Source of the DNA: Parcubacteria bacterium C7867-006
GTDB taxonomy: Bacteria > Patescibacteriota > Minisyncoccia > Phycocordibacterales > DATDWN01
Assembly: GCA_001189155.1 (NCBI GenBank)
Contig: LFCP01000004.1
Span: 68,782-132,781 of the forward strand
Length of the DNA stretch: 64,000 nt
Direction of reading: 5' to 3'
In this document: positions 1-64,000 of the stretch, in pieces
How the letters are laid out: each line of letters starts with the position of its first letter
Position numbering within the stretch: position 1 is the stretch's first letter
Translations under genes and position numbers: made by a program
Notes under the pieces: model-generated
Database searches by the model: none
Seen by the model: the letters and a program-made list of their open reading frames with translations, nothing else
Told to the model about the DNA's origin: nothing

Positions 1-80
1 GCTTCTGGTAGCTCTGATATTATTTTTTTAATTTCTTTATTAAGCACTTTATTTATATTATAATTTTATCGGAGGTAAGT

Positions 81-209
81 GTGAACCTTGCCCAGATCGC
101 AGCAGTGGCCGGCATTATTGTCGTAGCCGTTGGCTCAATCGTTGCGTTCATCTACACCTGCAAGTTCGAGAAGGCTCACCAACACATGGAAAATACTCGG
201 GGAGAATAG
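81..209 (+). CDS. small GC-rich membrane protein (42 aa, GTG start; MNLAQIAAVAGIIVVAVGSIVAFIYTCKFEKAHQHMENTRGE)
   Basis: GGAGGT Shine-Dalgarno 4 nt before GTG at 81; N-terminal TM helix; about 60% GC versus about 33% background; followed by hairpin terminator; not in ORF track (<60 aa). Confidence 0.35.
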   Translation: MNLAQIAAVAGIIVVAVGSIVAFIYTCKFEKAHQHMENTRGE

Positions 210-246
210 GTTGCGACAACCTGGATGTCGCTGGAGGCGCCATGAG

Positions 247-275
247 GGCCGGACTTGTTCCGGCTCTTTTATTTT
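247..275. terminator. rho-independent-type hairpin GCCGGA-cttgt-TCCGGC plus T-run; bidirectional between small ORF and uvrA 3' end
   Basis: perfect 6-bp GC stem, 5-nt loop, tctttt atttt run. Confidence 0.4.
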
Positions 276-2962
276 CTGTAAGCTTTATACTGTTTCAAAG
301 CTTTCTTCAAATATTTTCCTGTGTGACTCTTTTCATTGTTCGCCACCTCCTCTGGTGTGCCTTTTGCAACCAACTGTCCACCACCCGCCCCACCTTCTGG
401 ACCAATGTCCAAAATATAGTCGGCAGATTTTATGATATCCATATTGTGTTCGATAACGACAACTGTATTACCTTTATTTACCAACTTTTGCAAAATCTCA
501 ATCAACTTCTTTACATCTTCATAATGAAGACCGATAGTTGGTTCATCCAAAAGGTAAATTGTTTTCTGTAGATGTGGTCTATACAACTCAGAAGAAACTT
601 TTACTCTCTGAGCCTCTCCCCCAGATAGAGTAGTTGCCGACTGACCAAGCTCAAGATATCCAAGGCCAACATCATCCAAACATTTTAGTCTGTCATATAT
701 AGCTGGAATATCTCCAAAAAACTTCAATGCTTCTTCTACTGTCATTTTTAAAACATCGTGAATATTTTTCTTTTTATATTGAACCTCCAAAGTCTCTTTC
801 ATAAACCTCTTACCCTTACAGACATCACAAGGTACATATACTGTCGGCAAAAAGTGCATTTCAACTTCTATCATTCCATTTCCTTGGCAAGTCTCACATC
901 TTCCACCCTTAACATTGAAAGAAAACCTGTTAGCTTTCCAGCCACGAGCACGAGCCTCAGATGTTTCTGCAAACAAATCACGAATAAATGACCAACTACC
1001 TGTGTATGTCGCTGGGTTTGAACGAGGAGTTCGACCTATCGGGGACTGGTCAATCAAAATTGTTCTACCCAAATATTCTGTACCAGCAAAACTTCCGCAA
1101 TTAAATGTTTCTGCTGTTCTATATTTTCTTTCTAATCTTGCCTGAAGATTTTTATGAAGTATTTCATACACAAAAGAAGACTTACCTGAACCAGAAACTC
1201 CTGTAACAGCAACAAACCGTCCTAACGGAATATCTACGTTCATATTTTTGATATTGAAAACTTTTCCTCCACGTATTTGTATTTCACCTTTTGGATCAGT
1301 TCGTCTTTCTTCTGGAACCTCAATAACTTTATCTCCACGTAAATAATCCAATGTTACTGAACCAGATGTGTTTTTCTTTGCAGTCAACAAATCTTCTAGA
1401 TAGTCGGCTACCACAACATTACCACCATGAACCCCAGCTCCCGGGCCAATATCAACAATATAATCAGAAGCGTAAATAGTATCCTCGTCGTGCTCAACCA
1501 CCACTATAGTATTTCCAAGATTTTTTAAATCAATAAGTGTTTGTATTAGTCTATCATTGTCACGGGAATGTAATCCGATAGTTGGCTCGTCCAAAACATA
1601 AAGCGCCCCAACTAAACCAGAACCAAGCTGGCTAGCTAGACGAATACGTTGTGCCTCTCCTCCAGAAAGAGTGTGTGCTCGTCTGTCCAAAGACAAATAC
1701 TCAATACCAACGTTTAGCATAAACAGTAGTCGTGACTCGATTTCTCGCATTACAACTTTTGATATATTTTTCTCCCGCTCTGTCATTTTCAAACTTTCAA
1801 AAAACTCATATGCATCTTTAATAGACATTGCAGTTAACTCAACAATATTTTTTTTACCAATCAAAACATGCAGAGCTTCTTCTCGGAGTCTAGCACCCTT
1901 ACACTTTGGACAAGGCTCGTTACCAAAAAAGTGTCTTGTACCTAGGCCATTACATTCTGGACACGCACCGTATGGTGAGTTGAACGAAAAAAGTCTTGGC
2001 TCAACTTCTGGATATGAATACCCATCCTTCGGACAAGAAAGTTTTGAAGACATAAAAAATTCTTCAGGAATATAAGTTTTATTTTTTTCCTGACTCATAT
2101 CTCGGAACATTATTTTTACCTGACCGTCTGACTCGTTCAGAGCTTTTTCCAAATCTTCAGACAATCTTTCTTCTGCACTTTTTGTGTCAGTTTTAAAATC
2201 TAAAATAGAAATACTATCTACCAGCACATCTATAGTATGTCGTTTTGTTTTTGAAAGCTCTATTCTGTCACGAAGAGAACTTCGCACGCCATCAACTAGT
2301 ACATGTGAGTAGCCCTTACCAAGCAAATCATAAAGTAACTGATAGTACTCACCCTTTCTACCTTTTACTACGGGAGCAAAAATCTCAACATACATTGGAA
2401 GCTGAATCTTTTTTGAGTTTGCCACAAAATCTTTCTTCTTTGCCTCAACCTTTTCAAGTACAAAGTTTTTTATTTCTTCATTTGAAAGTTTTGTTATTTC
2501 ATCTCCACAAATAAGACAGTGTGGATGACCAACTCGTGAATACAAAATACGTAGATAGTCATATATTTCAGTTATGGTCGCCACTGTTGAACGAGGGTTG
2601 TTTGAACGAGACTTTTGATCAATAGAAATAGCTGGAGAAAGACCGACAATCTCATCAACATCTGGTTTCTGCATCTGTCTTAGGAACTGTCTAGCGTAGG
2701 ACGAAAGAGATTCAACGTATCTACGTTGACCTTCGGCAAAAATAGTATCGAATGCAAGCGATGACTTCCCTGAACCAGAGAGACCGGTAAAAACCACCAT
2801 CTTATTTCGTGGCATTTCTACAGTGATATTTTTAAGATTATGAGTTCTGGCTCCCTTTACTATAATCTTATCTTCGTTATTTTTATTGTCTTTTTTAACC
2901 ATATACGTAAACACAACCCCCGTTCGCTCTATAGGGTTGTTATATAAAAAGGATATTACCAC
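269..2962 (-). CDS. uvrA: excinuclease ABC subunit A UvrA (likely true start at 2902, MVKKDNK...)
   Basis: two ABC ATPase modules, [14 protein letters not shown] Walker A, zinc-finger CxxC motifs; N-terminal 20-aa extension of the ORF atypical. Confidence 0.95.
2914..2926. promoter_or_regulatory. possible LexA/Cheo-like SOS box CGAAC-N4-GTTG 12 nt upstream of the uvrA start at 2902
   Basis: CAACCCCCGTTCG resembles CGAAC-N4-GTTCG (one arm mismatch); lies inside a longer ACAACCC...GGGTTGT inverted repeat. Confidence 0.15.
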
Positions 2963-2995
2963 AGAAACAAATCAGCGACAAACAACAACGTAGAA

Positions 2996-3028
2996 GCCGG
3001 CGAGTCCTCCCAATGAAGACACGCCGGC
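2996..3028 (-). terminator. GC hairpin GCCGGCG-loop(agtcctCCCAATGAAGACA)-CGCCGGC, copy 1 of a duplicated hairpin, 9 nt after stop of small ORF 3037..3210
   Basis: 7-bp perfect stem; loop core cccaatgRagaca shared with copy at 3294..3321. Confidence 0.4.
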
Positions 3029-3036
3029 TCAACAAA

Positions 3037-3210
3037 CTATGCCCCAACAAGGGCCCTAGAACGTCCTCGAAGGCGAGGTCGAAGGTGAGAGAAAGCCTCT
3101 CTGCCGAGGCCGGGCCTCACCTCATCGAGGAGAGAGCCGGCAACACCAACGCACGCGAGGATGCAAGCGACGAGAACGGAACCTTTGACAAGCACTTCTT
3201 GGAAGTCCAT
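3037..3210 (-). CDS. small GC-rich hydrophobic protein (57 aa; MDFQEVLVKGSVLVACILACVGVAGSLLDEVRPGLGREAFSHLRPRLRGRSRALVGA)
   Basis: ATG with weak AAGGG SD; N-terminal TM-like segment; C-terminal PRLRG shared with ORF 3330..3530; followed by hairpin copy 1; upstream TTTGACG -35-like box. Confidence 0.3.
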   Translation of the reverse strand: MDFQEVLVKGSVLVACILACVGVAGSLLDEVRPGLGREAFSHLRPRLRGRSRALVGA

Positions 3211-3293
3211 GCACGGCCCTTTCGTCTAACTACCCAAAGATAATTATGTATTTTATTTATAAAAACGTCAAACAATCTTTATATAAACGAACA

Positions 3294-3321
3294 CCGGCGG
3301 CCCCCAATGGAGACACGCCGG
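3294..3321 (-). terminator. GC hairpin CCGGCG-loop(gcCCCAATGGAGACA)-CGCCGG, copy 2, 9 nt after stop of ORF 3330..3530, followed by T-rich tract
   Basis: 6-bp stem; loop motif shared with copy 1. Confidence 0.4.
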
Positions 3322-3329
3322 CAGTATAT

Positions 3330-3530
3330 CTATGTCCGAATCGCACCGCGAAGTCGAGGTGTATGCATATGGCACCTGATCCACACCCAGAAGGTAGAGA
3401 TAGAGCAATATGCGAAACACACAACAACGGCACAAAGAACATAGAAGACGATGAGGCAGATCACTCCGATGACAGTAGCTACCACTGTGGCAGCTATCAC
3501 CAAGAAAATGAGCAAGGCCTCCACGTACAT
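3330..3530 (-). CDS. small GC-rich transmembrane protein (66 aa; MYVEALLIFLVIAATVVATVIGVICLIVFYVLCAVVVCFAYCSISTFWVWIRCHMHTPRLRGAIRT)
   Basis: ATG overlaps stop of upstream ORF (TGATG coupling) with GGAG 3 nt upstream; about 35-residue hydrophobic stretch; terminator hairpin downstream. Confidence 0.35.
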   Translation of the reverse strand: MYVEALLIFLVIAATVVATVIGVICLIVFYVLCAVVVCFAYCSISTFWVWIRCHMHTPRLRGAIRT

Positions 3531-3739
3531 CAGCTCCAGTACGGAGAGTGGTCGAGCTTCGGAACCGTCCGTGGTCGAGCTTCCTCGTACCATCGTTCGG
3601 TGTGCCGGAGCACGACTTCCTTGGAAAGCGATGGCGAGTTCCACACCTCGGAGAAAGAACGCCGAGGTGCTTCGCTAACGATCACCACTCCATGAACGAC
3701 TGAAACCAGCCCGAAAAGCGCCTTAACGAGAGTTCCCAT
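3530..3739 (-). CDS. small GC-rich protein (69 aa; MGTLVKALFGLVSVVHGVVIVSEAPRRSF...) first gene of a 2-gene mini-operon
   Basis: strong SD GGGGAGGaagcggATG; N-terminal hydrophobic segment; TTGACA -35-like box at 3794..3799 just after uvrB stop. Confidence 0.4.
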   Translation of the reverse strand: MGTLVKALFGLVSVVHGVVIVSEAPRRSFSEVWNSPSLSKEVVLRHTERWYEEARPRTVPKLDHSPYWS

Positions 3740-3802
3740 CCGCTTCCTCCCCAAAGAGTGTCCTCTCTTTATTGTGTAATATTTATGATTTACTGTCAAT
3801 TA

Positions 3803-5908
3803 CTATCTCAGCAAGTCTTTGTTTCTAGGATTTACAATTTTTTTAGGTTTTTGTGACTCGAGAATTTTTTGTAGCTCAAGTATTTCATCTCTTAATATAG
3901 CGGCAGTTTCAAAATCTAATATTTTTACTGCACCATCCATTTGTTTTTCTTTCTGTCGTATTAGTTTAGCCGGATCTTTTTCTAACATTTTTTTATCAAC
4001 TTCCAACAAAGCAGAAACTGTTTTTTGATGTTCGTTTCGAAGCTGGTCAGTAATATCTTGAATTTTTTTGATAATTGTTTTTGGAGTTATGCCATGTTTT
4101 TTATTGTACTCCATCTGTAGTGTTCTACGTCTAGCAGTTTCATCTATAGCGTACTTCATAGATTTTGTAACTGTATCTGCATAAAGAATCACACGACCAT
4201 CTATGTTTCTAGCTGCACGACCAATAATCTGTATGAGTGAAGTCTCACTTCGGAGAAAACCTTCTTTATCTGCATCCAAAATTCCAATCAGTTTAACTTC
4301 TGGCAAATCCAAACCTTCTCGCAATAGATTTACACCAACAAGAACATCAAAAGTACCCCTTCGAAGATTTGTTAATATTTCAATTCTTTCTATTGTTTTG
4401 ATATCGCTATGAAGATACTCTGCCTTGATTCCCTTTTCTTTCAAATATTCACTCAGATCCTCTGCCATTTTTTTAGTTAGAGTTGTTGCGATTACCCTAC
4501 CACCATCTTTTATAGACTTCTCAGCCTCCTTTATAAAATCTTTCACCTGACCAGGATAACTCCCCTTTTCAACAATAGGTTTTACGTCTACAACTGGATC
4601 AATCAATCCTGTTGGTCGTATAACTTGTTCAACAACTTGTTCTGAATGTTCTTTTTCGTATGTACTAGGTGTAGCTGATGTGTAAATAACCTGTCCAACC
4701 CTCTCCTCAAACTCGTTGAACTTTAGAGGTCTATTGTCTTTTGCACTTGGAAGTCTGAAACCGAAATCAACTAGACTCTGTTTTCTGGAAGCATCTCCAC
4801 CGTACATCGCGCCGATTTGAGGAACTGACACATGAGACTCATCTATAACAGTCAAAAAATCTGGTGAGCCATCTTTATTGTGCGGAAAGTATGCAAGTAA
4901 TGTATCAGGAGCCTCTCCAGGTTTTTTACCAGAAAAATGTCGCGAGTAATTTTCTATTCCATTGCAATACCCCATCTCACGGATAAGTGCTAGATCATAT
5001 GTTGTGCGTCTTTTTAATCTCTCCGCTTCAAGATTTTTTCCTTCTTTCTCTAACTCCTTTAAACGTTTAGCCAATTCTGCCTTAATTGATTTAAATGCTC
5101 TCTCATTCTGCTCGTTAGTTGAAATAAAATGTTTTGCTGGAAAAAGGAAAAAAGCATCTACTTCTTTTATTATTCCACGAGTTATAGCATCAATAACTAA
5201 AATTTGTTTTATTTTACTTTCATCTATTTCAATTCGATAAATAACTTTTTCTGAAATGGGCATTATCTCTAACATATTACCTATAGCTCTGAACATTCCC
5301 GGTTTTAAGTCTGCAGTAGTTCTTTCAAAATGCACATCAATCAAGTTTCGAATAAAATCTGCTCTAGAAATTTTTTCTCCCTTACTGATTTTTACATTTA
5401 CTTTTTCATACTCAACAGGAGAACCTAAACCATAGATACAGGAAACTGACGCGACAATGATTACATCTTTTCTAGTTAAAAGAGCTTGTGTTGAAGCATG
5501 GCGAAGTCTATCTATCTCCTCATTTATCATTGCCTCTTTCTCTATGTATGTATCAGAAACTGGCATATAGGCTTCTGGCTGATAATAGTCATAATAAGAA
5601 ACAAAGTAATGCACGGCATTGTTTGGAAAAAATTCTCTATATTCCTGAGCTAGTTGTGCTGCGAGAGTTTTATTGTGAGCTATAACCAAAGTCGGCTTTT
5701 GAACCTCCTGTATAACGTTTGCAATAGTGTAAGTTTTTCCAGAACCAGTCACACCCAAAAGAGTCTGATGTTTCAGACCCTTTTTTACACCGTCGACCAA
5801 ACCCTTTATAGCTTTTGGTTGATCCCCAGCTGGAGGATATTCTCTTTTAATCTCAAATTTCATTTTCACACTATACAATAAATTTAGATATAGAAAAAGG
5901 CGACACAT
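3803..5908 (-). CDS. uvrB: excinuclease ABC subunit B UvrB (likely true start 5863, MKFEIKREYPPAGDQP)
   Basis: GVTGSGKT Walker A, helicase motifs, UvrB/UvrC interaction C-terminus; ORF-track N-terminal extension runs into a terminator hairpin loop. Confidence 0.95.
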   Translation of the reverse strand: MCRLFLYLNLLYSVKMKFEIKREYPPAGDQPKAIKGLVDGVKKGLKHQTLLGVTGSGKTYTIANVIQEVQKPTLVIAHNKTLAAQLAQEYREFFPNNAVHYFVSYYDYYQPEAYMPVSDTYIEKEAMINEEIDRLRHASTQALLTRKDVIIVASVSCIYGLGSPVEYEKVNVKISKGEKISRADFIRNLIDVHFERTTADLKPGMFRAIGNMLEIMPISEKVIYRIEIDESKIKQILVIDAITRGIIKEVDAFFLFPAKHFISTNEQNERAFKSIKAELAKRLKELEKEGKNLEAERLKRRTTYDLALIREMGYCNGIENYSRHFSGKKPGEAPDTLLAYFPHNKDGSPDFLTVIDESHVSVPQIGAMYGGDASRKQSLVDFGFRLPSAKDNRPLKFNEFEERVGQVIYTSATPSTYEKEHSEQVVEQVIRPTGLIDPVVDVKPIVEKGSYPGQVKDFIKEAEKSIKDGGRVIATTLTKKMAEDLSEYLKEKGIKAEYLHSDIKTIERIEILTNLRRGTFDVLVGVNLLREGLDLPEVKLIGILDADKEGFLRSETSLIQIIGRAARNIDGRVILYADTVTKSMKYAIDETARRRTLQMEYNKKHGITPKTIIKKIQDITDQLRNEHQKTVSALLEVDKKMLEKDPAKLIRQKEKQMDGAVKILDFETAAILRDEILELQKILESQKPKKIVNPRNKDLLR

Positions 5909-5916
5909 TGTCGCCT
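5898..5916 (-). terminator. perfect 8-bp hairpin AGGCGACA-cat-TGTCGCCT flanked by A5/T5 runs (bidirectional)
   Basis: seen directly; sits between GC-rich island 5920..6310 and uvrB start. Confidence 0.5.
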
Positions 5917-5919
5917 GGT

Positions 5920-6310
5920 GGTGGAACTACGGTTGGACTAGAAGACCCAACATATGGAGATCGTCGGGGGAAGAGTCCGACGACAGACCCATGGCAAGGC
6001 CTGGAGCGCGCTCCAAGGTTAGGTGGGGGTGGTTGCCCAAGACACCCAGTCCAACCGTGTTCCATTAGCAACACTACTACTTATTAAAAATTTGTCAAAT
6101 TGCTTTATATTAAATATAAAAAACGGCGATCCAAATGGACCAGCCGTGTGACGAGTGCGGTGGACAGTTGTCCACATAAAGAGCGTATTACAGTCTGCCG
6201 AAGCAAACTACACAGGTGGGTAGAATATCCTTCCCACGGTTATAGAGGCTTTATTCATCCTCTACCCAGACCGGGGTTATTACCTAAGTACATCACCCAC
6301 CTGAACTAAT
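5920..6310. ncRNA. candidate structured RNA(s) in GC-rich island, class unassigned
   Basis: about 55% GC island in AT-rich intergenic; long-range 11-bp helix 5929..5939/6048..6058, palindrome GGAGCGCGCTCC 6003..6014, 9-bp helix 6213..6221/6295..6303; only Pro/Arg-rich junk ORFs; no tRNA T-loop or RNase P P4 motifs found. Confidence 0.25.
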
Positions 6311-6336
6311 TGTAGCTCTATAAAAAAGAAAGTCAA

Positions 6337-7596
<1,260 letters not shown>

Positions 7597-7601
7597 TTAT
7601 A

Positions 7602-8096
7602 TTAATTCTCTACTTTCAATAGTTCGACCTCAAAAATAAGTGTAGATCCCCCTGGTATAGGTCCATAATCCTGATATCCATAACCGTACTCTGGTGGAAC
7701 AGAAAGAAGTCTCTTTCCTCCAACTCGCATGCCAACTATTCCCTCATCCCATCCTTTTATTACCTGACCAGAACCAAGTACGAACTGGAATGGTTCACCA
7801 CGAGAAACTGAACTATCAAAAACTCTTCCATCAACAAAACGTCCTGTATAGTGAACAACAACTCTACTACCCACACTTGCAATCTCTCCTGAACCAAACT
7901 CTTCATCCTGAACTAAAAGTTGTGATTGTCCTTGCGCCATATTTATTGGGTTTATTGAATCATTATTACTAAAAATAGAAACTAGTGTCTGACCGAAAAC
8001 AAAGAAAAATCCTACTATAAAGACAGCCACAGTAACAGCTATCCATTCTTTTTGACTTAATTTTTTCATAAGACTAATTATATTACGCCTAAACAC
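7602..8096 (-). CDS. FKBP-type peptidyl-prolyl cis-trans isomerase with N-terminal membrane anchor
   Basis: VVVHYTGRFVDGRVFDSS...GWDEGIVGMRVGGKR...FEVELLKV FKBP signature. Confidence 0.8.
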   Translation of the reverse strand: MFRRNIISLMKKLSQKEWIAVTVAVFIVGFFFVFGQTLVSIFSNNDSINPINMAQGQSQLLVQDEEFGSGEIASVGSRVVVHYTGRFVDGRVFDSSVSRGEPFQFVLGSGQVIKGWDEGIVGMRVGGKRLLSVPPEYGYGYQDYGPIPGGSTLIFEVELLKVEN

Positions 8097-8121
8097 TAAT
8101 GTAAATTAGGAAAACTAGGCT

Positions 8122-8877
8122 ATGGCGTATATAATGCCCAATATGTCAAAATCAAAGAAAACTCCTATTGAGAAAAAGGATGTTTATCCAATGAGAATAA
8201 ACAAATACCTAGCACACAAAGGACTGGCTACCCGCACAGGAGTAGATGAACTAATAAAAAGCAAAAAAATCCTTATAAATGGAGTTCTGGCTAAACTTGG
8301 AGACAAAGTTTCTGAAACTGATAAAGTTGAAGTTAGAGGTGTTCACAATAAAAAATATATTTATTTGGCTTACAACAAACCGGTTGGAATAGTTAGTACA
8401 AATCCTCAAGGTGACGAGAAAAGTATTATGGAGAACATAAAAATAAAAGAAAAAGTCTTCCCTGTTGGCCGACTAGACAAAGAATCTCATGGACTTATTA
8501 TTTTAACCAATGACGGCAGAGTAACAGATAGACTTCTAAATCCAGATAAAGATCATGAGAAAGAATATATCGTTAAAGTTGATAGAGCCTACACACCAGG
8601 GTTTATTAGAAATATGGAAAATGGAGTTGATATTGGAGATGGTATAACAAAAAAAGCAAAACTTAAAAAAATCAAAGAAAACATTTTTAGTATCACTTTA
8701 ACAGAAGGTAAAAATCGCCAGATTAGAAGAATGACTGAAAAACTTGGATACACTGTTCGAGATTTACAAAGAGTTCGTATACAAAATATTGAACTTGGTA
8801 AAACTCCAGTCAATAGTTATAGAGAAATAAATGGTGAGGAAAAGACAGAATTTTTAAAAAGTATAGGTTTAGAATAA
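8122..8877 (+). CDS. RNA pseudouridine synthase (RsuA/RluB family, S4 domain)
   Basis: S4 RNA-binding N-terminus, PVGRLDKESHGLIILTNDG catalytic Asp motif. Confidence 0.8.
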   Translation: MAYIMPNMSKSKKTPIEKKDVYPMRINKYLAHKGLATRTGVDELIKSKKILINGVLAKLGDKVSETDKVEVRGVHNKKYIYLAYNKPVGIVSTNPQGDEKSIMENIKIKEKVFPVGRLDKESHGLIILTNDGRVTDRLLNPDKDHEKEYIVKVDRAYTPGFIRNMENGVDIGDGITKKAKLKKIKENIFSITLTEGKNRQIRRMTEKLGYTVRDLQRVRIQNIELGKTPVNSYREINGEEKTEFLKSIGLE

Positions 8878-8917
8878 GAACTTGCGATTAAAGCTTTAGC
8901 CAAGTAAAATAAAGACT

Positions 8918-9542
8918 ATGAGTCCAAAAGAAATAATAAATACCCCGCCGAAACAATCGCCGGTTGAAATACTTACAAGACAAGAACTACACGACACAGC
9001 AGTTGAAAGAGTGCACCTTATCGCAAAAGAATTCACAAATGCTTTTAGTTTCCTGAGAAAATACCCTAAATCAGTAACGGCATTTGGCGGAAGTCATTTT
9101 AAAGAAACTGATCCAGAATACATTAAAGCAAGAAGTATCAGCTCTAGAATAGCCCAGGAATTACAATACTCAGTTGTTACAGGAGGAGGTCCAGGAATAA
9201 TGGAGGCTGTAAATAGAGGTGCTTTTGAAGTTGGAGGTCAGTCTCTAGGACTAACTATTGAACTTTCTAAACATCAAATAAAAAATAACTACCTAACAGA
9301 TAATCCAAACTAAAAAAATAGAGAGAGTTCCAATAATTCTAGTAGGTAGTGATTTCTGGAACCCGATTCATGAACTAATGAAAAAAGAACTACTAGGTCG
9401 AGGCACTATTGATGCTGATGATTTGGAACTATACAAAATACTAGACGATGAAGACGAAATAATAAACGTTATCAAAAACGCCCCAATTAGAAACGGAATA
9501 AAGTTTGACCACAAAGATGGTGAGGTTGTTTCAGATATGTAA
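8918..9542 (+). pseudogene. LOG-family (TIGR00730, cytokinin riboside 5'-monophosphate phosphoribohydrolase-like) gene, disrupted
   Basis: frame 1 ends at 9313 after motif 1 VTGGGPGIMEAV; C-terminal PIILVGSDFW...ELL segment continues in another frame from 9321; about 45 aa including the PGGxGTxEE motif are missing. Confidence 0.55.
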
Positions 9543-9555
9543 TATAACTTTTTAG

Positions 9556-9765
9556 TTATATTGTCTTTTTTATCTCCTTAAACTCGTTTTCGATTTCTGA
9601 AAGTCTTTCTTTTGAAGACTTTATTAGCTGTGCACCTTCTTTTACGTATTCTAGACCTTTCTCAACATCCAATTCAGATTGAGATTCAAACCAAGAAACT
9701 ATTTCAGATAGTTTTTTTAATGAATCTTTTAGATTTGTATCTCCTGTTTGTTTTTTTGTTGTCAT
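9556..9765 (-). CDS. xseB: exodeoxyribonuclease VII small subunit
   Basis: 69-aa helical protein, XseB family signature LSEIVSWFE...LE..L..YKEG, overlaps xseA by 4 nt. Confidence 0.8.
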   Translation of the reverse strand: MTTKKQTGDTNLKDSLKKLSEIVSWFESQSELDVEKGLEYVKEGAQLIKSSKERLSEIENEFKEIKKTI

Positions 9766-10925
9766 ATTATTTGTGAATGTATTATACCGTCCTTAACTGA
9801 TATGTCTAACTCCTGACCTTTGGAAACATCTTTTATACTTTTTACGATTTTCCCACCACTTTTTACAATACTATAACCATAGGCCAACTGTCTTTCTGGG
9901 TTTGAAAGATCTAGAATTTTTTTAGATTGAACTAAAAACTCTAAACTATTTTCTAACATTTGCGAAAATCCTCTGATCAATTCTACTCCAATAGTTGCCA
10001 CACTATCTGATACTCTTTTTATTCCGTTCTCCATATGTACCATTGAATTTTCAATAACAGACTGATTCTCTCTCAAAACAGCCTGAAACTTTGAAAATAT
10101 TCTTTCTTCGCCTAACTGAACTAGAGACAATGCATCACTCCATGTTGAGTTTAAAAGATTAGCTACTGCCGTAGGGGTAGAAACATTCATATCTGAAACC
10201 ATAGAAACAATCGGCTCATCTTTATCGTGACCAATACCTGTTAAAACTGGCACAGGAAAATCAGCAACAGCTCTAACCAAAACTTCGTTATTAAATGCCT
10301 GAAATGACTCCAAAGAACCTCCCCCGCGCATTATTACTAAAACATCTATATCCTCGTTTTTGAGAGTGTTTATGGCCCCCAGAAGGTCTTTTATTGCATC
10401 CACCCCCTCTACTTTTGAATCCACAAACAGTATTTCAAATCCGAACTTTCCAATATTGGTTAGAAAGTCATTTATAACTGCACCACTACGAGAAGTTATG
10501 ACCCCAATTTTGTGTGGATACATTGGAATCTCTCTTTTTTTTGTAGGGGAAAATAATCCTTCTTTTTCTAGTTTTGTTTTCAGTTGATCATATGCGATTT
10601 TCAATGCACCTTCTCCCACAAGCTCAACAGCTTCTGTCTGCATAGTAAAACCACCATTCGGTTTATAAATACTAGGATACGCAGTAATAATAATCTCAAG
10701 GCCATCTTTCAATGGCACACCAGACAGAGTGAAATCTCTTTTCCACATAAAACATTTTAATGTGCCCTCTTCTTTCGTGTCTTTTATATTGAAATACAAA
10801 TAAGACCGACCTTCATACATCTGAAGACCTGAAACTTCGCCAACAATTTTAACTCTCTCTTGTTTTAAATTGGAGTTTAGTTTATCTATATACAAACCAA
10901 CTGGAACTATTTCTTTGCCTAACAT
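9762..10925 (-). CDS. xseA: exodeoxyribonuclease VII large subunit
   Basis: OB-fold N-terminus, conserved ITSRSGAVINDF / GGGSLE motifs. Confidence 0.85.
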   Translation of the reverse strand: MLGKEIVPVGLYIDKLNSNLKQERVKIVGEVSGLQMYEGRSYLYFNIKDTKEEGTLKCFMWKRDFTLSGVPLKDGLEIIITAYPSIYKPNGGFTMQTEAVELVGEGALKIAYDQLKTKLEKEGLFSPTKKREIPMYPHKIGVITSRSGAVINDFLTNIGKFGFEILFVDSKVEGVDAIKDLLGAINTLKNEDIDVLVIMRGGGSLESFQAFNNEVLVRAVADFPVPVLTGIGHDKDEPIVSMVSDMNVSTPTAVANLLNSTWSDALSLVQLGEERIFSKFQAVLRENQSVIENSMVHMENGIKRVSDSVATIGVELIRGFSQMLENSLEFLVQSKKILDLSNPERQLAYGYSIVKSGGKIVKSIKDVSKGQELDISVKDGIIHSQII

Positions 10926-10927
10926 AA

Positions 10928-11533
10928 TTATGCTTTTGTTTTATTTTTTCTTGAAACCCAGTACTCATAAACTGAAGGCAGAAGAGAAACAAAAATAATA
11001 AGAAATACCATATAGTGAAGATACTTCTCCACACCAGGCATAACTCTACCTAAATAAAAACCGATAGACGTAACGCCTATAGTCCAAAGAAATCCACCAA
11101 AAACAGAATCTATTGTGAATTTTTTAAACGACATATTTACTGCTCCTGCTAGAGTTGGCGCAAATGATCTGACAACAGGAACAAACCTTCCAATTATAAG
11201 CGTTTTATCTCCATATTTATTATAAAAATCCTGTGTGTAGTCCAAATGTTTCTTTTTGAACCAATATTTATCATTGCTTTTTAAAATAAAATTTCGAAGT
11301 CTCTCTCCCATAAAATAACTGAAGTTGTAACCCAAAATACTTGCGATAAAAAGAGTTGGTAGAAGTATTGCCATACTAAAGTAACCCTGTGATGCAAGAA
11401 AACCTGTAGTAAACAGAAGTGAATCACCTGGTAAATAAAAAGTAAGCGGAAAAGATTCAAGAAAAATAATTATAAAAAGAATAAAATATCCGTAATATCC
11501 AACGTCTTTTATGAGACCGATCAAATGTTCCAT
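10928..11533 (-). CDS. DedA/SNARE-associated family membrane protein
   Basis: FLESFPLTFYLPGDSLLFTTGFL DedA signature, multiple TM. Confidence 0.8.
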   Translation of the reverse strand: MEHLIGLIKDVGYYGYFILFIIIFLESFPLTFYLPGDSLLFTTGFLASQGYFSMAILLPTLFIASILGYNFSYFMGERLRNFILKSNDKYWFKKKHLDYTQDFYNKYGDKTLIIGRFVPVVRSFAPTLAGAVNMSFKKFTIDSVFGGFLWTIGVTSIGFYLGRVMPGVEKYLHYMVFLIIFVSLLPSVYEYWVSRKNKTKA

Positions 11534-11645
11534 GGGAGCTATTGTAACATAATTTTATGTAAAGAAATCAACACAAAGAGAAACTCCACACGAATGTAGG
11601 ACGTGGGAGTCCCTCATTTACGTGTGGAGTATGGCCAGCCGAGAG

Positions 11646-11786
11646 CTAACCACGAGTGAGGAAAGCGAGAAGAAGACCAGCGAGGAGAACCGCGCCAATC
11701 CAGAGCCAGTAGTTCGGCTTTTTCGTAGCCGAGTTCTGGATCTCACCACTTTCCGACGAATCGAGTCTGCCGAGCGTAACAGCCAT
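11646..11786 (-). CDS. small GC-rich tail-anchored membrane protein (46 aa; MAVTLGRLDSSESGEIQNSATKKPNYWLWIGAVLLAGLLLAFLTRG)
   Basis: strong SD AGGAGGGTG-ATG; C-terminal TM helix; GC-rich island 11590..11810; followed by 9-bp hairpin CTCCACACG...CGTGTGGAG plus TTT; not in ORF track (<60 aa). Confidence 0.35.
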   Translation of the reverse strand: MAVTLGRLDSSESGEIQNSATKKPNYWLWIGAVLLAGLLLAFLTRG

Positions 11787-11825
11787 CAGCACCCTCCTAG
11801 TATTAATGTTATCTAGTTAGAAAAT

Positions 11826-13070
11826 TTAGTCAATAAAGGTAAAAGCCTTTCCTTTTTTACCAGCTCTTCCTGTTCTTCCTATACGATGGACATAATCCTC
11901 ATACGTAGCTGGAATATCAAAGTTAATAACATGAGAAACTCCGGAAATGTCTAAACCTCTAGCAGCGACATCAGTTGCAACCAGCACCTGAGCCTTATCA
12001 TCTTTGAAAGTTTTTAATGCTCTTTGTCTAGCCGACTGGTTTTTGTCACCGTGAATAGATTCTGCTTTGAAACCTCTACCTTGTAGTAATGTTGTTAGCT
12101 TTTCAACTCCATGTTTTGTTCTACCAAAAATCAAAACTTTACTGAAATCTGGTTGAATTAACATTGAATGTAGAACATCTAGTTTATTTTCACCTCGATT
12201 TACTCGCACAACATCCTGATCAACATTTTTTGATGTATCTTGTGTCTTTACTGAAATAGAAACTGGATTTTTTAAGAAATCCTTTATAAGCATTTCAATC
12301 TCTCTAGATAATGTAGCTGAGAAAAACAAAGTGTGTCTGTCTTTAGGCATCATAGCCATCATAAACTTCATATCGTTTATAAATCCCATATCAAGCATTC
12401 TGTCAGCCTCATCCAAAACAACTGTTTTGAAAAATGATAGATTTAAAACTTTTCGTTCAATCAAATCTTTAAGTCTGCCTGGCGTACCAATAACAAACTC
12501 ATTTCTATATCGAAGCTGTCTTATTTGTGAACCGATAGGTGCACCTCCAACACATGAGACAGAATACAGCCCCATACCTTTTATAAAACCTTTTAGTTCA
12601 TCCTCTATTTGAAGTGCTAGCTCTCTTGTTGGACACATTATAAGAATATTTTCTTTTGGATTTGAAAGTACTTTGTGAATAAGAGGAATAAGAAAAGCAG
12701 CAGTCTTTCCTGTTCCTGTGTTTGCGATACCAACAATGTCTTCGCCTTTTAATATATGAGGAATAGCCCGATCCTGAATCGGTGTTGGATCAACATAACC
12801 TTTTTCAATAATGTTTGCTTTCAATCTTTCATCTATCAAAAAATCAGCAAACTTATGCTCAGGCACAAACTGCTCCACAGTCTCTGTTATAACTGCTTTA
12901 TTAACGAATTTAGATGGATGAATACTAGTTGAGACCCCTCGGCCTCTACCACCTCCACTTCTGTTACCACCACGAACTGGAAATCTTCCTCGACTTCCAC
13001 TTGAGCGACCTGCAAACGCAGGCTTTTTAAAAGTCCGCGTAAGCGCACCTTTCTGTATTTTTGATTGCAT
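11826..13070 (-). CDS. DEAD-box ATP-dependent RNA helicase with N-terminal RGG-rich tail
   Basis: Q-motif PTPIQ, GTGKTAAF, DEAD, SAT, HRIGRTGRAG. Confidence 0.9.
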   Translation of the reverse strand: MQSKIQKGALTRTFKKPAFAGRSSGSRGRFPVRGGNRSGGGRGRGVSTSIHPSKFVNKAVITETVEQFVPEHKFADFLIDERLKANIIEKGYVDPTPIQDRAIPHILKGEDIVGIANTGTGKTAAFLIPLIHKVLSNPKENILIMCPTRELALQIEDELKGFIKGMGLYSVSCVGGAPIGSQIRQLRYRNEFVIGTPGRLKDLIERKVLNLSFFKTVVLDEADRMLDMGFINDMKFMMAMMPKDRHTLFFSATLSREIEMLIKDFLKNPVSISVKTQDTSKNVDQDVVRVNRGENKLDVLHSMLIQPDFSKVLIFGRTKHGVEKLTTLLQGRGFKAESIHGDKNQSARQRALKTFKDDKAQVLVATDVAARGLDISGVSHVINFDIPATYEDYVHRIGRTGRAGKKGKAFTFID

Positions 13071-13188
13071 TAAATTAAATTGAGTGCGAGCCCGAAGGTC
13101 TCTTCATCTCAATTAGTAAATAAATAAGTAGAGAAGACTCAATACAAAGTACTATATACTACACAGACATTTTTGTCAATTATATCAC

Positions 13189-13217
13189 TTGACATATATC
13201 AAATAATGTCATAGAAT
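13189..13217 (+). promoter_or_regulatory. sigma70-type promoter TTGACA-17nt-TAGAAT for GC-rich gene 13297..14184
   Basis: consensus -35, 17-nt spacer, good -10, in AT-rich leader; AGGAG SD 6 nt before ATG. Confidence 0.35.
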
Positions 13218-13296
13218 TAGAAATAGATTCGTATGTAGTTGGTCGCCTCGATGACGAGGTGAGACTACAAACGAAGCTCTCTGTCAGGAGTTGTAG

Positions 13297-14184
13297 ATGC
13301 GTATCGCACGCTCGCTCGCTCTCGTTCTGTTGGTGTTTCTGTCGGCAACCAACGCTTTCGCCCAGAAGGGTGAATACGCTGTGCCGAAGGACGCCCAGCT
13401 CGAACAATATCCGGTACTCGAGGCCAACAAGCCTCTGACCGTGGTGCAGATCGCAGACATGCACTTGCATCCGATCCGGTTGGACAAACCGACCGTGGTT
13501 CAGAACCACTTCCGTGGACTACACGGAAAGGAAGGTCGATTCGTCGTCGAGACGTTGCCGAAAGGCACACTCGTTCTCGTCGACGAAAACAACAACCTCC
13601 GTTACAAGGAGGACTGCGGGAACCGGTTGGTGGAGTTCGACAATCAAGCACTCGTTCGGGGAATCATTTCCTCTGACAAGTTGTCTGAACCTGTTGTTGT
13701 CCACGATGGTGACACGCTGATTGTGTCGCCCGACAGTACGAAAGTCATCCCGGCAAAACCGATGATGAGTCTGTGGGATACAGTAGCTTCTACCGTTCGT
13801 AGAGGTGTTGAGTGGCTTACGCCATTTGCACATTTCATCGGATGGCTGCTACTTGCGATTCTCCTCTTCGGTATCATCTGGGCCGTCATCATGGCTGGCC
13901 TCGAGGATAGGGATAGGAGACGATACAATCGCAACCAGATGGTTGGTGATCAAACACACCCATCGCACCCGGCCGCGACTGTCCCGCCTCCTGCCCCAAA
14001 TGCCCCCGCAGCGACGACACCGGCAGCAGCTCCGGCCAATACTGAAAGGGCGTTTATCACCCACTCTGCTGGTAGCGGCTCAAATCCGCACCTTCTGCGG
14101 TGGGGAGGCTTGGACTTCCACAGCCTCGAGGTGGCACCGGACGGGGTTCACTCCCTGCGGTACCATCCCAGGACCAGTAAGTAG
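13297..14184 (+). CDS. GC-rich secreted, membrane-anchored protein of unknown function (signal peptide, ectodomain, one TM, Pro/Ala-rich tail)
   Basis: 295-aa ORF at about 57% GC; signal peptide MRIARSLALVLLVFLSATNAFAQ; TM LLLAILLFGIIWAVIMAGL; own promoter, SD and terminator. Confidence 0.55.
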   Translation: MRIARSLALVLLVFLSATNAFAQKGEYAVPKDAQLEQYPVLEANKPLTVVQIADMHLHPIRLDKPTVVQNHFRGLHGKEGRFVVETLPKGTLVLVDENNNLRYKEDCGNRLVEFDNQALVRGIISSDKLSEPVVVHDGDTLIVSPDSTKVIPAKPMMSLWDTVASTVRRGVEWLTPFAHFIGWLLLAILLFGIIWAVIMAGLEDRDRRRYNRNQMVGDQTHPSHPAATVPPPAPNAPAATTPAAAPANTERAFITHSAGSGSNPHLLRWGGLDFHSLEVAPDGVHSLRYHPRTSK

Positions 14185-14235
14185 ACACGAGTTCTTCCGC
14201 CACCTGACGGCATCAGGTAGAGCATTCCACTCGAC

Positions 14236-14264
14236 ACGGCAGACCAACAAGGTCTGCCGTTTTT
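14236..14264. terminator. perfect 10-bp hairpin ACGGCAGACC-aacaa-GGTCTGCCGT plus TTTT, bidirectional
   Basis: seen directly between convergent genes. Confidence 0.55.
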
Positions 14265-14276
14265 AGTACTTAAACT

Positions 14277-14786
14277 TTACCTAAAAAGTGCCCAGGATTT
14301 TTTTGCATGATCAAGATAGTAATCTAGACCAATCATACCCGCTGTTTTGTGAGCTAACATAATAAAGATAGCTAAAACCAATAACTGAGGATTTGTACTT
14401 ACTGTACCAGCAAAGAGATAGTTTAGATTCATAAACGCTCCAAATAAAGCGGCTAGGAACGTTAATGCACCGAAGATAAGGCCTAGACCTACAAGAATCT
14501 CTCCGTAGGTTATTGCATGTGACCAAATGTTCGCATATGGAAGAACTGCATGTTGCAAAAACCAAGCATACCAACCTGATACATCCGGGTGAATACCAGT
14601 TGTTTTTGCTAGCGCCCCATTTGCAAAACCAGTTATCGCAACACCAGCCTTCTCCCCAATCCAAACTGGATTAATTAATTTTTCATAACCAGCATAAAGC
14701 CATTCCCAACCAACATAAACACGAACAATTAGCCAAACCCATGAAAGTTTTGGACTAGTAAAGATAGAACTAAAAAAAGTTTTCAT
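14277..14786 (-). CDS. DoxX/DoxD-like family membrane protein
   Basis: 4 TM, DoxX-like RVYVGWEWLYAGYEKL N-terminus. Confidence 0.5.
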   Translation of the reverse strand: MKTFFSSIFTSPKLSWVWLIVRVYVGWEWLYAGYEKLINPVWIGEKAGVAITGFANGALAKTTGIHPDVSGWYAWFLQHAVLPYANIWSHAITYGEILVGLGLIFGALTFLAALFGAFMNLNYLFAGTVSTNPQLLVLAIFIMLAHKTAGMIGLDYYLDHAKKSWALFR

Positions 14787-14864
14787 ATTTAATTAGATAA
14801 ATTAATAAAAGTAAACCTTGCAATATTAAGTATATCAAGGTTTAATTCATACAACACAAAACTT

Positions 14865-16115
14865 ATGCACAAACACGAAGAAACGATCTGGGATGTTGTT
14901 GTTATTGGTGGTGGACCTTCTGGAATGATGGCTGCTGGGAAAGCTGGTTCTTTAGGTAAAAAAGTTTTACTTATAGAAAAAAATGAATCACTGGGCAAAA
15001 AACTTCTAATTACTGGAGGAGGTAGATGCAATGTTACAAATGCAGAAGAAGATTTACGAAAATTACTCTCTCAATTTAAAGATTCTGACAAATTCCTATT
15101 TTCTGCTTTTTCACAGTTTTCAAACATAGATACTTTAGAGTTTTTTAACTCTCGTGGAATGGAAACAAAAGTAGAGGCAAAAGGTCGCGTATTCCCTATC
15201 TCAAATAAAGCGCAATCTGTCTGGGACGTTCTACTTCAATACTTAAAAACAAACAACGTAACCATCAAATCAAATTGCCCTGTAGTTGAAATTGAAACTG
15301 ATGATAACAAAATTAGTAATATTATTTTAAAAGATAAAACAAAAATATTTTCAAAGTCCTTTATATTATCAACAGGCGGTAAATCCCATCCAGAAACAGG
15401 TTCAACTGGTGATGGTTTTAAATGGTTAGAACAAATAGGTCACAAAGTTATAGAGCCAACTGCATCCCTAGTTCCAATTGAAACAGAGGAAGCTTGGGTT
15501 AAAAAACTTCAAGGAGTTAGTCTAGAAAACACAAAAATAACAATTCTCCAAAATGATATAAAACAAGAAACTAAAAAAGGAAAAATCCTTTTTACACATT
15601 TTGGATTATCTGGCCCGACAATACTGAATATGAGTGGTGAAATAGGAGAGCTCCTAAAATATGGCGATGTTTTTCTATCACTAGATATGTTACCGGATCT
15701 GGACTATGGACAACTTAATATAAAATTACAAGAAATATTTAAAGAAAAAAGTAATAAGAAATTTAAAAATACTCTAGATTCACTTCTTCCATCAGCTATT
15801 GCCCCTGTGGTCATAGAAATATCAGGAATAAACGGAGAAACTCCATCTCACAGTATCACCAGAGAAGAAAGACTACACTTAGTTCAAACTCTAAAAGATA
15901 TAAAAATAACAGTAGTGGGTCTGCTTGGTGAAGATAAAGCTATAGTTACTTCAGGTGGAGTCTCTCTAGAAGAAGTTGATTTTAAAACAATGTCTTCAAA
16001 ACTTTATCCGAACCTCTACTTAACTGGCGACATACTAAATATAGATAGACCAAGTGGTGGTTATAGTTTACAACTTTGTTGGACTACAGGTTTTGTTGCA
16101 GGTTCAAACGCTTAG
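14865..16115 (+). CDS. FAD-dependent flavoprotein, HI0933/BaiN family
   Basis: VVVIGGGPSGMMAA Rossmann, ITGGGRCNVTN family motif. Confidence 0.8.
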   Translation: MHKHEETIWDVVVIGGGPSGMMAAGKAGSLGKKVLLIEKNESLGKKLLITGGGRCNVTNAEEDLRKLLSQFKDSDKFLFSAFSQFSNIDTLEFFNSRGMETKVEAKGRVFPISNKAQSVWDVLLQYLKTNNVTIKSNCPVVEIETDDNKISNIILKDKTKIFSKSFILSTGGKSHPETGSTGDGFKWLEQIGHKVIEPTASLVPIETEEAWVKKLQGVSLENTKITILQNDIKQETKKGKILFTHFGLSGPTILNMSGEIGELLKYGDVFLSLDMLPDLDYGQLNIKLQEIFKEKSNKKFKNTLDSLLPSAIAPVVIEISGINGETPSHSITREERLHLVQTLKDIKITVVGLLGEDKAIVTSGGVSLEEVDFKTMSSKLYPNLYLTGDILNIDRPSGGYSLQLCWTTGFVAGSNA

Positions 16116-16540
16116 CCAATTAACGGATTGACTCTAGCCTTGATTGACCACATTTTTAATTCCGTAACAAGTTTTTTATAATCTGGCAGAGTTTCCCCGA
16201 CAAGATCCCAAAAATTTTGAGAATGGTTAAACTGACCTATATGACAGAGCTCATGAACAATAACATAGTCAGAGAGATGTGAAGGCAATAAAGCAATTTT
16301 ATAATTAAAATTTAAATTACCTTTACTAGAACAACTACCCCAACGGCTTTTTTGATTTCTAATGGATATTTTCCCAAACTTTAAATTATAGTGTTGATTA
16401 AAATACTCCAGACGTTGAGTTGCTAAAATCCTGGCAGATTCTTTGTGCTCTAAATATTTTTTACTAACTCTTTTTTTAGTTTTTCTTTTTATTCTAACAA
16501 CTCTAAACCGTCTTAAATAAAAACGAATAATTTTTTGCAT
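16112..16540 (-). CDS. YgjP/DUF45 (SprT-like) zinc metallohydrolase
   Basis: HELCH HExxH motif, WGSCS motif typical of DUF45. Confidence 0.7.
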   Translation of the reverse strand: MQKIIRFYLRRFRVVRIKRKTKKRVSKKYLEHKESARILATQRLEYFNQHYNLKFGKISIRNQKSRWGSCSSKGNLNFNYKIALLPSHLSDYVIVHELCHIGQFNHSQNFWDLVGETLPDYKKLVTELKMWSIKARVNPLIG

Positions 16541-16550
16541 TACCTATATA

Positions 16551-17651
16551 CTAGAGAGACTTCGCGTTGAGAATTAAATCCTGATAAATATCTATAAGTA
16601 CAAAAAATACTGCGACCACTATCGGTCCGAATATAAATCCTATTGGTCCAAAGAAAGCCAAACCACCCAGCACAGCAAAAAGCATAATAAGTTGATGAAT
16701 CTCTACACTCCTAGAATAAATGTATGGTGAAAGAAGATTGTCTATCAAACTAACTCCCAAAACCCACCACAGTATCAATCCCAACATATGTGGAATGTTT
16801 CCAGAAAAATAACTGTATATTATCGCTGGAACAAAAGTGATAGTTGTGCCTAGACCTGGAACCAAACTAGCGACAGCAGAAACGGCCCCCCACAATGTTG
16901 GGTTAGGAATACCAAAAATCCACATACCAAATCCGGACAGCACTCCTTGGATTATCGCTATAAGTAAAACACTAACAAATGTAGTATTTACAGTTTGTTT
17001 TACCTTCAAAGAAATCTGCTCATCGTATTTATCATTTAGCGGGCTCAAATCCATTAATATACCTTTGAATTTTTCCCCGTCTCTTAAGAAAAAGAAAAGT
17101 GAGAAAAATATGAGCACAATATCGGTGATTATATTAAATACAGAAGAAAGTATAGTTGTTAGGTGCCCCGTTATCCAATCTGCACCAATAGAAGCTAACT
17201 CCCCAACATTTATAGAAAATTCTGGAGAAAATTTTTGTATAGGTTTTTCTATTGCATTAGAAATCTTCTGAACGTAGTCAATCTCGGAGTTGTTTGTTAG
17301 TTGAGCATAAATACTTTTTGACTCATCCAGCAGTTTGAATGTCAGAAAAACAGATGGAGTTAAAACTGTTACCATAAAACACAAAACCAAAATAAATGCA
17401 GACAAACCGTTTCTTCCACCCAATCTTCTAGAAAGTCTTTTTTGTAGAGGAGAAAGAACTATTGCAAATATGGCCGACAGAACAATAACCTCCAAAAAAG
17501 GTAAAAATATAAAAAATACTAGAGCAGTAGAAATAAAAAGCAGTCCAATAAAAAAATATTTTTGAAGAGAGTCTTTATCCATAAAAAAATTATACCACAA
17601 AATTAAAATAAAATAATAATTTTGTCTTAAAAAGTTATCAACATCAAACAT
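16551..17651 (-). CDS. AI-2E family transporter (PerM/UPF0118)
   Basis: 8 TM topology and family-conserved C-terminal region. Confidence 0.8.
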   Translation of the reverse strand: MFDVDNFLRQNYYFILILWYNFFMDKDSLQKYFFIGLLFISTALVFFIFLPFLEVIVLSAIFAIVLSPLQKRLSRRLGGRNGLSAFILVLCFMVTVLTPSVFLTFKLLDESKSIYAQLTNNSEIDYVQKISNAIEKPIQKFSPEFSINVGELASIGADWITGHLTTILSSVFNIITDIVLIFFSLFFFLRDGEKFKGILMDLSPLNDKYDEQISLKVKQTVNTTFVSVLLIAIIQGVLSGFGMWIFGIPNPTLWGAVSAVASLVPGLGTTITFVPAIIYSYFSGNIPHMLGLILWWVLGVSLIDNLLSPYIYSRSVEIHQLIMLFAVLGGLAFFGPIGFIFGPIVVAVFFVLIDIYQDLILNAKSL

Positions 17652-17676
17652 TGATAAAGGTTAATAAGTTGATATT

Positions 17677-17937
17677 ATGGTTATACATATGGCAAACCTT
17701 TTTATCACAATCAAACAAGCATCAAAAATACTGGGAGTTTCCCCTCTTACACTGCGAAACTGGGACAACAACGGAAAACTAAAGGCTCATAGGCACCCTA
17801 TGAACAACTATCGTGTTTATAAAATAGAAGATCTTGAAACTGTTATACGGGACATAGAGGCTGGTACTGGCAGAAGAATCAGCACAAAGAAAGAAATCAA
17901 GAAATTGATTGTTAAGCATTTAAGGGATGATGAGTAA
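17677..17937 (+). CDS. MerR/excisionase-family HTH DNA-binding protein
   Basis: ITIKQASKILGVSPLTLRNWDNNGKL HTH. Confidence 0.5.
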   Translation: MVIHMANLFITIKQASKILGVSPLTLRNWDNNGKLKAHRHPMNNYRVYKIEDLETVIRDIEAGTGRRISTKKEIKKLIVKHLRDDE

Positions 17938-17951
17938 ATTGTTTTGAGATT

Positions 17952-18329
17952 CTATTTTTTCTCTTCTAAGTCCAAACAGACCGAGTTAAGACAGTACCTC
18001 ATTCCTGTATCAGTTGGTCCATCATTAAATACGTGACCCAAGTGTGATCCACATTTACTACAGACAACCTCTACTCTGTGCATACCCATAGTATCATCTG
18101 GGATCTCTTTTACTGCACCAGGAAGTGCCTGATCAAAAGAAGGCCAACCTGTTCCAGAATCAAACTTTGCCTCTGAAGAAAACAAGTCCTGCCCACAGAC
18201 TTTGCATTTGTACATTCCATCTCTGTCATCGTGTAAAAGTTTGCCGGAAAAAGGAGCTTCTGTGCCCTTTTCTCTCAAAACAGCATACTCCTCTGGTGTT
18301 AATTTTGCTTTTATTTCTTCTTCATTCAT
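17952..18329 (-). CDS. msrB: peptide methionine sulfoxide reductase B
   Basis: two CxxC zinc pairs, GWPSF, catalytic RVEVVCSKCGSHLGHVF. Confidence 0.9.
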   Translation of the reverse strand: MNEEEIKAKLTPEEYAVLREKGTEAPFSGKLLHDDRDGMYKCKVCGQDLFSSEAKFDSGTGWPSFDQALPGAVKEIPDDTMGMHRVEVVCSKCGSHLGHVFNDGPTDTGMRYCLNSVCLDLEEKK

Positions 18330-18877
18330 ATTTGTTGAGATTTATTTGATAACAGATTACCGAAATTTTTTACAACTTTTTCAAGTTTTGGGTTTATAAC
18401 TAGTTCACAATACGGTGCGTCTTTGTTTCTCTCATAATAATCCTTATGATAATTCTCTGCTACATAAAAAACATCGAGAGGAGCAACCTCTGTAACCACA
18501 GGTTTTCCATCCTTACTTGATTCATTGATTTCCTTTATAAAATCCTCAGCAGTTTGTTTTTGCTCAGGGGTTGTATAGAAAATAACTGAACGATATTGAG
18601 TTCCAACATCATTACCCTGCCTATTAACAGTTGTTGGATCGTGACTACCAAAAAATACTGTTAAAAGATCTCTATAGGTAATCTGACTAGGATCAAACTC
18701 TACTTGAGTACATTCTGCGTGTCCCGTTGTCCCACTACAAACCTGCTCATAAGTTGGATTTGGAACTGTTCCACCAGAATATCCAGGTAAAACAGAAGAA
18801 ACACCTTTTAGCATCTTGAAAACTGCTTCTGTGCACCAGAAACATCCACCTCCAAATACAGCGATTTCTTTTTTCAT
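18326..18877 (-). CDS. msrA: peptide methionine sulfoxide reductase A
   Basis: GGGCFWC active site; overlaps msrB by 4 nt (operon). Confidence 0.9.
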   Translation of the reverse strand: MKKEIAVFGGGCFWCTEAVFKMLKGVSSVLPGYSGGTVPNPTYEQVCSGTTGHAECTQVEFDPSQITYRDLLTVFFGSHDPTTVNRQGNDVGTQYRSVIFYTTPEQKQTAEDFIKEINESSKDGKPVVTEVAPLDVFYVAENYHKDYYERNKDAPYCELVINPKLEKVVKNFGNLLSNKSQQI

Positions 18878-18882
18878 AATCT

Positions 18883-18930
18883 AATTATAATACAAAAACC
18901 ACTAATTTAGTGGTTTTTGTATTATAATTA
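18883..18930. terminator. 48-nt near-perfect palindrome TAATTATAATACAAAAACCACTAAT/TAGTGGTTTTTGTATTATAATTA
   Basis: seen directly between cyt-b5 gene end and msrA start. Confidence 0.5.
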
Positions 18931-18936
18931 GAATTT

Positions 18937-19803
18937 TTATTTTAATACACCAATTTTAAATGATGCTAATTCTTTGGCTGGATTACCCTGACCTCCATGT
19001 TGAGCTGTGAATCCAGCTGTACCGTCTATTCCACACAAACCTATAATCGCAGATGCGCCACCAGGATGCTGTGATATCCATGAAGTTAGATTATAAACCC
19101 CACCACTTACGGCAGACCAACAATCAGAAGATTTATTGTGTAGTGCGACTTGAGCTAGGGTATATTTAGGAAGAGTTGTACTGGATGAATCAGAATTCGT
19201 TGTTCCAGCAGGAGTTGTTGTTACAGTAGTAGTATTAGAAACTCTTCTATCATCATCGTCGTCATCTTCAGATTCATTCTCGTCCTCATCGTCTGAATCC
19301 CTTCTAGAACTATCGCTACTTTTACTCACACTTGAACCCCCCTCTTTCTTAACAGAAGTAGTTGCAGTTTTATTGTCTTCACCATTATCATCACTATCAT
19401 CATCTTCCACTCCTAAAGTTCCAGCTATTTCAGAGTGATCTTTTATTTCTTTTTCTAACTTACCATTTATCTCATCTGCAGATTTTGAATCTCCTTTAGC
19501 TTTAATTTTTTGTACATTTTCATTTATTAAACTGACTTCTTTCAAAAAAGAGTCTTTTATTTCGATACTCTGCTCAGCTGACAACTTTCCTTTTTCTTTT
19601 AACTGCTCTGCTTCTACTAAGCGTCTAGCTGCTTGACGAACAGAAACTTCAGCATCACTTTTTGCTGTAAGAGCAATAGCAGACTCTATATTTTCATTTA
19701 TATGAATCTTTACTGAGTACAAAATATCTCCTGGAAGAGAATTCTCTGCAACTATTCCAGTTCCTCCTCCTAATAACAGTAGCAATATTAGTGCAATCGG
19801 CAT
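18937..19803 (-). CDS. secreted coiled-coil/acidic-linker protein with C-terminal cytochrome b5-like heme-binding domain
   Basis: signal/anchor MPIALILLLLLGGG; C-terminal YTLAQVALHNKSSDCWSAV...SQHPGG cyt-b5 signature; poly-D/E linker. Confidence 0.6.
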   Translation of the reverse strand: MPIALILLLLLGGGTGIVAENSLPGDILYSVKIHINENIESAIALTAKSDAEVSVRQAARRLVEAEQLKEKGKLSAEQSIEIKDSFLKEVSLINENVQKIKAKGDSKSADEINGKLEKEIKDHSEIAGTLGVEDDDSDDNGEDNKTATTSVKKEGGSSVSKSSDSSRRDSDDEDENESEDDDDDDRRVSNTTTVTTTPAGTTNSDSSSTTLPKYTLAQVALHNKSSDCWSAVSGGVYNLTSWISQHPGGASAIIGLCGIDGTAGFTAQHGGQGNPAKELASFKIGVLK

Positions 19804-19885
19804 GATTATTTAATTTAAAATTATAATAAAAAAATGCTTAACAGTAACTCAGACGATACAGTATATTTTATCTTACAGAACTAAA

Positions 19886-20802
19886 TTAAGCGATTATCAA
19901 AGGATCAACTATTATTGATTTATACACATACAAAAGACCGAAAATAACAGTGAGTAAACCGATTGCCAAAAATACCATTCTTAAATTATGAGCTCTAAAC
20001 TCTATAAATACAGTAAAAGCTAAACCGATAGTTACTAACAACGCTATTAGAGAATACAAAATACTCAATGATTTCTCTGGAGAAAATAGAGCTCTTTCAA
20101 AAAAGTTTGAGTATTTCACCTTTGGTGAAACTGTAGTAGCAAGACTATTCTTTTTTGCACTCACATACAGCTCATTTGTTCCATTCTCACCCAAAACTTC
20201 TGTTGAAACCGATTCAGACAACACCGCCGAAGATGCGGCTGAAACTATTGGTTTTTCTGTAACTTTTTTTGTTGTAGTTTTTGGAGCACTGACAATAGTC
20301 TCTGGTTCAGCTGGTCTTCCGAAAAGTTGAACCACAAAAGTAGTCATTTTCCCTTGGTACATTCCATCGGCAGTAGCAATACCAATTTCTGTAAAGTTTT
20401 CGTTCATTATGTTTGCCTTGTGACCAGGAGAGTTCATCCACGCAGTGTTTACATCTACAGAATCATTAAAATTCACCGCTAGGTTTTCACCAGCGTAAGC
20501 AAAATCGTAACCAACTTGCTTGAACCAATACCATGGAGTAAATGTCCATAATTTTTTGCATCTCTGTCCTGATTTGCGTAGTCCACCAAAACTTTTGGTA
20601 AAACAAGTGCAGTAAAATCAGTACCAACTAATATACGACCGGAAACAGCAACCAAAAATAAAGCGATGACTGTAAGGAAAATTGCAAAAACAGAAACTTC
20701 TCTGAAAATATGAGGTTTATAGTTATTTACTTTATGTGGAATAAAGTATTTTTTGAACCATTTAAACATAAATAAATTGTAACAGTTAAAATCAAAAAAC
20801 AC
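19886..20802 (-). pseudogene. CAP/SCP (YkwD-like) domain membrane protein disrupted by a homopolymer frameshift
   Basis: ORFs 20479..20802 and 19886..20476 are one gene; the CAP core ...GYDFAYAGENLAVNFNDSVDVNTAWMNSPGHKANIM continues in the +1 frame through a T6 run at 20552..20557 (A7 needed). Confidence 0.55.
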
Positions 20803-20875
20803 AAACTGAACATTGTAAAGGCAACAAAAAAGCCCTATATTTAGGGCTTTTTTGTTATTTTTGCTCTTTAGTTTG

Positions 20876-23779
20876 TTATTGAGCGTTTGGATTCATTGAC
20901 CAAGGAATCAATTCTGGAAGTTGAGCCATCAACTCTGGACACTCAAGGTTATTTATCTTTGTAACTGTTGATAGATAAACTAGACCTGTTGCGCTTGTTA
21001 GTCCCCAAGGCTTTAGAACATCATCAGAATATTTTGTTTGGAAGTTTTTAACTACTCCGTATGTCATTGGTCCGTAGAAACCTGTGATAGGCAAACTTGT
21101 TCCCATATTTTTGTTCAAGAATTCTTGAAGTTTCTTAACCTGACTAGCATTGTTCTTTGAACTACCTAGTCTAAAGTGTGTATTCAAGTAAAGTCCGCAA
21201 GACTCACCTAGAACTTCACCTGCTGTAGTAGAAGCTCCCAAAACCTGACCTCCACCTCCTAGTGAACCTACAATAGGACCATTACCTCCACCTCCTCCAC
21301 TTGGTGGTGTTACTGGTGTAGGTGCTGGAATAAATGCAGCACAATCTGGGTCAGCTAGATCAACTAGTCTATCACCATCATTGTCTATACCATCAGTACA
21401 CAATGGCTGTGTGTTTTCTACTGGTTGTGCTGTAACAATAACTGTTCGTGTTGTACTAGTTGAAGCATCTTCACTGTCCATAGCTGTATAAGTAAGTGTG
21501 TATGTTCCTGGAGTTGATGTAGAAACTGTTCCAGTCACAACTATAGAGGAAGTAATATCTCCATCCTCTGGGTCTGTTGATGATGCACCTGGGTCAACAA
21601 ATGTATCACCTACTAGCAAGTTGATTGGGTTGTTTCCAAAAAGAGTAATGCTTGGTAAGTCGTTAACTGGTTTTATGTCAATAGAAACTGTTGCTGTACT
21701 ACTGTTTGTTACACCGTCGTTAGCAACAAATGTGAATGAATCAGAACCATTTTCGTTTGCATTAGGAGTATATGTAAATGCTCCTGTGTTTAAGTCAAAT
21801 GATGTAAGTGTTCCTTTTGTTGGGTTTGATGTTGTAGCAAATGTAAGTGTTTGTGCTGGAAGATCTACGTCAGTTGCAGTCATAGCTGTAGATGTTGCTG
21901 TATCCTCATCTGTTGAAACAGACAAGTCGTTTGCAACTGGTGCTTCATTTACTTCGTTAACTGTAACTTTAAAAGTTTTTGAATCCTGTAGAGCTCCATC
22001 AGTAACAGATGCTGTGAAGTTATAAACTCCAGGACCTTGGTCCTCTGCTGGTGTCCAATCAAATATTCCTGTTACAGAATCTAGTGTTACTCCAGATGGA
22101 ACTGAACCAACTAGAGAGTAAACTAAAGTATCAAGTGGACTATCTAGGTCATTAGCAGAAATAGTGAAGTTTAGATTACTCAATTCATTTACAACATAAT
22201 CAGAAATTACATTCAATATAGGTGCATTATCATTTACGTTTATAGTAACTGTTGCTGAACTAGTTAAAGTTCCGTCAGAAACCTCGTATGTGAATGAGTC
22301 TAGTCCTTGATAGTCAGTTGCTGGTGTATATGTGAACGATCCATCTGGATTCATTATTACACTAGCCCCAACAACTATTGGTTGAGTTAGAATAGAAAAT
22401 GTAAGTGTGTTTGGTAGAAGAGGAACCAAATCAGAGTCTGTAGCAACTACAGTGTCATTTACTGCTGTATTTTGGTGAGTTGATACTGTAAGAGACTGAG
22501 CAACTGGTGCAACATTTACTTCATTTACAACAACTGTTACTGCTTTTGTATCTGTTCCTCCATTTCCATCAGAAACTAATACATTAAAGTTATATGTTGC
22601 TGGGCCCTGATTCTCTGCTGGTGTCCAAGTAAATACTCCTGTAGAAGAATCTATACCGGCTCCTGTTGGTTCACCAGAAAGTGAGTATGTCATTACATCT
22701 CCAGAATCTACATCAGTAGCAGAAGCTGTAAATGATAGATTTGTAAGTTCATCTAGAGCCACAGATGTTGTTGTGCTTATAGAAAGTACTGGGTTATCAT
22801 TTACGGAGTTAACTGTAATAGAAACTGTAGCAGTATTACTATCTACTGTTCCATCATAAACTTTGAAGTTAAATGAATCAGAACCGTTGAAGTCTGCATT
22901 TGGAGTATATGTGAATGCACCTGTAGTTGAGTTGAAAGATGTTATTGTTCCGTTTGCTGGGTTTGAAGTTGTTGCGTATGTAAGAGAGTCTCCATCTATA
23001 TCAGAAGCTGCAAGGTTTGAAGAAACATCTGTATCTTCATTTATAGATATAGCAGTACTTGATGCAACTGGTGCATCGTTCTCTGGAGTAACAGTGATTG
23101 TTGTTGTTGCAACATTACTGTATCCAAGTCCATCAGAAACCTTGAATGAGAATGCGTCTCCTCCGTTATAGTTTAATGACGGAGTATATGTAACTTGATT
23201 ACCTGAAACAGAACCTAGAGTTCCGTGTGTAGGACCGTTTACAATGAAATATGTAAGAGGTTGTGCTGGAGTATCAGAATCTGTAGCTGTCATAGTCACA
23301 ACCTTTGCTGTATCTTCAGGTGTTGTTACTGAACTACCAGTTGCAGCAGGAGCTGTATTTGGAGGACAAGTTGGAACTATTTGAGTAGCATCAATCTGAT
23401 TATCTTTACCATTTGGTTTTGAGTGGTATACCATTACAGAAACAGTAGTTGTTGGAGTTGATGAATAGTGATGTGGTCCAGCTGAAAAAGTAAAACTGTA
23501 TGGTGAAGTTGTATCTCCTCCTAGGTCTAATGGAATATTTGTCTCTATGTCTCCCGTATTCCAAACAACCTGAACGTGATACTGGTCTATTTGACTACCA
23601 TTTGCTGGAGTTACAGTACCACTACCAGTTACTGTTAAATCAGTACCTAAACATGGATTTCCTGACGTAACAACAGAATCAATCGAAGCAGTTGGTTGAT
23701 CAGCTAATGCAACACTTGGGATGAGTGTGTATGGCACCGCCAAAACCAGAGTCAGAACTAACGAAGTTATTTTTTTCAT
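20876..23779 (-). CDS. large secreted adhesin-like protein: tandem cadherin-like/VCBS domains (VNDAPV, VNEAPVA, VNDNPV), DNDGD calcium motif, C-terminal peptidoglycan-binding domain
   Basis: signal peptide, >6 internally repeated about 95-aa modules, PG_binding_1-like C-terminus (LQEFLNK...GFYGPMTYGVVKNFQ). Confidence 0.7.
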   Translation of the reverse strand: MKKITSLVLTLVLAVPYTLIPSVALADQPTASIDSVVTSGNPCLGTDLTVTGSGTVTPANGSQIDQYHVQVVWNTGDIETNIPLDLGGDTTSPYSFTFSAGPHHYSSTPTTTVSVMVYHSKPNGKDNQIDATQIVPTCPPNTAPAATGSSVTTPEDTAKVVTMTATDSDTPAQPLTYFIVNGPTHGTLGSVSGNQVTYTPSLNYNGGDAFSFKVSDGLGYSNVATTTITVTPENDAPVASSTAISINEDTDVSSNLAASDIDGDSLTYATTSNPANGTITSFNSTTGAFTYTPNADFNGSDSFNFKVYDGTVDSNTATVSITVNSVNDNPVLSISTTTSVALDELTNLSFTASATDVDSGDVMTYSLSGEPTGAGIDSSTGVFTWTPAENQGPATYNFNVLVSDGNGGTDTKAVTVVVNEVNVAPVAQSLTVSTHQNTAVNDTVVATDSDLVPLLPNTLTFSILTQPIVVGASVIMNPDGSFTYTPATDYQGLDSFTYEVSDGTLTSSATVTINVNDNAPILNVISDYVVNELSNLNFTISANDLDSPLDTLVYSLVGSVPSGVTLDSVTGIFDWTPAEDQGPGVYNFTASVTDGALQDSKTFKVTVNEVNEAPVANDLSVSTDEDTATSTAMTATDVDLPAQTLTFATTSNPTKGTLTSFDLNTGAFTYTPNANENGSDSFTFVANDGVTNSSTATVSIDIKPVNDLPSITLFGNNPINLLVGDTFVDPGASSTDPEDGDITSSIVVTGTVSTSTPGTYTLTYTAMDSEDASTSTTRTVIVTAQPVENTQPLCTDGIDNDGDRLVDLADPDCAAFIPAPTPVTPPSGGGGGNGPIVGSLGGGGQVLGASTTAGEVLGESCGLYLNTHFRLGSSKNNASQVKKLQEFLNKNMGTSLPITGFYGPMTYGVVKNFQTKYSDDVLKPWGLTSATGLVYLSTVTKINNLECPELMAQLPELIPWSMNPNAQ

Positions 23780-24126
23780 AATTTTTATAAATTTAATAAT
23801 TTTTATAACGCAAAAACCGGCCTAAAAAGACCGGTTATGCTATTAGCTCCCCACAGCCCAAGCGTCCAAATACAGACTGTGGTTCATCGCCTTCTTTAGT
23901 AACAACTAAACCCTAAATATCTAACTAAATCGTATTCTACACTAACTTAAAATATCGTCAATGGTTGAGCAAATTCACTAAATTTTATTAAAATTGATTA
24001 AAAAATTAAATTATTATTATAAAAATATCATTTTTTTTAATTTTTTTAAAAAATAATGAAAATTTAGAAATTATAAAACTTCACAACGATGTGAAGTTTT
24101 ATAAAACAAAAACTAGAAAACTTTTG

Positions 24127-25245
24127 TTAAATTTTTGCGTAAATATCAACAGTTAAATTCCCTGTATTGTTTGGATAGTAAACATCATAAACTTGGAAGG
24201 AAACTGGTGAACCTAAACCCGCAAACTCATATGAATATGAGTGTAATGAACTATATCCTCCCCAATTTACTGAACCTCCGTTTACTTTTAGATCAAGTAG
24301 TTGATCGGTGTATGACTCATATGTAGAGACTGCATCAGTCCAATCTACACTTGAACCAGTTCGGAAACTATAATCAGCATCAAATGCTATACCATCCCCA
24401 GCATTTGCTGTACCAGATGCCTTCAAAACATAGTTGTGTCCTACTAGAAAAGAGTTAGATGAAGAAACAGGACTTGCCCCATTTGCTGGAACTGTAACTG
24501 TCTCTAAATAATACATTCCATCTAAAACTCCATCCGCAAGGTCTTTATGGAAGTCCTCTAGAACACTTGAGCTCAAACCATACTTTAGATGACCGTTCAT
24601 AACACTACCAAAAGTACTGTTTAACATCTCAAGAATCTGATGCCCATTACATCCATATGTGTAATCAATAGTATTCACACTAGCTGTCGGAGTTTTAATT
24701 CCTTTTTTTACTTTATTTTGCCACCAAACCCCATCTTGAACCTGCCACCTATTTGCACCCCAAGACTCATCCCAAGAAATATCTGACCCAGTCAAAGGAC
24801 AAAAATCTTGTCCGTCAGTTACACCGTCATGATCAGTATCTTTAATGGCCTTGTGGCCATCCAAACTCCACTGCCATGGAACTGTCCCGCTGATTGTTCC
24901 ATCTGAATCAATAGTTCCAGTCATATCAAACGTTGAACCTTGAGCATATGGTCCATTATAGACAACATGGAAAGAAATATTGCTTCCATCCACGACCCCA
25001 GTAACAGTTTCTGTTGTCTGTCCTACTTGATCATATGGAGCTCCACCTGCTGGGTAACCAGCATGTCCAGAAAATGACCCATTAGCATCTTGAACATCAA
25101 TCACGAAATCATGAAAGTATGTTCCAAAAACATTCCAAACATATGTTCCTCTAACATCCCAATCTGTACCAACTGCATGAGTACTTATTGGAGCCATGAA
25201 CATAACCAAAGAAAGAATTGTTAAAACAGAAAATAGTTTTTTCAT
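24127..25245 (-). CDS. secreted protein with thrombospondin type-3-like calcium-binding repeat
   Basis: signal peptide; DTDHDGVTDGQD TSP3-like motif. Confidence 0.5.
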   Translation of the reverse strand: MKKLFSVLTILSLVMFMAPISTHAVGTDWDVRGTYVWNVFGTYFHDFVIDVQDANGSFSGHAGYPAGGAPYDQVGQTTETVTGVVDGSNISFHVVYNGPYAQGSTFDMTGTIDSDGTISGTVPWQWSLDGHKAIKDTDHDGVTDGQDFCPLTGSDISWDESWGANRWQVQDGVWWQNKVKKGIKTPTASVNTIDYTYGCNGHQILEMLNSTFGSVMNGHLKYGLSSSVLEDFHKDLADGVLDGMYYLETVTVPANGASPVSSSNSFLVGHNYVLKASGTANAGDGIAFDADYSFRTGSSVDWTDAVSTYESYTDQLLDLKVNGGSVNWGGYSSLHSYSYEFAGLGSPVSFQVYDVYYPNNTGNLTVDIYAKI

Positions 25246-25419
25246 AATAATTATTAGTTAATTAATAATATTTGTACTAATAATATCGACCTTTATTCCG
25301 AGTAAATTATACTCCTCAAATTCAAAAAGAGTTAATTAATCCAACAAAACAGTGCATAACTTTTCACACAACAAAAAACCTCTATTTCTAGAGGTCTTTT
25401 GTTTATCACTCACTCTGTA

Positions 25420-26751
25420 TTACAGGCCAGCTGTAGTTAAGAATGAACTTTCAGTAGATGATGCTGTGTTGTTAGCTGCATCAGATGAAACTACTACATA
25501 GTAATATGTTGTAGAAGTTGCAAGTCCTGAAAGAGATAAAGTGTGACTTGTAACTAAAGATGAGTTATTTACCATTTGAGTATTAGCAGAAGTTAAGCTT
25601 AATGGTGTTGATGTTCCAAACCAAACTTTACTTGTTGCTGCCTCGTTTGTTGTCCAAACAATGTTTGTTGTTGTACCAAATAGATTTGATGTTCCTACTG
25701 ATGTTATAACAGGTGCTGTTGTATCTGGCGCAGCTGTCACAACTACAGAAGCTCCGGCATCAGTACATTTTGTACTAACTGACTTGTTTTTACTATCACC
25801 ACTATATGTTGCAATAAATCTGTAAGTTCCTGTTGATGTGGCAGTAAAGTTTCCTGATACATAATTACCATTACCATTTACTGTTGCACTAGCAGGTGCT
25901 GGAGTCAGAGGCATAGTACATGATGAATCATAAGGAGCGTAAACCTGGAATGATATTGTTCCTGTTGGAGCATTACCAAATGATAGTGTGGCTGTATCTT
26001 TTATTGTTCCCCCGACAACAACAGAATCTGACGCTGTGTTTGATATAACTGGTGTTGTTGATGAGTTTCCATTGTTATTCCAACCATCATTATCTCTTTT
26101 ATCATCTATTCCCTTTGGAAGAGTCTGACATTCTGGAACAATAGGTCTCTCACCATTATTTTTCTTTAACCACCCTGGTGCAATCAAATGTCCTGGAGGA
26201 ACTTTTACACAAAGTTTTTTCTCACCTCTCTCTTTTTCATCACCATTTCTTCTAAAATCTGTAGTAACTGATGTACTAGTTGAACTACTACTTTCATTTG
26301 ATAATCCTAGTTCATTCATATGCTCACTCAATTTTTTCAGAGTTTTTGGGCCCACAAAACCAACTGTCTCAAGACCAAACTTTTTCTGATATTTTTTCAG
26401 AGCCTGATTAGTAAGAGGTCCAAAATATCCAGTTATACCACCTGAATATATAGTTGGATCTGCTGCTAGGATGGCCTGTAGGGCTTTAACATCATCTCCA
26501 CTCATACCCTGTCTTAGATTTCTCATCGCAACCAAAGTTGTTGAGATATTTGCTGATGTAGAAGCAACCTGTGTCTGAGCAGCTCTAAGAGCTTGAATCT
26601 GTGCCTGTAATGTTTGAATTTGCTGTAACATACTAGCTACTGCAGCACTTTGTGTACTAGTAGTAGAAGTATCCGCAAAACCGACTGCCGGCATAACCAT
26701 AGCACTTGCCATAGCCAATCCAGCTATTCCTAAAAGTAATTTTTGTTTCAT
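25420..26751 (-). CDS. secreted protein: coiled coil, peptidoglycan-binding domain, C-terminal FN3/Ig-like domain
   Basis: signal peptide; PG_binding_1 (DDVKALQAILAADP...GYFGPLTNQALKKYQ); FN3-like C-terminus. Confidence 0.6.
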   Translation of the reverse strand: MKQKLLLGIAGLAMASAMVMPAVGFADTSTTSTQSAAVASMLQQIQTLQAQIQALRAAQTQVASTSANISTTLVAMRNLRQGMSGDDVKALQAILAADPTIYSGGITGYFGPLTNQALKKYQKKFGLETVGFVGPKTLKKLSEHMNELGLSNESSSSTSTSVTTDFRRNGDEKERGEKKLCVKVPPGHLIAPGWLKKNNGERPIVPECQTLPKGIDDKRDNDGWNNNGNSSTTPVISNTASDSVVVGGTIKDTATLSFGNAPTGTISFQVYAPYDSSCTMPLTPAPASATVNGNGNYVSGNFTATSTGTYRFIATYSGDSKNKSVSTKCTDAGASVVVTAAPDTTAPVITSVGTSNLFGTTTNIVWTTNEAATSKVWFGTSTPLSLTSANTQMVNNSSLVTSHTLSLSGLATSTTYYYVVVSSDAANNTASSTESSFLTTAGL

Positions 26752-26864
26752 AATTAATTAAATTCTATTTAATACCTAATTAAATAATAAAAACTGTCTC
26801 GCACGGTACTGTAGACGATTATACCATCTATTCATTACAAAGTTTTACATCTTATTAACAGTAT

Positions 26865-26902
26865 AAAAAACAACCTCGCGGACTCCCGAAGGAGCCGCGA
26901 GG
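26865..26902 (-). terminator. GC hairpin CCTCGCGGCTCC-ttcg-GGAGTCCGCGAGG plus T6 (on minus strand)
   Basis: 12-bp stem with one bulge, 4-nt loop, T-run. Confidence 0.55.
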
Positions 26903-26919
26903 CGTTGAGACGAGTGAAA

Positions 26920-27516
26920 CTAGAACACGTCGCCCGAGGTCCCCTCCGAAGAGTTGACCCAATTGTCGCTGATACCGTGGTACACCCACCCCCAGAATTC
27001 GTATGAGTAGGTGTTGACCGTGAAGTACGTAGTGAGCCAGGAAGCGTAACCGGGACAGTTGCCATTGATGTCGCAGGCGTAGTCCACGATGCCGATGTTA
27101 CCCTTGGTCTTCCAGGCCGGCGCCGGGTTGAGAACTCCGTCGATGATGAGCACGTACCCGCCCTCGAACGTTCCGTCTTCCTCACCGGTAAGGGGTCCGT
27201 TGTTGCCGGGGCTGGTCTGCCCAGCCTGGGCGTCGAACTGGCCGGAGTTCCGAACCACCGCGCAGTACTTGCCGTCGGGCTGAGCCCACACCTGGATCGT
27301 ACGGTTGAGATCGTCGAAGGCCCAGTTGTTGCCGGCGAGACCGGAATCCACGTCATGGATGACCTTACCCGTAACGTTGATGACCGGGGGGCCAACACGC
27401 TGGCAGGTGCCAGCGTTGACCTGGGTACCCCAGTTGAGGTTCTCGCGAGGATCAGCATTCGCATGGGAGACGACCCCCAGGACACTGGCCAGGACAGCGC
27501 ACCAAATAAACTTCAT
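26920..27516 (-). CDS. GC-rich secreted Trp/Gly/Asn-rich protein of unknown function (198 aa)
   Basis: about 58% GC; signal peptide MKFIWCAVLASVLGVVSHANA; AAGGAG SD; own terminator; overlapping alternative-frame ORF 26835..27485 is Arg/Pro-rich junk. Confidence 0.5.
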   Translation of the reverse strand: MKFIWCAVLASVLGVVSHANADPRENLNWGTQVNAGTCQRVGPPVINVTGKVIHDVDSGLAGNNWAFDDLNRTIQVWAQPDGKYCAVVRNSGQFDAQAGQTSPGNNGPLTGEEDGTFEGGYVLIIDGVLNPAPAWKTKGNIGIVDYACDINGNCPGYASWLTTYFTVNTYSYEFWGWVYHGISDNWVNSSEGTSGDVF

Positions 27517-27656
27517 TCTTCAAGCTCCTTGGAACAAAAGCGACTGGATGCCGCTTACCAAGGGTAAACTTAACAAAACTAGACACTAAAGTCAATATTT
27601 AGTCAACAAAAAATCCCCTTTCGGAGTTTTTTGTGTTCAATCTATTTTTTTTATAA

Positions 27657-28316
27657 TTATTTAACAAAAATGTGAACAACCCACCCAAACAAACTTAGTT
27701 TATTTTCATTTGCCTCAACAAAGGCCTGAGTGCTACTTGAAATACCTTCAAGGGCTTTTATCTGCGCTTGTAAATCTGCCTTTACACTTACACTAGCTGT
27801 TTTCTGTTCTGCTTTCTTTAGTCTTTCTATATGGTTCTGTGTTGTTACAATAGTACTTCGCAACTCTCCTATATTTCTATAATTAGGACCCAAAAGGAAA
27901 ACTTTTAATTTACTCTCTGAGTTCAGCTCATCAATATCTGTTTTTACTTTAGCGCTTGTTGATGCTTGCTCTTGTGCTACAAGTCTAACTTCTGCACCTA
28001 TTCCTCCATCTCTGTTGGCTACCATAAGAAGGTTTTTGACAACAGTAGAAACAGCACTTCTGTGCTCATCTCCTAAATTTTCATTATCTTCTCTTTTATC
28101 TGATGATGTTGCAGATGAATTATCATCTCCATCATCATTTCTCTCACCGCTCTCCATTTTCACTGTTCCAGTTGCACTAGCAGAAGTTTTTGATCCAACC
28201 TCAACTTCTGCTTTAGTATTAACACCAACGCTTAAAGCTGAAACTTTAACTCCAAAAACCAATAAAAACACTGATAATGCTGATAATAAATAAAATCTTT
28301 TTGTATTATTTTTCAT
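27657..28316 (-). CDS. secreted/anchored coiled-coil protein
   Basis: N-terminal signal anchor, helical repeats, acidic patch. Confidence 0.4.
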   Translation of the reverse strand: MKNNTKRFYLLSALSVFLLVFGVKVSALSVGVNTKAEVEVGSKTSASATGTVKMESGERNDDGDDNSSATSSDKREDNENLGDEHRSAVSTVVKNLLMVANRDGGIGAEVRLVAQEQASTSAKVKTDIDELNSESKLKVFLLGPNYRNIGELRSTIVTTQNHIERLKKAEQKTASVSVKADLQAQIKALEGISSSTQAFVEANENKLSLFGWVVHIFVK

Positions 28317-28386
28317 ACTCTAATTAAGACGAATAATGATAAATATTCTTTCAATATCAATTATACAATAATATTAACAAAATGCT

Positions 28387-29826
28387 CTACACAAACCCCG
28401 GGAAGAAATCTGTCTTTATGTTTGAACTCTTAACTCCCATTTTAGCAAGCGTTGATTCAAAGGCTGTTATCATTCCATGTGGGCCTGATATATAAAACAT
28501 TCTATCAGCAAAATCTGGAACATTATCTCTTATCATTTTTTCATCCACAAAACCTATTTTCATATCATCCTCAATAACAGTGCCAGCCAAATCATTAACA
28601 GCATATATCGTTTTCAATCCATAAACTTTAGCTTGATCAAATATATCTTTATAAACAATATCAGTTGGAGTTCTGTTTGAGAAAAATAAAACAATGTCTC
28701 TATTCTGACCAAAATCTAAAAGATTTTTTACCATACTTCTGAAAGGTGTAATTCCAATGCCTCCAGCGATGAAAACCAGTTTTTTATTTTTATCTTCAGG
28801 TAAAATAAACTCACCAGATAGTTGTGAAGCAATTATTTTGTCTCCAGCATTTAAAGAACCGAGTTTTTTCTTAAAAGAGCTAGAATTATTATAAAACTTT
28901 ACTCCTAGTTTTAGATTTTCCTCTGTGGGAGAAGAAGCAATAGTAAAATACCGCCTATTTCCTCTTTGATCTGGATTTTTGTGACCCAAAGTCCATTCCA
29001 GATACTGTCCAGATTTAAAATTAAATTTTTGATCAAGCTTCCATTCAAACTCATAAACATCTTTTGTTAAAGCTCTCTTCTGAATAAGAGTCAAAACCAA
29101 TCTAGCTCTCGGAGAAACTATATAAGAGAAAATATTTCCAATGACTAGAGCTAAACCTGGAGTTGAATATAGAATGCCGAACTCAAACTGAGCACCGAAC
29201 ATAAACCCTGTTATGACTGCATACATAATCTGCAGTTTTTTCGTTGGTGGAGTTGTCAGTGGTTCAGTTAGCATTATAGAACCGAAAAACAATATAGGCC
29301 CAGATATAAAAGTTATTTTTAAAATCTCTACTATATCTGAAATGGAAGAAAAGTTGAATATCAAAATACTAACAAGACTCGCCAAAACAAAAGCAAAAAA
29401 CATTTGGAATCTTTTTAGTTTTCTCAAAACAAGAAAACCTAGTATTGAAACAGGAACAACCATAGAGCTAGTCGCTACCCACCATGATGCAATACCGCTA
29501 CCAAACAGACCTATCAAAAAAATAGACACTGCTACAGGATTAAATATATGTTTTTTATCTATTGTCAGGAGGTATTTTGACGCCATGTAACTAGATATCC
29601 ATACAGACTCAACGTTTGTTTGAACTTTAAACAAGGATGAAAATAATTGATTTGTAACAAAACAAACAGCAAATAAAACAAGTAAAGTAGAAATCAGAGA
29701 TACCCCACTGTACGGTAGCACTCCAAAAAATCCGAGAACTATTGCTACTAAAGATAAAATAGTAAGTCCGTACAAAACTATTTTGTACATAGTTATTCCA
29801 TTTAGAAAATTATCTATATATTTCAT
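28387..29826 (-). CDS. polytopic membrane protein fused to C-terminal FNR-like FAD- and NAD(P)-binding oxidoreductase domain
   Basis: N-terminal 6 or more TM domain (no His pairs, so not a heme ferric-reductase domain); RRYFTIASSP (RxY[ST]), AGGIGITPF, ISGPHGM motifs. Confidence 0.7.
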   Translation of the reverse strand: MKYIDNFLNGITMYKIVLYGLTILSLVAIVLGFFGVLPYSGVSLISTLLVLFAVCFVTNQLFSSLFKVQTNVESVWISSYMASKYLLTIDKKHIFNPVAVSIFLIGLFGSGIASWWVATSSMVVPVSILGFLVLRKLKRFQMFFAFVLASLVSILIFNFSSISDIVEILKITFISGPILFFGSIMLTEPLTTPPTKKLQIMYAVITGFMFGAQFEFGILYSTPGLALVIGNIFSYIVSPRARLVLTLIQKRALTKDVYEFEWKLDQKFNFKSGQYLEWTLGHKNPDQRGNRRYFTIASSPTEENLKLGVKFYNNSSSFKKKLGSLNAGDKIIASQLSGEFILPEDKNKKLVFIAGGIGITPFRSMVKNLLDFGQNRDIVLFFSNRTPTDIVYKDIFDQAKVYGLKTIYAVNDLAGTVIEDDMKIGFVDEKMIRDNVPDFADRMFYISGPHGMITAFESTLAKMGVKSSNIKTDFFPGFV

Positions 29827-29841
29827 ATTTGTATAATACCA

Positions 29842-30714
29842 TTATGAAGTAAATATTTCCGCATTAAAACCTACAGACTTTTTCATAGAATAGTCAGAAT
29901 AAATTATCAAATACTGAAAATCAAAATGTTTTGCCAGAGTTTCTGGAGTTACAAAAAATAAACCTGTAGTGAGAATATCAGCTAGTATAGTTGTGTCAGC
30001 CAAAGTCCAAACCGCCAAAATATCTTTTGGAGAAGATAGAGTCTCTGGACTTATGACATGGTGAAAGTTCCTCCACTTACGACGATTACCCGCTGAGCCA
30101 CACAAACTCTGGTTCAAAATATCAATAGTACCTATTACCATAGTGCTATCATCCGGATGTTCTAACCCTACCTTTAATTTTTCGCCAGTAACATTTTTCT
30201 GTCTCATATCTCCACCAGCATCTACACAGTATGACTGAACACCTTCCCCCTCAATTATCTCTGAAACAATATCAACCAAATATCCTTTTCCGCCAGCACC
30301 AAAATCAAGGACTACTGGTTCTGATAATGTTAATTTTGGACTCTCCCATTTTATAACCTCATCCCAAGTTTTTGGTTTTGTTAGGTGTTTAGGAGATAAA
30401 GAATAATTTGCATCATATCCAGCGTCTACCAAAACTTGGCCAATAAGTGGAGTCACTAAACCAGAAGTCACATCATACATTTTTTTATAAAGCATCATCA
30501 TCAGATCGGCGTCTTCTGACAGTTCAAACTCACCAGACTCTTTAGACATTTTTGTCACCAAAGAATCCTCTCTAAAACGGGAGTAGTCCAGATCAAACTT
30601 CACTATCCTGTCATTTATTTTTTGAAGCAAAACAACCTCTCTTTCTTTTGAGAGGTTGTTTTGTATATCTATCTGCCAGTGTGTTCCGATAGCTTCAAAT
30701 TCAAACTTTGTCAT
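29842..30714 (-). CDS. apbE: FAD:protein FMN transferase (ApbE family)
   Basis: DFGAGGKGYLVD and C-terminal ADTTILADILTTGLF ApbE motifs; no obvious signal peptide. Confidence 0.8.
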   Translation of the reverse strand: MTKFEFEAIGTHWQIDIQNNLSKEREVVLLQKINDRIVKFDLDYSRFREDSLVTKMSKESGEFELSEDADLMMMLYKKMYDVTSGLVTPLIGQVLVDAGYDANYSLSPKHLTKPKTWDEVIKWESPKLTLSEPVVLDFGAGGKGYLVDIVSEIIEGEGVQSYCVDAGGDMRQKNVTGEKLKVGLEHPDDSTMVIGTIDILNQSLCGSAGNRRKWRNFHHVISPETLSSPKDILAVWTLADTTILADILTTGLFFVTPETLAKHFDFQYLIIYSDYSMKKSVGFNAEIFTS

Positions 30715-30721
30715 GTAAAAG

Positions 30722-31195
30722 TTAGGCTTTGGCTTGTGCTTCGATTTGATTTAGTGCATCCATAAATCCTTTTGGAGTTAGAGATGAACCAGAAACTTTA
30801 GTAAGAGCAATATCATCTACCTTTTTACCAACAACCTGAGCATTAACTCCAGAAATAAACTTAGCCTGCCACTCCTTTGACTCCTTTCTTGTTGCTTGTG
30901 ATATTACATTTGCACTAGTTACAACATCATCTTTCAAAGTTAGAGTAACTGCGATACTTTCTGAACCTCCTGGAGAAATATATGAACCAGTAGCTGAATA
31001 TGATCCGTCTTTATATAGTAAAGTTGGAGTTTGTACTGTTGGAACAGTTCCAGTTGTATCTTGAACAACAGGAGTTCCGACTACTGACTCAGTAGTTCCC
31101 TTCATATATTTATAACCTCCAAACGCACCTAGAGCTATCACAACAACTGCAACAGTCCATAAAATTGCACCGCTTCCTTTCTTTTGTTCTTCCAT
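30722..31195 (-). CDS. membrane-anchored FMN-binding domain protein (NqrC/RnfG-like), probable ApbE substrate
   Basis: N-in TM anchor; FMN_bind fold features; candidate flavinylation motif VSGSSLT near C-terminus. Confidence 0.65.
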   Translation of the reverse strand: MEEQKKGSGAILWTVAVVVIALGAFGGYKYMKGTTESVVGTPVVQDTTGTVPTVQTPTLLYKDGSYSATGSYISPGGSESIAVTLTLKDDVVTSANVISQATRKESKEWQAKFISGVNAQVVGKKVDDIALTKVSGSSLTPKGFMDALNQIEAQAKA

Positions 31196-31246
31196 TTATT
31201 TTTAATTAAAGTTAATCAGAAAATATTATATCTATTTATTTTGTTT

Positions 31247-31600
31247 TTATCTACCACCCATTTTCCCCCCTCTAAAACCTTTGTGTAGATTTGTTGTATC
31301 AATACCGTGTTCCTGCATTATTTGTTTCATTGTTTTTCCAGATTTAAGTTCTTGTCTAATTTCTTCGCGAGTCAAACCCAGTCCACCTGCAAGAGCATTA
31401 ACCCCTTTTGGTGTATTCCATTTTCGCATCATATGCATACCAGTATCACCAGCATTCTGATAATAACCTGGCAAACTCAAGTCTGCTGTTTCAGCAAGAG
31501 CGACATTGCTTGTGCCCATCAGTATCATTCCGGCCACAATTCCAGAGCTAGCTCCGGCAATAATGGCCTTTGTCATTCTTTTGTATCTTTTATCTTTCAT
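31247..31600 (-). CDS. small secreted protein
   Basis: signal peptide; Gly/Met-rich; same operon orientation as flavinylation genes. Confidence 0.35.
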   Translation of the reverse strand: MKDKRYKRMTKAIIAGASSGIVAGMILMGTSNVALAETADLSLPGYYQNAGDTGMHMMRKWNTPKGVNALAGGLGLTREEIRQELKSGKTMKQIMQEHGIDTTNLHKGFRGGKMGGR

Positions 31601-31702
31601 ATTTTTATTTATATTATTACCGTTAACTATCTGTTAAATACTTACACTATTAGATACAAAACATATTTTATTTTATTTCACAAAAATACAAATGGAACAA
31701 TT

Positions 31703-32434
31703 TTATTGCTCATTAGTCAATTTACGCATACCATATGCCCTTATTCCATCAGACATTTTATCTCCCGCTATGAAAATTTGATCTCCCGGATTAAGTGATA
31801 ATGAGTAAACATCCGTGTTACCTGGAACAAAAACCTCTATAGTCATATCGTCTGCATCAGAATCATAGTCGTTATACTTCATATAAAAAGTACTAGTCCC
31901 CTCAATAGAGATTATCTCTCCACGGAATATACCTTGATTACCATGAGATTTCCTCAGTCCCATATAAAACCCACCAGCTATTGGTAAGTTTTTTTGTTCA
32001 GCTCTGTAAAGTAGACCCTTATGGAAAGAAGTGAAATTTATAAGAGAACCGAGTAAAGTTATAGAAGCCAGAGTCCCGATGAAGAGGAAAAGAACTGGGC
32101 TGTTGTATCCAAATCTAAAACTTTTAAGTAGCCAGTCTAGAAAAATGATGAGAGCAATATCAATTCCCAAAATAACCCACGGCAAAGCCATAATAAAATG
32201 ATAAAAACCTTTTGCGCCAAAACCAAGTAGGAAAAATTGGCCACTAACTTTTATACTGAATAAAACATAACTAACTATGATTGAAGATAGAATGAAAGTC
32301 AGGAATATAGTCACACCCAAAAGTGCGAGCTTTAGCATAAAATAATACTTTGGCTTCATATTAACCTCACCTGAATTTATTTTATTCAGAATTTGATCTT
32401 TTATGTTATTTATTTGTGTATTTTCTGTATTCAT
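31703..32434 (-). CDS. putative anti-sigma factor (polytopic membrane protein with extracytoplasmic C-terminal domain)
   Basis: 4-nt overlap with upstream ECF sigma gene; 4 TM segments. Confidence 0.4.
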   Translation of the reverse strand: MNTENTQINNIKDQILNKINSGEVNMKPKYYFMLKLALLGVTIFLTFILSSIIVSYVLFSIKVSGQFFLLGFGAKGFYHFIMALPWVILGIDIALIIFLDWLLKSFRFGYNSPVLFLFIGTLASITLLGSLINFTSFHKGLLYRAEQKNLPIAGGFYMGLRKSHGNQGIFRGEIISIEGTSTFYMKYNDYDSDADDMTIEVFVPGNTDVYSLSLNPGDQIFIAGDKMSDGIRAYGMRKLTNEQ

Positions 32435-33027
32435 ATTTTTGGTATTTCTATATTTGTTTTCTCCATCGCATCTCTTAAAATCTCTTTGGCCCTCATTATT
32501 CTCACACCCACCGTCCCTATAGGAATATGCAAAATATCGGAGATTTCCTTATAACTCAACTCTTCAATAAAATACAAAACTAAAATCTCTCGGTATTTAG
32601 GCTCAATCAAAGATAATCCTTTATCAACAACGTCTTTCATTTCTCTTTGTTCTTTCTCTCTAACAATAGGATCATCAACTACTGTATGAGAAACAAGAGC
32701 GTCAAAATCAAAAAGGTACATAGGACCTACTGAGCTCTTTTTTATGGCATTAACATAAGTATTGTGAGCAATACGATAAATCCAAGGAGAAAACCTTTGG
32801 TTTACATCAAAACTGTTTATGTTTTGATATGTTTTTATAAAAACATCCTGGACAACATCCTCAATATTGTCACTGTCGTACAAAAACTTTTTACCATATC
32901 TAAAAAGCTTCGCTTGATAACGCTCCATAAGAACACCGAATTTATCCGTATCTCCCTTTTGGACGAGTCCGGCTAATTCTTCATCAGAAAGACTCTCAGT
33001 ATTACTGTTCATTTGTATACTATACAC
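32431..33027 (-). CDS. ECF-type sigma-70 family RNA polymerase sigma factor
   Basis: region 2 (DVVQDVFIKTY) and region 4 HTH (LSYKEISDILHIPIGTVGVRIMRAKEILR). Confidence 0.8.
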   Translation of the reverse strand: MYSIQMNSNTESLSDEELAGLVQKGDTDKFGVLMERYQAKLFRYGKKFLYDSDNIEDVVQDVFIKTYQNINSFDVNQRFSPWIYRIAHNTYVNAIKKSSVGPMYLFDFDALVSHTVVDDPIVREKEQREMKDVVDKGLSLIEPKYREILVLYFIEELSYKEISDILHIPIGTVGVRIMRAKEILRDAMEKTNIEIPKI

Positions 33028-33052
33028 CTAATACAATCGGGGAGGAAAAATA

Positions 33053-33529
33053 TTACTTCGCTTTTTCTATGTGAAATTTGATGCGATATTCAGACTGTTC
33101 TGTTGGTTTTTTACTGTACAAGGGAGGGTTTATCTCAACAATGGATATTTTATAGCCAGCGAACTCCTGTGGAACTTCATCTGAAGGCATATTTTTTGTA
33201 ACTGCTTCTTTTCCATACACAAAAGTTACATTTGTATTTATTGCCCCCGCCTGGATACATTGCACATCAACTGGACAACGATAGTCGTTTGGAACTGAAT
33301 TCAAAGTTATCTTGAATTCTCCCAGACTTTTTGTTTGACCAACAGACAGAACAACATCTCCAATACTTGGGATGCTAACTTCAGACTCTGGAGTCGTCCT
33401 TTTAAACTCCATTAATTTTTCATATTGAACTCCAAAGCAAAAAGCCAACCAAAATGTCGAAACAAAAACAATAATCGCTATTAATTTTGAGTACCAAGTA
33501 ACTCTATTCCATTCTATATTCATATTCAT
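33053..33529 (-). CDS. hypothetical membrane-anchored protein
   Basis: single N-terminal TM, ORF only. Confidence 0.35.
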   Translation of the reverse strand: MNMNIEWNRVTWYSKLIAIIVFVSTFWLAFCFGVQYEKLMEFKRTTPESEVSIPSIGDVVLSVGQTKSLGEFKITLNSVPNDYRCPVDVQCIQAGAINTNVTFVYGKEAVTKNMPSDEVPQEFAGYKISIVEINPPLYSKKPTEQSEYRIKFHIEKAK

Positions 33530-33559
33530 ATTTTAACACGAACTTGTTACAATGTAAGT

Positions 33560-33991
33560 ATGTCAAATGATAACCCAATAATAAAAGATGTTTTTTGGAG
33601 ATATATTACTAACCTTTGGTGTCTTCTATCATATGCTGCAATTATTATAGACTTTATATATGATCATATACTTGGAGAAATCCTTCCATCTATTCTAGTA
33701 ATCTATGTTGCTCTACTTGTTATTTTTGCCGGAGTAAAAGAGTTTGAGAGATGGTATGAATTTAGAAGGGATAGACATCCAGGTGAATGGTTCGTAATAG
33801 GATGGACTATATTGGTTATAGGCATAATGGTAGCTACAGTTGTTATGCATAAGGAATACCACATTCCAGAAGAGGTTCTTGCAACTTATATTGCAGTATT
33901 ATCTATTATGGCAATCACTCAAAAATCAAAAAGACTTAAGGTTGAAAGAGATATTCATCAACACGAGTTAGAACTCAAACATCACGACTAA
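33560..33991 (+). CDS. hypothetical membrane protein (3 TM)
   Basis: ORF with hydrophobic segments. Confidence 0.35.
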   Translation: MSNDNPIIKDVFWRYITNLWCLLSYAAIIIDFIYDHILGEILPSILVIYVALLVIFAGVKEFERWYEFRRDRHPGEWFVIGWTILVIGIMVATVVMHKEYHIPEEVLATYIAVLSIMAITQKSKRLKVERDIHQHELELKHHD

Positions 33992-34046
33992 AATTGATTG
34001 TTAAGCATTATCGTGTTTGATACTATTTATATAGAGGAGGTTGGAG

Positions 34047-34310
34047 ATGAATGGGACCACGTCTGAATTGTACGGAGACTCCCAGTTGATCTACCTCGGC
34101 GAAAATCTCGTGAGGATGTTCAGGGGCGGCCGACACGTAGAGATTGGAGAGAGGAGAATTCTCGCGACCAGCCACAGACAAGTTGAGGTCGTCAAGATCA
34201 AGAAGCCTCAGAACCCATATGACGAGCATGAACCAATCGTCGAGGTGGAGTGCACTCTACCTAGTGGCGACAAGATTAGAAGTCTCATCAGATTTGATGA
34301 GTTGAGGTGA
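34047..34310 (+). CDS. GC-rich small soluble protein (87 aa) of unknown function
   Basis: about 55% GC island; strong SD GAGGAGG 6 nt before ATG at 34047; followed by hairpin AGGGGGT...ACCCCTCT plus T-run. Confidence 0.4.
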   Translation: MNGTTSELYGDSQLIYLGENLVRMFRGGRHVEIGERRILATSHRQVEVVKIKKPQNPYDEHEPIVEVECTLPSGDKIRSLIRFDELR

Positions 34311-34349
34311 ACTAAGGGGGTAACGCGTAATGGCGACCCCTCTTCGTTT

Positions 34350-35645
34350 TTATTTTAACGGAGCAGATCCAGCTGTTTGTTTAAGCGCATCTATCAAAGA
34401 GGTAGTGTTAAACGTGCTAATTAATTTATTTTTCCAAGTTTTATCTGTTGTTCTAACATCTGGATCAACACCTAGTCCCTCAATAGACTGATTGTCGTCA
34501 CGCAGAGTAATACTGTTAACTAAAAGTAGAGTATATTTAACTTTTGGATCTATGGCCGTATTCAGAGGATATGTATTCTCAACTGTCCCCCATCCACGAG
34601 TATTTGTTCCAACTGTTTTTGCTAAATGCAATCTTTTGAAAGTCGCTGCGGTTAACTCTGCTGTAGACTGTGTCATATTGTCAGTTATGATTGCGATTTC
34701 TTTGTATCTATCTAGAAGCGGATATTTTGGTTGGACCGTTCTTTGAACCTGATAGTCTCCCTGATGGAACAAATCAAATGCATATTGGTTTGGACCAACA
34801 AATAAACCTAGAAAGTTTTGTAGAAAATCTAGTGACCCACCGACATTACCTCTGACATCCAATATCATACTGTTTAAATTTTGGGTTGTTGATGCGTTAT
34901 CTATAGCAATAGCAAACTCTCCGAAAGTTGTTGGAGATATTTTACTAATATAAAAATACAAAGTGTTCCCTAGTTTGTGTACAAAAATAGTCGGTTCAAC
35001 TCCGGCTTGATCATAAAGAGTTTTGCTTTGAGGATTTGTTAAAACATTTTTTGTATAGGCCAACTGTTCCCTCTCAGCTTTTGCTGTTGGAGAAGTAGAA
35101 GCCTTTAACTCACTATCTTTTTTCTCAAACGCTTTTATAACCTCCTCTGCAGTTGCTCCTTTCTCTAGACCAAGGTTTTGATAAAGATTTTTTGTCGTAT
35201 CTATATTTGCAACATTTTGACGTAATGCTGTTTCTTCCTGAGTAGAAAGTATTCCGTTACGACCAATAGGTTGTAGATTATACAAAGTAACAATAAGTGT
35301 ATTCAGAGCAATATTTTTTTTAGCCTCTGTTGTAGTTGCCTCTTTTATTGCCATTGAAAGCATTTCTGCTGTGGCCTCTCTTGTACTAGAAGCCAAAGTA
35401 TAAGTTTTACCACTAGCCTTTTCCAAAGCTAGTTTGAAAAAGTTTGCTAGGTCATATTGTGAATGTGGAGCCCAATAGTTCTGAAGGATTGAATCGTAAG
35501 CCTCCATATCAAACCGAACATACTCATCGGATTCGAAAGTAGTTTTATAAACAACCGCCTTTTCAGGAAGTTTTTGTTTTTTAAAATATATTCCACCAGT
35601 AACAACAACACCTAGTACTAGTATATATAGTAAATATTTTTTCAT
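34350..35645 (-). CDS. S41-family (C-terminal processing/tail-specific) peptidase-like secreted protein
   Basis: ILDVRGNVGGSL and TQSTAELTAATFK...TVGTNTRG resemble S41 Ser/Lys catalytic motifs. Confidence 0.55.
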   Translation of the reverse strand: MKKYLLYILVLGVVVTGGIYFKKQKLPEKAVVYKTTFESDEYVRFDMEAYDSILQNYWAPHSQYDLANFFKLALEKASGKTYTLASSTREATAEMLSMAIKEATTTEAKKNIALNTLIVTLYNLQPIGRNGILSTQEETALRQNVANIDTTKNLYQNLGLEKGATAEEVIKAFEKKDSELKASTSPTAKAEREQLAYTKNVLTNPQSKTLYDQAGVEPTIFVHKLGNTLYFYISKISPTTFGEFAIAIDNASTTQNLNSMILDVRGNVGGSLDFLQNFLGLFVGPNQYAFDLFHQGDYQVQRTVQPKYPLLDRYKEIAIITDNMTQSTAELTAATFKRLHLAKTVGTNTRGWGTVENTYPLNTAIDPKVKYTLLLVNSITLRDDNQSIEGLGVDPDVRTTDKTWKNKLISTFNTTSLIDALKQTAGSAPLK

Positions 35646-35792
35646 TACTAAATTATTTCCAGATTAATATTAAAAAAACTACAATAATCGCCAATAAAAT
35701 AAATAGTAAATGATTGTATTTTGAGTGTCCGTAAAGCATCATATCTTTATTATATTACATTTTTTAAAATTTTAAACCAACACCAACTCTAC

Positions 35793-36608
35793 CTACAGAG
35801 AAACCTGTTCTGTTTTTATATTTTTACCAAAAAATAAACTGCCGAGTTTCTGAAAACTGTCTGTTATATCTGTTGAGCAAAATCTGATTTTTTTATTTTT
35901 CCCAAGTTTCCTCTCTATCTCACTATGCCTTTTTAGATATTGTGACAGTTTATCTGGAACTACTCTGGCTTCAGAAACTATTGAGACACTCGGACCAACT
36001 GCTTTTTTTATTTTATTCTCTAACAAACCATAGTGTGTACAACCCAAAACCAAGGTATCTATTTTTTTATCTATAAGTGGTTTTAAATAATTTTTGATTA
36101 TGATATCCGTTGCTGGATTTTTTATTTCTCCTGACTCAACTATTGGAACCAGAAGCGGACAAGCTTTTTGAAAAACTTTCACTTTCGGATTTACTTTTTT
36201 GAACTCATCAATAAAAGCTTCGGATTTTACTGTTGCAACAGTAGCCACCACACCAACTTTGCTGTTTTTTGTTTTTGTCACAGATTCCTCAACTGCTGGA
36301 ATGAGAACACCCAAAACTCTTTTGTTTGGATATTTTTTTGGAAGATACTCCTGTTGTATTCTACGAAGAGCGTCGCTAGAGGCTGTGTTACAAGCAAAAA
36401 TCACCAACTCACAACCCTCTGCAAATAAAAAATCCACAGCCTGTTTACTGAACTCAAATATTTTTTCTTGAGAACGATTACCATATGGAGCGCGAGCAGT
36501 GTCTCCTAAATAAATATAGTTATACTCTGGAAGTTTTTTGACTATTCCTTTCAAAATATCTAGCCCACCAAAACCAGAATCAAAAACTCCTATGGATTTA
36601 AATTTCAT
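35793..36608 (-). CDS. murI: glutamate racemase
   Basis: IGVFDSGFGGL, FACNTASS, GCTHYGLL motifs. Confidence 0.9.
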   Translation of the reverse strand: MKFKSIGVFDSGFGGLDILKGIVKKLPEYNYIYLGDTARAPYGNRSQEKIFEFSKQAVDFLFAEGCELVIFACNTASSDALRRIQQEYLPKKYPNKRVLGVLIPAVEESVTKTKNSKVGVVATVATVKSEAFIDEFKKVNPKVKVFQKACPLLVPIVESGEIKNPATDIIIKNYLKPLIDKKIDTLVLGCTHYGLLENKIKKAVGPSVSIVSEARVVPDKLSQYLKRHSEIERKLGKNKKIRFCSTDITDSFQKLGSLFFGKNIKTEQVSL

Positions 36609-36628
36609 TTTTATTTATATAATACAAC

Positions 36629-37369
36629 TTAAAAACTTCTATACCCCCAACCTCGCCCCCTCATCATACCACCATTCATCATACTTCCCATCTCCACACC
36701 TGAAGAAATGATCTGTTTATATTCATCCTCTGTTATGTATTTAGGTTGATATGTAATCCCTAGTGTTTTTAACTGTGAGACAAAGGCTCTGAGATGATTC
36801 CTTGAGCCACGAGTTAGATTATCATACACAAGTTTTATGTCAGCGTTATCTGTTTTAGATATATATTTTTCCAAATCACTTATATCCAAATCCTCAATTG
36901 TTGCTCCGACGGTTAAAGCATCCTCCCTAGATAACAATCCTTTCTTTGTTAAGTCGTTGTATAAATTTTTCAAGTTCTGATTTACAAATACCCCCACAGT
37001 GTCATCTACGACAGGATCAGGAATACTATATTTCACAAGCAAAGCTCTGACTGCTTCTGTATGGGTCTGTTCACTTTGTGAGATATTAGAGAAAATTTGA
37101 ATTCCCCATTTATCATACAGAGTTATGTAAACATCACGAGCCAGTTTCTCTTCCTCGCGCATATACAGAAGTCCAATCTTTTCGTCTTCAGAGATACCCT
37201 GTATTGGTAGACTAGAAATCTCTGGTCTCATAGATAAATAGTCTGCTGGGACGACGTTATTCAAATATTGCCCCGCACTGGAAACCTCTTTGTTTGAACC
37301 ATTAAACATAAAAACTCCTGCAAGCACACCCACAATCAAAACAGCCACAACAATTAGTGTATTTTTCAT
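36629..37369 (-). CDS. DUF2202/ferritin-like domain secreted protein
   Basis: EEEKLARDVYITLYDKWG...NISQSEQTHTEAV pattern. Confidence 0.45.
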   Translation of the reverse strand: MKNTLIVVAVLIVGVLAGVFMFNGSNKEVSSAGQYLNNVVPADYLSMRPEISSLPIQGISEDEKIGLLYMREEEKLARDVYITLYDKWGIQIFSNISQSEQTHTEAVRALLVKYSIPDPVVDDTVGVFVNQNLKNLYNDLTKKGLLSREDALTVGATIEDLDISDLEKYISKTDNADIKLVYDNLTRGSRNHLRAFVSQLKTLGITYQPKYITEDEYKQIISSGVEMGSMMNGGMMRGRGWGYRSF

Positions 37370-37438
37370 ATTATTTAAGTTAGCTTATATATACTTGGTA
37401 CAATCCAACTATTGATTTTATAACACCCTAAGTAACAC

Positions 37439-38221
37439 CTATTCAAACTCTATATATAACGGTGAGTGATCTGATACCTCATCAGGCAAAACTCTGAAAT
37501 CTTTAACTTTTATTCCTGGTGAAGTAAAAATATAATCAGCAAAACGATGTTCTTTTTTATACAGACTTGTTCTCGTTGATTTTATATCAAATTTCTTCAC
37601 AAGATTAACAAGACCGGTATTCTCAAACATTTTTAAACTTTCAGTATCTGGCAAAAGATTAAAATCTCCACACAGCACAATAGGGTTAGTGACTTTGTTT
37701 ATAAAATTTACAATATTTGTAGATTGCAAAATCCTGTCATCTGTATCTGTCTTCCCCTTCCCATTCCATAAACCGTGAAAATTTATGACGGTTACTAAAC
37801 CATCTAGCGTATTTATATTTGCATATTGAATATTTCTTGCATGATTTCCAACATCACCTGTTGGCTCAAAATCTCTGTCTTTATAAACAAAGACATCTCC
37901 CTCCTCAACTAAATCTAAATCTTTTTTTATAAACATAGCCAGCCCATAGTGCTCTCCATAGTGTGGCCGAAAAAAACCATTAAAATCTGGCAAAACTGTA
38001 CTGATTTGCACATACAAATCCTCCATCATATTATGCAGAACAACCCCACCAACTATTGAATCATTCAACAATGAAGCTACCGCTTTGGATTTTTCATCCT
38101 TAACATTCCAAATTTCTTGAAAACAAAAAATATCAACTTCACTGGATTTTTGTTTGGCATAATCCAAAAATTCCCGATGACCAGCTCTAGCCCCCCAAGT
38201 ATTTAATGTTATTAGTTTCAT
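37439..38221 (-). CDS. endonuclease/exonuclease/phosphatase (EEP) family protein
   Basis: LNTWG...FCFQEIW N-terminal motif and C-terminal SDHSPL. Confidence 0.7.
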   Translation of the reverse strand: MKLITLNTWGARAGHREFLDYAKQKSSEVDIFCFQEIWNVKDEKSKAVASLLNDSIVGGVVLHNMMEDLYVQISTVLPDFNGFFRPHYGEHYGLAMFIKKDLDLVEEGDVFVYKDRDFEPTGDVGNHARNIQYANINTLDGLVTVINFHGLWNGKGKTDTDDRILQSTNIVNFINKVTNPIVLCGDFNLLPDTESLKMFENTGLVNLVKKFDIKSTRTSLYKKEHRFADYIFTSPGIKVKDFRVLPDEVSDHSPLYIEFE

Positions 38222-38244
38222 AACTATTTATACTCAAATATATT

Positions 38245-39669
38245 TTATTGTCTCACACCCTCTTCAGCTAAAATTTCCTCTGAAACTTTTTCCTGCAAAA
38301 TAGTTTCCTCTGTAAGTTTTGTTTTCTTCCAATCCCCTTTCATATACCAAGCTATAGTTATAAAACACATAACTATATTTGTAACAGAAAACGACCACCA
38401 GAGCCCCTGAATTCCTAACGCAGTGTGCTTTGAAAGAATGTATGCAAGTGGAAACTGCAATACCCATTGTGAAAGCAAGGCCAGAACCATTGAAACTTTC
38501 ATATTGCCAGATGCCCTGAACACACCGTTGAGAGAAAACTGAACTGCCATAAAACCCCAAGAAAGAGAAACAATCCTCAAAAATACGGCACCAGCATTTA
38601 TAACATCAACATCGTTAGGAACGAAAAATGCTATTATCTTTTTTGCCCAAATGAAAATCACTAAACCAAAAAATGTCATTGACCAAAAACTAATCCACCC
38701 ACCTATGCGACCTATTTCACTCGCTCTCTTTAGATTTTTCGCGCCGATGTTCTGACCAACTAGTGTTGAGATTGCCATAGACACTCCCATCATCGGAATG
38801 ATAACAACCTGAAGTATGTTTGAGCCAGCTCCATACGCCGCGACAGTGAGAGTTCCGAAACTAGCTATCAAAAAAGTAATAATTGTAAAACCTAGAGACC
38901 TTGCAGACTGTTCAATGGATGCAGGAAAACCGAGGAAAAACGCTCGTTTTATAAAAGTAAAATCTGGTTTGAAATCAGAAAGCGAAAGATGTATTCCGTA
39001 TTTACCATGCAGGAGAACAAACAGACCAATGATGGCAGCGATGCTTTGTGTTCCTAGCGTAGCAACAGCAGCACCCATAACACCCATCGCTGGGATAAAT
39101 TTCCAACCAAAAATAAACAGTGGGTCCAGAGCAAAGTTTAGAAGTACAGTGCCGAGAACTATGTACACAGGAAGTTTTGTCTCACCCGCCCCACGCATAA
39201 CAGACTGAAACATAAAGAAAAAGAAGTTGAAAACAAGACCAACAAAACTTACTCGCATAAAACCGAGTGCTCCAGCATAAACATCTGGAGCAACTCCCAT
39301 CATTTTCAAAATCATCGGGGTCAAAACATAACCAGCAATACCTATCACAGTAGAAACAACAACTATCATGAGCAGAGTTTGTGAGGCAACATGGTCAACC
39401 ATTTTTTGGTTCTTTGCGCCGAAATACTGTGCTATGAGGGTCGACCCAGCAATAGCAAAACCGATTCCCAGTGACATGCTGAAAAAAGCTATCGGACCTG
39501 AAACAGCGACCGAAGCTACAGCCGTACCACCAAGTCTTCCGACCCAAAATGCATCTGTTAACTGATACCCCGCCTGCAATATGTTTGCGAGGATTATTGG
39601 AACAGAAAGTGTGATAAGTGATTTTATAATCGGTCCCTCTAAAAGCTCTTTTCTTTTTTGATCATGCAT
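38245..39669 (-). CDS. MATE family efflux transporter
   Basis: 12 TM, MATE repeat organisation. Confidence 0.85.
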   Translation of the reverse strand: MHDQKRKELLEGPIIKSLITLSVPIILANILQAGYQLTDAFWVGRLGGTAVASVAVSGPIAFFSMSLGIGFAIAGSTLIAQYFGAKNQKMVDHVASQTLLMIVVVSTVIGIAGYVLTPMILKMMGVAPDVYAGALGFMRVSFVGLVFNFFFFMFQSVMRGAGETKLPVYIVLGTVLLNFALDPLFIFGWKFIPAMGVMGAAVATLGTQSIAAIIGLFVLLHGKYGIHLSLSDFKPDFTFIKRAFFLGFPASIEQSARSLGFTIITFLIASFGTLTVAAYGAGSNILQVVIIPMMGVSMAISTLVGQNIGAKNLKRASEIGRIGGWISFWSMTFFGLVIFIWAKKIIAFFVPNDVDVINAGAVFLRIVSLSWGFMAVQFSLNGVFRASGNMKVSMVLALLSQWVLQFPLAYILSKHTALGIQGLWWSFSVTNIVMCFITIAWYMKGDWKKTKLTEETILQEKVSEEILAEEGVRQ

Positions 39670-39762
39670 AATATTTTTGATTATATCAGATTTTTATTAA
39701 ATCTATGATGTTTTATCTTCCATAACTTCCATAAAACTCATTTTTATGTTATTTTTTCACAA

Positions 39763-41256
39763 ATGAATGATAAATTTTTTTGTGCAATATCTTATAATGT
39801 TCATGATTCTTCAGTTTCATTTGCCCAAAATAACAAAGTAGTATTAGTTTTAGAAGCAGAAAGAATATTTAGAGTAAAAAGAAAGAGGTGCGATGAAAGT
39901 GAGATGGACGAACTAATAAAACATGGGCTTACATACCTAGGTATAAAAATAGAAGATATAAGTTATTGGACAATGACAACACTCCAAAACCCTATTTTAT
40001 TTCAAAAGGAAAATATTTTTGAAGAATCAACAGGGTTACCTAAAGACCCCTACTGGAAGAAATTTAAAATTTGTGGAGATGAAAAAAATGTACTAATTAT
40101 AAATCATCACTTGGCACACGCTGCTTCATACTTAATGTCTGATTTTAATAATGCAATAATCACCACGTGTGATGGGGGTGGAGACTACAACGAAAAAAAT
40201 GGACTGTCTGAATGTGTAGCCGTTTTTGCAGGAAATAATAATAAAATTGAAAGGATTAATGTCAACCTAGAAAATCATATAAGTGGCAAATTTTATGGTG
40301 CATGTTCATATTTTTTATATGGAGATATACATTGTGAAGGAAAAATGATGGCCCTTATTGCCTACGGCAAACCAAACGAGTCTGTTATTTCAAAGTTGAA
40401 AGAGAATTTCAAAAATTTAAATAGTTACTCTTTTGAACAGAGTATGGGTATCTTAAAAAAACTATTTCCAGACATTACCTCTGGCAATATATCAGTATCC
40501 GATAAAAATGTAGTTGATTTTGCTTCTTCAGTTCAAAAACTATTTTGTGATACAAGAATTGAAAACATTAAAAACATAGTTAGCTTGAGTAAAAGCTCTA
40601 ATTTGGTTATGGCTGGGGGAGTTAGTTTAAATTTGGATCTAAATACTGAAATTATAAATTCATTTAGCAATATGAAACATTTTATTGCACCTTGTTGCGA
40701 TGATACTGGGCAATCTTTGGGTGCTTTATGTTATTTAATTAGTGAAGTAACAGGACAAAAACCAGTGATTGAACTTCCCTACCTCGGTGTGGGAGAAGAA
40801 AATGTATATTACAATAATCTTGATATTGAAAAAGCGGTCCAAACTTTATTAGATGATGGTATCGTAGTTCTTCATAATGGAAAAGCTGAGATTGGACCAA
40901 GATCATTAGGAAACAGATCTTTAATTGCACGACCTGATAAAATTGAAATTAAGAGAAAGCTTAGTGAGAACATAAAACAAAGGGAGGGCTATAGGCCAAT
41001 TGCTCCTGTAGTTTTAGAAGATAAAGTTAATGACTACTTTATTGGTCCAAAATCTTCACCATATATGCTATATAAATACCAGGTTAAAGGTTCAATTAAA
41101 GAAAAAATTATAGGTGCAACTCATAATGACGGTAGTGCAAGAGCCCAGACAGTTAGTAAAAGTAGTAATGCTTTTTTATATGACTTAATAAGGTCATTTG
41201 GAGAAAAAACCGGTATTTATGTTTTACTAAATACATCTTTAAATTTAAAAGGTTAA
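39763..41256 (+). CDS. carbamoyltransferase (NodU/CmcH/TobZ family)
   Basis: N-terminal Kae1-like domain with HHLAHAASY motif, C-terminal carbamoyltransferase domain. Confidence 0.8.
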   Translation: MNDKFFCAISYNVHDSSVSFAQNNKVVLVLEAERIFRVKRKRCDESEMDELIKHGLTYLGIKIEDISYWTMTTLQNPILFQKENIFEESTGLPKDPYWKKFKICGDEKNVLIINHHLAHAASYLMSDFNNAIITTCDGGGDYNEKNGLSECVAVFAGNNNKIERINVNLENHISGKFYGACSYFLYGDIHCEGKMMALIAYGKPNESVISKLKENFKNLNSYSFEQSMGILKKLFPDITSGNISVSDKNVVDFASSVQKLFCDTRIENIKNIVSLSKSSNLVMAGGVSLNLDLNTEIINSFSNMKHFIAPCCDDTGQSLGALCYLISEVTGQKPVIELPYLGVGEENVYYNNLDIEKAVQTLLDDGIVVLHNGKAEIGPRSLGNRSLIARPDKIEIKRKLSENIKQREGYRPIAPVVLEDKVNDYFIGPKSSPYMLYKYQVKGSIKEKIIGATHNDGSARAQTVSKSSNAFLYDLIRSFGEKTGIYVLLNTSLNLKG

Positions 41257-41329
41257 GACTCCGTTGCAATTTATAACAAAATAGAGGGAAAGAAAGATTT
41301 AGTCTATAATGGAAAAGTCCAATAATATC

Positions 41330-42358
41330 TTATTTTAATTTAAGTACCAATATCTTTGTTGGTAAATATTGATTCTCAGATGTAATAAGATTAATACCTA
41401 ACGATTGAATAATTATAAAATTTGAACTTTCAATCACTTTTTCAAAGATCTTAAATTCACTAGTATATACGGCCACTACACCGTTTGGGTTAAGATGCTG
41501 TTCAGCATAATCGATAAAAGTCTTATAAAGTTTATCCAAATCTTCATTTTTAGAAATAACCATACCAAAAGGCAAATCAGATACTATTACATCAAATTTT
41601 CCAAAATCTGGATTATTAAATATATTAGCTTCCTTAACTGTAATTTTTTTTATCAATTCAGCGCTTTTTATATTCTGAATTGAAAGAGACAAATGTTCTT
41701 TATTGATATCAAATCCAATCAATGTATCCAAGTTTGAGTAACTCAGTCCTGCTTCTATAAGCAGAGTAGCACTTCCAGAAAATACATTTAGATATGTTTT
41801 AGCTTGCTCCAAGTTACACATAGAATTTAATGAATAAGCAATGGTAGGATCCATGGCTCCACTCATATTTCTCACCTTATATGCTCTAAAAGATAAAGGC
41901 CTAGGTGTAATCTGTATCCCAACTTCCCAAATTTCATCAATTTTTATTATGTGAATTTTTATATCAGACTCATCTTTTTTTGATAATTTAAAAGTATCTT
42001 CAATATAACTATTAATTTCGTTTACTTCAACGGAGTCAGAACCTGCGCAGGTAATTTTAAAGGTTCTAAAGGCACCTGGCTCATTACGACTCATTACCAT
42101 TTCAAGCAAACTACCTAGTAGCGATTTATGATTTGAAACATACATAGGATTGTACTTTGAACCACGAATAACAATATATGCCCTAGCAACACTTCTTAAG
42201 CTTCTAACTAAATTAAAATCATCAATAAAATCTAAATAGATTGAGTCGTTATTTTTTTCTATTACAGAAAATTTTGAATATTTATTAATCTCATCCAATA
42301 CGACACCTTGCAAACCAGGAATAAAAGATAGCTTTAGTTCTAATTTTTCTTCGTTCAT
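41330..42358 (-). CDS. THUMP-domain N6/N2-type methyltransferase (RlmL/Trm14-like)
   Basis: SGSATLLIEAG SAM motif, DLPFG (DPPY-class) motif. Confidence 0.55.
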   Translation of the reverse strand: MNEEKLELKLSFIPGLQGVVLDEINKYSKFSVIEKNNDSIYLDFIDDFNLVRSLRSVARAYIVIRGSKYNPMYVSNHKSLLGSLLEMVMSRNEPGAFRTFKITCAGSDSVEVNEINSYIEDTFKLSKKDESDIKIHIIKIDEIWEVGIQITPRPLSFRAYKVRNMSGAMDPTIAYSLNSMCNLEQAKTYLNVFSGSATLLIEAGLSYSNLDTLIGFDINKEHLSLSIQNIKSAELIKKITVKEANIFNNPDFGKFDVIVSDLPFGMVISKNEDLDKLYKTFIDYAEQHLNPNGVVAVYTSEFKIFEKVIESSNFIIIQSLGINLITSENQYLPTKILVLKLK

Positions 42359-44094
42359 ATATTGTTTTTAATTATACCAAAAACCTCGTTCACTCGAATC
42401 CTATGCATACAAAACTCCTCGCAACAATCAATTTCCTCACTTCTAGTATGGTGTTTGCATAGCTTATGCCTATTTTTATCGTAAATCGAAAAACAATTTT
42501 CTCCTAATATTAAATACTCTGGTCGTGTTGCTCCAAAAATAATAAAAGATTTTTTATTAAAGCTTTGTGCTATTATTGCTGGTCCAGAATCATTTCCAAC
42601 AAAAAACTTACAGTGCCTAACTAAAGACAGCATTTCTTTAAAAGAGTAGCTCTTCTCGAGCATAATACATTTTATCTTATACTCGGATTCTAATAAATTT
42701 TTTAATTCAGTATATTTATCATAACCCCAATTTCTTTTTTTTGCTTCCCAATCACTTGTAAAAGGTGCGATTAAAATATAATCCTCACCAACCACGTCCT
42801 CCCAGTCTTTATTTATAATAGGAATATTATTATTCACAACTTCATCAAAACCAATTGATTCCATATAACCCTGAATGTAACTTCTTTTGTTGTCACTAAG
42901 TTCATATACAAGCTTAACTTTTATTTCACAATCAATTTTATTTGAGTTAATATCACGATACTTATATATCTCATCATATTCATTAATTACTGAATAAATT
43001 TCAGAAATATCTGTGGCTAGGCAAACTTTATTAACATATTTTGATAAAAATCTGGCAATTGGTTCAGTCATTATAACGTCACCCAAATTACGATCCCTAA
43101 CCAAGCAAACTGATTTTATTTTACCACTTTCAATTTTTTCTCTAAAATACTTCCTATACCATATAGACAAGGTTGTATCATAAATTATTCTATCATTTGG
43201 AATGATTGTTCCCCAAAAAGTTCTGTGCTCAAAAAACCATCTTTTATTAATTTCGTCCAAATTATTCTTAAACTTTTTTACATACTCTCTAATAGTCATT
43301 ATCCTTTCAAGCCAGGGGGCATCATCTTTTGATGTTGAGTCATTTTCATACGTTGCCATTTTTTCCCATTTTTTATAAATAGCGTCAGCATTATTTCTAA
43401 ATTCAAAGTGCAACAATTTAGCTTCATGAAATGGTACTATATAGGGATTCCAGTTGTAATCACCAAAAAAATCAAGATTGTTTTCGGTTTTTACATAATG
43501 TCCACTAACAACAATCTCCATATTTTGATGATTTTTTACAAGCGCTTTTCTAAAATGCCCATGTTCTTGCCAATCTCTTTCTGGCCAAGGAAAATAAAAT
43601 TTTGTAGTATCTATTGAAGTCACTGGCGAACATCTATAATCAGACAAAGTATTATCAAATAAAGCATTCACCCAACCAACGGTCGCATATGGTATGTTAT
43701 TGTCTTCTAATCTATTAATAAATGAATGGATTGAATTATCTCTAACTGACATAAATTCATCAGCATCCAAAAAAACAAACCAGTCGATTTTATAATTTGC
43801 ATTAATGTGGTCGAGTATTTTCTTTTGAATAATTGCGTGATCAAAAACTGGATCGTTCTCCTCAATGACAATTACTTTTGGATTATCTTTATATAAATTG
43901 AGTATTCCCTTGGTGCCATCAGTTGAGCAATGATTAGCTATAAAAATATAATCAAAACCAAGATTAAGATGGTATGAAATATTGAAATCAATATATGATT
44001 CTTCGTCTCTTACAGACATAAGAATAGCGACTTTTTGGTCATTTTGCATATGCCCAATACTAGCATTTGTGTTAAAATTTTGAAACTTAATCAA
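42355..44094 (-). CDS. bifunctional glycosyltransferase: N-terminal GT2-like domain fused to C-terminal GT9 (heptosyltransferase-like) domain
   Basis: N-terminal nucleotide-sugar transferase fold motifs; C-terminal LGDVIMTEP...FVGNDSGPAII GT9 signature. Confidence 0.65.
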   Translation of the reverse strand: MIKFQNFNTNASIGHMQNDQKVAILMSVRDEESYIDFNISYHLNLGFDYIFIANHCSTDGTKGILNLYKDNPKVIVIEENDPVFDHAIIQKKILDHINANYKIDWFVFLDADEFMSVRDNSIHSFINRLEDNNIPYATVGWVNALFDNTLSDYRCSPVTSIDTTKFYFPWPERDWQEHGHFRKALVKNHQNMEIVVSGHYVKTENNLDFFGDYNWNPYIVPFHEAKLLHFEFRNNADAIYKKWEKMATYENDSTSKDDAPWLERIMTIREYVKKFKNNLDEINKRWFFEHRTFWGTIIPNDRIIYDTTLSIWYRKYFREKIESGKIKSVCLVRDRNLGDVIMTEPIARFLSKYVNKVCLATDISEIYSVINEYDEIYKYRDINSNKIDCEIKVKLVYELSDNKRSYIQGYMESIGFDEVVNNNIPIINKDWEDVVGEDYILIAPFTSDWEAKKRNWGYDKYTELKNLLESEYKIKCIMLEKSYSFKEMLSLVRHCKFFVGNDSGPAIIAQSFNKKSFIIFGATRPEYLILGENCFSIYDKNRHKLCKHHTRSEEIDCCEEFCMHRIRVNEVFGIIKNNI

Positions 44095-44872
44095 TAAGAC
44101 CGTCTAAATATTTTTTAAACTTATAAAAAGCAGGATGATCAGGGTAAACAGCGTGAAGTAAGGTTATGCCTTCCAAATTTTCAATGTCCTGATTTTCGTT
44201 TTCACCAACAAGAATATATTTATCCTTCGGTAATACATATAACTCTCCACTCTTAAAATATTTAGTAAGTGCAATTGCTAGCGCACCCTGTTCATCGTGC
44301 CAAGTTTGATCACTTTCTTTTATATTATTTTTCCACCATTTAAATTCAATCATTAAATCTTTTGAGATGTCATACCCAGCTTTCTGTATAAAAAAACCGG
44401 CATTTACAAAGGGTGTATCTTGACTAGCCCTATTACTCATCGCCCCAAGTTGCCAAGATTGGCCAAAAAATTCATCCATAATAGCAAATTTCATATTATC
44501 ATCAGATAAAAATTTATCGATTTCTTCCGGATATTTTAATAAAAAAACATCTGAATCAATATGAAATTCAGTTTGCTTGTTATCCAATCTTGATGTGGGG
44601 CACCATTTCATCCAAGTGGCTTTAGATGGTATACAAAAAAAACAACTACTCTCAGATTGTAATTCTCTAACATCGACACCACCATCAAGATAATCTAAGA
44701 CTCGCTTTGTGTTGTCTGTATAAACAATATATTGATGATTATTTCCGAAGTATTTTTTGAATGAGAGGACGCTGAAACGAAGTAAATCAATATTTTTTGA
44801 GACGTGACTACCCCATATTGACCATCGAAAAATCATTTTGTAATTGTAGCATAATTGTGAAAGTCTAAACAA
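44087..44872 (-). CDS. hypothetical protein, possible nucleotide-diphospho-sugar transferase
   Basis: weak DxD-like HIDSDVF; cluster context. Confidence 0.3.
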   Translation of the reverse strand: MFRLSQLCYNYKMIFRWSIWGSHVSKNIDLLRFSVLSFKKYFGNNHQYIVYTDNTKRVLDYLDGGVDVRELQSESSCFFCIPSKATWMKWCPTSRLDNKQTEFHIDSDVFLLKYPEEIDKFLSDDNMKFAIMDEFFGQSWQLGAMSNRASQDTPFVNAGFFIQKAGYDISKDLMIEFKWWKNNIKESDQTWHDEQGALAIALTKYFKSGELYVLPKDKYILVGENENQDIENLEGITLLHAVYPDHPAFYKFKKYLDGLID

Positions 44873-44898
44873 TTTTTATTCATACGATATTTTGTAAA

Positions 44899-45639
44899 TC
44901 ATATTACTATTTTATCGGGCTTCCAATATTTTTTTACTTTCTTTTTGAAATCTTGATAAGATTTAAATATTTCTGGGTGATTTTTATTCTCCTCCATCCA
45001 TTTATCTAAATTTGTATATAATCCATGAAATCCAAATTGCTTGTCATATATATCATCATCTCCCTCTAAAGCAAACCTCCTAGCCAGCTCCACCGGGGCA
45101 AACCTTATTCCTTCTGAAGTTAATAAATCTCTGTACCAAACACACAACGCTATATCTTCAGGATGGTAAGTTTTAAATACCCCACTCAAATACATCCTTG
45201 AAGAAACTTCAAGAAATTTCCTACTTCTAATACAAAAACCTCCATTACCAACTATACGTGTATTTCTTAGGTTCTCTGGGAATCCAAAATCGTATATTGA
45301 CCAGTCCTTAACGATCCACGGAGAGCCTATGTAATCATAATCAAGAAAATCATTAGTCCAGCTATTTGGATTTAGAACAAACCCATCCCACTGAATAAGT
45401 AACACGAACTCGGTTTCTACGTATTTTTTTAAATCACTGAGACAAAATTTAGAAAAATCTTCATAACTAGATATTTTGCCAATTTTTACCCACCTTTTAT
45501 CATCAATATAGTCTGAACTTAAAATCTTTGACTTGGCAAAAAAAATTTTTTCTTCACATAAATCCATAACTTTTTGCAGTCTAGAAGCATCAACACAATC
45601 TATTCCAAGCAATGTTACATTTTCTAACTTTAATTTCAT
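44899..45639 (-). CDS. hypothetical protein (DUF5672-like) in glycosylation cluster
   Basis: ORF, context. Confidence 0.3.
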   Translation of the reverse strand: MKLKLENVTLLGIDCVDASRLQKVMDLCEEKIFFAKSKILSSDYIDDKRWVKIGKISSYEDFSKFCLSDLKKYVETEFVLLIQWDGFVLNPNSWTNDFLDYDYIGSPWIVKDWSIYDFGFPENLRNTRIVGNGGFCIRSRKFLEVSSRMYLSGVFKTYHPEDIALCVWYRDLLTSEGIRFAPVELARRFALEGDDDIYDKQFGFHGLYTNLDKWMEENKNHPEIFKSYQDFKKKVKKYWKPDKIVI

Positions 45640-45665
45640 ATAAAATTGCTTTACTAATTACTTAT

Positions 45666-46634
45666 TTATAAAAAATTGGTCATTATCATCTTAAACGTAT
45701 CAAAATTATTACTAAGATACGAGATAGTTTTTAAATCATCAGACAATAACCTATATAGCATTGATAAATTTTTAGCATTTTTCTCTAATATCTTATCTTC
45801 ATACCACGTATTCATTATCATATTATCATACAAATAAAAACTAATGGTCATACTTACTTTTTCATAAGATATACTTGATTTACTTAAATACCCCCTACAA
45901 AATGATTCCGCATAACCAAAGCTTCTTTTAGTAAATTTACTTTGAAAACAAACAGAAAATATTGTTCTTATTAAGTCTAATTCCCTGTTCCCAACTCTTG
46001 AGTGCTCAAAATCAAACAACAAAAATTTATTATTTTTTGTCAAAATGTTCTTAAGATGAAAATCACCGTGAAGATAAGAATTTTTAGGTGGATATTTTAA
46101 ATTTAAAATTTCCACCCTACTTTTTTTAAGACATGAGATTTTTTTATTTAACGATTTAATAACTTTAGAATTATTATTTATTCCACTTCTTAAAATAAAC
46201 TTTTTGTAATTTATATCAAATAAATTAGATGAAACCTTATCCCATTTACCATTATTGAAATTAATGGATCCAAAATTGTGCAATTCCCCCAAGAAAGCTC
46301 CTGCCAAGAATAATCTATTCTTATTTCTTCTTAAAATTTCACCACCACTTATATATGGATAAAGAACACCAGCACGCTTTTTATCAATCCTAATATAATA
46401 TGAATCGTTTGTATTTTTTAGTGGTAATATTACATCAAACCCACCTCTTCTAAAACGTTTCTCAAAATTTAAGATCGATTCAACCCAGTTCAAATCATAT
46501 GTTTTAAACAAAAAAACATTTCCATTATTGCGTATAATATATTTCTCGTTTAGCCCTCTATTGTAATAACTAGCCGTAATTGGTTTTGAATTAAAATATT
46601 TTCTCTTTATTTTCTTGAGTAAATTTGTATTCAT
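45666..46634 (-). CDS. aminoglycoside phosphotransferase (APH)/choline-kinase-like kinase
   Basis: HGDFHLKNIL catalytic loop, DFE metal site. Confidence 0.6.
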   Translation of the reverse strand: MNTNLLKKIKRKYFNSKPITASYYNRGLNEKYIIRNNGNVFLFKTYDLNWVESILNFEKRFRRGGFDVILPLKNTNDSYYIRIDKKRAGVLYPYISGGEILRRNKNRLFLAGAFLGELHNFGSINFNNGKWDKVSSNLFDINYKKFILRSGINNNSKVIKSLNKKISCLKKSRVEILNLKYPPKNSYLHGDFHLKNILTKNNKFLLFDFEHSRVGNRELDLIRTIFSVCFQSKFTKRSFGYAESFCRGYLSKSSISYEKVSMTISFYLYDNMIMNTWYEDKILEKNAKNLSMLYRLLSDDLKTISYLSNNFDTFKMIMTNFL

Positions 46635-47917
46635 CAGAGATTTATATTTACTTTTAAAAAATTAAAAATAATCTTAGAAAAATCAAACTTATCAATAGTT
46701 GTCATACTTTGGTCAATAATACTTCTTTTACTATCGTAATTCATAAGGGATGAGTGAATGATTTTGTCAGCAAATAATTCAGTATCTCTTGGATCAATAT
46801 ATATTGATTCATCAGGATTAAATGCGTCGACTGCACCGTCAATATCACTTATCATTGTTATATAGTTCATATCCTTAGAAAATAATTTGGCCTCAATAGA
46901 AGTATGTGGGAATGGATCCATAAGAGATGGAATACACACCAAATCAGTATTATTTGTTCTTAATATTGTTCTCCAAATTTCAGGATTAAAATCATCTATT
47001 ACTATATACCTAGATGTCTCTGATAAAATTTCCATAACTTCATCAAAATAGTCCTTTTCACCAGAATTATTTGGTATTTGTAATACAAGAAAATGGTCTG
47101 GTAATTTGACACTTGCATTTACCCAAGCCCTTGTCAACTCTTTGAAACCTTTAGCGATTGAGCAACGCCCCCATGAGAAGATGATTTTTTTATTACTATC
47201 AATCTCAATTCCAAACTTTTTCAAATCTTCATTATTAAATTTTTTATCCAGAAATTCATTATATTTTTCGAAACACAATCCATTCTGTAAAAAATCAGAC
47301 TCATTAAAAACTAAACCATAATCTTCTGACATTCTTTCTGAAAATCTTTTTCCCAAAGCAATAGTTTTAGAATTACTGTCTTTTGCAATCAAATCAAAAC
47401 ACATAGTCTCTTCAATTATACGATTATGTCTCCACCCCTCATCTCCAAAAGCATGATTCTTCCCTGTACTCAATGGAAAATAGAAGCACTTTAATTTTTT
47501 ATCATTTACTAATTCTTTATATTTAGCAAAAAACAAAAAAGGGGTATCATTTAAAATAATATAATTTTCCTCATCAAATTTAAGTGTTAAATTTAATGCA
47601 GTAACTAAAGATATAGATGCATAGTCCCATTCTTTAATACTCCTCCACATATCCCACTCACTCTCTCCCTTTGTTGAATTACACAGTGGTATTAGTAGAC
47701 CACCAGTTTTATTGACCAAATTATAACTATCTTCAAAACATTGGCTATTAAACACTTTTGATTGTTTGTTTACATTTATATAAGCAATACTTACTTTAAA
47801 ATCATATGTATCTGAAAGTTTTGTCAGAGCAAAAACTAAATTTTTTGCAATAGTACCAACACCACTGTAATGAGTGCTTATTCCATCATATGTTGCTATG
47901 ATAATATGTTTTTTCAT
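46634..47917 (-). CDS. GT-B fold glycosyltransferase (GT4-like)
   Basis: length, architecture, context. Confidence 0.45.
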   Translation of the reverse strand: MKKHIIIATYDGISTHYSGVGTIAKNLVFALTKLSDTYDFKVSIAYINVNKQSKVFNSQCFEDSYNLVNKTGGLLIPLCNSTKGESEWDMWRSIKEWDYASISLVTALNLTLKFDEENYIILNDTPFLFFAKYKELVNDKKLKCFYFPLSTGKNHAFGDEGWRHNRIIEETMCFDLIAKDSNSKTIALGKRFSERMSEDYGLVFNESDFLQNGLCFEKYNEFLDKKFNNEDLKKFGIEIDSNKKIIFSWGRCSIAKGFKELTRAWVNASVKLPDHFLVLQIPNNSGEKDYFDEVMEILSETSRYIVIDDFNPEIWRTILRTNNTDLVCIPSLMDPFPHTSIEAKLFSKDMNYITMISDIDGAVDAFNPDESIYIDPRDTELFADKIIHSSLMNYDSKRSIIDQSMTTIDKFDFSKIIFNFLKVNINL

Positions 47918-47922
47918 TTTTT

Positions 47923-48477
47923 TTAATTAATTTGGTTATATTTATATAGCATATCCAAAGCTCGTTTTACAATATGGTCACCAATTTCACCCCATTTTAC
48001 GTATTGTCCATAATCTTTAGGGTCAACTAGTTTAATTTCTGTGATATCTACATCGGGGTCAGAAACAAAATCTCCATATGGTTCAACAATACACAATGAA
48101 CGAGTTTGTCTTATAATCCTATCTTTCTCATGTACATCTATATAGCCAATAAGATCTAGGTGTAAAACTTTCATATTTGATTCTTCTTTTACTTCTCTAA
48201 CTGTAGCCTCTTGCCATGTTTCTCCTTTCTCTATTCCACCACCAGGAAAAGTCCAATACCCCTTGTCGCCCGCATAAACCACAACTAACTTGTCGCCATA
48301 AAAACAGAAACCATGAACGGCTTGAAGAATCTTTCCATCGAGCCCATCATTAGGGTCAAAACCTTCTCTATAAACATAATCAACCATCTCTCCATTACGT
48401 CCTTTGAATTGTGATTTTATTTCCATATTTAGATAGTATACCAAAACCCTAAAACTACCGTAGACTACACAAAACAA
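47923..48477 (-). CDS. NUDIX hydrolase (paralog 1)
   Basis: Nudix box GGGIEKGETWQEATVREVKEESNM. Confidence 0.8.
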   Translation of the reverse strand: MFCVVYGSFRVLVYYLNMEIKSQFKGRNGEMVDYVYREGFDPNDGLDGKILQAVHGFCFYGDKLVVVYAGDKGYWTFPGGGIEKGETWQEATVREVKEESNMKVLHLDLIGYIDVHEKDRIIRQTRSLCIVEPYGDFVSDPDVDITEIKLVDPKDYGQYVKWGEIGDHIVKRALDMLYKYNQIN

Positions 48478-48492
48478 AGCTATATTTCATAA

Positions 48493-49413
48493 TTATATTT
48501 TAGAGAAAAAATTATATTTCCGATACATATATGACCGAATAACTCTTTTTTCAGAATTGGGATCTTCAGCTAAATCACAAAAATAAGTAGCGGCATCTGA
48601 CAATAAAGAAAATTTAATCCATGAATACAAATTCTCATTTTTTTCTATTTTAATTTCAGAAACTGAATTATATCCATCCAAAAAGGCATCAAAAATTAAA
48701 AAATTGGGTTCATCAGATCCATCAGGAAACGACCATTCGACCGCAGCAAGAGCAAGATCCTTTATAAGCGGACCAGTGCAGCTCCAATCAAAATCTATAA
48801 TCCCCACCAGATTATCCCCGTTATCAAAAATAACATTCCCTGGTCTATAGTCATTATGGATTAAACCTGTAACTTCATTTTGATTTCTAGCAAATTCTAG
48901 CGAAGACTCGACTTCTTGCACAAATTTCTCACCACCCTCAAATTCTTTTTTAAACTTATCAGATATTTTCAAGACTCTTTCTAATTCAGAAAATATTGTT
49001 CTTTTTCTGGGAGAAACTTGAGAAAAACCAGCCCCTGCATTCCTCATCTCACCCAGACCTCTTCCGGCTGAATATGCGATATTTAATTCCGGTAAATGGT
49101 CTTTGTCTATATTAATATTGTGTCCATCAACATACTCAAACATAACAGCAACCACCTCATTAACAACAGTATAACAATCTCCTTTTAAAGTTTTAATCCA
49201 TTTGGAAAATAGACTAGATTTTTTTGAAAGATATTGATTAGCTTCATATTCAAATTTTATATCCTCAACAGGCAACCTCTTACTTATTCTCAGTACCTTT
49301 TTCTGATCTTCTCCAACTAAATATACAAAATTATCTGCTGACTCTCGCAATAAAACTACAGGAATTGATTCCGGCAAACTATATTCTGATAATACTCTCA
49401 TTATATCTTTCAT
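48493..49413 (-). CDS. APH-family phosphotransferase/kinase
   Basis: HNDYRPGNVIF catalytic loop, IDFDWS motif. Confidence 0.65.
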   Translation of the reverse strand: MKDIMRVLSEYSLPESIPVVLLRESADNFVYLVGEDQKKVLRISKRLPVEDIKFEYEANQYLSKKSSLFSKWIKTLKGDCYTVVNEVVAVMFEYVDGHNINIDKDHLPELNIAYSAGRGLGEMRNAGAGFSQVSPRKRTIFSELERVLKISDKFKKEFEGGEKFVQEVESSLEFARNQNEVTGLIHNDYRPGNVIFDNGDNLVGIIDFDWSCTGPLIKDLALAAVEWSFPDGSDEPNFLIFDAFLDGYNSVSEIKIEKNENLYSWIKFSLLSDAATYFCDLAEDPNSEKRVIRSYMYRKYNFFSKI

Positions 49414-49433
49414 AATTAAAATAGTTTTCTTTA

Positions 49434-49958
49434 TTATTTATTTTTATAATACTCCTCTTTCATTTCTATTGCCCGTTTTACAATATGATCACCAATCTCG
49501 CCCCAATCAAAATATTGTTTGTAATCTTTTGGATCAATTAACTTTATTTCAGTTATACTTCCATCTGGATCAGAAACAAAGTCTCCATACGGTTCAACTA
49601 TACAAAAATAGCGTAACTGATTAAATATTTTTCCATCAAAATGAACCTCTTGGTACCCAATTGGTGCAAACGAAAGAACTCTCATATTTGATTCTTCGTG
49701 AATTTCTCTTTTCAAACATTCTTCAAATGTCTCTCCATCCTCAATACTTCCTCCTGGCAAAATCCAGTGACCACCACCTTTACTACTATATACAACAACC
49801 ATGTTATCCCCAACAAAACAAACCCCATATGTTTGGGTTACCTTATTATCCAAAAGATGACTAAATGAATCTGCGTCTTCATAGGTGACTTCTGCTAGCT
49901 TACCTTCTTTGTCAGTGAATTGAGATTTAATTTGCATTATATTTATTTTAACTGACAA
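49434..49958 (-). CDS. NUDIX hydrolase (paralog 2)
   Basis: Nudix box PGGSIEDGETFEECLKREIHEESNM; about 55% identical to 47923..48477 incl. shared C-terminus WGEIGDHIVKRA. Confidence 0.8.
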   Translation of the reverse strand: MSVKINIMQIKSQFTDKEGKLAEVTYEDADSFSHLLDNKVTQTYGVCFVGDNMVVVYSSKGGGHWILPGGSIEDGETFEECLKREIHEESNMRVLSFAPIGYQEVHFDGKIFNQLRYFCIVEPYGDFVSDPDGSITEIKLIDPKDYKQYFDWGEIGDHIVKRAIEMKEEYYKNK

Positions 49959-50617
49959 TTTTTGTATGTCTGGGCACTGTTTGCTCCTTCTGTAATAAAT
50001 GCTGTGTCACCTTTGTTCCAGAAGACGAAAGTCTCATCAGTGTTTGCATATCTCGCACCAGATGCAGAGATAGCTCGAGGAACTCTCATACTTCTACCAT
50101 CACTAAGCTCCAAATCAACGAATTTGTCTTCACCGATATAAAAACTAGCTGTTATACTTTTTGAATCAGCACATGCAAAAACCACTTTCTTTGGAACAAC
50201 GACAGAACTTTTTTCTATTTTGAACTGACCACTTTCTGCTGTCACTGTATCTGTTATTGGAATAGAAGCATAACTGTTAACTCCTATAACATAGTTACCT
50301 GCTGGATACATATCTGAAACAGTCCAGTCCTGACTTCCAGTGTTTGGAAGATTGATAAAAACGATTGGATCAAACTCCTGACCTTCTTCTTGTAGAGGTG
50401 GCGGAGGAACCCTCCTGATTGTAATCGAAATTTTGTCTGTCGCTGGAATATTTTTAGTCTTCCATTTTATTACATAAACAGAACCCTCTGTTAAAACATC
50501 TCCACTCGCTGGAGAGAGCACCTGCATGGAAGGTTTTTTATCTACAGTGAAAAAATAACCAGCGATACAAATAGCAACTACCAACAAAACAATCAAAATG
50601 GCTTTGTTTTTGTTCAT
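49943..50617 (-). CDS. secreted protein with C-terminal MliC-like (lysozyme inhibitor) domain
   Basis: signal anchor; conserved Cys pair, SASGARY, FWNKGDTA resemble MliC. Confidence 0.5.
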   Translation of the reverse strand: MNKNKAILIVLLVVAICIAGYFFTVDKKPSMQVLSPASGDVLTEGSVYVIKWKTKNIPATDKISITIRRVPPPPLQEEGQEFDPIVFINLPNTGSQDWTVSDMYPAGNYVIGVNSYASIPITDTVTAESGQFKIEKSSVVVPKKVVFACADSKSITASFYIGEDKFVDLELSDGRSMRVPRAISASGARYANTDETFVFWNKGDTAFITEGANSAQTYKNCQLK

Positions 50618-50847
50618 AGCACCATTATATCAAATTAGCCTGATGTTTATTGCTTTCTCAAAAATGCAGTAGCAAAAATCCAAAAAAGTGGTAATATTGG
50701 CTTGTTAGTTAAACATATTGGGTGAGGTTGGGTTGGGACCCGACCGCAAGGCCGGAGCCTGACGAGGCGAGGAGGGGTCGCAAAAATTTTCACCAAAAAA
50801 TTATTTGTGACATCGACGACGATCTCACTTAATTTTATAAACCATAT

Positions 50848-50921
50848 TGGGAGATCGTCTAACGGTAGGACAGAGGCCTTTGAAGCCTTTAATTGGGGTT
50901 CGATTCCCTGTCTCCCAGCCA
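50848..50921 (+). tRNA. tRNA-Gln (anticodon UUG), CCA encoded
   Basis: cloverleaf folded by hand: acceptor U1-A72...7 bp, D-loop GG, AC loop cUUUGaa, T-loop TTCGATT, discriminator G, CCA. Confidence 0.85.
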
Positions 50922-51012
50922 GCTTGAGATAGTTTCGGACTCCGAGGAGGGTCGAAATGGCTCAAGTATCTATTCCGCCACCACATACCTGCTGAGAGCA
51001 GTATTCAAGACA

Positions 51013-51045
51013 AAAAATCACTGAGTTATATCAGTGATTTTTTGT
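51013..51045 (+). terminator. hairpin ATCACTGA-gttatat-TCAGTGAT plus T6
   Basis: seen directly downstream of tRNA. Confidence 0.6.
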
Positions 51046-51066
51046 TGTGCATAAGTATAACTTGAC

Positions 51067-51086
51067 TATACCCCCTAGGGGGTATA
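51067..51086. promoter_or_regulatory. perfect 20-bp palindrome TATACCCCCTAGGGGGTATA, candidate CsoR operator overlapping csoR promoter
   Basis: GC-rich palindrome of the known CsoR-operator style, 11 nt upstream of csoR ATG, flanked by TTGACT and TATATC. Confidence 0.5.
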
Positions 51087-51096
51087 TCATCTAACT

Positions 51097-51360
51097 ATGA
51101 ATATAAATAAATCTAAAATACTACGTAGGTTAAAAATTATTGAAGGGCAAGTTAGAGGACTGGGAGAAATGGTCGAAAAAGGTGCATATTGTATTGATGT
51201 CATAACCCAGGGTTCTGCAGTCAAACAAGGTATTTCAAATATTGAAGATATGCTCATGGAGCATCATCTTTCGCATTGCGTTGTTAAGCAAATAAAAGAA
51301 GGAAAACCAACAAAAGCTGTTGAGGAAGTTCTTAAGGTTTATAAACTTAAACGTAAATAA
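51097..51360 (+). CDS. csoR: CsoR/RcnR-family copper-sensing repressor
   Basis: 87 aa; C-H-C metal ligands (CIDV...HHLSHC). Confidence 0.8.
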
Positions 51361-51365
51361 AATAT

Positions 51366-53660
51366 ATGAATCATACTCAAACATATAAAATAAAAGGAAT
51401 GCATTGTGCATCATGTGCAAGCATCATTGAAAAAACTTTTAAAAAATCAGACGGTGTTCATTCGGTCGAAGTAAATTATGGAACTGAAACAGCTAAAATT
51501 GCTTTTGATGAATCAAAAACTAGTCCACATCATCTTTCTAAAAATATTGAAAAGTTGGGGTACTCCCTTGATATTCCTAGTGCTGAATCAATGGGCATGA
51601 GTGCTAATGAACACGCGGCTCATTTAGGCTTGAACCAATCAAAAAAAGAGAAATTGGCGGAAGTTGCAGACATGCGAACGAAAGTGCTTTCAGCTATTCC
51701 AATTGCTATTCTTGCTGCTTTTATTATGGGTTGGGATATATTTGCTGAATATAACATTGCTCCTGCAATGAGTTATACACTTAAGGAATTTTTCCATCAT
51801 CTCCTTCCAATACTTGCCACTTATATTTTGTTTGTAGTTGGCAAACCATACTTATTTGGTTTTTATAGATTTCTCCGATATGGCAAGGCAAACATGGACA
51901 CTCTTATTGGGATTGGTACCAGTACCGCTTTTTTATATAGTTTTGCTGTAACTGCATTCGAGGATGTTCTCCGCCCTTTTATTAATGTTGAATATCAATA
52001 CTATGATGTCACAATCGTGGTTATTACTTTTATCGCATTGGGTAAATATCTTGAAGCAAGATCAAAAATTAAAACTGGAGATGCTATTGAAAAACTTCTT
52101 AATCTTCAAGCAAAGACCGCACTCGTTATTCGTGATGGAAAAGAAGTTGAGATTTCAGTTAATGACGTTAAACATAATGATCTGATAATTGTTAAGCCTG
52201 GGGCAAAGATTCCAGTAGATGGTGTTGTAACCGAAGGTAGTTCTTTTATTGATGAATCCATGGTTACAGGAGAACCAATGCCAGTACAGAAAAAGGTTGG
52301 CGACAGTGTTGTGTCTGGAACGATTAACACCAATGGCTCATTCACTTTTAAGGCAACTAAAGTGGGGTCTGAAACATTACTTGCACAGATTATAAAGATG
52401 GTGGAGGAAGCTCAAGGAAGTCGTGCACCAATACAAGCTCTTGCAGACAAAATATCAGCAATTTTTGTACCAATTGTTCTGGTAATCGCTTTTCTCACTC
52501 TTGGAGCGTGGCTCATAGTCGGGTCTCAGTATTTAGGTTTCTCTCAAGCTCTTTCATTCGGGCTAGTTTCATTTGTTGGGATTCTCGTTATCGCATGTCC
52601 ATGCGCACTTGGTTTGGCTACACCGACTGCTATTATTGTTGGTGTCGGCAAAGGTGCCAAAGAAGGCATTCTTATTAAAGATGCGGCTACACTTGAAAAA
52701 CTCCATAAGGTAAACACAGTTGTAGTTGATAAGACAGGCACCATCACTATTGGTAAGCCAACTCTTGTCGATATTCAAAATAATTCAAATCTTAACGACG
52801 AAGAATTTATATCAATTCTCGCCTCACTTGAGAAAAAGTCAGAGCACCCAATTGCACACGCCATTGTAAACTACGCACAAGAAAAAAATATTCCAATATC
52901 AGAAGCTCTGGTATTTGAAGCAATACAAGGTAAAGGATTAAAAGGATCAATCAAAGGAACAGAATACTTCGTGGGTAATACAAAACTTGTAAGTGATCTT
53001 ATCCTTTCATTCGACAATATGAAATTGAATGAGTTTACATCACAAGGTAAAACTCCAGTTATTCTAGCAAGTAAAGAAAAAGTTCTCGGTTTTGTTATGG
53101 TCGCTGACGAGATAAAGCAAGAATCAAAGCAAGCTGTTTCTGATCTTCATGATTTAGGCGTCAAGGTTGTGATGCTTACAGGTGATGATGAAAAAGCTGC
53201 TAAATACATTGCATCACTTGTTGGTATTGATGAAGTTGTAGCCCATGTGTTGCCACAGGATAAACTTGAAAAGATAAAAGAACTTCAATCACATGGTCTA
53301 GTAGTTGCTATGGCAGGTGATGGTGTAAATGACGCCCCAGCACTCGCTCAAGCAGATGTTGGCATCGCTATGGGAACTGGAACAGATGTGGCAATAGAAT
53401 CAGCTGGCATTACACTTCTGGGCGGAGATATTTCAAAGCTGGTGAAAGCTATTAAGCTTTCTAAAATCACCATGAGAGGTATTAAGCAGAATCTTTTTTG
53501 GGCATTCATCTACAACATTGTTGGTATTCCTTTGGCCGCAGGAGCTTTGTACCCAGTTTTTGGGTGGCTATTAAATCCTGTATTTGCAGGATTTGCGATG
53601 GCAATGTCCTCAGTATCAGTAGTGTCAAATTCACTTCGTATTAAAGCGAAGAAATTATAA
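51366..53660 (+). CDS. copA: copper-translocating P1B-type ATPase
   Basis: [27 protein letters not shown]. Confidence 0.95.
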
Positions 53661-53678
53661 AAATTAACTATAAATAAT

Positions 53679-54320
53679 ATGAATAATAAAATTGTATTTG
53701 GAATCGGAGGAATAATAATTGGTTTAGTTATTGCAATATTTTTTACAACAACTATATCTCCATATAGTAATGCTGGTTTTGGAATGATGGGATGGAGAAG
53801 TAATTCTGGCTCAAATCAAGGACTTACAGGTAACACTCAAGTAGCAAACAATATCGATAGACATTTTATTGAACAGATGATTCCGCATCATGATGGTGCT
53901 GTTGCTATGGCAAAGTTAGCATTAGAAAAATCAAAGCGTACAGAAATTAAAACTCTCGCTACTGCAATAATTGAAGGTCAAACAAAAGAAATTCAAGATA
54001 TGGAAGTTTGGTATAAGGATTGGTTTGGAAAAGATGTCCCACAGGTTAGCACTGGGATGATGGGTGGTGGGATGATGTCTTCTAGTGGAATGCATATGGG
54101 TGGGCAAGAAGATATGACTGTACTCGAAAATGCAAAAGATTTTGATAAGGCATTTCTTGAAGCAATGATTCCACATCACCAACTCGCTCTTATGATGGTA
54201 CGAATGTTGGAAGCAGGGTCAAATCGACCAGAAATGCTTCAGCTTGCAAAAAATATTACCAACTCGCAGTCGAAAGAGATACAGCAAATGCAGGCTTGGT
54301 ATGTGCAATGGTACAAGTAA
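53679..54320 (+). CDS. DUF305 domain protein (copper-resistance associated)
   Basis: duplicated MIPHHxxAVxMA motifs. Confidence 0.75.
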   Translation: MNNKIVFGIGGIIIGLVIAIFFTTTISPYSNAGFGMMGWRSNSGSNQGLTGNTQVANNIDRHFIEQMIPHHDGAVAMAKLALEKSKRTEIKTLATAIIEGQTKEIQDMEVWYKDWFGKDVPQVSTGMMGGGMMSSSGMHMGGQEDMTVLENAKDFDKAFLEAMIPHHQLALMMVRMLEAGSNRPEMLQLAKNITNSQSKEIQQMQAWYVQWYK

Positions 54321-54348
54321 ATTATTAAAAATAACTACACATAAATAT

Positions 54349-54570
54349 ATGAAAGTATCAAAAATAATACATGTCAGCAGTGTTGTGGTCGGTTTAATCG
54401 GAGTAATTTCATTTTTAGCTGCAGTTTTCGGAGGAGCTGACAATTCCGTATTGGGTGTAACTAAAATCGACGCTCTGCTCTGTGCCGGAATACTTATCCT
54501 TATTGCAACATGGCTTCAGGTCGCAACAATTCATCACATGATGCTTGAAAAGCGTGGTGAAAATATTTAA
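54349..54570 (+). CDS. small 2-TM membrane protein in copper operon
   Basis: start trimmed to MKVSKII so as not to overlap DUF305 gene. Confidence 0.4.
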   Translation: MKVSKIIHVSSVVVGLIGVISFLAAVFGGADNSVLGVTKIDALLCAGILILIATWLQVATIHHMMLEKRGENI

Positions 54571-54586
54571 ATTGTCGTAGTAATTT

Positions 54587-55594
54587 ATGAAAACATACAC
54601 ATTCCATGTTTCCGGAACTCATTGCCCATCATGTAAAATCTTCATTGAAGATGCTTTAAATGAGCAGATTGGTATCGATCGTACCGATGTTGATTTAAAG
54701 CACGAGATAGTAACAATCAACACCACTCTAGATGAAAACCAACATAAACTTGCAGAAATACTGACTGAAAAAATAAAACGTAATGGTTATTCTCTTTCAG
54801 TAGAAAAAAAAGATAAAGATAAGAAAGACGGCAGTGTTATTTGGCAAGCTCTACCTATTGGTTTAGCACTTCTAGCTCTTTTTTTCATTGTGCAGAAATC
54901 AGGAATACTGAACTTCGGATTAGGTGGAACTGTAACACCTGTCACTAGTTTTATCATTGGTCTCATTGCATCTGTTTCAAGTTGTCTTGCAGTTGTTGGA
55001 GGACTCGTCCTTTCTCTTTCAGCAACTGTGTCTCAGGATAAAATAAGTGACGTAAAACCGATGGTGCTTTTTCATGGAGGTCGACTTATTAGTTTCGCAA
55101 TACTTGGTGGTGTACTCGGTGCTATTGGTAGTGTGATTGGTATTAGTTTTACCTTTACTGCAATCCTCGGAATCATTGCATCAATTGTGATGATTGTACT
55201 CGGGCTTAATCTACTAGGGATTTTTGAGAAAAATATGATAGCTCTTCCTTCGGGGGCTTTCAACTTCTTTCGGAAGATGGAACACAAAACAATGGCTCCA
55301 CTATTAGTTGGTGTTGGTACATTTTTCCTACCTTGTGGATTTACTCAGGCAATGCAGGTCGCGGCACTTTCAAGCGGTTCGTTTCTTTCTGGATTTCTAA
55401 TTATGACAACTTTCGCTTTAGGCACTCTTCCTGTGCTCGCACTCTTGTCATTCGGATCAGCATCTTTTTCTCAATCAAAACATGCTCCTCTGTTCTTTAA
55501 ATCTGCTGGAGTTTTAGTAATTGGTCTTGGAGTCTTTGCACTTCTAGCTGGACTCGCAGGGTTAGGTGTTATTGACCCTTTATTTAACATATAA
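54587..55594 (+). CDS. HMA-like N-terminal domain fused to DsbD_2/CcdA-like membrane domain
   Basis: HCPSCKIFIEDAL metal site; TM Cys SSCLAV and FLPCGF. Confidence 0.65.
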   Translation: MKTYTFHVSGTHCPSCKIFIEDALNEQIGIDRTDVDLKHEIVTINTTLDENQHKLAEILTEKIKRNGYSLSVEKKDKDKKDGSVIWQALPIGLALLALFFIVQKSGILNFGLGGTVTPVTSFIIGLIASVSSCLAVVGGLVLSLSATVSQDKISDVKPMVLFHGGRLISFAILGGVLGAIGSVIGISFTFTAILGIIASIVMIVLGLNLLGIFEKNMIALPSGAFNFFRKMEHKTMAPLLVGVGTFFLPCGFTQAMQVAALSSGSFLSGFLIMTTFALGTLPVLALLSFGSASFSQSKHAPLFFKSAGVLVIGLGVFALLAGLAGLGVIDPLFNI

Positions 55595-55609
55595 TCTTAT
55601 TAATAATCT

Positions 55610-56008
55610 ATGCAAAAAAATACAATCATATCAATCATTATTAGCATCGCTTTGATTGGCGGAACGCTTTACTTTATTTCTGACAGGTCAACATCCTCGG
55701 TTGGTGAAGTCGCACAATCACAGAATGTTGAAATTAAGGATGGTGTGCAATATGTAACAATAACAGCAAAAGGAGGCTATTCTCCACGAATCACAGAAAT
55801 TAAAGGAGGACTGCCTACTAAATTGATTGTAAAAACAGATGGGACATATGATTGTTCAGCATCGCTCGTGGTTCGACCTGTTGGTTTCCAAAAAATATTG
55901 CAACCAACAGGTGAAGAGGTCATAGATTTAGGCACTCCAAAATCTGGAGACAAAGTGCAGGGTGTGTGTGGAATGGGAATGTACAATTTTCAGATAAAGG
56001 TAAGTTAA
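55610..56008 (+). CDS. membrane-anchored cupredoxin-like small protein
   Basis: TM anchor; C...C..M.M pattern (DCSAS...GVCGMGMYNF). Confidence 0.4.
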   Translation: MQKNTIISIIISIALIGGTLYFISDRSTSSVGEVAQSQNVEIKDGVQYVTITAKGGYSPRITEIKGGLPTKLIVKTDGTYDCSASLVVRPVGFQKILQPTGEEVIDLGTPKSGDKVQGVCGMGMYNFQIKVS

Positions 56009-57331
56009 TTAATCGAGTGTTATCTTTTTATTATTTAACAATATTTTACTATTCAAACAGCCTAATAATTCTCTTTTCTCTAAACCACTAGCTTCCTGTA
56101 AGACATACTTTGCATAATTTCGTATATCAATGTCATTAACCTCAATTTTTTCTTTTGACCCGATGATTATTCGTTGAAATTTTTTAACTCTTTCTACTTC
56201 AGTTTTAATTTTTTCTTTTATACCTAATTCATCTAGGTTAATTTTATTCATTAGTTGAACAAGTTGTTCAATCAAATCTTCTTCATTTATGTATCCTGAT
56301 TTACAGTGTTTATCTTTAAACTTAGTGCAACCGTAGTAAACGTAACGATGTACATTTCCATTTTTCTGCTTTTTAAATTTCTCATCTGCCGTAATACCAG
56401 ATCCGCATAAACCACATGTCATTAATTTTGTGAAGGCAAATTCTTTATCTTCTACTCGGATAATTTGTCCATTTATTTGAGCTTGAACCTGATCAAAAAG
56501 TTCTTTTGTAATTAGAGGTTCGTGTACACCCTTATACCAAAGACCACTTTTCTTAGGGAACTCAAAAGTGCCATAATAAAAATCGCTTTTTAGAATTAAA
56601 TAAATATTGCTTAAGGTTAATCCTTTGTTTCCGTTAGGGGTTTTAAAGTTAAGTTCAAATTTGAGCCAATGAAATATCTTTTTACCACTCCACTTTTCGT
56701 ATGCAACTTTCTCAAACATTTTTTTAATAACATGACCTCGGTCTGGATCAATATACACACAACCTTTTCTATCAACCCTCATTTCATTGAGGTATCCCAT
56801 GGGAGCGGGTGCTGGCCATAAACCCATCTCACATCTAGTTCTCAATCCACGCTTAACATTGATGCTTTTATTATCGTTCTCAAGTTTTGCTTGAGAACAC
56901 AAAATCATTAATAAGAACTTTTCGTTTGGTGAATTCTGGAATGACTGACCATAAGTTCTAATTTGATGTAGTTTCTTTTCATCCATCAGGTCTACCAATG
57001 TGCCGAGGTCACCAGCATTTCTGCTTAAACGATCTGGTGCCCATGTCAAAATACCAGTGTACCTTCCAGAATTTAGATCTCGAATAAGCTCATTAAACAC
57101 AGGTCTTTGACCTGATGCTTTTGCAGAGTGAGACTCACGCCTAATATCTACTACCTCAAGATTATCTCTTTCCGCAATCTGTAGCATCTCTTTTACTTGA
57201 GAGTCAATTGATAATGCCTGTTTCTCGTCAGATTCAGTTGATTTACGAGCATATAGGCAATATCTCACTTTATCTATAGGCACTACATCTGGAGCCCATA
57301 TTTGAGCCCCTCTGTTTATTACTGCTTCCAT
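56009..57331 (-). mobile_element. large serine recombinase (resolvase/integrase) gene
   Basis: N-terminal resolvase domain YARKSTESDEKQALSIDSQ, recombinase domain, C-terminal zinc ribbon CGLCGS...C. Confidence 0.85.
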
Positions 57332-57373
57332 ACCTATATTGATGACGCAATGGTTCTGGGAGTCAAGGAGAAA

Positions 57374-57949
57374 TTAAGTATCTTTGTCCACATCTGGATC
57401 CAGCATCTTTTTGGCTATTTCTTCCTTCTCAAAATCAATCTTCCATTCTTTGTAGGATGCATTGAATATGTCTATTAGATTTTGCTCATCGTTACAGAAT
57501 ATTTTAATAAAAGGTTCAAATATATGGTAAGCAATATCTTCCTCATAATTCTTTTCAAGATTGTGAATAATTGCAAACATACTTTCGAAATTGTTACCGT
57601 TCTCTAGAGGTTTCTTTACAATGTCGGTATCTCTGGTCAACAAGGAACTATAATGTATACCTTTTTCTTTTTGCATATACCTCGAATCATTATGAGATAA
57701 CCAAAAAGTCGCAGACTTATGTTCTCCTCGTTGGACTCCTTTTATAATTACAGTTTCAGCAGATCCGTTTATAGCTTCTCGTCCAACAAATAAAGCCATG
57801 ATGACTTTTTTATGAAAGGATTGGTGTCGCATAATCCATCTATAAAAAGTACTATGGTCTATTCCAACTTTATTGCAGACATATCGAATATTTGGAATTA
57901 TTTCTAATTCCTTAACAATTCTTTTGGTTATGTCATCTCCATACCTCAT
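57374..57949 (-). CDS. phage-like HTH protein (terminase-small-subunit-like N-terminus)
   Basis: N-terminal HTH; context next to recombinase. Confidence 0.3.
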   Translation of the reverse strand: MRYGDDITKRIVKELEIIPNIRYVCNKVGIDHSTFYRWIMRHQSFHKKVIMALFVGREAINGSAETVIIKGVQRGEHKSATFWLSHNDSRYMQKEKGIHYSSLLTRDTDIVKKPLENGNNFESMFAIIHNLEKNYEEDIAYHIFEPFIKIFCNDEQNLIDIFNASYKEWKIDFEKEEIAKKMLDPDVDKDT

Positions 57950-57951
57950 AG

Positions 57952-59223
57952 CTAATTTATCTTATGAGCCTTGTCACCGGTAAAGATTTCATACCTTTTA
58001 ATTATTAAATCTACAAAGACTGGGTCGATTTCAACCATAAAACACTTTCTTTTAAGTTGGTGAGATGCAATAAGTTCTCCGCCACTTCCACCGAAAAGAG
58101 AAAGGATATTGTCTCCGATTTTTGTACAGCGTTTAATTGGTTTGTCGTGAAGAGTGATTGGCTTTTCTGTTGGATGTTCGTAGAGGTTTCCAGATAATCT
58201 TCGTATTGCCCACACATCAAACATTTCCATATAGTTTTCAATCATCTCATTACCGGTACCAATATCTTTATTTAACACTTCATCATAATTTCTATGATGT
58301 GGAGAAAGATAGGGCTTTCCTTTTGTTCCATAAACACACGGTTCATACACTTTGGAAAATGCTATTTGAGGGGTTGGGTTAGCTATTCCTTTTAACCATA
58401 TACAGATTCTCTTAAAATCAATACCGATTTCTTTATAGATGGAAGCAATAAGTGGTGTATACGTTTGATCACAGTAATAGAAGAAGTGAGCATTGGTGTT
58501 TGTAACAGCAAAAGCGTTTTTAATTGTTTTCTTTAGAAACTCCTCGTAATCTTTATCATTTTTATTATCAGTACTTGAACCGCCATAGTTTTTAGTTCCT
58601 CCAATTCCATTTTTGTAGGATAGGTTAATGTTGTAAATTGGGTCACAATAAACCATATCAATTTTCTCCTGACCAACGACTTTTTCTACTGACTTAATGT
58701 CGGTAGAGTCACCACACAATAGTCTGTGTGGGCCAAGTTGATACAAATCACCAAGTTTACTTTTTGGTTTTTTTATTTTCTCTAACTCCTTTTCAGTAGA
58801 GAATCCATCCTCTTCCGTATCCAGATCAATAAATACTCCATCGAGTTCCTCGTCTGAAAAACCAATATCTTCAAGAAATTTTTCATCAAACTCACTTAAT
58901 AGCTCAATATCAAATTCACCTTGATTCTTATGTAAACGAATAGCAAGTTCCTTTTCCTTATCAATCTCTGAAATACTTGTGTACACAACTGGTACTTCTT
59001 TGATACCGAGTTCTTTTGCAACCCTTAAACGACCATGACCACCAATTAGAATGTTTTTCCTATTGGGTGCGCCATTTAGAATTAAAGGGTCAACAAAACC
59101 AAATCTTTTTACAGATTCAGATATTTGAGTGAGTTGTTCCTTCGAGAACTTTTTTGGATTGTACTCATTAGGTTTAATTTTACTCACAGGCACATAACAA
59201 ACAGACAACTTTTCATTGTTCAT
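57952..59223 (-). CDS. ParB-like nuclease domain fused to beta-class N6/N4 DNA methyltransferase
   Basis: ParB N-terminus; DPIYNIN (DPPY) then FGGSGGE SAM motif (motif IV before I). Confidence 0.75.
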   Translation of the reverse strand: MNNEKLSVCYVPVSKIKPNEYNPKKFSKEQLTQISESVKRFGFVDPLILNGAPNRKNILIGGHGRLRVAKELGIKEVPVVYTSISEIDKEKELAIRLHKNQGEFDIELLSEFDEKFLEDIGFSDEELDGVFIDLDTEEDGFSTEKELEKIKKPKSKLGDLYQLGPHRLLCGDSTDIKSVEKVVGQEKIDMVYCDPIYNINLSYKNGIGGTKNYGGSSTDNKNDKDYEEFLKKTIKNAFAVTNTNAHFFYYCDQTYTPLIASIYKEIGIDFKRICIWLKGIANPTPQIAFSKVYEPCVYGTKGKPYLSPHHRNYDEVLNKDIGTGNEMIENYMEMFDVWAIRRLSGNLYEHPTEKPITLHDKPIKRCTKIGDNILSLFGGSGGELIASHQLKRKCFMVEIDPVFVDLIIKRYEIFTGDKAHKIN

Positions 59224-59552
59224 AATATTTTATTGCTAACTAATAAGAGAGAAGGGCTTTTAAAGAAAAAGCCACTTCTTATAACTCTGCAGTAAACAAA
59301 GTTATCCGAATGAGTGACATTTTAGGTAGACTATCTAGGTTTGTATTCAAATTATAGAACGATAGGGGCCAAAAAGTCGATATGACTTATCCACAGATAT
59401 TTAATCATGTCAAGAGTGTAAAGAATGTAAATCGCTTCGCAGGGATTGAGTGATGTGATAGGGTGGAAAAATAGCACCCAAAAGTGCTATGATAAGAGCA
59501 CAATTTAATAAGTATAAGTAGCCTAAACCTAGTTTTCACTAGGCATGGTGAA

Positions 59553-59690
59553 AAGTCCTATCAAGCATAAAGAACCCATCATGGGGTCGCTTGATAGGCC
59601 ATATCGGGAAACCGGTATGAGAGACTTCGGTCTCTACCCGTGGTGGGCTTTTTGTGTATCTGCCACGGCATTAGCAAGTCCTATCAAGCA
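59553..59690 (+). promoter_or_regulatory. structured leader: 15-nt direct repeat AAGTCCTATCAAGCA (59553 and 59676) plus inverted partner GCTTGATAGG (59589) and hairpin GAGAGAC-ttcg-GTCTCT followed by T5
   Basis: seen directly; second repeat covers the RBS of the HNH gene; middle arm can pair with either flanking copy. Confidence 0.3.
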
Positions 59691-59693
59691 AAA

Positions 59694-60128
59694 ATGATAA
59701 ATTTTGAACATCCCGAAGATCGGGAGTATTTTGCTAATTTATTAGCAAATGGAGATGTAAAAAAATTAGACAGAGATTTTTCTGAGCTTTTTGATTTTGA
59801 ACATCTTGCAATGAAAAGATGGAGATTTAATAAGATTAGGAAAAAGATTTTAAAAGAACTTATTGAGAAATACGGCAATGAGTGTCAGTTAAAAATCCAT
59901 CCTGATTGTAGTAAGGTGCAAAAATTTGAACCTGATCACATTATTCCGCTAGCTTCAAATGAGTTAAATAAAAAATTAAGAAAAATGGCTCGTTTTTCCA
60001 GTGAGAAAGTTGAGCAACAGAGTTTCGGATCAAATAATATGAAAAACCTCACTTTGGCATGTAAAAGATGTAATGCTTTCAAAAAACATCGTATGTTTTT
60101 GTCAATAAATTTTGGTCTTCAAAAATGA
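59694..60128 (+). CDS. HNH endonuclease
   Basis: C..C...EPDHIIP...N...C..CN HNH fold motifs; start taken at ATG 59694 downstream of the repeat-bearing leader. Confidence 0.7.
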   Translation: MINFEHPEDREYFANLLANGDVKKLDRDFSELFDFEHLAMKRWRFNKIRKKILKELIEKYGNECQLKIHPDCSKVQKFEPDHIIPLASNELNKKLRKMARFSSEKVEQQSFGSNNMKNLTLACKRCNAFKKHRMFLSINFGLQK

Positions 60129-60147
60129 GCTAAAAAATGTTAAAATC

Positions 60148-61596
60148 ATGGCAATTATGTTTGAACAAGCTTTTAAGAATATAGATAAGATCCTCCGTAA
60201 CGATAATGCGGGTGGCGCGATGGATTATATAGAACAGACTTCCTGGATAATTTTTTTGAAGTATCTAGATGATCTAGAGACTGAACGTGAAAAGTCAGCG
60301 AAACTTTCTGGTAAAAAATACTCTTATATTCTTGATGGAGAATACAGATGGAGTTCTTGGGCATGCCCAATGAGCAAAGATAGAAAAATTGACTATAACA
60401 AAGCCCTTACAGGTGATGATCTCAATACTTTTGTTGACCAGAAACTCTTTCCGTATTTAAAGAAATTCAAATCAGAAAATTCAGATACTATTGAGTATAA
60501 AATTGGAGAGATTTTTAGTGAACTCAAAAATAAAATAAAAAGTGGATATGCTCTGCGTGACATTCTTAATATCGTGAATGGTCTACATTTCCAATCAAGC
60601 GAGGAAAAACATGAACTTTCTCACTTGTATGAGAGTAAAATTGCTGAAATGGGAAATGCTGGTCGTGACGGTGGACAATATTACACTCCTCGTCCACTTA
60701 TTCGAACTATTGTAAAAATGGTAAATCCAAAAATTGGAGAAACAATATACGATGGAGCATGCGGATCAGCAGGGTTTCTTATAGAAGCCTTTGACTATCT
60801 TACAGAAAACAAACAAAAACTTTCTCTCAAGGAGTACCAGACACTTCAGGAAAAAACTTTTTATGGAAAAGAAAAAATTACTTTGCCGTATATTATTGGT
60901 GTAATGAACATGATCTTGCATGGCATAGATGCTCCAAATATTATTCACACAAATACTCTCTCTGAGAATCTTACTGATATTCAAGAAAAAGATCGTTTTG
61001 ATGTCATTCTCGCCAACCCTCCCTTTGGAGGAGGTGAAAGAAAAGAGGTTCAACAAAACTTTCCGATAAAGAGTGGTGAAACTGCATATTTATTCTTGCA
61101 ACATTTTATAAAAAAACTTAAAGCAGGTGGTCGAGCTGGTATTGTAATTAAAAACACATTTCTTTCTAACGGCGATGCCTCAAATTTACGAAAAGAGTTT
61201 TTAAATAGTTGTGATGTTCACACAATTCTAGATTTACCATCTGGAGTATTCCAAGCTGGAGTAAAAACAGTAGTTTTATTTTTTGAGAAAGGTAAGACAA
61301 CAAAGAAAATATGGTATTACCAACTTAATCTTGGTCGAAATTTAGGTAAGGGCAATCCTTTAAGTGAGTTAGACCTGGCGGAATTTGTGAAATTACAGAA
61401 GACAAAAGCAGATAGCGAAAACTCATGGAGTATTAATGTCTCTGATATTGATAAAGAAAGTTTTGATTTATCTGTAAAAAATCCGAGTAAGAAAGATGGT
61501 GGTGTCTTGCGTGAACCAAAAGAAATTATTGATGAAATGCAAAAACTTGATACAGAAATTAAAAGTAGTGTGATGGGTATTCAAAAACTATTATGA
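60148..61596 (+). CDS. hsdM: Type I restriction-modification N6-adenine DNA methyltransferase subunit
   Basis: NPPFGG motif IV, HsdM N-terminal domain, GSAGFL motif I. Confidence 0.9.
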   Translation: MAIMFEQAFKNIDKILRNDNAGGAMDYIEQTSWIIFLKYLDDLETEREKSAKLSGKKYSYILDGEYRWSSWACPMSKDRKIDYNKALTGDDLNTFVDQKLFPYLKKFKSENSDTIEYKIGEIFSELKNKIKSGYALRDILNIVNGLHFQSSEEKHELSHLYESKIAEMGNAGRDGGQYYTPRPLIRTIVKMVNPKIGETIYDGACGSAGFLIEAFDYLTENKQKLSLKEYQTLQEKTFYGKEKITLPYIIGVMNMILHGIDAPNIIHTNTLSENLTDIQEKDRFDVILANPPFGGGERKEVQQNFPIKSGETAYLFLQHFIKKLKAGGRAGIVIKNTFLSNGDASNLRKEFLNSCDVHTILDLPSGVFQAGVKTVVLFFEKGKTTKKIWYYQLNLGRNLGKGNPLSELDLAEFVKLQKTKADSENSWSINVSDIDKESFDLSVKNPSKKDGGVLREPKEIIDEMQKLDTEIKSSVMGIQKLL

Positions 61597-62342
61597 AAAA
61601 ATTTGAGTATAATAAAGAAAATCTCAGATTAATTGCTTTTATTATCGCAAGTGCTTCATCAGGCACACTTTTTACAAAACTTTTACAAGATTCTGGTTGG
61701 AATGTTGTAAGTACAGCATCAGAAGAGTATAGAAAATCTGGTAAATCTAAAGAAGATTATCTTTTTGATCAATTTAATAAGATTGCCGAGGAGGGTAGGA
61801 TAGATGTACTAGAATTTATAATAGATAAGACTCTTTCAAAAAGTAGTGTTTATTTTAAAAAAGGTGATAAAGATTATAAATTTCCTAGAGATTCTTTTGG
61901 TGAACTAAAAAAGAAAGTTGGTAAAAAGGAGAAAAGTGATAAAAAGAAAAATAGCAAATTATTCGATGACAGAAAGTTACATGGATCGGTTGGTTTTGCC
62001 AGCAAAGACCTTTTCGTTTCAGAATTTTATTCACAGTCTATTTTTGAAGCATGTAAACTTTTGAATAAGAGAGTGCAAGAGCTGTCAAAATCTACAAAAG
62101 ATGGAAAGTCATTAATGCTAGATGTTTTTAGTGTAAATAATCCTATTTTAAAAATAAGTGATAATCAATCTCAGTCAGATAAAGATGAGCAAGAAGGATT
62201 TATGCACTTATTTGCAGGTGTTATGCACGGAATTCGGAATCCTAAAGGGCATGAGTTAATAAATCTAATAGATCCACTTAGAACACTAGAGTACCTCAGC
62301 TTTATTAGTCTTCTTTTTAGGAAACTAGATGAATTAAAGTAA
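61593..62342 (+). CDS. Ymh-family (TIGR02391-like) protein with HEPN-type Rx4H motif, inserted between hsdM and hsdS
   Basis: ATGA overlap with hsdM; C-terminal HGIRNPKGHE; positional hallmark between M and S subunits. Confidence 0.5.
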   Translation: MKKFEYNKENLRLIAFIIASASSGTLFTKLLQDSGWNVVSTASEEYRKSGKSKEDYLFDQFNKIAEEGRIDVLEFIIDKTLSKSSVYFKKGDKDYKFPRDSFGELKKKVGKKEKSDKKKNSKLFDDRKLHGSVGFASKDLFVSEFYSQSIFEACKLLNKRVQELSKSTKDGKSLMLDVFSVNNPILKISDNQSQSDKDEQEGFMHLFAGVMHGIRNPKGHELINLIDPLRTLEYLSFISLLFRKLDELK

Positions 62343-62343
62343 T

Positions 62344-64000
62344 ATGAAAACTAGCTGGCAAATAAAAGAACTTGGAGAAATAATTAAATTAGAATATGGA
62401 AAACCACTTCCAGATTCTAAGAGACATCCTGACGGTAAGTATCCTGTATATGGTGCTAATGGGGAAAAAAATAGGACTAACGAATTTTTTTATAATAAAC
62501 CAAGCATAATCGTTGGTCGCAAGGGTTCTGCCGGAGAACTGAATCTAACTGAAGAAAAATTCTGGCCTCTTGATGTAACTTATTTCGTTACTTTTGATTC
62601 CACTAAATATGATTTAGGTTTTATTTATAATCTTCTTAATACATTAGAGCTTACAAAACTAGCAAAGGGTGTAAAGCCGGGAATAAATAGAAATGATGTT
62701 TATTCTATTAAAGTAGATACTCCACCAATCTCTGAGCAAAAGCGAATTGTGAAAAAATTAGATGAGGTTTTTGAGAAAGTAACAAAGGCAAAGGAGGCCG
62801 CAGAAAAAAACCTACAAAATTCGAAAAAGCTCTTTGAGTCCTATTTGAATGGTATCTTTGTGAATCCGAGTAAAGACTGGGATGAAAGATTTCTAGGAGA
62901 AGTATTACAGAAGACAGAAACTGTTGATCCAACAAAAAAACCTAAAGAAAAGTTTGTATATATTGATGTTTCAAGTGTAGATAAGGAAACAAAAGAGATA
63001 GTGAACACATCTTTACTTATAGGAAAAGACGCACCTAGTCGAGCAAGAAAACTAGTTAAAACTAATGATGTTATTTTTGCTACTGTTAGACCAACACATG
63101 CTAGAGTGGCCATAATAACAGAGAAATATAACAACCAAGTTTGTAGCACCGGATATTTTATTTTGAGGACAAATGACCTGATGAATAATAAGTTAGTATT
63201 TTATTTCCTACTCACTTCTAGTTTTAATAGACAGATGGAAAAATTACAAAAGGGCGCAAGTTATCCTGCTGTTACAGATAGTGAAGTAAAAAATATAAAG
63301 ATTTTATTTCCGAAGTCTCTTGCTGAGCAAAAAAAGATTATAGATAAACTTGATGTGCTTTCAATTGAAACAAATAAGTTAGAGAAAATATATAAAAAGA
63401 AACTCGCTTGTTTGGAAGAACTTAAAAAGTCTATTTTAAAACAAGCTTTTGAGGGGAAACTAGTTGTTCAAGAACAAACAAGTTCTCTTCCTGTCCCATC
63501 ACCATATATTCGTAATCAAGTTCATGCTGCGATTGTTGGACAAGTATCAAAAGATGGTGGAGAGACTACAGAAGTTGCTGTCGCTAAATATGACCATTTA
63601 CTACAAGAAATTTTTGGCATATCACTAGGTTATCAATTTCAAACGCATCTATTTGGGCCATTTGATGTAGAAATAAAAAAATTAGTTTCTTCTGGTCTTA
63701 GCCCTAGAAATAGATGGTTTGTAAAAAGAAACGGTATGATTGTCGCTGGTAGTAATATTACTGCATTACTTTCACGTTCAAGTAACTTATATAGAAATGC
63801 ACAGACAGCTATGATTGAACTGGCGAGATTGGGAATAACAAAGATGAATACTGACAAAGTTGAGTTATTATCGACTGTCTGTCATGCAATAAAAGAATGC
63901 AGATCTACTGATTTAAAAATTATTAGAAATTTTATGGATCAATGGCAAACAAACAATAATCAAACAAAGGCTCAAAAATTTTCTTTAGAACAGACTAAAA
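62344..64000 (+). CDS. hsdS: Type I R-M specificity subunit HsdS with two TRDs and an additional C-terminal extension; 3' partial (runs off window)
   Basis: TRD1, central conserved region, TRD2, distal conserved LKKSILKQAFEGKL, then more than 170 further residues; no stop before 64000. Confidence 0.8.
   Translation, partial: MKTSWQIKELGEIIKLEYGKPLPDSKRHPDGKYPVYGANGEKNRTNEFFYNKPSIIVGRKGSAGELNLTEEKFWPLDVTYFVTFDSTKYDLGFIYNLLNTLELTKLAKGVKPGINRNDVYSIKVDTPPISEQKRIVKKLDEVFEKVTKAKEAAEKNLQNSKKLFESYLNGIFVNPSKDWDERFLGEVLQKTETVDPTKKPKEKFVYIDVSSVDKETKEIVNTSLLIGKDAPSRARKLVKTNDVIFATVRPTHARVAIITEKYNNQVCSTGYFILRTNDLMNNKLVFYFLLTSSFNRQMEKLQKGASYPAVTDSEVKNIKILFPKSLAEQKKIIDKLDVLSIETNKLEKIYKKKLACLEELKKSILKQAFEGKLVVQEQTSSLPVPSPYIRNQVHAAIVGQVSKDGGETTEVAVAKYDHLLQEIFGISLGYQFQTHLFGPFDVEIKKLVSSGLSPRNRWFVKRNGMIVAGSNITALLSRSSNLYRNAQTAMIELARLGITKMNTDKVELLSTVCHAIKECRSTDLKIIRNFMDQWQTNNNQTKAQKFSLEQTK

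Follow-up and report, generated by a model that had tools for sequence, protein, structure and literature searches.

GC-rich, Shine-Dalgarno-led gene modules between housekeeping genes of an AT-rich Parcubacterium

GC-rich islands and their transcription units

We examined a 64,000-nucleotide stretch of DNA (‘the window’) from Parcubacteria bacterium C7867-006, a metagenome-assembled genome (35.7% GC) of an ultra-small bacterium of the CPR. GC content in 100-nt windows averages 0.357 (sd 0.077), and a calling threshold of at least 0.50 GC delineated islands at positions 61–440, 2961–3770 (0.526 GC), 5891–6240 (0.49), 11571–11810 (0.525), 13221–14280 (0.551), 26851–27570 (0.583), 34031–34340 (0.513) and 50681–51010 (0.47). 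Six islands are protein-coding (51–58% GC) and comprise seven transcription units, since island I2 holds an I2a/I2b pair and a separate I2c unit; one more contains two unclassified structured RNAs (RNA1 and RNA2). A preliminary description of the window had placed such islands at coordinates that agree with ours, at 55–60% GC against a 33% background; sliding-window GC and GC3 (third-position GC) calculations confirm the islands and the contrast, with the figures revised to about 51–58% against 36%. The predicted features are as follows.

57–275, plus strand: module I1 (−10 element TATAAT at about 57–62, SD GGAGG, ORF 81–209, terminator hairpin 244–268)
2995–3271, minus strand: module I2c (promoter 3271–3243, TTGACG-17-CATAAT; ORF 3210–3037; hairpin 3041–3009)
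3290–3799, minus strand: module I2ab (promoter 3799–3771, SD GGGAGG, ORFs I2a and I2b, hairpin 3322–3292)
3739–3530, minus strand: I2a ORF (69 aa)
3530–3330, minus strand: I2b ORF (66 aa, two hydrophobic helices)
5895–6085, minus strand: RNA1 (long closed multibranch hairpin, then intrinsic terminator 5916–5898)
6118–6336, minus strand: RNA2 (promoter 6336–6309, TTGACT-16-TACAAT; terminator 6142–6127)
11575–11833, minus strand: module I3 (promoter 11833–11806, SD AGGAGGG, ORF 11786–11646, terminator hairpin 11630–11583)
13189–14268, plus strand: module I4 (promoter 13189–13217, TTGACA-17-TAGAAT; SD AGGAG; ORF 13297–14184; terminator 14236–14260)
26865–27575, minus strand: module I5 (5′ UTR, SD AAGGAG, ORF 27516–26920, terminator 26905–26874)
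34020–34350, plus strand: module I6 (SD GAGGAGG, ORF 34047–34310, hairpin and T-run at about 34312–34350)
50720–50785, plus strand: GC-rich element (structured RNA unsupported)
50848–50921, plus strand: tRNA-Gln(UUG)

The sharp breaks in codon usage proposed earlier are borne out. GC3 is 0.56–0.79 in island genes (in the correct frames, 0.64 for I4, 0.64 for I6 and 0.79 for I5) versus 0.16–0.37 in native ORFs, with a median of 0.25 for long native ORFs. Codon choice is inverted between island and native genes (ATC 72% versus 12%, TTC 83% versus 20%, AAG 79% versus 21%), and third-position C stands at 0.38 versus 0.10.

Anti-SD pairing of the eight island ORFs ranges from −5.6 to −13.3 kcal/mol, six of them at or below −7.4, compared with a median of +0.3 for 58 native ORFs scored at the annotated first start, about 2% of which reach −6. 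This comparison agrees with the claim that island genes carry strong SD sites with none comparable at tgt or uvrB. SD sites are also present on GC-rich ORFs in L018, L090, L005, L007, L019 and L049 (L numbers denote related loci and assemblies). The native genes are SD-less and look largely leaderless. The best-scoring sigma-70-like sites lie directly upstream of I4, I2a, I2c, I3 and RNA2, and the same scoring gave no strong consensus match for I5 or I6. Terminator-like hairpins lie 3′ of I1, I2b (3309–3292), I4, I5 (26891–26874), RNA1 and RNA2, and hairpins are visible by eye at I3, I2c and I6; the GC-rich terminator formerly ascribed to each module is thus matched by a terminator-like or visible hairpin after I1, I2b, I2c and I3–I6. 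T-runs follow the module hairpins, as expected of terminators. Island transcripts form a class apart from native genes, GC-rich and SD-led, and the evidence supports the view that the islands are sharply bounded, putative separately expressed units, unlike native genes both compositionally and translationally.

Module products and structured RNAs

Most modules are protein-coding, with products predicted to be mostly membrane-anchored or secreted. The proteins of I1–I6 gave zero family matches in Pfam, NCBIfam, PHROGs and PADLOC, consistent with the earlier statement that they belong to no recognisable family, and they are mutually unrelated rather than one protein family. Conserved protein relatives exist for I1, I2a, I3, I4 and I5; I6 is an orphan. 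Hydrophobic helices, one or two each, occur in I1, I2a, I2b, I2c and I3. The TM helix or signal peptide attributed to most products is found across I1–I5 but not in I6, which has neither.

I1 encodes a 42-aa, one-helix membrane peptide (hydrophobic segment at residues 1–29; SD pairing −10.9 kcal/mol). Its slot in L018 contains an orthologous 54-aa peptide with the same ...RGE* ending, and the terminator core is identical there at 21 of 21 nt. The start of I2b overlaps the stop of I2a (TGATG); I2a has one 69-aa relative at 81% identity and one of 71 aa at 47%, and in L018 the I2ab promoter, SD and terminator are conserved although the coding body has diverged. The 57-aa, one-helix product of I2c is not present in the L018 slot. 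Its hairpin (3041–3009) repeats the I2 hairpin, whose 20-nt core, GCCGGCGTGTCTYCATTGGG, occurs in two exact copies in the window versus 0 expected. I3 encodes 46 aa, with a hydrophilic N-terminus and, at the C-terminus, a helix flanked by Trp; its orthologues, ORFs of 50 aa, occupy this slot in L018 and L090/L091 (GC 0.58, GC3 0.67), and the orthologous slots share conserved promoter, SD and terminator. I6 (87 aa, no signal peptide or hydrophobic segment) is putatively coding on the basis of its ORF, SD (pairing −13.3 kcal/mol) and GC3 of 0.64 only; a database search returned no relative except I6 itself. As an orphan without comparative support, it counts against the explanation favored below.

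I4 has an 80-nt 5′ UTR and a 295-aa ORF, whose product comprises a signal peptide, an outer domain (∼100 aa, conserved, with the motif RYKxDCGNRL), a single TM helix, a stretch rich in Pro and Ala, and ∼35 conserved residues at the C-terminus. It has 12 protein relatives and occupies the same slot in L089, L090 and L091; dN/dS is 0.25–0.30 (0.12–0.24 for the N-domain). Across genomes I4 is 49–58% identical, compared with 83–93% for the DEAD, DoxX and VTT proteins on its flanks, and the three genomes branch in one order whether judged by I4, DoxX or VTT identity, in keeping with vertical descent. With relatives reaching as low as ∼30% identity, GC3 of the I4 family exceeds that of its neighbors at 10 of the 11 related loci that were examined, and an SD is present at every I4-family locus examined. 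One contig of 50% GC aside, we found no I4 relative native to a high-GC genome. In L018 the I4 slot keeps its promoter but encodes a secreted protein of 275 aa that is unrelated to I4.

I5 encodes a 198-aa protein with a signal peptide and an all-beta domain, for which the AF2 model (pLDDT 88.7) has no close solved fold that we could find. It has 48 relatives and a dN/dS of 0.06–0.075, and syntenic I5 GC islands are present in L005, L006, L007 and L008. In the contigs examined (L001–L004), relatives at no more than 69% identity lie in uniformly 59–64% GC, non-CPR-looking contigs, and the composition of the gene equals that of its surroundings. The GC of the window I5 (0.61) matches those donor-type genes (0.56–0.61) despite a flank dS of ∼1. 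In L005 and L007, I5 shows net GC decay (16:3 and 17:6), indicating that some amelioration is under way.

RNA1 folds strongly (MFE −81 kcal/mol, z −5.3) and matches nothing in Rfam, even at E≤5; its slot in L018 holds a non-alignable RNA that is equally structured (z −7.9). The predicted RNA2 transcript (∼170 nt, longest ORF at most 12 codons) folds weakly (z −2.1), and an Rfam search gave no match. Two structured RNAs had been proposed in the preliminary description: that reading holds for 5895–6292 (RNA1/RNA2) and fails for 50700–50790, whose fold is no stronger than that of shuffles (z −1.3), the GC of the 50681–51010 island coming mostly from tRNA-Gln. Klein, Misulovin and Eddy (2002) reportedly used GC-rich islands in AT-rich genomes to screen for structured RNAs. 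RNA1 and RNA2 resemble such islands in being GC-rich, with promoter and terminator and no credible ORF, and in the strong fold of RNA1; neither matches any family in Rfam, and conservation of their sequence is lost even in the closest relative. Unlike those islands, the other six here are protein-coding.

Inheritance and GC content of the modules

Every island is bordered by native sequence on both flanks within one contig (flanking genes: uvrA, uvrB, tgt, a DEAD helicase), and the same native/island junctions occur in the independent assemblies L008 (99–100% identity), L005, L006, L007, L018, L089, L090 and L091; assemblies of C7867-006 and related organisms from NCBI, IMG, Logan and ENA show them again. 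That independent assemblies of related Parcubacteria have GC islands in matching intergenic slots indicates that the islands are not an assembly artefact. I1–I5 occupy the same slots in related Parcubacteria and are still GC-rich, at a flank dS of about 0.8–2.0 (saturated), contrary to the earlier reading of the breaks as recent acquisition. In blastn comparison with L018, no island body aligns, and the flanks align at 75–83%; promoters, SDs and terminators are kept across relatives although the coding bodies diverged. In a clade of related Parcubacteria the modules have been passed down at constant intergenic positions, and the island proteins evolve several times faster than their neighbors. 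Presence varies among relatives: the window has no insert in a slot used for a kinase, and 22 kb of L009 contain no islands. Relatives also carry similar GC-rich single-gene inserts that encode cytoplasmic nucleotide kinases; these look like ordinary gap-filling gene transfer, an observation that counts against the explanation favored below.

The dS values of I5 (1.1–1.4) and I4 (1.4–1.8) are close to those of neighbors (0.8–2.0), yet GC3 stays at 0.64–0.79. Synonymous substitutions were polarised by three-taxon majority-rule parsimony, with 85–134 sites per gene. AT-to-GC changes per site number 32/141 in islands (I4 and I5) and 152/1599 in native genes, a 2.4-fold difference (p=1e-5), of which an estimated ∼7 of the 32 events could be parallel GC-to-AT hits passing as AT-to-GC. 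GC-to-AT changes number 62/516 and 78/495, respectively (p=0.1), and the implied equilibrium GC3 is 0.65 for islands versus 0.38 for native genes (observed native, 0.2–0.3); I4 and I5 lie close to this equilibrium of their own. Statistically, the GC-richness of the islands goes beyond an undecayed scar of transfer.

Scored against dinucleotide shuffles, the mRNAs of I2ab (z −4.8), I3 (z −5.3) and I4 (segments at z −6.2 and −4.4) are strongly folded. All 11 of the other I4-family mRNA segments score −2.2 to −6.0, compared with +1.1 to −2.9 for native pieces, and a three-genome I4 consensus fold reaches z −6.6. Over 12 sequences the consensus energy is only −3.9 kcal/mol, with no family-wide conserved I4 mRNA structure. 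The I4 antisense strands are also strongly negative (z −5.1 and −3.7), so that the signal is partly a strand-symmetric property of the sequence. For the I1, I5, I6 and I2c mRNAs, folding does not exceed that of shuffles (z −0.4 to −1.7), and structure therefore cannot be the general cause.

The explanation we favor, with about even confidence, is that the islands are envelope-gene modules of long vertical descent that evolve fast and whose GC-rich transcripts are under active maintenance. They would be single-gene (once two-gene) accessory expression modules lodged between housekeeping genes of the Parcubacterium, each running from a promoter through a strongly SD-bearing 5′ UTR and the ORF to an intrinsic terminator. 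For I5, the relatives show entry by horizontal transfer from high-GC bacteria, and other modules may have come the same way; the earlier proposal of a high-GC donor is upheld for I5 only and not for I4, which is GC-richer than its host in 10 of 11 loci. As to the cause of maintenance, we infer selection on the transcript as the most likely mechanism: a stably folded GC-rich mRNA might be long-lived or slowly translated, and its start region could be occluded, so that an SD would be needed for ribosome recruitment. Occlusion of this kind would tie GC-richness and SD dependence together. Such an arrangement would suit envelope or host-interface proteins made independently of neighboring operons. 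The alternative raised earlier, an insulated set of small envelope proteins, fits this anatomy better than acquisition does, except that the proteins are unrelated to one another.

Plain horizontal transfer with slow and incomplete amelioration, in which high-GC donor genes were acquired shortly before the clade diversified and their GC content, codon usage and SDs are leftovers under no special pressure, strikes us as rather unlikely, though deserving of weight. I5 is its best case, with compositionally native relatives in high-GC contigs and net decay in L005 and L007, and the variable presence, the kinase inserts and the reported commonness of individually transferred genes in Patescibacteria (PMC12455944) point the same way. 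It does not readily account for the 2.4-fold island AT-to-GC rate, the donor-type GC of the window I5 at a flank dS of ∼1, or the elevated GC of the I4 family in many deeply diverged AT-rich genomes without a high-GC native homologue (the 50% GC contig excepted); moreover, AT-rich promoters adjoin GC-rich synonymous sites, though decay should be alike in both. We judge it improbable that the islands are recombination hot spots, at which surface-protein alleles are swapped between strains via flanking homology and biased mismatch repair raises GC locally (GC-biased gene conversion). Island bodies much more diverged than their flanks, the replaced I4 gene in L018 and the GC-ward synonymous bias would all suit such a process, but an effect of GC3 +0.35 to +0.55 is, to our knowledge, far larger than any on record for such conversion in bacteria, the island edges coincide with predicted transcript ends rather than arbitrary conversion tracts, and the shared branching order of I4, DoxX and VTT fits vertical descent.

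Mobile cassettes of moron- or integron-like type, shuttled from slot to slot or genome to genome by a site-specific recombinase or a phage, the hairpins being the recombination sites, are a decidedly improbable alternative: the promoter/gene/terminator layout between conserved genes, the deviant composition, the two copies of the I2 hairpin and the replaced L018 cargo recall them, but there were zero PHROG matches, I4 and I5 relatives are absent from viral contigs, neither integrase nor direct repeats were found at islands, the flanking genes (uvrA, uvrB, tgt, DEAD helicase) are not prophage genes, the hairpins have T-runs like terminators, and the modules keep the same slot across genomes. 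That the islands are structured non-coding RNAs with ORFs as chance products of GC-rich sequence is very improbable, despite GC-rich islands in AT-rich genomes reportedly being a signature of such RNAs (RNA1 and RNA2 among them) and despite I4, I3 and I2ab folding far better than shuffles. For I1 to I5, dN/dS (0.06 for I5, 0.25–0.30 for I4) and conserved ORFs already contradict it: I1, I3 and I2a keep ORF length and architecture while their nucleotides diverge. I5 has a confident AF2 fold, a 295-codon ORF would arise by chance at ∼1e-5 at this composition, and an Rfam search of the islands gave no matches. A chimera of assembly or binning, with GC-rich reads of another organism spliced into an AT-rich contig, is conceivable for any metagenome-assembled genome and scarcely credible here, given native flanks on both sides in one contig and junctions that recur in NCBI, IMG, Logan and ENA assemblies.

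Likeness to known systems

The modules share with transferred genes and genomic islands (including those of PMC12455944) a sharp break in GC and codon usage, patchy presence and accessory functions, and, for I5, compositionally matched homologues in high-GC bacteria. Unlike these, they are old and syntenic across the clade, with synonymous turnover that has not converged on host composition; the I4 family has raised GC in essentially all AT-rich genomes that carry it; and the modules lack mobility genes, tRNA flanks and direct repeats, being bounded by predicted transcript ends.

A module also resembles a phage moron in being an autonomous promoter/gene/terminator unit, of different base composition and frequently with a membrane or secreted product, set between two genes that are conserved neighbors elsewhere. 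Morons, according to what Hendrix and colleagues are said to have described, are genes with their own promoter and terminator among conserved prophage genes, often of deviant composition; the modules, by contrast, lie amid chromosomal housekeeping genes and have no phage homology. I1, I2b, I2c and I3 (42–66 aa, one or two helices) are similar to type I toxin-antitoxin peptides and membrane small proteins, with putative promoters of their own, strong SDs, structured mRNAs and terminators. They differ in having no identified antisense RNA or repeat copy and in being single-copy, syntenic and GC-deviant; I4 and I5 are larger, predicted exported proteins.

Composition and layout of the GC-rich modules

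The window derives from a metagenome-assembled genome of the Candidate Phyla Radiation (CPR) and has a GC content of 35.7%; its encoded proteins include KND47651, KND47660 and KND47662, and the standard bacterial code leaves its long ORFs open. A sliding-window calculation (100 nt; mean 0.357, sd 0.077) recovered, nearly to the base, the GC-rich islands that the preliminary description had delimited by reading the sequence.

GC-rich islands in the window (positions, with GC content for the protein-coding islands where calculated)
61-440
2961-3770 (0.526)
5891-6240
11571-11810 (0.525)
13221-14280 (0.551)
26851-27570 (0.583)
34031-34340 (0.513)
50681-51010

The protein-coding islands have GC contents of 0.51-0.58, against 0.357 for the window, and the third-codon-position GC (GC3) of their ORFs is 0.56-0.79, against 0.16-0.37 for the AT-rich ordinary ('native') genes. 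When read in their proper frames, I4, I6 and I5 have GC3 values of 0.64, 0.64 and 0.79, respectively. Codon preference is inverted between island and native genes (ATC, 72% versus 12%; TTC, 83% versus 20%; AAG, 79% versus 21%; TTA, 0% versus 26%).

The six protein-coding islands comprise seven transcription units with eight ORFs, and a further pair of RNA-like units lies between the tgt and uvrB genes.

Units of the GC-rich islands (coordinates, strand, description)
81-209, plus strand: I1, 42-aa ORF with hydrophobic helix
3739-3530, minus strand: I2a, 69-aa ORF with hydrophobic helix
3530-3330, minus strand: I2b, 66-aa ORF with hydrophobic helix; start overlaps the I2a stop
3210-3037, minus strand: I2c, 57-aa ORF with hydrophobic helix
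5895-6292, minus strand: RNA1 and RNA2, two promoter-to-terminator units without credible ORFs
11786-11646, minus strand: I3, 46-aa ORF with hydrophobic helix
13297-14184, plus strand: I4, 295-aa ORF with signal peptide and one transmembrane helix
27516-26920, minus strand: I5, 198-aa ORF with signal peptide
34047-34310, plus strand: I6, 87-aa ORF with neither hydrophobic helix nor signal peptide

The best matches to a sigma-70-like promoter in the first 15 kb are found directly upstream of I4, I2a, I2c, I3 and RNA2. Terminator-like hairpins follow I1, I2b, I4, I5, RNA1 and RNA2, and hairpins are visible in the sequence for the remaining units. The GC-rich stretch of each island extends from just past the -10 box to the terminator, and the islands therefore correspond to transcript bodies.

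A hairpin core, GCCGGCGTGTCTYCATTGGG, is present twice in the window (3009-3028 and 3303-3322, minus strand; no copies expected), in one copy each behind I2b and I2c, and as a single copy in L018, the closest relative. Its occurrence in two copies, only at I2, suggests that the I2c unit may be the product of a local duplication of the I2 3' end. A repeat search of the window identified no repeat family linking the islands, the hairpin core being confined to I2, and no similarity was found among the proteins encoded by islands of the window and of related genomes. The possibility that the islands encode one protein family was rejected on the basis of this mutual dissimilarity.

Coding status, translation initiation and transcript folding

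The eight island ORFs had no match in Pfam, NCBIfam, PHROGs or PADLOC, in agreement with the preliminary description, which recognised no family for them. The ORFs of I1 to I5 are nonetheless conserved in relatives, which excludes a purely non-coding reading of those islands; a lack of such conservation, with RNA structure conserved instead, had been named there as pointing to non-coding RNA. I5 has 48 relatives and a dN/dS of 0.06-0.075; its AlphaFold model (pLDDT 88.7) is all-beta, and a search for solved structures close to that model found none. I4 is represented by 12 protein relatives and nine metagenomic loci, with a dN/dS of 0.25-0.30 (0.12-0.24 for its N-terminal domain), and members of its family share a signal peptide, a conserved outer domain (RYKxDCGNRL), a transmembrane helix, a Pro/Ala-rich linker and a conserved C-terminus. 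Across genomes whose neighbouring proteins are 83-93% identical, I4 is 49-58% identical; it evolves approximately five times faster than its neighbours. Relatives of I2a were found at 81% and 47% identity, and I6 is an orphan that retrieved only itself in a database search. With lengths of 42-66 aa and one hydrophobic helix or two, the predicted products of I1, I2b, I2c and I3 would be of the size and hydrophobicity of small toxins.

A Shine-Dalgarno sequence (SD) precedes all eight island ORFs, with anti-SD duplex energies of -5.6 to -13.3 kcal/mol. For native ORFs at their first start the median pairing energy is +0.3 kcal/mol, and about 2% of 58 reach -6, so that the contrast in SD strength first noted by eye is also evident in the duplex energies. 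SDs are likewise found on GC-rich ORFs of related loci, including two (L019 and L049) labelled Magasanikbacteria and Kerfeldbacteria. Many native starts are preceded, at a distance of 6-10 nt, by a TAnAAT-like (-10-like) box, as at 11533, 33560, 39669 and 50617. This spacing is at most suggestive of leaderless native mRNAs, such boxes being frequent by chance in AT-rich DNA.

Folding of the mRNAs was scored against dinucleotide shuffles. The two halves of I4 (z = -6.2 and -4.4), I3 (-5.3) and I2ab (-4.8) fold more stably than their shuffles; I1, I5, I6 and I2c give values of -0.4 to -1.7, and native pieces +1.1 to -2.9. Since several island mRNAs are no better folded than shuffled sequence, structure cannot explain all of the islands. 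Other I4-family mRNA segments all showed excess folding (11 of 11 tested, z = -2.2 to -6.0), and no such excess was seen in I5 orthologues or in the unrelated gene that L018 carries at the I4 position. A consensus fold of three I4 genomes scored z = -6.6. A structure common to the whole I4 family was rejected, however: the RNAalifold consensus of 12 sequences is essentially unstructured (-3.9 kcal/mol), which leaves a specific dual-function I4 RNA unsupported. Low scores were obtained for the antisense strands of I4 as well. In some modules there may be selection for folding as such, and a particular conserved RNA architecture is only hypothetical.

Two islands had been proposed to be structured RNA, and this was supported for one of them. 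At 5895-6292 RNA1 is strongly folded (z = -5.3) and RNA2 weakly so (z = -2.1). The second, at 50700-50790, was rejected: its element at 50720-50785 scores z = -1.3 and the GC content there derives mainly from tRNA-Gln, the sole tRNA in the window (50848). In L018 the RNA1/RNA2 position holds a non-alignable and even more strongly folded RNA (9785-9975, plus strand; z = -7.9). An additional AT-rich, pilin-like ORF is found at the same position of that genome (~9125-9745). Rfam gave no match in the islands, under gathering thresholds for the window and eight related loci and, for the islands themselves, in E-value mode; its matches elsewhere were limited to tRNA, a c-di-GMP-II riboswitch and LOOT.

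Persistence, origin and base composition in relatives

We recovered relatives through a UvrB-based scan of species-representative genomes. The closest, L018 (UvrB 90% identical; 40.6% GC), is collinear with positions 1-16000 of the window. Its native genes align to the window at 75-83% nucleotide identity, whereas none of the island bodies align; despite this, GC-rich islands occupy the matching intergenic slots. Hand alignments indicated that promoters, SDs and terminator hairpins are kept between the two genomes, while the coding bodies have diverged. The counterpart of I1 in L018 is a 54-aa ORF with the same RGE* end and a terminator core identical over 21 nt, and that of I3, also present in L090/L091, is a 50-aa ORF. 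At its I4 slot L018 encodes an unrelated secreted protein of 275 aa (413-1315, minus strand, in a locus with a short stretch of N; GC 0.56, GC3 0.76) behind the conserved promoter, with a signal peptide resembling that of I4, which looks like replacement of the cargo at a fixed expression slot.

In four further relatives (L005, L006, L007 and L008, from independent NCBI and Logan assemblies), I5 is flanked by the same two native genes and has 56% GC against a background of ~40%. In L089, L090 and L091, I4 is flanked by the genes for the DEAD helicase and DoxX (56-60% GC against ~41%), and the I1-I5 slots are filled in several relatives; one relative, L009, has no islands in 22 kb. The recurrence of the same arrangement of native and island DNA in independent assemblies of relatives excludes chimeric assembly for I1-I5. 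GC-rich single-gene inserts of relatives also encode nucleotide kinases: a cytidylate-kinase-like gene in L089 (1850-2605) and L090 (604-1311), and an adenylate kinase gene (PF00406) in L018 (16869-17534). The kinase-insert slot of the window, at 8096-8122 between genes for an FKBP-type protein and a pseudouridine synthase, is empty.

The synonymous divergence of I5 (dS 1.1-1.4) and I4 (1.4-1.8) is the same as that of flanking native genes (0.8-2.0), indicating that the synonymous sites of the islands have turned over. A recent date for the acquisition that the sharp compositional breaks had suggested is not borne out by islands that are kept in the same slots at saturated synonymous divergence. 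The related proposal of a high-GC donor is supported for I5 and not for I4. Relatives of I5 at 42-69% identity (one of them annotated Acidobacteria) reside, in the contigs examined (L001-L004), in DNA that is uniformly 59-64% GC with non-CPR gene content, and the GC content of the I5 homologue matches its surroundings. Because these relatives are compositionally native where they occur, a transfer of I5 to the ancestor of this small Parcubacteria clade, with a high-GC bacterium as the donor, is well supported by the sequence comparison. No high-GC donor was found among the relatives of I4. Instead, the gene is itself GC-elevated in AT-rich genomes: at 10 of 11 related loci its GC3 lies above the median of the adjacent genes (0.70/0.30, 0.65/0.30, 0.46/0.23, 0.40/0.30, 0.50/0.25, 0.54/0.41, 0.81/0.55, 0.74/0.45 and 0.54/0.33, together with L094, where gene GC is 0.58 versus 0.37). 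The lone flat locus is in a contig of 50% GC (0.63/0.62). For donor tracing, I1-I3 are too short and I6 is an orphan. A phage origin was rejected, as the islands had no PHROG match and IMG/VR scans found no relatives of I4 or I5 in viral contigs.

Plain slow amelioration of transferred genes is a possible explanation of these compositions, and the partial decay of I5 in L005 and L007 (GC3 down to 0.72-0.74, only there) is in its favor. To evaluate it, we assigned a direction to synonymous changes at third positions by majority rule within sets of three genomes, for I4 and I5 and for native genes of the same genomes. Per site-branch, AT-to-GC changes number 32/141 in the islands (of which three-taxon parsimony is estimated to have misread ~7 from parallel GC-to-AT changes, per-gene counts being small) and 152/1599 in native genes, which gives the islands a 2.4-fold higher rate (Fisher p=1e-5); GC-to-AT changes number 62/516 and 78/495. 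The implied equilibrium GC3 is 0.65 for the islands versus 0.38 for native genes, where amelioration alone would take both to the same value. Present GC3 is close to the value inferred for the ancestor (I4, 0.73 in the ancestor versus 0.68-0.74; I5 in the window, 0.82 versus 0.81). From the synonymous-change counts and the family-wide I4 pattern, we read these data as reflecting a gene-specific, GC-ward pressure on the islands, together with a degree of ordinary amelioration in I5. Such a pressure could also, with lower probability, stem from GC-biased gene conversion at surface-protein loci that recombine, and cassette mobility is a possible but improbable route by which the units would be distributed; with respect to the latter, no flanking direct repeats were found at the islands and no integrase is present near them.

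Interpretation, known systems and other features of the window

The best-supported reading is that the islands are accessory expression modules for fast-evolving envelope or secreted proteins, old and inherited vertically, at least some of them foreign in origin, with GC-rich, SD-dependent transcripts that are kept from the AT-rich norm by gene-specific pressure. We favor selection on the transcript as what would hold the GC-richness: a stably folded mRNA would not leave its start region open, and an SD would then be needed. Such selection would link the anomalies in GC content and SD usage, and it fits the coincidence of island edges with transcript ends. A far stronger version, which we consider very improbable, is that GC-rich, SD-led and partly folded transcripts form a distinct, selectively maintained expression class in otherwise SD-less, leaderless, AT-rich CPR bacteria and, most radically, that their codon usage, SDs and signal peptides are kept in line with a high-GC partner organism, since it is in or on this host, and not within the translation regime of the symbiont itself, that the messages or genes would act.

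Among known kinds of element, the nearest are phage morons and horizontally acquired genes of atypical composition. The islands resemble the latter, including genomic islands, in their break in composition and codon usage, but differ from them in their equilibrium composition and in lacking signatures of mobility. With morons they share a promoter and a terminator of their own around an inserted gene of deviant composition; they differ in having housekeeping flanks and neither PHROG matches nor IMG/VR relatives, their neighbors being uvrA, uvrB, tgt, DEAD helicase, DoxX and surface-protein genes. Integron gene cassettes are promoterless ORFs with an attC site, arrayed beside an integrase and attI, whereas the island units are singly scattered and have their own promoter-like sites and hairpins that, like terminators, are followed by T-runs. 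The small hydrophobic peptide genes I1, I2b, I2c and I3 are reminiscent of the small toxins of type I toxin-antitoxin systems, and no toxin family was matched by the island ORFs in PADLOC or Pfam. For Patescibacteria there are general reports of horizontal transfer and of genomic islands (PMC12455944). Full-text searching of the literature brought up no account of GC-rich, SD-led modules that persist; a paper on 'hypervariation' in Gracilibacteria concerns a repeat locus unrelated to the islands.

Compositional islands are usually taken as a sign of recent gene transfer. Here the signature outlasts saturated synonymous divergence and goes together with another way of starting translation; it marks those envelope and secreted proteins that evolve fastest in an uncultured bacterium of the episymbiont type. 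If its maintenance is real, GC content combined with an SD would offer a simple handle on candidate host-interface genes in unannotated CPR genomes, and the modules would be a natural case of a few genes with synonymous composition far from mutational equilibrium, in which mRNA-level selection or biased gene conversion in bacteria could be tested with existing metagenomic reads. If it is not, the islands are a set of old single-gene transfers, and ordinary.

Several additional features were observed in the window.

Other features (coordinates, strand where assigned, description)
18880-18905 and 18907-18932: arms of a perfect 26-nt palindrome with TATAAT-like boxes, between ORFs 18326-18877 and 18937-19803
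20876-23779, minus strand: gene for a 967-aa surface protein with Big_9, cadherin-like and PG-binding domains
21680-23100: ~570-nt periodic repeats in that gene, corresponding to its Ig-like domains
23820-23903, minus strand: c-di-GMP-II riboswitch (63 bits, above the gathering score)
47919-48096 and 49430-49607: diverged direct repeat (178 nt, 75% identity), spanning neighboring paralogous ORFs 47923-48477 and 49434-49958
59520-59635, plus strand: LOOT RNA, full-length match (88 bits; gathering score 46)

The position of the riboswitch directly upstream of the surface-protein gene suggests that an adhesin may be under c-di-GMP control in a Parcubacterium. The LOOT RNA lies just upstream of ORF 59640-60128 and a cluster with the appearance of a restriction-modification system, and accounts for a small rise in GC content at 59541-59690.

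Follow-up and report, generated by a model that had tools for sequence, protein, structure and literature searches.

A GC-rich, probably moron-like cassette for small membrane proteins in the variable uvrB-uvrA slot of a Parcubacteria genome

Phage morons are independent transcription units that have been added between two conserved genes (PMC3594210), and in T4-type phages the PeSL elements, consisting of promoter and stem-loop motifs, mediate the modular shuffling of ORFan genes (PMC2839356). Type I toxin-antitoxin loci, including TisB/IstR-1, DinQ/AgrB, Ldr/Rdl, and Fst, encode small, hydrophobic proteins whose C-terminal tails are charged or aromatic (PMC2887945, PMC3567139). Fozo et al. 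2010 (PMC2887945) searched for type I toxins with heuristics that require a short protein with at least one transmembrane stretch and a tail of charged or aromatic residues.

Here, we analyzed a 64,000-nt stretch of Parcubacteria DNA (hereafter, the window), in which a cassette of 51% GC at positions 2963 to 3802, read on the minus strand, lies between uvrB and uvrA in a genome of 36% GC. Like a moron, the cassette has its own predicted promoter and a terminator-like stem-loop, differs clearly in GC content from its neighbors (51% versus 36%), is inserted between genes that are adjacent in relatives (spacers of 76 bp in locus L003 and 40 bp in L037), and carries small proteins with no assigned function as its cargo. 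Unlike a moron, it is flanked by core repair genes of a cellular chromosome rather than housed in a phage or prophage, has no phage gene or phage similarity nearby, and is GC-richer than its host rather than merely different; moreover, its divergence from the cassette of locus L083 parallels that of the host genes. The likeness to PeSL lies in the conserved sigma70-like promoter and G/C-rich stem-loop that bracket small ORFan genes, in the insertion, loss, or replacement of cargo between these motifs among close relatives, and in the tandem repetition of the motif pair in one genome, that of the source. However, while PeSL is one short fused motif with about 50 copies in hyperplastic regions, the cassette frame occurs at one locus in two copies, with promoter and stem-loop parted by a gene; furthermore, its host is a bacterium instead of a phage, and recombination or mini-circles were not observed.

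With type I loci the cassette shares short hydrophobic proteins bearing charged or aromatic C-terminal tails, an intergenic location, a partial tandem repeat, and a structured mRNA (PMC2887945, PMC3567139), but scans of it showed neither an antisense promoter nor LexA-type boxes above chance, it has no relationship to Pfam toxins at E ≤ 1, and its hydrophobic protein is encoded by the second cistron behind a conserved protein gene. Finally, like lineage-specific small membrane proteins missed by annotation, the cassette ORFs are hydrophobic and shorter than 70 aa, are absent or placed on the wrong strand in public annotation, and are recognizable only through comparative analysis; unlike these, they include a coupled pair and have a foreign codon composition (GC3 of ~0.6 versus ~0.24).

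The insert and the slot in relatives

In agreement with the first-pass annotation of this DNA, uvrB (3803 to 5863) and uvrA (269 to 2902), both on the minus strand, are kept apart by a GC-rich block, the GC island at 2942 to 3788 having 51.1% GC versus 35.7% for the whole window. GC3 is 0.53 to 0.61 for the cassette genes and 0.18 to 0.27 for core genes, and the flanks comprise tgt, uvrB, uvrA, uvrC, and adk. A consensus scan of positions 2800 to 3950 revealed only two promoter-like sites, both on the minus strand and each with 10 of 12 matches. The insert consists of two predicted transcription units. Both contain a promoter of the sigma70-like form TTGACA/G, 17 nt, CAC/TAAT, together with a GCCGGCG...CGCCGG stem-loop. 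At the other end, a putative uvrA promoter was recognized by eye at 2953 to 2981 on the minus strand (TTGTCG, 17 nt, TAATAT, with an upstream TG), its 8 of 12 matches lying under the threshold of the scanner, and a counterpart, TGGTATTAT, was found in both L083 and L012. It is therefore probable that uvrA has its own promoter, which would mark the 3′ boundary of the cassette.

Comparison with relatives showed that the uvrB-uvrA spacer is a variable slot. L083 carries an orthologous cassette with both ORF1 and ORF2, whereas L012, the closest relative in the genome collection (uvrB 90% identical), has the promoter and stem-loop as in unit 1 around an unrelated 77-aa two-helix protein; in the more distant L003 (uvrB 80% identical), as in L037, only the short spacer given above is present. 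The promoter/stem-loop frame was thus seen in three genomes (twice in the source, and in L083 and L012) with three different cargos, so that cargo exchange rests on one replacement, the one in L012. The absence or replacement of the cassette in relatives makes its location next to the two uvr genes incidental.

A phage or plasmid origin was considered and rejected. The cassette had no blastn match among phages and plasmids, viral contigs contained no relative of ORF1 or of the 198-aa and 295-aa proteins of other GC-rich islets in the window, and PHROGs returned nothing meaningful for the cassette proteins. A defense system was likewise rejected, as PADLOC gave no match.

ORF1 and ORF2 of unit 1

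Unit 1 has its predicted promoter (TTGACA, 17 nt, CACAAT) at 3771 to 3799 on the minus strand, beginning 4 nt past the uvrB stop codon. This promoter is 100% identical in L083 over about 35 nt, although 4-fold sites of uvrB differ at 43%, and it is also kept in L012. The Shine-Dalgarno sequence GGGGAGG noted in the first-pass annotation was found at 3746 to 3752 on the minus strand, 6 nt upstream of the ORF1 ATG, and L083 and L012 have GGAGGGG and GGGAGGGGAG, respectively, at the same place. The three minus-strand ORFs described there, namely, ORF1 (3530 to 3739, 69 aa), ORF2 (3330 to 3530, 66 aa), and ORF3 (3037 to 3210, 57 aa), are all present, and hydropathy analysis revealed the strongly hydrophobic stretches attributed to ORF2 and ORF3.

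ORF1 has an N-terminal hydrophobic helix (residues ~1 to 25) followed by a polar domain of ~45 aa with the conserved motifs APR[RK]xFxEVWNS and H-x-ERW-x-EE, and its homologues and dN/dS mark it as a real gene, which belongs to no recognized family. Among 1.84 billion cluster representatives (~15 billion predicted proteins), only two relatives were found, P0001 (81% identity, 69 aa) and P0003 (47%, 71 aa); a profile search returned these two only, and a metagenome scan with the ORF1 alignment yielded no match. On the same strand as the distant homologue P0003, which comes from a 779-bp contig of GCA_041442895.1, a 67-aa gene follows after 3 nt.

ORF2 encodes 66 aa if translation begins with the ATG at 3530 and 64 aa if it begins with the GTG at 3524, which is the conserved start. 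Its product has ~47 hydrophobic residues (residues 1 to 53 by hydropathy) and then a basic tail, CHMHxPR[LF]RGAIRT, the tail in the window being WIRCHMHTPRLRGAIRT; the protein probably spans the membrane with two transmembrane helices. The TGATG overlap of ORF1 and ORF2 reported earlier is present in the window, but it is not conserved, since the ORF2 ATG of L083 lies 5 nt past the ORF1 stop codon, where the window has the GTG (3522 to 3524); each of these two starts is preceded at 9 nt by GGAG.

Next to the L083 cassette, ORF1 gave a dN/dS value of 0.14 and ORF2 one of 0.26 to 0.29, in each case the lowest among six frames. The third codon position holds 28 of the 46 differences in ORF1, and the ORF2 orthologue is 75% identical, with length and frame unchanged. 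The dS value of ORF1 (0.92) is close to that of the flanking uvrB (0.96), showing that, from the separation from L083 onward, the synonymous sites of ORF1 and uvrB have diverged in step. These results indicated that ORF1 and ORF2 are genuine genes under purifying selection that are kept in a relative, in line with the proposal that they are closely coupled real genes, for which the homologue and dN/dS evidence speaks, and that ORF1 is a conserved protein, more than a leader ORF. By the same measure, a 104-aa ORF at 3330 to 3644, which extends the ORF2 frame upstream and is open in both genomes, was rejected, because an omega of 2.4 to 3.4 in the extension indicated that this part is noncoding.

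The dS value of ORF2 (0.46) is half that of ORF1. There are perfectly conserved runs of 28 nt and 20 nt, synonymous change is locally suppressed in ORF2, and the unit 1 mRNA shows an unusual degree of structure (z −4.73). These data hint at an additional constraint at the RNA level that our best model leaves unexplained.

Homology yielded no function for these proteins in Pfam, NCBIfam, PADLOC, or PHROG; at E ≤ 1, Pfam gave a few weak matches to cassette proteins, all to unrelated families. ORF2 had no relative among the 1.84 billion cluster representatives, and word-index searches with either the single sequence or the two-sequence alignment found no homologue. The only match by sequence in the PDB was to a designed helical repeat (E = 0.005), and AlphaFold, run on ORF1 with a 3-sequence alignment, gave an unusable model (pLDDT 58.9).

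The stem-loops and unit 2

The strong hairpin with a shared motif does occur in two copies, as described in the first-pass annotation, and both fold strongly. The 20-nt motif GCCGGCGTGTCTYCATTGGG was found exactly twice in the 64 kb (3303 to 3322 and 3009 to 3028), with 0 occurrences expected from 100 shuffles. On the minus strand, the unit 1 stem-loop (3293 to 3322) has a GCCGGCG base, a GUCUCC/GGGGGC upper stem, and an AUU loop (−26.2 kcal/mol, z −3.9), and the unit 2 stem-loop (2995 to 3029) has a stem of 14 pairs, broken by a single U/U mismatch, beneath an AUUGG loop (−27.8 kcal/mol, z −4.45). Two details needed correction: the distance from stop codon to GCCGGCG, given as exactly 9 nt, is 7 nt in unit 1 and 8 nt in unit 2, and what was taken for a conserved loop core belongs mostly to the 5′ side of a longer stem (13 to 14 bp), the real loops being of only 3 and 5 nt.

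The 5′ arms of the two stem-loops agree at 19 of 20 positions, and one pair change, from C-G to U-A, is fully compensatory. All four copies of the stem-loop share a conserved base and differ in the upper stem, which stays paired; the two copies of the window are closer to each other (19/20) than either is to the L083 orthologue. The unit 1 stem-loop is predicted to be terminator-like and is followed by an imperfect T-rich tail, UGUUCGUUUAUAUA, which is identical in L012. Because the T-tracts after both stem-loops are interrupted, the efficiency of termination is uncertain.

We rejected the idea that the motif is a dispersed repeat or the end of a mobile element, since its only occurrences are the two in the window. 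In JGI metagenomes, it gave three chance matches on contigs of 60% to 70% GC with no further similarity, and across all fetched loci the looser pattern GCCGGCG..CGCCGG was found in AT-rich loci only at the uvrB-uvrA slot. A known RNA family was also rejected: Rfam gave no match at the gathering threshold, and the matches in 2850 to 3900 at E ≤ 10 were chance ones (E = 5 to 8).

Unit 2, present in the source genome only and absent from L083 and L012, has a predicted promoter at 3243 to 3271 on the minus strand (TTGACG, 17 nt, CATAAT). In a scan of the window and the loci of the eleven closest relatives, the promoter frame was confined to the uvrB-uvrA locus. Common to both units are the promoter, an 11-nt TCTTTGGGG/TAG leader element, the tail codons, and the stem-loop, and the C termini of the ORF2 and ORF3 products both carry PRLRG (BLASTP E = 0.008), as had been pointed out. 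The earlier proposal of a duplicated gene-plus-terminator unit stands for the frame, tail, and stem-loop, which are alike, but fails for the gene bodies, which are unrelated: ORF3 matches ORF2 over only 9 residues and shows no similarity to ORF1. Whole-unit duplication was rejected on these grounds, and the data support local copying of part of the cassette.

The candidate gene ORF3 would encode a single hydrophobic helix (residues ~3 to 31) with the basic tail HLRPRLRGRSRALVGA, and its coding status is unproven. The alternative is that unit 2 (3243 to 2990) is noncoding. It would then be a partial copy of unit 1 in decay, or else a small structured RNA of ~245 nt expressed from the copied promoter, and in both cases ORF3 would be an open frame due to chance in GC-rich DNA; we consider this a possible but somewhat doubtful reading. 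It is consistent with the lack of an ORF3 homologue in any fetched locus and of a gene call on record, with the weak ribosome-binding site (AAAGGG), with a codon-usage score of 0.18 versus 0.24 for the antisense frame, whereas in ORF1, in ORF2, and in three genes from other islets the sense frame scores higher, and with the moderate structure of the predicted transcript (z −2.4). However, PRLRG is retained in ORF3 across three synonymous differences from ORF2 (CGA/CGC, CGC/CGA, and GGT/GGA), which suggests selection on the peptide. Also arguing against a noncoding unit are the clean hydrophobic helix and basic tail of ORF3, as in ORF2 and the L012 protein, and, for a structured RNA, the lack of an Rfam match.

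Expression and possible role of the cassette

Taking these results together, we favor the view that the cassette is a lineage-restricted, moron-like one for small membrane proteins, and that the slot hosts autonomous expression units for such proteins. Unit 1 would be transcribed from its own sigma70-like promoter right behind the uvrB stop codon. ORF1 would be translated from its strong Shine-Dalgarno sequence into a protein with an N-terminal membrane helix and the conserved polar domain of ~45 aa. ORF2, starting 0 to 5 nt from the ORF1 stop codon, would be translated by close coupling or re-initiation, with its ribosome-binding site within the last ORF1 codons, and its product would be a membrane protein of two helices that carries a basic tail. 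The GC-rich stem-loop would end or stabilize the unit 1 transcript and also separate the unit from uvrA. The two proteins most likely work together in the cell membrane in an accessory, nonessential role. Unit 2 would be a later local addition in the source genome in which the promoter, tail codons, and stem-loop copied from unit 1 serve another hydrophobic body, that of ORF3, and we infer that cargo is exchanged through recombination within the conserved frame.

ORF1 and ORF2 represent new small-protein families under purifying selection in an ultra-small, host-dependent bacterium, in which membrane and surface proteins are the likely host interface. The locus also exposes an annotation problem, as GC-rich small genes of an AT-rich genome have been called on the wrong strand publicly, and, if general, the turnover of cargo in a conserved frame would bear on how genomes of the candidate phyla radiation gain or exchange accessory genes. 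The cassette sheds no new light on DNA repair or on the SOS response.

The first-pass annotation had compared the cassette to SOS-linked type I toxin loci. According to this explanation, ORF2 and/or ORF3 would encode a membrane-damaging toxin controlled by an undetected antisense or trans-acting small RNA and perhaps induced along with the repair genes, which we regard as unlikely. ORF2 (64 to 66 aa) and ORF3 (57 aa) satisfy the size (<70 aa), transmembrane, and tail heuristics, including repetition within one intergenic region (PMC2887945). The highly structured unit 1 mRNA and the locally suppressed synonymous change in ORF2 are also in line with a toxin, the latter being expected where RNA pairs or folds. 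Against it, no antisense promoter was found at 9 of 12 or 8 of 12 matches, and none is common with L083 or L012, although such a consensus scan could miss a weak promoter or an RNA encoded elsewhere. Searches of Pfam, NCBIfam, and PADLOC at E ≤ 1 connected none of the three ORFs to a toxin family, Pfam including models for Hok, Ldr, Fst, TisB, and Ibs. Coupling of ORF2 to the conserved ORF1 (omega of 0.14) is atypical for the class. LexA-type boxes (GAACN4GTTC with ≤1 mismatch) were at chance, 22 being seen versus 22.1 expected, with 0 perfect and none at either cassette promoter; this box is of the Gram-positive type and may not be the motif of Parcubacteria. The cassette is moreover missing or replaced in close relatives, making the uvr neighborhood incidental. 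The resemblance thus appears to be one of generic search heuristics only, and none of the signals scanned for links the cassette with SOS induction or with a toxin under RNA control.

A sub-variant of the favored moron-like explanation would pair a secreted or anchored peptide (ORF1) with an immunity or pore partner (ORF2), in a bacteriocin-immunity-like or holin-like fashion. Genes for small bacteriocins and their immunity proteins are often laid out as a coupled small pair, and a ~70-aa protein with an N-terminal hydrophobic segment coupled to a ~65-aa two-helix protein would fit, as would the accessory, strain-variable, and compositionally foreign nature of the cassette. Nevertheless, we judge this quite improbable, given that ORF1 and ORF2 have no PHROG holin or Pfam bacteriocin match, that neither a double-glycine leader nor a lipobox is present, that the one plausible site for signal peptidase is followed by a conserved proline (EA|P, NA|P), and that transporter or modification genes are absent nearby.

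Finally, the JGI annotation of an identical contig (L087) places the genes on the plus strand, at 3246 to 3695 (149 aa) and 3013 to 3243 (76 aa); both frames are open and were the gene caller's choice, and the 149-aa frame has an omega of 0.26 in the ORF1 region, where it shares third codon positions with ORF1 and thereby inherits the ORF1 codon periodicity. This assignment is close to refuted, since sense omega is lower in both halves (0.14 versus 0.26, and 0.26 versus 0.37 to 0.39), the plus ORF start is unconserved in L083, no Shine-Dalgarno sequence or promoter serves the plus strand, the minus strand carries the two promoters as well as the two T-rich tails, and the 47%-identical ORF1 homologue was called in the sense orientation.

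The window has at least six GC-rich islets, the uvrB-uvrA cassette among them. Five others repeat the layout of an AT-rich promoter, GGAGG, a GC-rich gene, and a hairpin, and their promoters and terminators are unrelated to those of the cassette. A broader, speculative reading, to which we give little weight, is a genome-wide habit of the lineage in which short, GC-rich genes, mostly for membrane or secreted proteins, with host-type AT-rich promoters form autonomous units in intergenic slots, their cargo being swapped among close relatives within conserved frames of promoter and stem-loop. It may amount to PeSL- or moron-like shuffling in a cellular chromosome, with ORF1-ORF2 as a new, possibly toxin-like membrane module of two proteins, and the high GC may be maintained, e.g., for RNA stability or structure, instead of being a fading trace of transfer. 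Under a host-like mutation bias and uvrB-calibrated divergence, the present GC4 of 0.52 to 0.61, from only 54 sites, needs an ancestor of 0.8 to 1.0, a value that is extreme but not impossible.

Small genes in the uvrB-uvrA spacer

Between uvrB (3803-5863, minus strand) and uvrA (269-2902, minus strand), the window, which has an overall GC content of 35.7%, carries a block of 51% GC at 2942-3788. Window positions 1-9297 were found at 100% identity in JGI metagenome 3300001199 and in the Logan assembly of SRR2043728. The uvrB product is 90% identical to that of MAG contig CAYQQL010000001.1 (L012) and 80% identical to that of a "Parcubacteria group bacterium" MAG (L003), followed by matches in Paceibacterota, Campbellbacteria and other Patescibacteria. 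All three minus-strand ORFs that the first-pass annotation had placed in the spacer were found, namely ORF1 (3530-3739, 69 aa), ORF2 (3330-3530, 66 aa) and ORF3 (3037-3210, 57 aa), as was the Shine-Dalgarno sequence GGGGAGG, 6 nt ahead of the ORF1 ATG.

An exhaustive HMMER search of 1.84 billion representative proteins with ORF1 returned two relatives. One, P0001 (69 aa, 81% identity), comes from L083, a JGI contig of 1.4 kb on which its gene immediately follows a near-identical uvrB; from the promoter through ORF1, ORF2 and the stem-loop to the uvrA leader, the layout of L083 is that of the window. The other, P0003 (71 aa, 47% identity), conserves the motifs APR[RK]xFxEVWNS and H-x-ERW-x-EE; on its 779-bp contig, a co-oriented 67-aa gene starts 3 nt past the P0003 stop and, by size and position, is the expected candidate for an ORF2 counterpart. 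Homology searches with ORF2 itself detected no relatives beyond L083.

Comparison of the window with L083 yielded dN/dS values of 0.14 for ORF1, in which 28 of the 46 differences occupy third codon positions, and of 0.26-0.29 for ORF2, and each sense frame had the lowest dN/dS of the six frames in its own half. The spacer was thus rightly read as a gene cassette, ORF1 and ORF2 being under selection in their sense frames, and ORF1 encodes a strongly constrained protein rather than a mere leader. Since the dS of ORF1 (0.92) matches the value for neighbouring uvrB (0.96, at an omega of 0.035), these sequences suggest that the cassette was present in the common ancestor with L083 and has been inherited vertically since. 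The dS of ORF2 is 0.46, about half that of ORF1, and the whole unit 1 (ORF1 plus ORF2) mRNA folds unusually well (z, -4.73). Two ORF2 runs, at 3353-3380 (28 nt) and 3406-3425 (20 nt) on the minus strand, show zero differences between the window and L083, in contrast to uvrB, in which 43% of the 4-fold sites differ. The identical runs, the low dS and the structured mRNA may reflect an additional constraint at the RNA level.

The proposed TGATG coupling of ORF1 and ORF2 exists in the window, but the ORF2 ATG of L083 lies 5 nt past the ORF1 stop; the window has a GTG (3524-3522) in that position, and both sequences carry GGAG 9 nt upstream. Close coupling therefore appears to be conserved, while the overlap is not.

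In the public annotation of an identical JGI contig (L087), two plus-strand ORFs are called instead: one of 149 aa (window 3246-3695; L087 5603-6052) antisense to ORF1 and ORF2, and one of 76 aa (window 3013-3243; L087 6055-6285) antisense to ORF3. Their omega values are higher than those of the sense frames, they have neither a Shine-Dalgarno site nor a promoter, and their start is not kept in L083. They are shadow ORFs of GC-rich genes and were miscalled in this AT-rich genome. ORF3 is a candidate gene only: none of the fetched loci contained a homologue, existing records show no call for it, it is preceded by a weak ribosome-binding site, and in codon usage it scores no higher than the frame antisense to it.

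Two promoter-to-stem-loop units

A consensus scan of 2800-3950 identified exactly two promoter-like sites, both on the minus strand: TTGACA-17-CACAAT (3799-3771) ahead of unit 1 and TTGACG-17-CATAAT (3271-3243) ahead of unit 2, which holds ORF3. With one such site per unit, the block divides into two units that each run from a promoter to a stem-loop. The repeated hairpin motif was confirmed, with two occurrences of the 20-nt string GCCGGCGTGTCTYCATTGGG in the 64 kb and none in 100 shuffles. Each copy supplies the 5' half of an extended stem-loop (folding energies of -26.2 and -27.8 kcal/mol; z, -3.9 and -4.5), so the supposed conserved loop core is mostly stem, the actual loops measuring 3 and 5 nt; GCCGGCG, thought to follow the stop after exactly 9 nt, lies 7 and 8 nt from it. 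Apart from these small inaccuracies, the original observation was real. Over the four stem-loops compared, the GCCGGCG/CGCCGG base is invariant and all upper stems are paired (GUCUCC/GGGGGC, GUCUUC/GAGGAC, GGGUC/GACCC and GGUCUU/AGACC); the differences between the two in the window include one fully compensatory change, C-G to U-A.

Nucleotide alignment confined the likeness of the two units to four places: the promoter, an 11-nt TCTTTGGGG/TAG element, the PRLRG codons (12/14 nt identical, with synonymous differences) and the stem-loop. ORF3 aligned with just 9 residues of ORF2 (E, 0.008) and had no match to ORF1. Unit 2 is absent from L083 and L012, and the window stem-loops are 19/20 alike, either being less like the L083 orthologue. 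Taken together, these alignments indicate that unit 2 probably arose by recent local re-use or conversion of the unit 1 frame and tail around a different body. The suggested duplication of a gene-plus-terminator unit thus holds for promoter, tail and stem-loop; it fails for the gene body, and there was no whole-unit duplication.

A variable slot between uvrB and uvrA

The uvrB-uvrA spacer measures 76 bp in L003 (uvrA 82% identical) and 40 bp in the relative L037. L012 (uvrA 96% identical) retains the promoter, leader, stem-loop and tail, and its BLAST similarity to the window extends through the Shine-Dalgarno site and picks up again at the uvrA leader. Its cargo, 290 bp coding for a protein of 77 aa that has two helices and a basic tail, showed no similarity to ORF1, ORF2 or ORF3. 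Because ORF1 should stay recognisable at such divergence, as P0003 does at 47%, the cargo appears to have been replaced, not merely diverged. Neither the stem-loop nor the promoter frame was found at any other place in the window or in those fetched loci that were scanned. A 515-bp segment of L012 (3294-3808, 42% GC) between an FKBP-type gene and tgt is missing from the window, so that the two close relatives differ in a further intergenic slot as well. The uvrA leader of the window contains a short hairpin, CAACCC...GGGTTG (2914-2939, minus strand), ahead of the start codon; the leaders of L012 and L003 differ in sequence, and by eye a hairpin seems possible there too, so this may be a conserved leader structure.

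The locus works much like a moron, an inserted transcription unit furnished with a promoter and terminator of its own (PMC3594210): the cassette likewise has a predicted copy of both, together with foreign composition and a small cargo gene, and lies between genes that are neighbours in relatives. The way in which a promoter and stem-loop frame is conserved around exchangeable cargo also resembles the PeSL cassettes of T4-type phages (PMC2839356). It belongs to neither class, however, since it is chromosomal without phage signal and the frame was seen at this locus alone. Most likely, the cassette encodes two small membrane proteins that form a pair and serve an accessory function, for which a toxin-like, immunity-like or pore-like activity is possible. 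We conclude that the locus represents a new and very rare family of small proteins, carried by an accessory islet of an ordinary kind.

The cassette had also been likened to SOS-linked type I toxin loci, and ORF2 and ORF3 do fit generic heuristics for predicting such toxins (PMC2887945). The defining parts are missing, however: no antisense promoter was detected in the cassette at thresholds of 9/12 or 8/12 and no conserved one either, LexA-type boxes (Gram-positive-type GAACN4GTTC, which may not be the host's motif) were not above chance, and no toxin family matched in Pfam. The uvr neighbourhood of the cassette is not conserved, and ORF1 is strongly constrained as a protein. The SOS or type I toxin reading is thus unsupported; the folded unit 1 mRNA (z, -4.73) and the conserved 28- and 20-nt runs and halved dS of ORF2 hint at a small opening for RNA-level control.

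GC-rich islets elsewhere in the window

Among further GC-rich blocks, five are single genes of 42 aa (81-209, plus; hydrophobic, downstream of uvrA), 46 aa (11646-11786, minus), 295 aa (13297-14184, plus), 198 aa (26920-27516, minus) and 87 aa (34047-34310, plus). In all five, an AT-rich sigma70-like promoter and a GGAGG site precede the gene and a hairpin terminator follows it; four encode a hydrophobic helix or signal peptide, as in membrane or secreted proteins. GC3 is 0.53-0.79 across the islet genes including ORF1-3 (0.57-0.79 in the five) versus 0.18-0.27 in eight core genes, and none had a convincing match in Pfam, NCBIfam, PADLOC or PHROGs. The islets turn GC-rich at about the transcription start, and their promoters are host-like. 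Under a host-like mutation model calibrated on uvrB, the present GC4 of 0.52-0.61 (54 sites only) requires an ancestral value of 0.8-1.0; the high GC may date from transfer from a very GC-rich donor or may be maintained. This pattern of GC-rich, frame-bounded islets in a candidate-phyla-radiation genome is the main wider interest of the locus.

The 42-aa ORF has a diverged 58-aa counterpart in L012 (11183-11551, minus); the two share ..QI(A/S)AV.. and a C-terminal (T/S)RGE, and their DNA is not alignable by blastn. The tgt-uvrB gap contains two GC-rich, non-coding-looking units (5893-6066 and 6112-6305, both minus), each with a terminator hairpin and T-run, and with a clear promoter-like site at the upstream one. 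Both form very stable folds (z, -6.1 and -3.4, the former with a ~20-bp closing helix), have no Rfam match and are candidate small RNAs; in L012, this slot holds a 207-aa pilin-like gene instead. At window position ~20539, a JGI contig of the same organism (L001, 11371-11465) has 93 additional bases, reflecting either polymorphism in length or a difference between the assemblies. The window also contains a LOOT RNA (59520-59635, plus; 88 bits) and a c-di-GMP-II riboswitch (23820-23903, minus; 63 bits).

Follow-up and report, generated by a model that had tools for sequence, protein, structure and literature searches.

Two candidate small RNA genes in tandem in the hypervariable tgt–uvrB intergenic region of a Parcubacteria bacterium

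The GC-rich island that separates tgt from uvrB in the window (the whole stretch of 64,000 nucleotides that was analysed) probably contains two independent small non-coding RNA genes, named here D1 and D2, which would be arranged in tandem on the minus strand like the two flanking genes; we assign this reading, in which both units are candidates, a probability of roughly 0.6. According to it, D2 would start at a sigma-70-type promoter after the tgt stop codon and end at an intrinsic terminator, and D1 would be transcribed from a second promoter-like site, located in the AT-rich 'linker', as far as the terminator at 5898-5916. Our best guess is that both are stable RNAs acting in trans, and that D1 would use its conserved unpaired block to bind a protein or ligand, which seems likelier than simple antisense pairing. 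Judging from sequence comparison, we conclude that D1 and D2 are probably real, lineage-restricted orphan small RNAs of a hypervariable locus; they would belong to a fast-turnover accessory locus and not to the core set of housekeeping RNAs.

Anatomy of the island and its two predicted units

As stated in the initial annotation, the island is flanked by tgt and uvrB, and both genes were found there, on the minus strand. The GC content of the island had been given as about 55%, but the interval 5880-6330 has 46% GC, with 59.5% in 5917-6064 and 49% in 6118-6303; the flanking genes have 36-38%. The AT-rich linker proposed between the two domains was located at 6066-6117 (19% GC). A JGI contig and a Logan contig, two assembly records that may not come from independent samples, carry exactly the same sequence at this locus, which argues against an assembly artefact. 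The DNA of the source site is recorded under JGI 3300001199 and SRR2043728. The true start of uvrB is the ATG at 5861-5863, and the ORF start at 5908 is not used. Since this ATG has no Shine-Dalgarno sequence, the uvrB mRNA is probably leaderless. We also scanned ten ORFs between 269 and 13070; some were housekeeping genes (UvrA, FKBP, pseudouridine synthase, SLOG, XseA, VTT and DEAD helicase), and the rest were small and had no Pfam match.

The island had been described as a single RNA of about 400 nt with two linked domains. However, the 'linker' region holds a terminator (6124-6146 followed by T6) and then a promoter-like TTGACA (6093-6098), and therefore the island reads as two transcription units (Table 1). 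The hairpin noted at 5898-5916 is indeed present, but it is not a separate upstream feature; it corresponds to the 3' terminator of the second unit, D1. The pairings proposed in the same annotation were recovered. Positions 5929-5939 (acggttggact) are the perfect complement of 6048-6058 (agtccaaccgt), an 11-bp pairing that forms part of a longer closing stem (about 20 bp); the 12-nt palindrome GGAGCGCGCTCC lies at 6003-6014; the 9-bp pairing joins 6213-6221 (caggtgggt) with 6295-6303 (acccacctg); and the nested pairing joins GGGTAGA (6218-6224) with TCTACCC (6261-6267). The annotation had left the strand unstated; both units are on the minus strand.

Table 1. Features of the tgt–uvrB region, listed in the direction of the minus strand (positions are those of the window)
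Feature	Position	Strand	Description and basis
tgt (queuine tRNA-ribosyltransferase) CDS	6337..7545	-	402-aa ORF; homologues with PF01702 TGT; upstream neighbour
D2 promoter-like site	6309..6336	-	TTGACT, 16 nt, TACAAT; consensus scan, 10/12 matches; putative function
D2 small RNA	6118..6303	-	about 185 nt; 5' irregular hairpin, two short hairpins, terminator; predicted ends
D2 5' domain	6213..6303	-	P1 closing stem CAGGUGGGU/ACCCACCUG; MFE fold
D2 inner stem P2	within 6213..6303	-	CCCCGGU/ACCG-GGG; MFE fold; homology in relatives uncertain
D2 apical hairpin P3	within 6213..6303	-	GUAGAGG/CCUCUAU; MFE fold
D2 short hairpins	6191-6210 and 6160-6175	-	UUCG loop in the former; MFE fold
D2 intrinsic terminator	6118..6146	-	CGGC(U)GGUCC-AUUU-GGAUCGCCG then U6; terminator scan, extended by eye
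D1 promoter-like site	6071..6098	-	TTGACA, 16 nt, TAGTGT; putative; weak -10 hexamer
D1 small RNA core	5922..6064	-	143 nt; MFE fold
D1 P1 closing stem	6047-6062 with 5924-5940	-	about 17-20 bp
D1 H1 hairpin and conserved block	6025-6047	-	block GGGYAACCACCCC
D1 P2 (conserved helix)	6018-6024 with 5945-5951	-	
D1 P3 (conserved helix)	6011-6015 with 5955-5959	-	
D1 variable outer hairpins P4/P5	5960-6010	-	
D1 intrinsic terminator	5894..5916	-	GGCGACA-AUG-UGUCGCC then U5; terminator scan, 8 pairs
uvrB extended -10 promoter	5861..5878	-	TTGTATAGT; 6 nt upstream of the ATG; putative, from sequence
uvrB CDS	3803..5863	-	translation start MKFEIKREYPPAGDQP; homologues with UvrB Pfam domains; downstream neighbour

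The promoter-like site of D2 begins directly after the tgt stop codon. The predicted +1, 7 nt past the -10 hexamer, is the base with which the closing stem begins; this stem carries GGUGG/CCACC, and the 3' end would be placed by the terminator. This terminator contains a G-U pair that is valid on the minus strand alone, and it is the sole terminator downstream of tgt. Because no terminator lies between tgt and D2, read-through from tgt must include D2, and the D2 terminator must also end the tgt transcripts.

In D1, which would measure about 170 nt with its terminator (6064..5894), P1 closes a multi-helix junction; the terminator follows 5 nt on, and an ORF on the same strand starts another 30 nt on. 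A pyrimidine-/C-rich stretch, CCACCCCCACCU, is unpaired in the fold. The promoter-like site of D1 was not reported by the consensus scan because its -10 hexamer matches at only 3/6 positions; it aligns with TTTACA-16-TATAGT in the relatives L162 and L165. The terminator would work on the minus strand only, since it is there that the T-run follows the hairpin. In D1, as in D2, the predicted +1 coincides with the first base of the closing stem, so both ends of each RNA would be held in a helix.

Fold stability and structure-preserving change in relatives

The claim that the island is structured was borne out by comparison with dinucleotide shuffles, which gave z values of -5.5/-5.2 for D1 and -3.5 for D2; the D1 of L162 gave -5.5. 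Two other GC-rich islands, beside tRNA-Gln, had z values of -1.3 and -0.3. The excess stability over GC-matched 150-nt windows of the same genome was only -2.0 and -2.5 sd, values from a window-wide regression of MFE on GC that is sensitive to window register, and thus the thermodynamic signal alone is modest. Regarding orientation, six elements were folded in both directions, and each time the gene strand gave the more stable fold, by 2.6-10.7 kcal/mol. A covariance model of D1 (R2) scored 76.5 bits on the minus strand of the window stretch versus 18.1 on the plus strand, and the G-U pairs in the helices of D1 and D2 fit the gene strand only.

The same two-unit layout was found only in the relatives L162, L165 and L161. 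Homologues are very few in this data set, with two distinct sequences for D1 and four for D2; L162, L163 and L165 are three separate records. In 1.5 Mb of related loci, the D1 core was detected in the window, L162 and L165 only. Searches for homologues of D1 and D2 with nhmmer and blastn (7-nt words) in 160 related loci found none, distant blastn comparisons with phage and plasmid collections gave no homologue, and a degenerate pattern of the D1 core had no match in viral contigs. A covariance model built from the D2 hairpin of one sequence, run on 536 kb, recovered only that hairpin; the case for D2 homology is therefore built on its position, the promoter, the motif of the closing stem and the overall shape. 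Tgt scans of genomes and metagenomes yielded no relative closer than 85%, the closer ones being reached through a protein database and contig look-ups.

In the few sequences at hand, the helices proposed in the initial annotation are kept through compensatory changes. Between the window and L162, 96.4% of the cells of the D1 core are paired; four pairs changed on both sides and five on one side only (for the most part to G-U), and there is a paired 1-bp deletion. Slid controls were 24-45% paired, and 29 of 500 shuffles reached the score, which with two sequences is a weak control. For P1 and P3 of D2, in four sequences (window, L162, L165 and L161), 91.1% of the cells are paired and 6 of the 14 pairs changed on both sides; none of the 500 shuffles reached this score, and the slid controls were 42-52% paired. 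These alignments were anchored by hand with N padding to force the register, because MAFFT/RNAalifold on the raw sequences placed the stems out of register. The peripheral hairpins are wholly different among the window and the relatives with the same layout. At third-codon positions of tgt and uvrB, the window and L162 differ by 40-44%, and in the 13-nt GGGYAACCACCCC block they differ at one position.

In L162 and L165, both hexamers of the D2 promoter are kept and the spacer is variable, and an equivalent site is present in L161 and six further relatives. The short hairpins of D2 (6160..6210) are not conserved in L162 and L165, where this segment is replaced, and another terminator sequence occupies the position of the D2 terminator. 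The divergence between L162 and L165 is mosaic, with a break inside D2; their whole D1–uvrB block is a recent recombinant with 0-1% divergence, and for this reason the identity of D1 in these two relatives is uninformative on selection. As in stand-alone small RNAs, an own promoter and a Rho-independent terminator can be recognised at the consensus level for each unit, at positions kept in L162 and L165, and the structure is kept by covariation in the two D1 and four D2 sequences of the hand-anchored alignments.

Known RNA families and alternative explanations

Rfam 15 was searched with cmscan in two ways: the whole window was scanned at the gathering threshold, and 5700-6500 at E<=10 under permissive filters. 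No credible match was obtained; the best E value was 0.13, the paired cores were not overlapped, and the chance-level matches in 5700-6500 (rliF, SraG, Yfr1 and RAGATH-25) were all far below the gathering scores. The same scan found LOOT, c-di-GMP-II and tRNA in the window. ARAGORN reported nothing in the island, and no tmRNA, and the intergenic RNAs of eight relatives had no credible match in Rfam. In line with the initial annotation, in which the motifs of RNase P and SRP could not be found, inspection detected no P4 sequence and no SRP GNAR/AGCA motif. Its proposal of a divergent or novel RNA holds insofar as no curated family was matched, but a divergent housekeeping RNA does not fit, given the narrow lineage and a site that is empty or differently filled in most relatives. 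The sizes of D1 and D2 (about 150-185 nt) and their closing stems are not unlike those of 6S RNA, and candidate-phyla-radiation genomes carry divergent housekeeping RNAs, so a strongly diverged 6S, SRP, RNase P, tmRNA or similar RNA missed by the Rfam models had to be considered. Apart from the searches just described, this reading has against it the lack of a 6S-type central bubble and the restriction of the D1 core to three of the loci in 1.5 Mb, with close relatives that are empty or carry an unrelated insert; as a housekeeping RNA is expected to be far better conserved, we regard it as close to refuted. There is likewise very little chance that the island consists of small protein-coding genes. 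Other GC-rich islands of the window code for small ORFs that have a Shine-Dalgarno sequence and lie downstream of similar TTGACT promoters, and ORFs of 52-69 aa are present in this island too, but these are Pro/Arg-rich, have no Shine-Dalgarno sequence, cross terminators and promoters, and are not kept in L162 and L165, where the helices are kept instead. The peptides that would follow the Shine-Dalgarno-like GGUGG have 5-12 codons and differ in every relative. The island is thus most likely non-coding, as the initial annotation had held from its ORFs.

The variability of the locus bears on a different explanation, namely that the island is insertion debris at a recombination hot spot: GC-rich fragments, for instance remnants of small mobile or foreign genes, functionless and with inherited promoters and terminators, whose good folding would simply follow from their GC content. 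Among 100 related loci, the tgt–uvrB gap ranges from 0 to 3097 bp, is shorter than 100 bp in about a third, and is filled by differing units made of a promoter, a GC-rich RNA or small ORF, and a terminator. The content is unrelated between close relatives (a pilin ORF, HTH/excisionase-like ORFs, different RNAs or short tandem repeats), and in relatives whose Tgt is 77-85% identical (85-92% in the UvrB N-terminus) the site is empty or carries an unrelated insert. This exchange, the mosaic of L162 and L165, the modest excess of stability and the presence of D1 in one narrow lineage would all be expected of debris. Nevertheless, we consider debris unlikely, since compensatory and G-U changes have preserved the helices next to outer hairpins that are replaced, the unpaired 13-nt block is far more conserved than synonymous sites, and the promoter hexamers are kept while the spacers vary, with the +1 falling exactly at the closing-stem base in both units. 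A similar structure-preserving change was observed in another RNA at this locus, in which GACUCAACC/GGUUGAGUC of L003 becomes GGCUUGACC/GGUCGAGUC in L083. Cis-regulation, with D1 as a riboswitch-like leader of uvrB and D2 as a structured 3' UTR and terminator of tgt, appears improbable to us. It would agree with the layout of D1 (a P1-closed junction, a terminator and a same-strand ORF) and with the inclusion of D2 in tgt read-through, but uvrB has its own conserved extended -10 promoter adjoining the ATG, which makes a leader role of D1 unlikely. The promoter block TTTTTCTATATCYAAATTTATTGTATAGTRTG is kept in six relatives, L162 and L165 among them, and TGTATAGT or TGnTATAnT adjoins the uvrB ATG in six relatives that have no insert. 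Moreover, read-through from D1 would place the uvrB ATG in a transcript without a ribosome-binding site, most relatives have uvrB without such an element, D1 matched no riboswitch or aptamer family of Rfam, and D2 has its own conserved promoter. On inspection, P1 and the terminator offered no convincing alternative pairing with each other, and the roughly 20-bp closing stem is very stable.

A broader proposal, which we put forward as speculative and rather doubtful, is that the tgt–uvrB junction of this Paceibacteria-like clade is a dedicated landing site for self-contained cassettes of promoter, structured RNA and terminator, that is, a strain-specific RNA system under diversifying selection. 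The ends of such cassettes (promoter, GGUGG/CCACC closing stem from +1, and terminator) would be conserved, and their interiors would be swapped or rebuilt between strains faster than synonymous change, with short tandem motif arrays in some relatives. D1 and D2 would then not be ordinary regulatory small RNAs; candidate roles would be protein decoys or sponges, or RNAs of phage or host interaction in episymbiotic bacteria.

Several other types of element were considered and rejected. A MITE or REP repeat does not fit, since D1 and D2 are single-copy in the 64 kb (no second copy was found by blastn with 7-nt words or by a search for GGUGG-closed stems) and no transposase or target duplication was seen. 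For an integron attC site, GTTGGAC on the 5' arm and GTCCAAC on the 3' arm of the D1 stem are in reverse order on either strand; the stems of the relatives have no motifs of the RYYYAAC/GTTRRRY type, and there is no integrase nearby. A retron, omega, bridge or CRISPR RNA was discarded because the adjacent ORFs (269-13070), tgt and uvrB are housekeeping genes or small ORFs with no Pfam match, and none is a reverse transcriptase, TnpB/IscB, IS110 recombinase or cas gene; no CRISPR-type repeats were seen. A tRNA-like 3' end (CCACCA past P1) is not conserved in L162, and a CUCUCGUAC motif shared upstream of the terminator by L165 and two other relatives was statistically not solid. A pairing between D1 and D2 (AGGUGGG/CCCACCU) has 7 bp in the window and just 5 bp in L162, with no covarying extension.

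Significance and relation to known systems

To our knowledge, almost nothing is known about the non-coding RNAs of the candidate phyla radiation, whose members rely on other cells and have very small genomes with hardly any DNA to spare, and no report of RNAs of this kind in Patescibacteria came up in literature searches. Two well-folded and separately promoted candidate RNAs, between a repair gene and a tRNA-modification gene, suggest that accessory RNA genes exist outside the current family libraries, and the exchange of content between close relatives at this site fits that picture. If its expression were confirmed, D1 would be a promising candidate for a new class of RNA, since its core and an unpaired block are conserved and its outer stems are replaceable, and the locus would be a defined place in which to study the origin and turnover of RNA genes in streamlined genomes. 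If the island were silent debris, it would serve as a warning against reading function from good folding and high GC content alone when an island lies in an AT-rich genome.

The layout of D1 and D2, stand-alone intergenic units of 150-190 nt with a promoter, a structured body and a terminator, resembles that of trans-encoded small RNAs such as the C-rich RsaE/RoxS type of Firmicutes, which have their own sigma-70 promoter and Rho-independent terminator; D1 also shares with this type its pyrimidine-/C-rich unpaired stretches. In contrast, D1 and D2 have no sequence or Rfam relationship to these RNAs and no recognised seed or target, and typical base-pairing small RNAs are much more open than D1 and have far fewer helices. 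We know of no RNA chaperone in the lineage of D1 and D2, and the sequence analyses gave no pointer to a target, partner or ligand of either. With 6S RNA (RF00013) they have in common a similar length, a high degree of pairing, a long closing stem and a gene of their own among housekeeping genes; unlike it, they are not conserved across relatives and lack a large two-sided central bubble. The interior of D1 is branched, and neither unit matched the 6S model at E<=10. D1 resembles transcriptional riboswitch leaders in its P1-closed junction, conserved unpaired nucleotides, variable outer stems, terminator and same-strand ORF, but the gene downstream has its own promoter at the start codon, no antiterminator was found and no family was matched. 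REP/BIME elements and MITEs also present a GC-rich inverted repeat around a short intergenic segment, whereas D1 and D2 are single-copy in the 64 kb, have G-U pairs that fit one strand, and carry their own promoter and terminator. A further comparison is offered by LOOT (RF03000), which is also present in the window. LOOT is a curated family with many members, whereas D1 and D2 amount to two to four sequences and no family; like LOOT, they would be structured orphan RNAs of uncultivated bacteria known by comparative signals only.

Layout of the island between tgt and uvrB

The initial annotation had described the GC-rich island at 5880-6330 as one candidate structured RNA with two domains and an AT-rich linker. 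Reading of the sequence revealed the 11-bp pairing between 5929-5939 and 6048-6058, the palindrome GGAGCGCGCTCC at 6003-6014, the 9-bp pairing between 6213-6221 and 6295-6303, the nested GGGTAGA/TCTACCC, the hairpin at 5898-5916 and the AT-rich stretch separating two GC-rich parts, all as claimed. However, the GC content, given as about 55%, is 46% overall, with 59.5% in 5917-6064, 49% in 6118-6303 and 19% in the spacer (tgt and uvrB, 36-38%). The single-RNA reading was not sustained, since the presumed linker carries a terminator followed by a promoter-like site. The first unit thus ends inside the linker, and we distinguish two minus-strand units, D2 (nearer tgt) and D1 (nearer uvrB). In both, the closing stem starts to pair (6303/6302 in D2, 6064 in D1) 7 nt past the -10 hexamer. 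The -10 hexamer of D1 is weak; in the closest relatives, TTTACA-16-TATAGT aligns to this promoter-like site. The D2 terminator would also have to end the tgt transcripts.

Features of the island and of other parts of the window
Feature	Position	Strand	Basis or remark
tgt	7545..6337	minus	ORF
D2 promoter match, TTGACT-16-TACAAT	6336..6309	minus	consensus scan; directly past tgt stop
D2 unit	about 6303..6118	minus	promoter match and terminator
D2 intrinsic terminator	6142..6127, extendable to 6146..6124, then T6	minus	consensus scan
D1 promoter-like site, TTGACA-16-TAGTGT	6098..6093 and 6076..6071	minus	sequence read
D1 unit	about 6064..5894	minus	promoter-like site and terminator
D1 intrinsic terminator	5916..5898, then T-run	minus	consensus scan
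uvrB extended -10, TGTATAGT	5861-5878	minus	about 6 nt before ATG
uvrB start, ATG (MKFEIKREYPPAGDQP)	5863..5861	minus	upstream ATG of the mechanical ORF not used
Small ORFs between uvrB and uvrA	3530-3739, 3330-3530 (hydrophobic), 3037-3210	minus	no Pfam match
GC-rich island between uvrB and uvrA	2973-3780	minus	
GC-rich island	11644-11787	minus	
GC-rich island	about 34038 onward	plus	
Longer ORF in GC-rich stretch	13297-14184	plus	no Pfam match
Longer ORF in GC-rich stretch	26835-27485	minus	no Pfam match
Inverted repeat	18880-18932	 	perfect, 26 bp, 1-nt gap, AT-rich
c-di-GMP-II aptamer	23820-23903	minus	63.4 bits
ORF behind aptamer	20876-23779	minus	967 aa
LOOT (RF03000), full length	59520-59635	plus	88.2 bits; gathering score 46.4

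Several other readings of the island were considered. D1 as a leader of uvrB was judged unlikely, since uvrB has an extended -10 of its own and D1 is set off by its terminator, for which no alternative pairing that would render it conditional was found. Every close relative conserves the block past this terminator, TTTTTCTATATCYAAATTTATTGTATAGTRTG, which puts the extended -10 about 6 nt before the uvrB ATG, with no Shine-Dalgarno sequence; the same site, as TGTATAGT or TGnTATAnT and 6-12 nt before the ATG, occurs in L001, L002, L007, L085, L086, L015, L162, L164 and L170 (related tgt-uvrB loci from other records), with or without an insert, and relatives lacking any insert show a similar one directly before the ATG. 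On this evidence uvrB is probably leaderless and transcribed from its own predicted promoter. The ORFs of the island were discarded as genes: they have no ribosome-binding site, cross the terminators and are not retained in L162. An integron attC site was rejected because the stem motifs of the island are in the wrong order for one; the identity of the locus in the JGI contig and the Logan assembly argues against an assembly artefact. The ORFs scanned between 269 and 13070 were housekeeping genes or small ORFs without a Pfam match, none of them encoding a reverse transcriptase, an integrase, a transposase or a Cas protein, and no second copy of D1 or D2 was found within the 64-kb window.

Within the other GC-rich islands (55-68% in a 36% GC genome), small ORFs preceded by Shine-Dalgarno sequences lie downstream of TTGACT-type promoters; L162/L165 likewise have three small ORFs at the position matching the uvrB-uvrA island. 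The two longer ORFs lie in stretches reaching 71-75% GC per 80 nt, with overlapping ORFs on both strands, and may or may not be coding.

Covariation in the closest relatives

The closest relatives were obtained from a large protein database by Tgt at 89-93% identity, and their contigs were fetched. Three separate records (L162, L163 and L165) share the layout of the window: promoter, D2-like RNA, terminator, promoter, D1-like RNA, terminator, uvrB promoter. A fourth, L161, stops 109 nt past tgt, yet spans the D2 hairpin. Alignments were set by hand with N padding, because MAFFT placed the stems out of register, and comprise very few sequences; within that limit, compensatory changes were observed in the D1 core and in D2 helices P1 (the closing stem) and P3.

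D1 of L162 can be aligned with that of the window over its 5' 45 nt and its 3' 40 nt, but not in the middle. The core has 29 shared pairs, and 96.4% of the cells are standard pairs in the correct register, against 24-45% when the 3' partner was slid 1-3 columns. Four pairs changed on both sides and five on one side, mostly to G-U, which would become A-C mismatches on the opposite strand; one base pair was lost on both strands, a bulged A became a pair, and pairing breaks only at helix ends. The unpaired block GGGYAACCACCCC shows 1 difference in 13 positions, against 40-44% at the third-codon positions of tgt and uvrB in these two genomes. The shuffle control for D1 gave 29/500, with the low power of two sequences. 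For D2, four sequences gave 91.1% of the cells of P1 and P3 paired, with double changes in 6 of the 14 pairs; none of 500 shuffles reached the covariation score, and slid pairing fell to 42-52%.

A covariance model of the D1 core in which the variable hairpins were exchanged for a GAAA loop (R2) gave 76.5 bits (minus strand) and 18.1 bits (plus strand) for the natural D1 in the window, and 58.8 bits for L162/L165. Over 1.5 Mb of related DNA it detected no D1 beyond these three, in agreement with a motif search; a single-sequence D2 model matched only D2 itself.

A variable gap between conserved genes

A Tgt scan of genomes and metagenomes yielded 160 loci, none above 85% identity, in which D1 and D2 were undetectable by blastn or nhmmer. 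Related loci place the organism in the Patescibacteria (candidate phyla radiation), near Paceibacteria/Zambryskibacteria bins. The order tgt-then-uvrB is conserved; the gap ranges from 0 to 3097 bp (100 loci), being under 100 bp in about one third. Contents of filled gaps are unlike even among close relatives. Examples are a pilin-like ORF together with an RNA of 150 nt closed by a 14-bp stem (L001, L002, L081), a pair of different RNAs (L003, L083, L164), and an RNA with seven copies of GCAAAACC in a large loop (L005, array about 7290-7350). In most units the gene strand carries both a TTGAC-type promoter and a terminator, and 39 of 62 filled gaps contain a 100-nt stretch more than 10 points above the flanking genes in GC. 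The D2-type RNAs of L004, L005, L166, L169 and L175 have only promoter, closing stem and terminator in common, the stem beginning at +1 with GGUGG on its 5' side and CCACC on its 3' side.

L162 and L165 form a mosaic: divergence is 6.1% in tgt, 5.9% in part of uvrA and 30%, with indels, in the 3' part of D2, but only 0-1% from the D1 promoter through uvrB and the small-ORF block. This indicates recent recombination, with one breakpoint predicted in or beside D2, so that the locus is being shaped by recombination. The D1 identity of L162 and L165 is uninformative on selection, because recombination would have spread the block.

Short tandem repeats, within or just after the RNAs of the locus, also occur at the 3' ends of L166 and L168, where both contigs break off (CTCTCGTT), and at about 3905-3935 of L175 (TTCGTTAC); these arrays, like that of L005, may be sets of binding sites or reflect no more than microsatellite growth. 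Small GC-rich ORFs in the gaps of L004, L020, L082 and L173/L174 resemble, by eye, excisionase/MerR-type helix-turn-helix proteins, which hints at mobile-element traffic through the site; the stretches read contained no integrase. Loci with 77-85% identical Tgt carry conflicting titles ('uncultured Alphaproteobacteria', 'Candidatus Saccharibacteria', Parcubacteria, Paceibacterota, Zambryskibacteria), and the organism labels of L001 and many TPA_asm near-relative records are unreliable.

Folding, known families and interpretation

The computed fold of D1 comprises a closing stem (about 20 bp, one bulge), a small hairpin, two more helices and two outer hairpins (-66 to -79 kcal/mol; z -5.2 to -5.5 with dinucleotide shuffles). 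That of D2 is an irregular hairpin of 91 nt (P1-P2-P3) followed by two short ones and the terminator (z -3.5). In a stricter control, regressing MFE on GC in 150-nt windows across the whole 64 kb, the excess stability over sequence of equal GC was only 2.0 sd (D1) and 2.5 sd (D2), so stability alone is insufficient. Two other GC-rich islands, beside tRNA-Gln, were unremarkable (z -1.3 and -0.3). The gene strand folded better than the opposite strand in 6 of 6 elements compared. The most over-stable 150-nt segment of the regression (-4.9 sd) was that of the inverted repeat at 18880-18932, between two minus-strand ORFs.

In agreement with the unassigned class initially given, Rfam 15 at the gathering threshold returned no match to the island; a permissive scan of 5700-6500 (E<=10) gave chance-level matches far under threshold, and ARAGORN found neither tRNA nor tmRNA there. 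The intergenic RNAs of eight related loci had no match in a permissive scan, whose sole match (E 0.94) lay elsewhere. Matches elsewhere in the window were a tRNA, LOOT (itself an orphan structured RNA) and a c-di-GMP-II riboswitch about 40 nt upstream of an ORF whose bacterial Ig and cadherin-like repeats and peptidoglycan-binding domain, behind this aptamer, suggest that it probably encodes a c-di-GMP-controlled surface adhesin.

The sequences are best read as two lineage-restricted candidate genes, D2 and D1, for structured small RNAs of no assigned class; core genes flank the hypervariable accessory locus that carries them. In the chief alternative, both would fold well yet serve no function, having arisen through rapid turnover at a recombination hot spot. 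Compensatory changes and the conservation of the unpaired block speak against this alternative, weakly because so few sequences exist. If D1 is a small RNA gene, its closed, branched architecture, in which the unpaired block is conserved and the outer stems are replaceable, would suit the binding of a protein or small ligand better than plain antisense regulation.

Follow-up and report, generated by a model that had tools for sequence, protein, structure and literature searches.

A candidate gene for a 46-residue tail-anchored membrane peptide in the helicase-dedA spacer of a Paceibacteria clade

The helicase-dedA spacer and its features

The spacer between a DEAD-box helicase gene and a dedA gene of Parcubacteria bacterium C7867-006 probably holds a gene that is expressed independently and encodes a tail-anchored, 46-aa membrane protein of a new family, whose N-terminus would act as a partner-binding regulator; we put the probability of this reading at about 0.6. 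A separately expressed gene for a small tail-anchored peptide had already been proposed in the initial annotation of the 64,000-nt stretch of DNA analyzed here (the window), and the proposal is now supported by cassette homology, by purifying selection limited to one reading frame, by a conserved peptide architecture and by independent gene calls, with expression itself predicted from the sequence signals described below.

The source genome is a 652-kb bin with 36% GC from Hanford groundwater (PMC4508563). The window has a GC content of 35.7% overall and contains several short islands at 47-59% GC, one of which lies in the DedA/helicase spacer. This spacer is the site of the cassette, with open reading frame (ORF), Shine-Dalgarno (SD) sequence and hairpin all on the minus strand, and each of these three elements was found where it had first been placed within the GC-rich island. 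The doxX-helicase slot nearby is also variable, with different relatives carrying unrelated, GC-rich genes there whose products are secreted or membrane proteins. The features of the locus are as follows:

11826-13070, minus strand: DEAD-box helicase gene, one flank of the island
11828..11833, minus strand: -35-like box TTGACT from the promoter scan, its last base being the first base of the helicase stop codon
11806..11811, minus strand: -10-like box TAACAT from the promoter scan, 16 nt after the -35-like box and 7 nt before the SD
11564-11811: GC island, 51.6% GC, with its peak inside (56% within 11600-11799)
11792..11798, minus strand: Shine-Dalgarno sequence AGGAGGG, with GGAGG 6 nt before the ATG
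11646..11786, minus strand: 46-codon ORF plus stop, MAVTLGRLDSSESGEIQNSATKKPNYWLWIGAVLLAGLLLAFLTRG, with ATG at 11786-11784 and stop TAG at 11648-11646
11655..11711, minus strand: predicted C-terminal transmembrane helix YWLWIGAVLLAGLLLAFLT, codons 26-44 (AlphaFold2, hydropathy), with KKPN before it and only RG after it
11583..11630, minus strand: two-tier hairpin CTCCACACG...CGTGTGGAG, with its core at 11629-11584 plus an A-T pair 11630/11583, followed by TTTCTCTTTGTGTT
11630-11620 with 11593-11583, minus strand: outer stem of the hairpin (covariation)
11613-11609 with 11602-11598, minus strand: inner stem of the hairpin, GGGAC/GTCCT (comparative data)
11570..11582, minus strand: U-rich tract TTCTCTTTGTGTT, running on from the T at 11583 and broken by C and G
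10928-11533, minus strand: dedA (DedA/VTT-domain) gene, the other flank of the island

The ORF and its peptide

The membrane anchor first proposed for the peptide is borne out by structure prediction, as AlphaFold2 places a helix at residues 26-44 of 46 with a pLDDT of about 90 and leaves the N-terminus unstructured. The Kyte-Doolittle hydropathy maximum (2.55) falls at residues 30-44, and neither the window peptide nor any variant has an N-terminal signal peptide; all combine a polar N-terminus with a single hydrophobic helix within the last 25 or so residues, followed by a few residues at most. The architecture common to all variants runs from a polar Ser/Thr/Glu-rich N-terminus through basic residues and P-x-x-[FYW]-W, a juxtamembrane motif standing before the helix, to the C-terminal helix itself. 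In the window peptide, K22 and K23 precede the helix and a single R follows it; every variant likewise has basic residues on the N-side.

Dinucleotide shuffling of the body of the window ORF, repeated 20,000 times, never yielded an ORF of suitable length that combined a polar head with a hydrophobic C-terminal helix. Only 7% of third codon positions in the window ORF are A, and the order GC3 > GC1 > GC2 is the one also seen in the larger GC-island genes. Public gene calls for the contig contain neither the 46-aa nor the 48-aa form. The tryptic peptides expected are LDSSESGEIQNSATK for the window allele and SSVSSAQTEQSQSR for the N-type.

Promoter, leader and Shine-Dalgarno sequence

The boxes preceding the cassette suggest a promoter of the sigma-70 type, from which transcription would start near 11799-11800 and leave a leader of about 13 nt, that is, essentially just the strong SD. 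TTGACG or TTGACT boxes stand at the equivalent place in L002 and L004 (L numbers denote the loci compared), where the promoters read TTGACG-17-TAGAAT and TTGACT-17-TAGTAT, respectively. Moreover, the 7-nt spacing between the -10 box (TAGAAT, TAGTAT or TAACAT) and the SD is found again in L002, L003, L004, L085, L091, L092 and L094, and an AGGGAGG or AGGAGGG SD is kept at the same position in all cassette copies, with the start codon 5-7 nt further on. Energies computed against the canonical anti-SD gave -10.7 kcal/mol for the duplex of the cassette SD, compared with a core-gene median of +0.4 kcal/mol.

The two-tier hairpin

Downstream of the ORF, 15 nt separate the stop codon from the hairpin when the A-T-extended stem is considered, and 16 nt when counting to the CTCC core; across the variants, the distance ranges from 0 to 27 nt. 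The hairpin pattern occurs once in the window, for which shuffles expect 0.00 occurrences, and its folding energy is -24 kcal/mol in the window copy and between -21 and -31 kcal/mol in eight variants. When nine copies were compared, 96.5% of cells were paired and compensatory changes were present at 6 of the 16 pairs, a result that none of 500 shuffles equalled and for which slid controls reached 27-54%. The family consensus is CTCCRYRYG...CGTGYGGAG followed by TTTC, with the window copy carrying a compensatory A-U pair in place of G-C elsewhere, and TTTCC or TTTCT comes after the stem in all copies. A hairpin nested within the first one had been noted from the start; an inner stem does exist, but the conserved element is GGGAC/GTCCT rather than the GGG-ACT-CCC originally described, and in L093 the inner stem has another sequence and the same structure.

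The hairpin shares with intrinsic terminators a GC-rich stem-loop soon after a stop codon, a T-rich run and a stem kept by compensatory changes. It differs from them in being two-tiered, with a 27-nt interior instead of a loop of 3-8 nt, in its broken T-run and in its invariant outer stem. We infer that it is an intrinsic terminator that would also insulate the dedA promoter. The CTCC/GGAG of the outer stem is invariant across the copies, through saturating divergence, which exceeds the need of a plain terminator and hints at an additional constraint or a second role. A simple terminator scan did not call the window hairpin, and in L004 it called the apical part.

The initial annotation had also considered that the hairpin might be only the terminator of the upstream helicase gene. 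This does not hold across the family, as the helicase genes of L002, L003, L004, L085 and L092 have a separate terminator upstream of the cassette promoter, making the cassette a separate transcription unit in these five loci. In the window, L091 and L094, the helicase terminator is missing and the cassette promoter abuts the helicase stop; the window hairpin therefore probably ends both the helicase and the ORF transcripts, given that the interval from the helicase stop to the ORF contains no terminator.

Distribution of the cassette and its alleles

A helicase scan with one genome per species yielded 80 Patescibacteria loci, and further contigs were collected through relatives of the adjacent DedA. 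The gene order doxX-helicase-dedA is present in about 15 of the 80 loci, with highly variable spacers. A homologous cassette was found in nine loci, namely the window, L002, L003/L082, L004, L085/L086, L091, L092, L093 and L094, and the slot is identical in all carriers: the spacer between the DEAD-box helicase gene and the leaderless dedA, on the same strand. The concern that the peptide gene might prove to be without conservation is thus answered by eight other related loci. A scan of metagenomes for the hairpin pattern returned one extra copy, of the L003 type (L082), and the same scan of viral sequences returned none. The cassette is absent from L005, from L087-L090 and from all more distant relatives and outgroups.

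The ORF has 43-52 codons in six variants and 75-78 codons in three long forms. Two of the latter, L091 and L094, reach this length by an in-frame N-terminal extension and have a second SD before the core peptide, while L093 is one single 77-codon ORF. On the DedA tree, the carriers fall in one clade alongside the non-carriers L005, L087 and L088, which argues for a single origin followed by losses. The family appears to be new and confined to one small clade of Paceibacteria (Parcubacteria), and the locus is best seen as accessory and polymorphic, having arisen once and been lost in some lineages, as judged from the tree.

At least three allele classes (W, N and S) exist besides the long forms, and they are incongruent with the DedA tree: L091 and L094, whose DedA proteins are 91% identical, have different core peptides, and L092, of the W-type, groups with L085, of the N-type. 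The flanks of the cassette are conserved and its centre is hypervariable.

Protein-level selection on the ORF

Comparisons between alleles indicate that the ORF is protein-coding and under purifying selection at the protein level, with selection tests resting on nine copies, of which about eight are independent. Between the window and its closest allele, L092 (MATTLGRLESS... vs MAVTLGRLDSS...), pS is 0.78, which is saturated, and pN is 0.44 (Fisher p=4e-4), the synonymous excess being found in the annotated frame only. A gap-free comparison of L002 with L085 over 50 codons gave a dN/dS of 0.35 (Fisher p=0.004), against 0.80 in a shifted frame, and L002 compared with L091 over codons 2-35 gave 0.11 (p=1e-5), with no such signal in shifted frames. 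Among L002, L003 and L082, two synonymous changes and one non-synonymous change were counted, and the 78-nt insertion in L091 is in frame. Overall, pairwise dN/dS was below 1 wherever measured, and in the N-type alleles the polar N-terminus is better conserved than the helix (0.11 for codons 2-35 vs 0.35 overall).

In addition, the homologues from L085, L002/L003 and L092 have been called independently as hypothetical proteins by other pipelines, with the same ATG. The window peptide scores 11.2 bits against a hidden Markov model (HMM) of the seven other variants, a score reached by 27 of 5000 architecture-preserving shuffles, and BLASTP aligns it to the L092 peptide with 38% identity over 39 residues. 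When the bridge provided by L092 is left out, its similarity to the N-type alleles is not significant (p 0.04-0.16).

Database searches and candidates set aside

No score above cut-off was obtained in Pfam or NCBIfam, the best being 13 bits for the window peptide (PBP_N, cut-off 30) and 20.3 bits for the L085 peptide (DUF1206, cut-off 26.2). PADLOC returned nothing, and PHROGs two weak matches only (E 0.07 and 0.15). A word-based search of 5.8 billion proteins found no homologue of the window peptide, and an exhaustive phmmer search of 1.84 billion representative proteins retrieved only three eukaryotic repeat proteins, which are spurious. Rfam gave no match at gathering thresholds, with STnc180 as the best permissive hit (21.7 bits vs 50), and in the phage and plasmid collections neither the cassette nor two larger island genes had a match at the DNA or protein level.

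Several other candidate identities were discarded. An origin from a phage or plasmid was rejected given that lack of DNA or protein matches, and a dispersed repeat or MITE was rejected because the hairpin is unique in the window and matching repeats are absent. For an integron attC-like site, inspection revealed no integrase and no R/L-box pattern. A riboswitch or attenuator for dedA was discarded in view of the hypervariable interior and of a promoter belonging to dedA itself. A hok/AapA1-like closing helix between the 5' and 3' ends is predicted in the window and L004 and absent from L002, and its SD occlusion equals that of shuffles.

Alternative explanations

In AT-rich genomes, a GC-rich island is often an RNA gene, and a structured non-coding RNA (sRNA) with an incidental ORF would fit a minus-strand transcript folding at -101 kcal/mol (z=-5.7 vs -2.8 for the other strand; z=-6.2 in L004) that ends in a covarying hairpin. 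However, no Rfam family matches it, most of the excess stability comes from that terminal hairpin, and a conserved SD and ATG stand at the 5' end; moreover, the interior is unalignable as RNA and yet keeps an open frame, a helix-coding segment and a synonymous excess. The frame-specific dN/dS results largely refute the sRNA, which we find hardly credible, and apart from the hairpin nothing points to an evolved RNA fold. That the element is a helicase terminator followed by decaying foreign GC-rich DNA, with the ORF a meaningless remnant, would be in line with the lack of another terminator between the window helicase stop and the hairpin, with a foreign codon usage (GC3 of 0.57 vs 0.23 in the core) and with the fact that close relatives such as L005 manage without the element. 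Nevertheless, in five relatives the helicase has a terminator of its own and the cassette promoter comes after it, the ORF is under purifying selection, and the cassette has kept its integrity and its GC-richness over a time in which synonymous change in its flanks became saturated; the comparative data contradict such decay, which seems very improbable. Next to no credence is given to a leader peptide or attenuator, in which translation of the ORF would decide hairpin formation and hence read-through into dedA: ORF and hairpin do always immediately precede dedA on its strand, with the stop 0-27 nt from the hairpin, but dedA has a conserved promoter of its own (TGTTACAAT, 7 nt, ATG) with and without the cassette, the same dedA arrangement exists in cassette-free relatives, a conserved alternative anti-terminator pairing is lacking, and the peptide is long, membrane-directed and sequence-selected.

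Two further explanations accept the peptide and give it another function. One is a type I toxin-like, membrane-damaging peptide, checked by mRNA structure and/or an antisense RNA and serving as a selfish or stress module. Hok, Fst, TisB, AapA1, and TxpA and BsrG of B. subtilis are type I toxins, and the cassette resembles them in encoding a small hydrophobic single-helix peptide (below about 60 aa) from an intergenic, variably present locus with a stable GC-rich mRNA and a strong 3' hairpin, although the fit of size, single helix, intergenic position, patchy presence and mRNA is a loose one. The SD is also predicted to be mostly paired in seven of eight transcripts and, as in the B. subtilis txpA/ratA-type systems, a convergent antisense RNA could target the strongly conserved hairpin at the 3' end. 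On the other hand, the scan for opposite-strand promoters within the cassette and next to it found none in the window, L002 or L004 (weak ones could escape it), the leader of about 13 nt is too short for a long structured 5' UTR, and shuffling the ORF body leaves the SD just as occluded, so that no evolved SD-occluding fold is apparent; without its terminal hairpin, the mRNA has an unexceptional z of -0.7 to -3.2. The locus is single-copy, with no repeat in the window, no toxin family matches in PADLOC, Pfam or NCBIfam, and the helix sits at the extreme C-terminus after a polar segment of 25-30 residues which, in the N-type, is the best conserved part. A toxin is therefore quite unlikely in our judgement. 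Unlikely too, if less strongly disfavored by the evidence, is a polymorphic protective or recognition peptide, immunity- or exclusion-like, with alleles kept by frequency-dependent selection. The allele classes incongruent with the DedA tree (L091/L094 and L092/L085), the conserved flanks around a hypervariable centre, which favour allele swapping, the presence/absence polymorphism at the locus and the neighbouring slot with unrelated variable secreted or membrane genes would all suit such a peptide, but no toxin, bacteriocin or phage gene adjoins it, nothing in PADLOC, PHROGs or the phage and plasmid collections matches it, the predicted N-in topology exposes almost nothing outside, and pairwise dN/dS is below 1 in every comparison made.

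Proposed function and mechanism

Under the preferred reading, a membrane-tethered peptide with a partner-binding N-terminus, the mRNA would be about 215-230 nt long and end at the hairpin, which would insulate the leaderless dedA promoter just downstream and, in the window genome, also stop helicase read-through. The peptide would be inserted post-translationally by an SRP/YidC-type route, because its helix lies at the very C-terminus; post-translational SRP insertion of small membrane proteins is described in PMC7549839. Because every variant has basic residues N-terminal to the helix, the N-terminus is predicted to be cytoplasmic, with almost nothing exposed outside, a topology that rests on the positive-inside rule with a charge difference of only 1-2. 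The disordered Ser/Thr/Glu-rich N-terminus of about 25 residues, held at the membrane, would be the working part. A C-terminal helix, a predicted N-in orientation and a polar N-terminus conserved among the N-type alleles favour sequence-specific partner binding over a pore, and most likely this N-terminus would bind or modulate a membrane-proximal partner. We thus propose, from the architecture of the peptide alone, a cytoplasm-facing, membrane-tethered regulatory peptide.

Such peptides have precedents. Prli42 of Listeria and YohP, AcrZ, MgrB and MgtS of E. coli are regulatory small membrane proteins, and in Prli42 a C-terminal helix likewise tethers a short N-terminus lying in the cytoplasm. 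Like them, the cassette peptide has fewer than 60 residues, a single helix and no cleavable signal peptide, was missed by annotation, has a putative promoter and terminator of its own and is likely to be inserted post-translationally. It differs from them in having no sequence relationship to any, and in being clade-restricted, strongly polymorphic, GC-rich and SD-led within an AT-rich, SD-free core. The class of regulatory small membrane proteins has been reviewed (PMC12648545).

Many genes of the Candidate Phyla Radiation are uncharacterised, and annotation there systematically overlooks small membrane proteins; the cassette adds a previously unannotated small-protein family to this group. 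A few metagenomic orthologues sufficed to show that a 46-codon ORF is coding. If its allelic diversity reflects interaction with hosts or phages, the peptide would give compact access to how uncultured episymbionts live.

A GC-rich, Shine-Dalgarno-led set of accessory genes

The cassette had been described as being of the same style as other GC-rich mini-genes of the window. This is true of its design (GC-rich, with a strong SD, a short leader and a terminator), and does not extend to sequence or topology. A 5-mer SD precedes none of the 54 long core ORFs in the window, and SD use is only 2-9% in all sampled relatives, irrespective of GC content. Anti-SD duplex energies have a median of +0.4 kcal/mol over 424 core genes and range from -6.9 to -12.5 kcal/mol over the six GC-island genes of the window, a contrast that is in part due to composition (p=0.12 when island upstream regions are set against island interiors). 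At other loci, the strict 5-mer count gave 2 of 17 island genes vs 7 of 426, a weak difference and a less clear one than in the energy-based test.

Acquired genes are commonly AT-richer than their host, whereas the cassette is GC-richer, its GC3 being 0.57-0.73 (0.57 in the window) against 0.21-0.32 in the flanking core genes (0.23 in the core). Divergence is similar in the cassette (pS 0.47-0.78) and in its flanks (pS 0.48-0.75) and, because the cassette has diverged about as far as the flanks, its GC-richness is maintained and does not mark a recent import awaiting amelioration. Two possible causes were considered and are not supported: GC-richer Paceibacteria as the source of the SDs, since those relatives are also without SDs, and an RNA fold of the ORF body as the reason for the GC-richness, since z is -0.7 to -3.2 without the hairpin.

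Horizontal exchange is documented in Patescibacteria, and the cassette shares with the genomic islands and horizontally transferred genes described there (PMC12455944) an accessory character, a foreign composition, a patchy distribution and a place next to a variable slot. In contrast to those islands, it is a 0.25-kb single gene without mobility genes, it has co-diverged with its flanks while keeping its GC-richness, and GC-richer relatives, which have no SDs, are not obvious donors. Horizontal exchange leaves the persistent GC-richness and the SDs unexplained. A wider interpretation, which we offer tentatively and hold to be doubtful, is that accessory genes which are GC-rich and SD-led, and whose products are mostly secreted or membrane proteins, constitute a distinct expression class within a genome whose core is AT-rich, SD-free and often leaderless in appearance, with alleles swapped between lineages; in this ultra-small, host-dependent bacterium, the gene of the 46-aa peptide would then be a locus of balanced polymorphism. 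In that case, a GC3 maintained through saturating divergence together with allele swapping would point to a separate translation-initiation regime for a flexible, diversifying envelope gene pool, or to recombination hot spots made GC-rich by biased gene conversion. The SD-led GC-rich gene class, the family and the behaviour of its alleles are new and partly explained.

The SD is not the default gene signal in this lineage and instead marks a special GC-rich accessory set, a pattern that bears on gene calling and raises questions on translation initiation and on the upkeep of compositional islands.

Long forms and possible remnants of the cassette in relatives

In three related Patescibacteria loci, the cassette (promoter, SD, small tail-anchored membrane-peptide ORF and two-tier hairpin in the helicase-dedA spacer) carries a longer ORF, of 75-78 codons, which may be translated as the long form, the short form or both:

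L091, 2159-2395, long-form cassette ORF
L094, 1717-1944, long-form cassette ORF
L093, 2174-2407, long-form cassette ORF

These ORFs have in common an in-frame N-terminal extension (...YMRNxxNRH...), which in L091 and L094 includes a conserved 9-bp hairpin, ACTGGCAAC...GTTGCCAGT, and in the same two loci a second SD lies upstream of the core peptide. Close relatives without the cassette were also compared at their spacers:

L088/L089, 660-897, spacer
L090, 1-150, spacer
L087, 1-83, spacer

They retain a spacer of 236 nt that contains a terminator for the helicase as well as a moderately GC-rich segment, and the latter may represent a decayed remnant of the cassette.

Translation signals and other GC-rich mini-ORFs

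Throughout the window, none of the 54 long core ORFs carries a 5-mer SD, and SD use amounts to 2-9% in every one of more than 80 related loci, independently of GC content. Many core genes of the window display a TAnnAT box 4-9 nt upstream of the ATG, which suggests that in many cases their mRNAs are leaderless. The start region of dedA is organized as follows, in an arrangement kept across L002-L005:

11531-11549, minus strand, dedA start region: TGTTACAAT, 7 nt, then ATG

In L093, a DedA/VTT protein and a NUDIX hydrolase domain are fused in a single protein of 337 aa (2501-3514).

Three other GC-rich mini-ORFs of the window have very strong SDs, with anti-SD duplexes of -10.7 to -12.5 kcal/mol, and the first of them also has a TATAAT box as well as a hairpin that resembles a terminator:

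81-209, plus strand, 42 aa, helix N-terminal
3530-3739, minus strand, 69 aa, N-terminus hydrophobic
34047-34310, plus strand, 87 aa, soluble by appearance

The doxX-helicase slot and secreted-protein genes

Comparison of the window with L002-L006 and L010 revealed that the doxX-helicase spacer is a slot of variable content, located at:

Window, 13228-14279
L002, 2885-4001
L003, 858-2702
L005, 1480-2757
L010, 2313-3860

In the window and in L005, it encodes a protein of 295 aa that combines a signal peptide with a membrane anchor (the two copies share 55% identity). L002, L003 and L010 harbor unrelated GC-rich secreted proteins, and the slot is empty in L004 and L006. No Pfam domain was found in the 295-aa protein, and its relatives number only 13 among 5.8 billion proteins. 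A further secreted-protein gene lies elsewhere in the window:

26920-27516, minus strand, 198-aa secreted protein, SD AAGGAG, GC3 0.79, in a 58% GC island

Its product belongs to no family in Pfam or NCBIfam, and the gene has no plasmid match.

Candidate small RNAs and known RNA elements

Two units with neither an Rfam match nor a convincing ORF lie in the interval from uvrB to tgt:

5889-6278, minus strand, GC-rich uvrB-tgt spacer, two promoter-plus-terminator units

The unit at 5890-6062 (folding z=-5.7) folds into a long closing helix and a classic terminator, and that at 6118-6300 gives a folding z of -2.9. Each of the two units is thereby a candidate for a small RNA missing from the annotation. 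The window also contains known RNA elements:

59520-59635, plus strand, LOOT RNA, 88 bits
23820-23903, minus strand, c-di-GMP-II riboswitch, 63 bits
50848-50921, plus strand, tRNA-Gln
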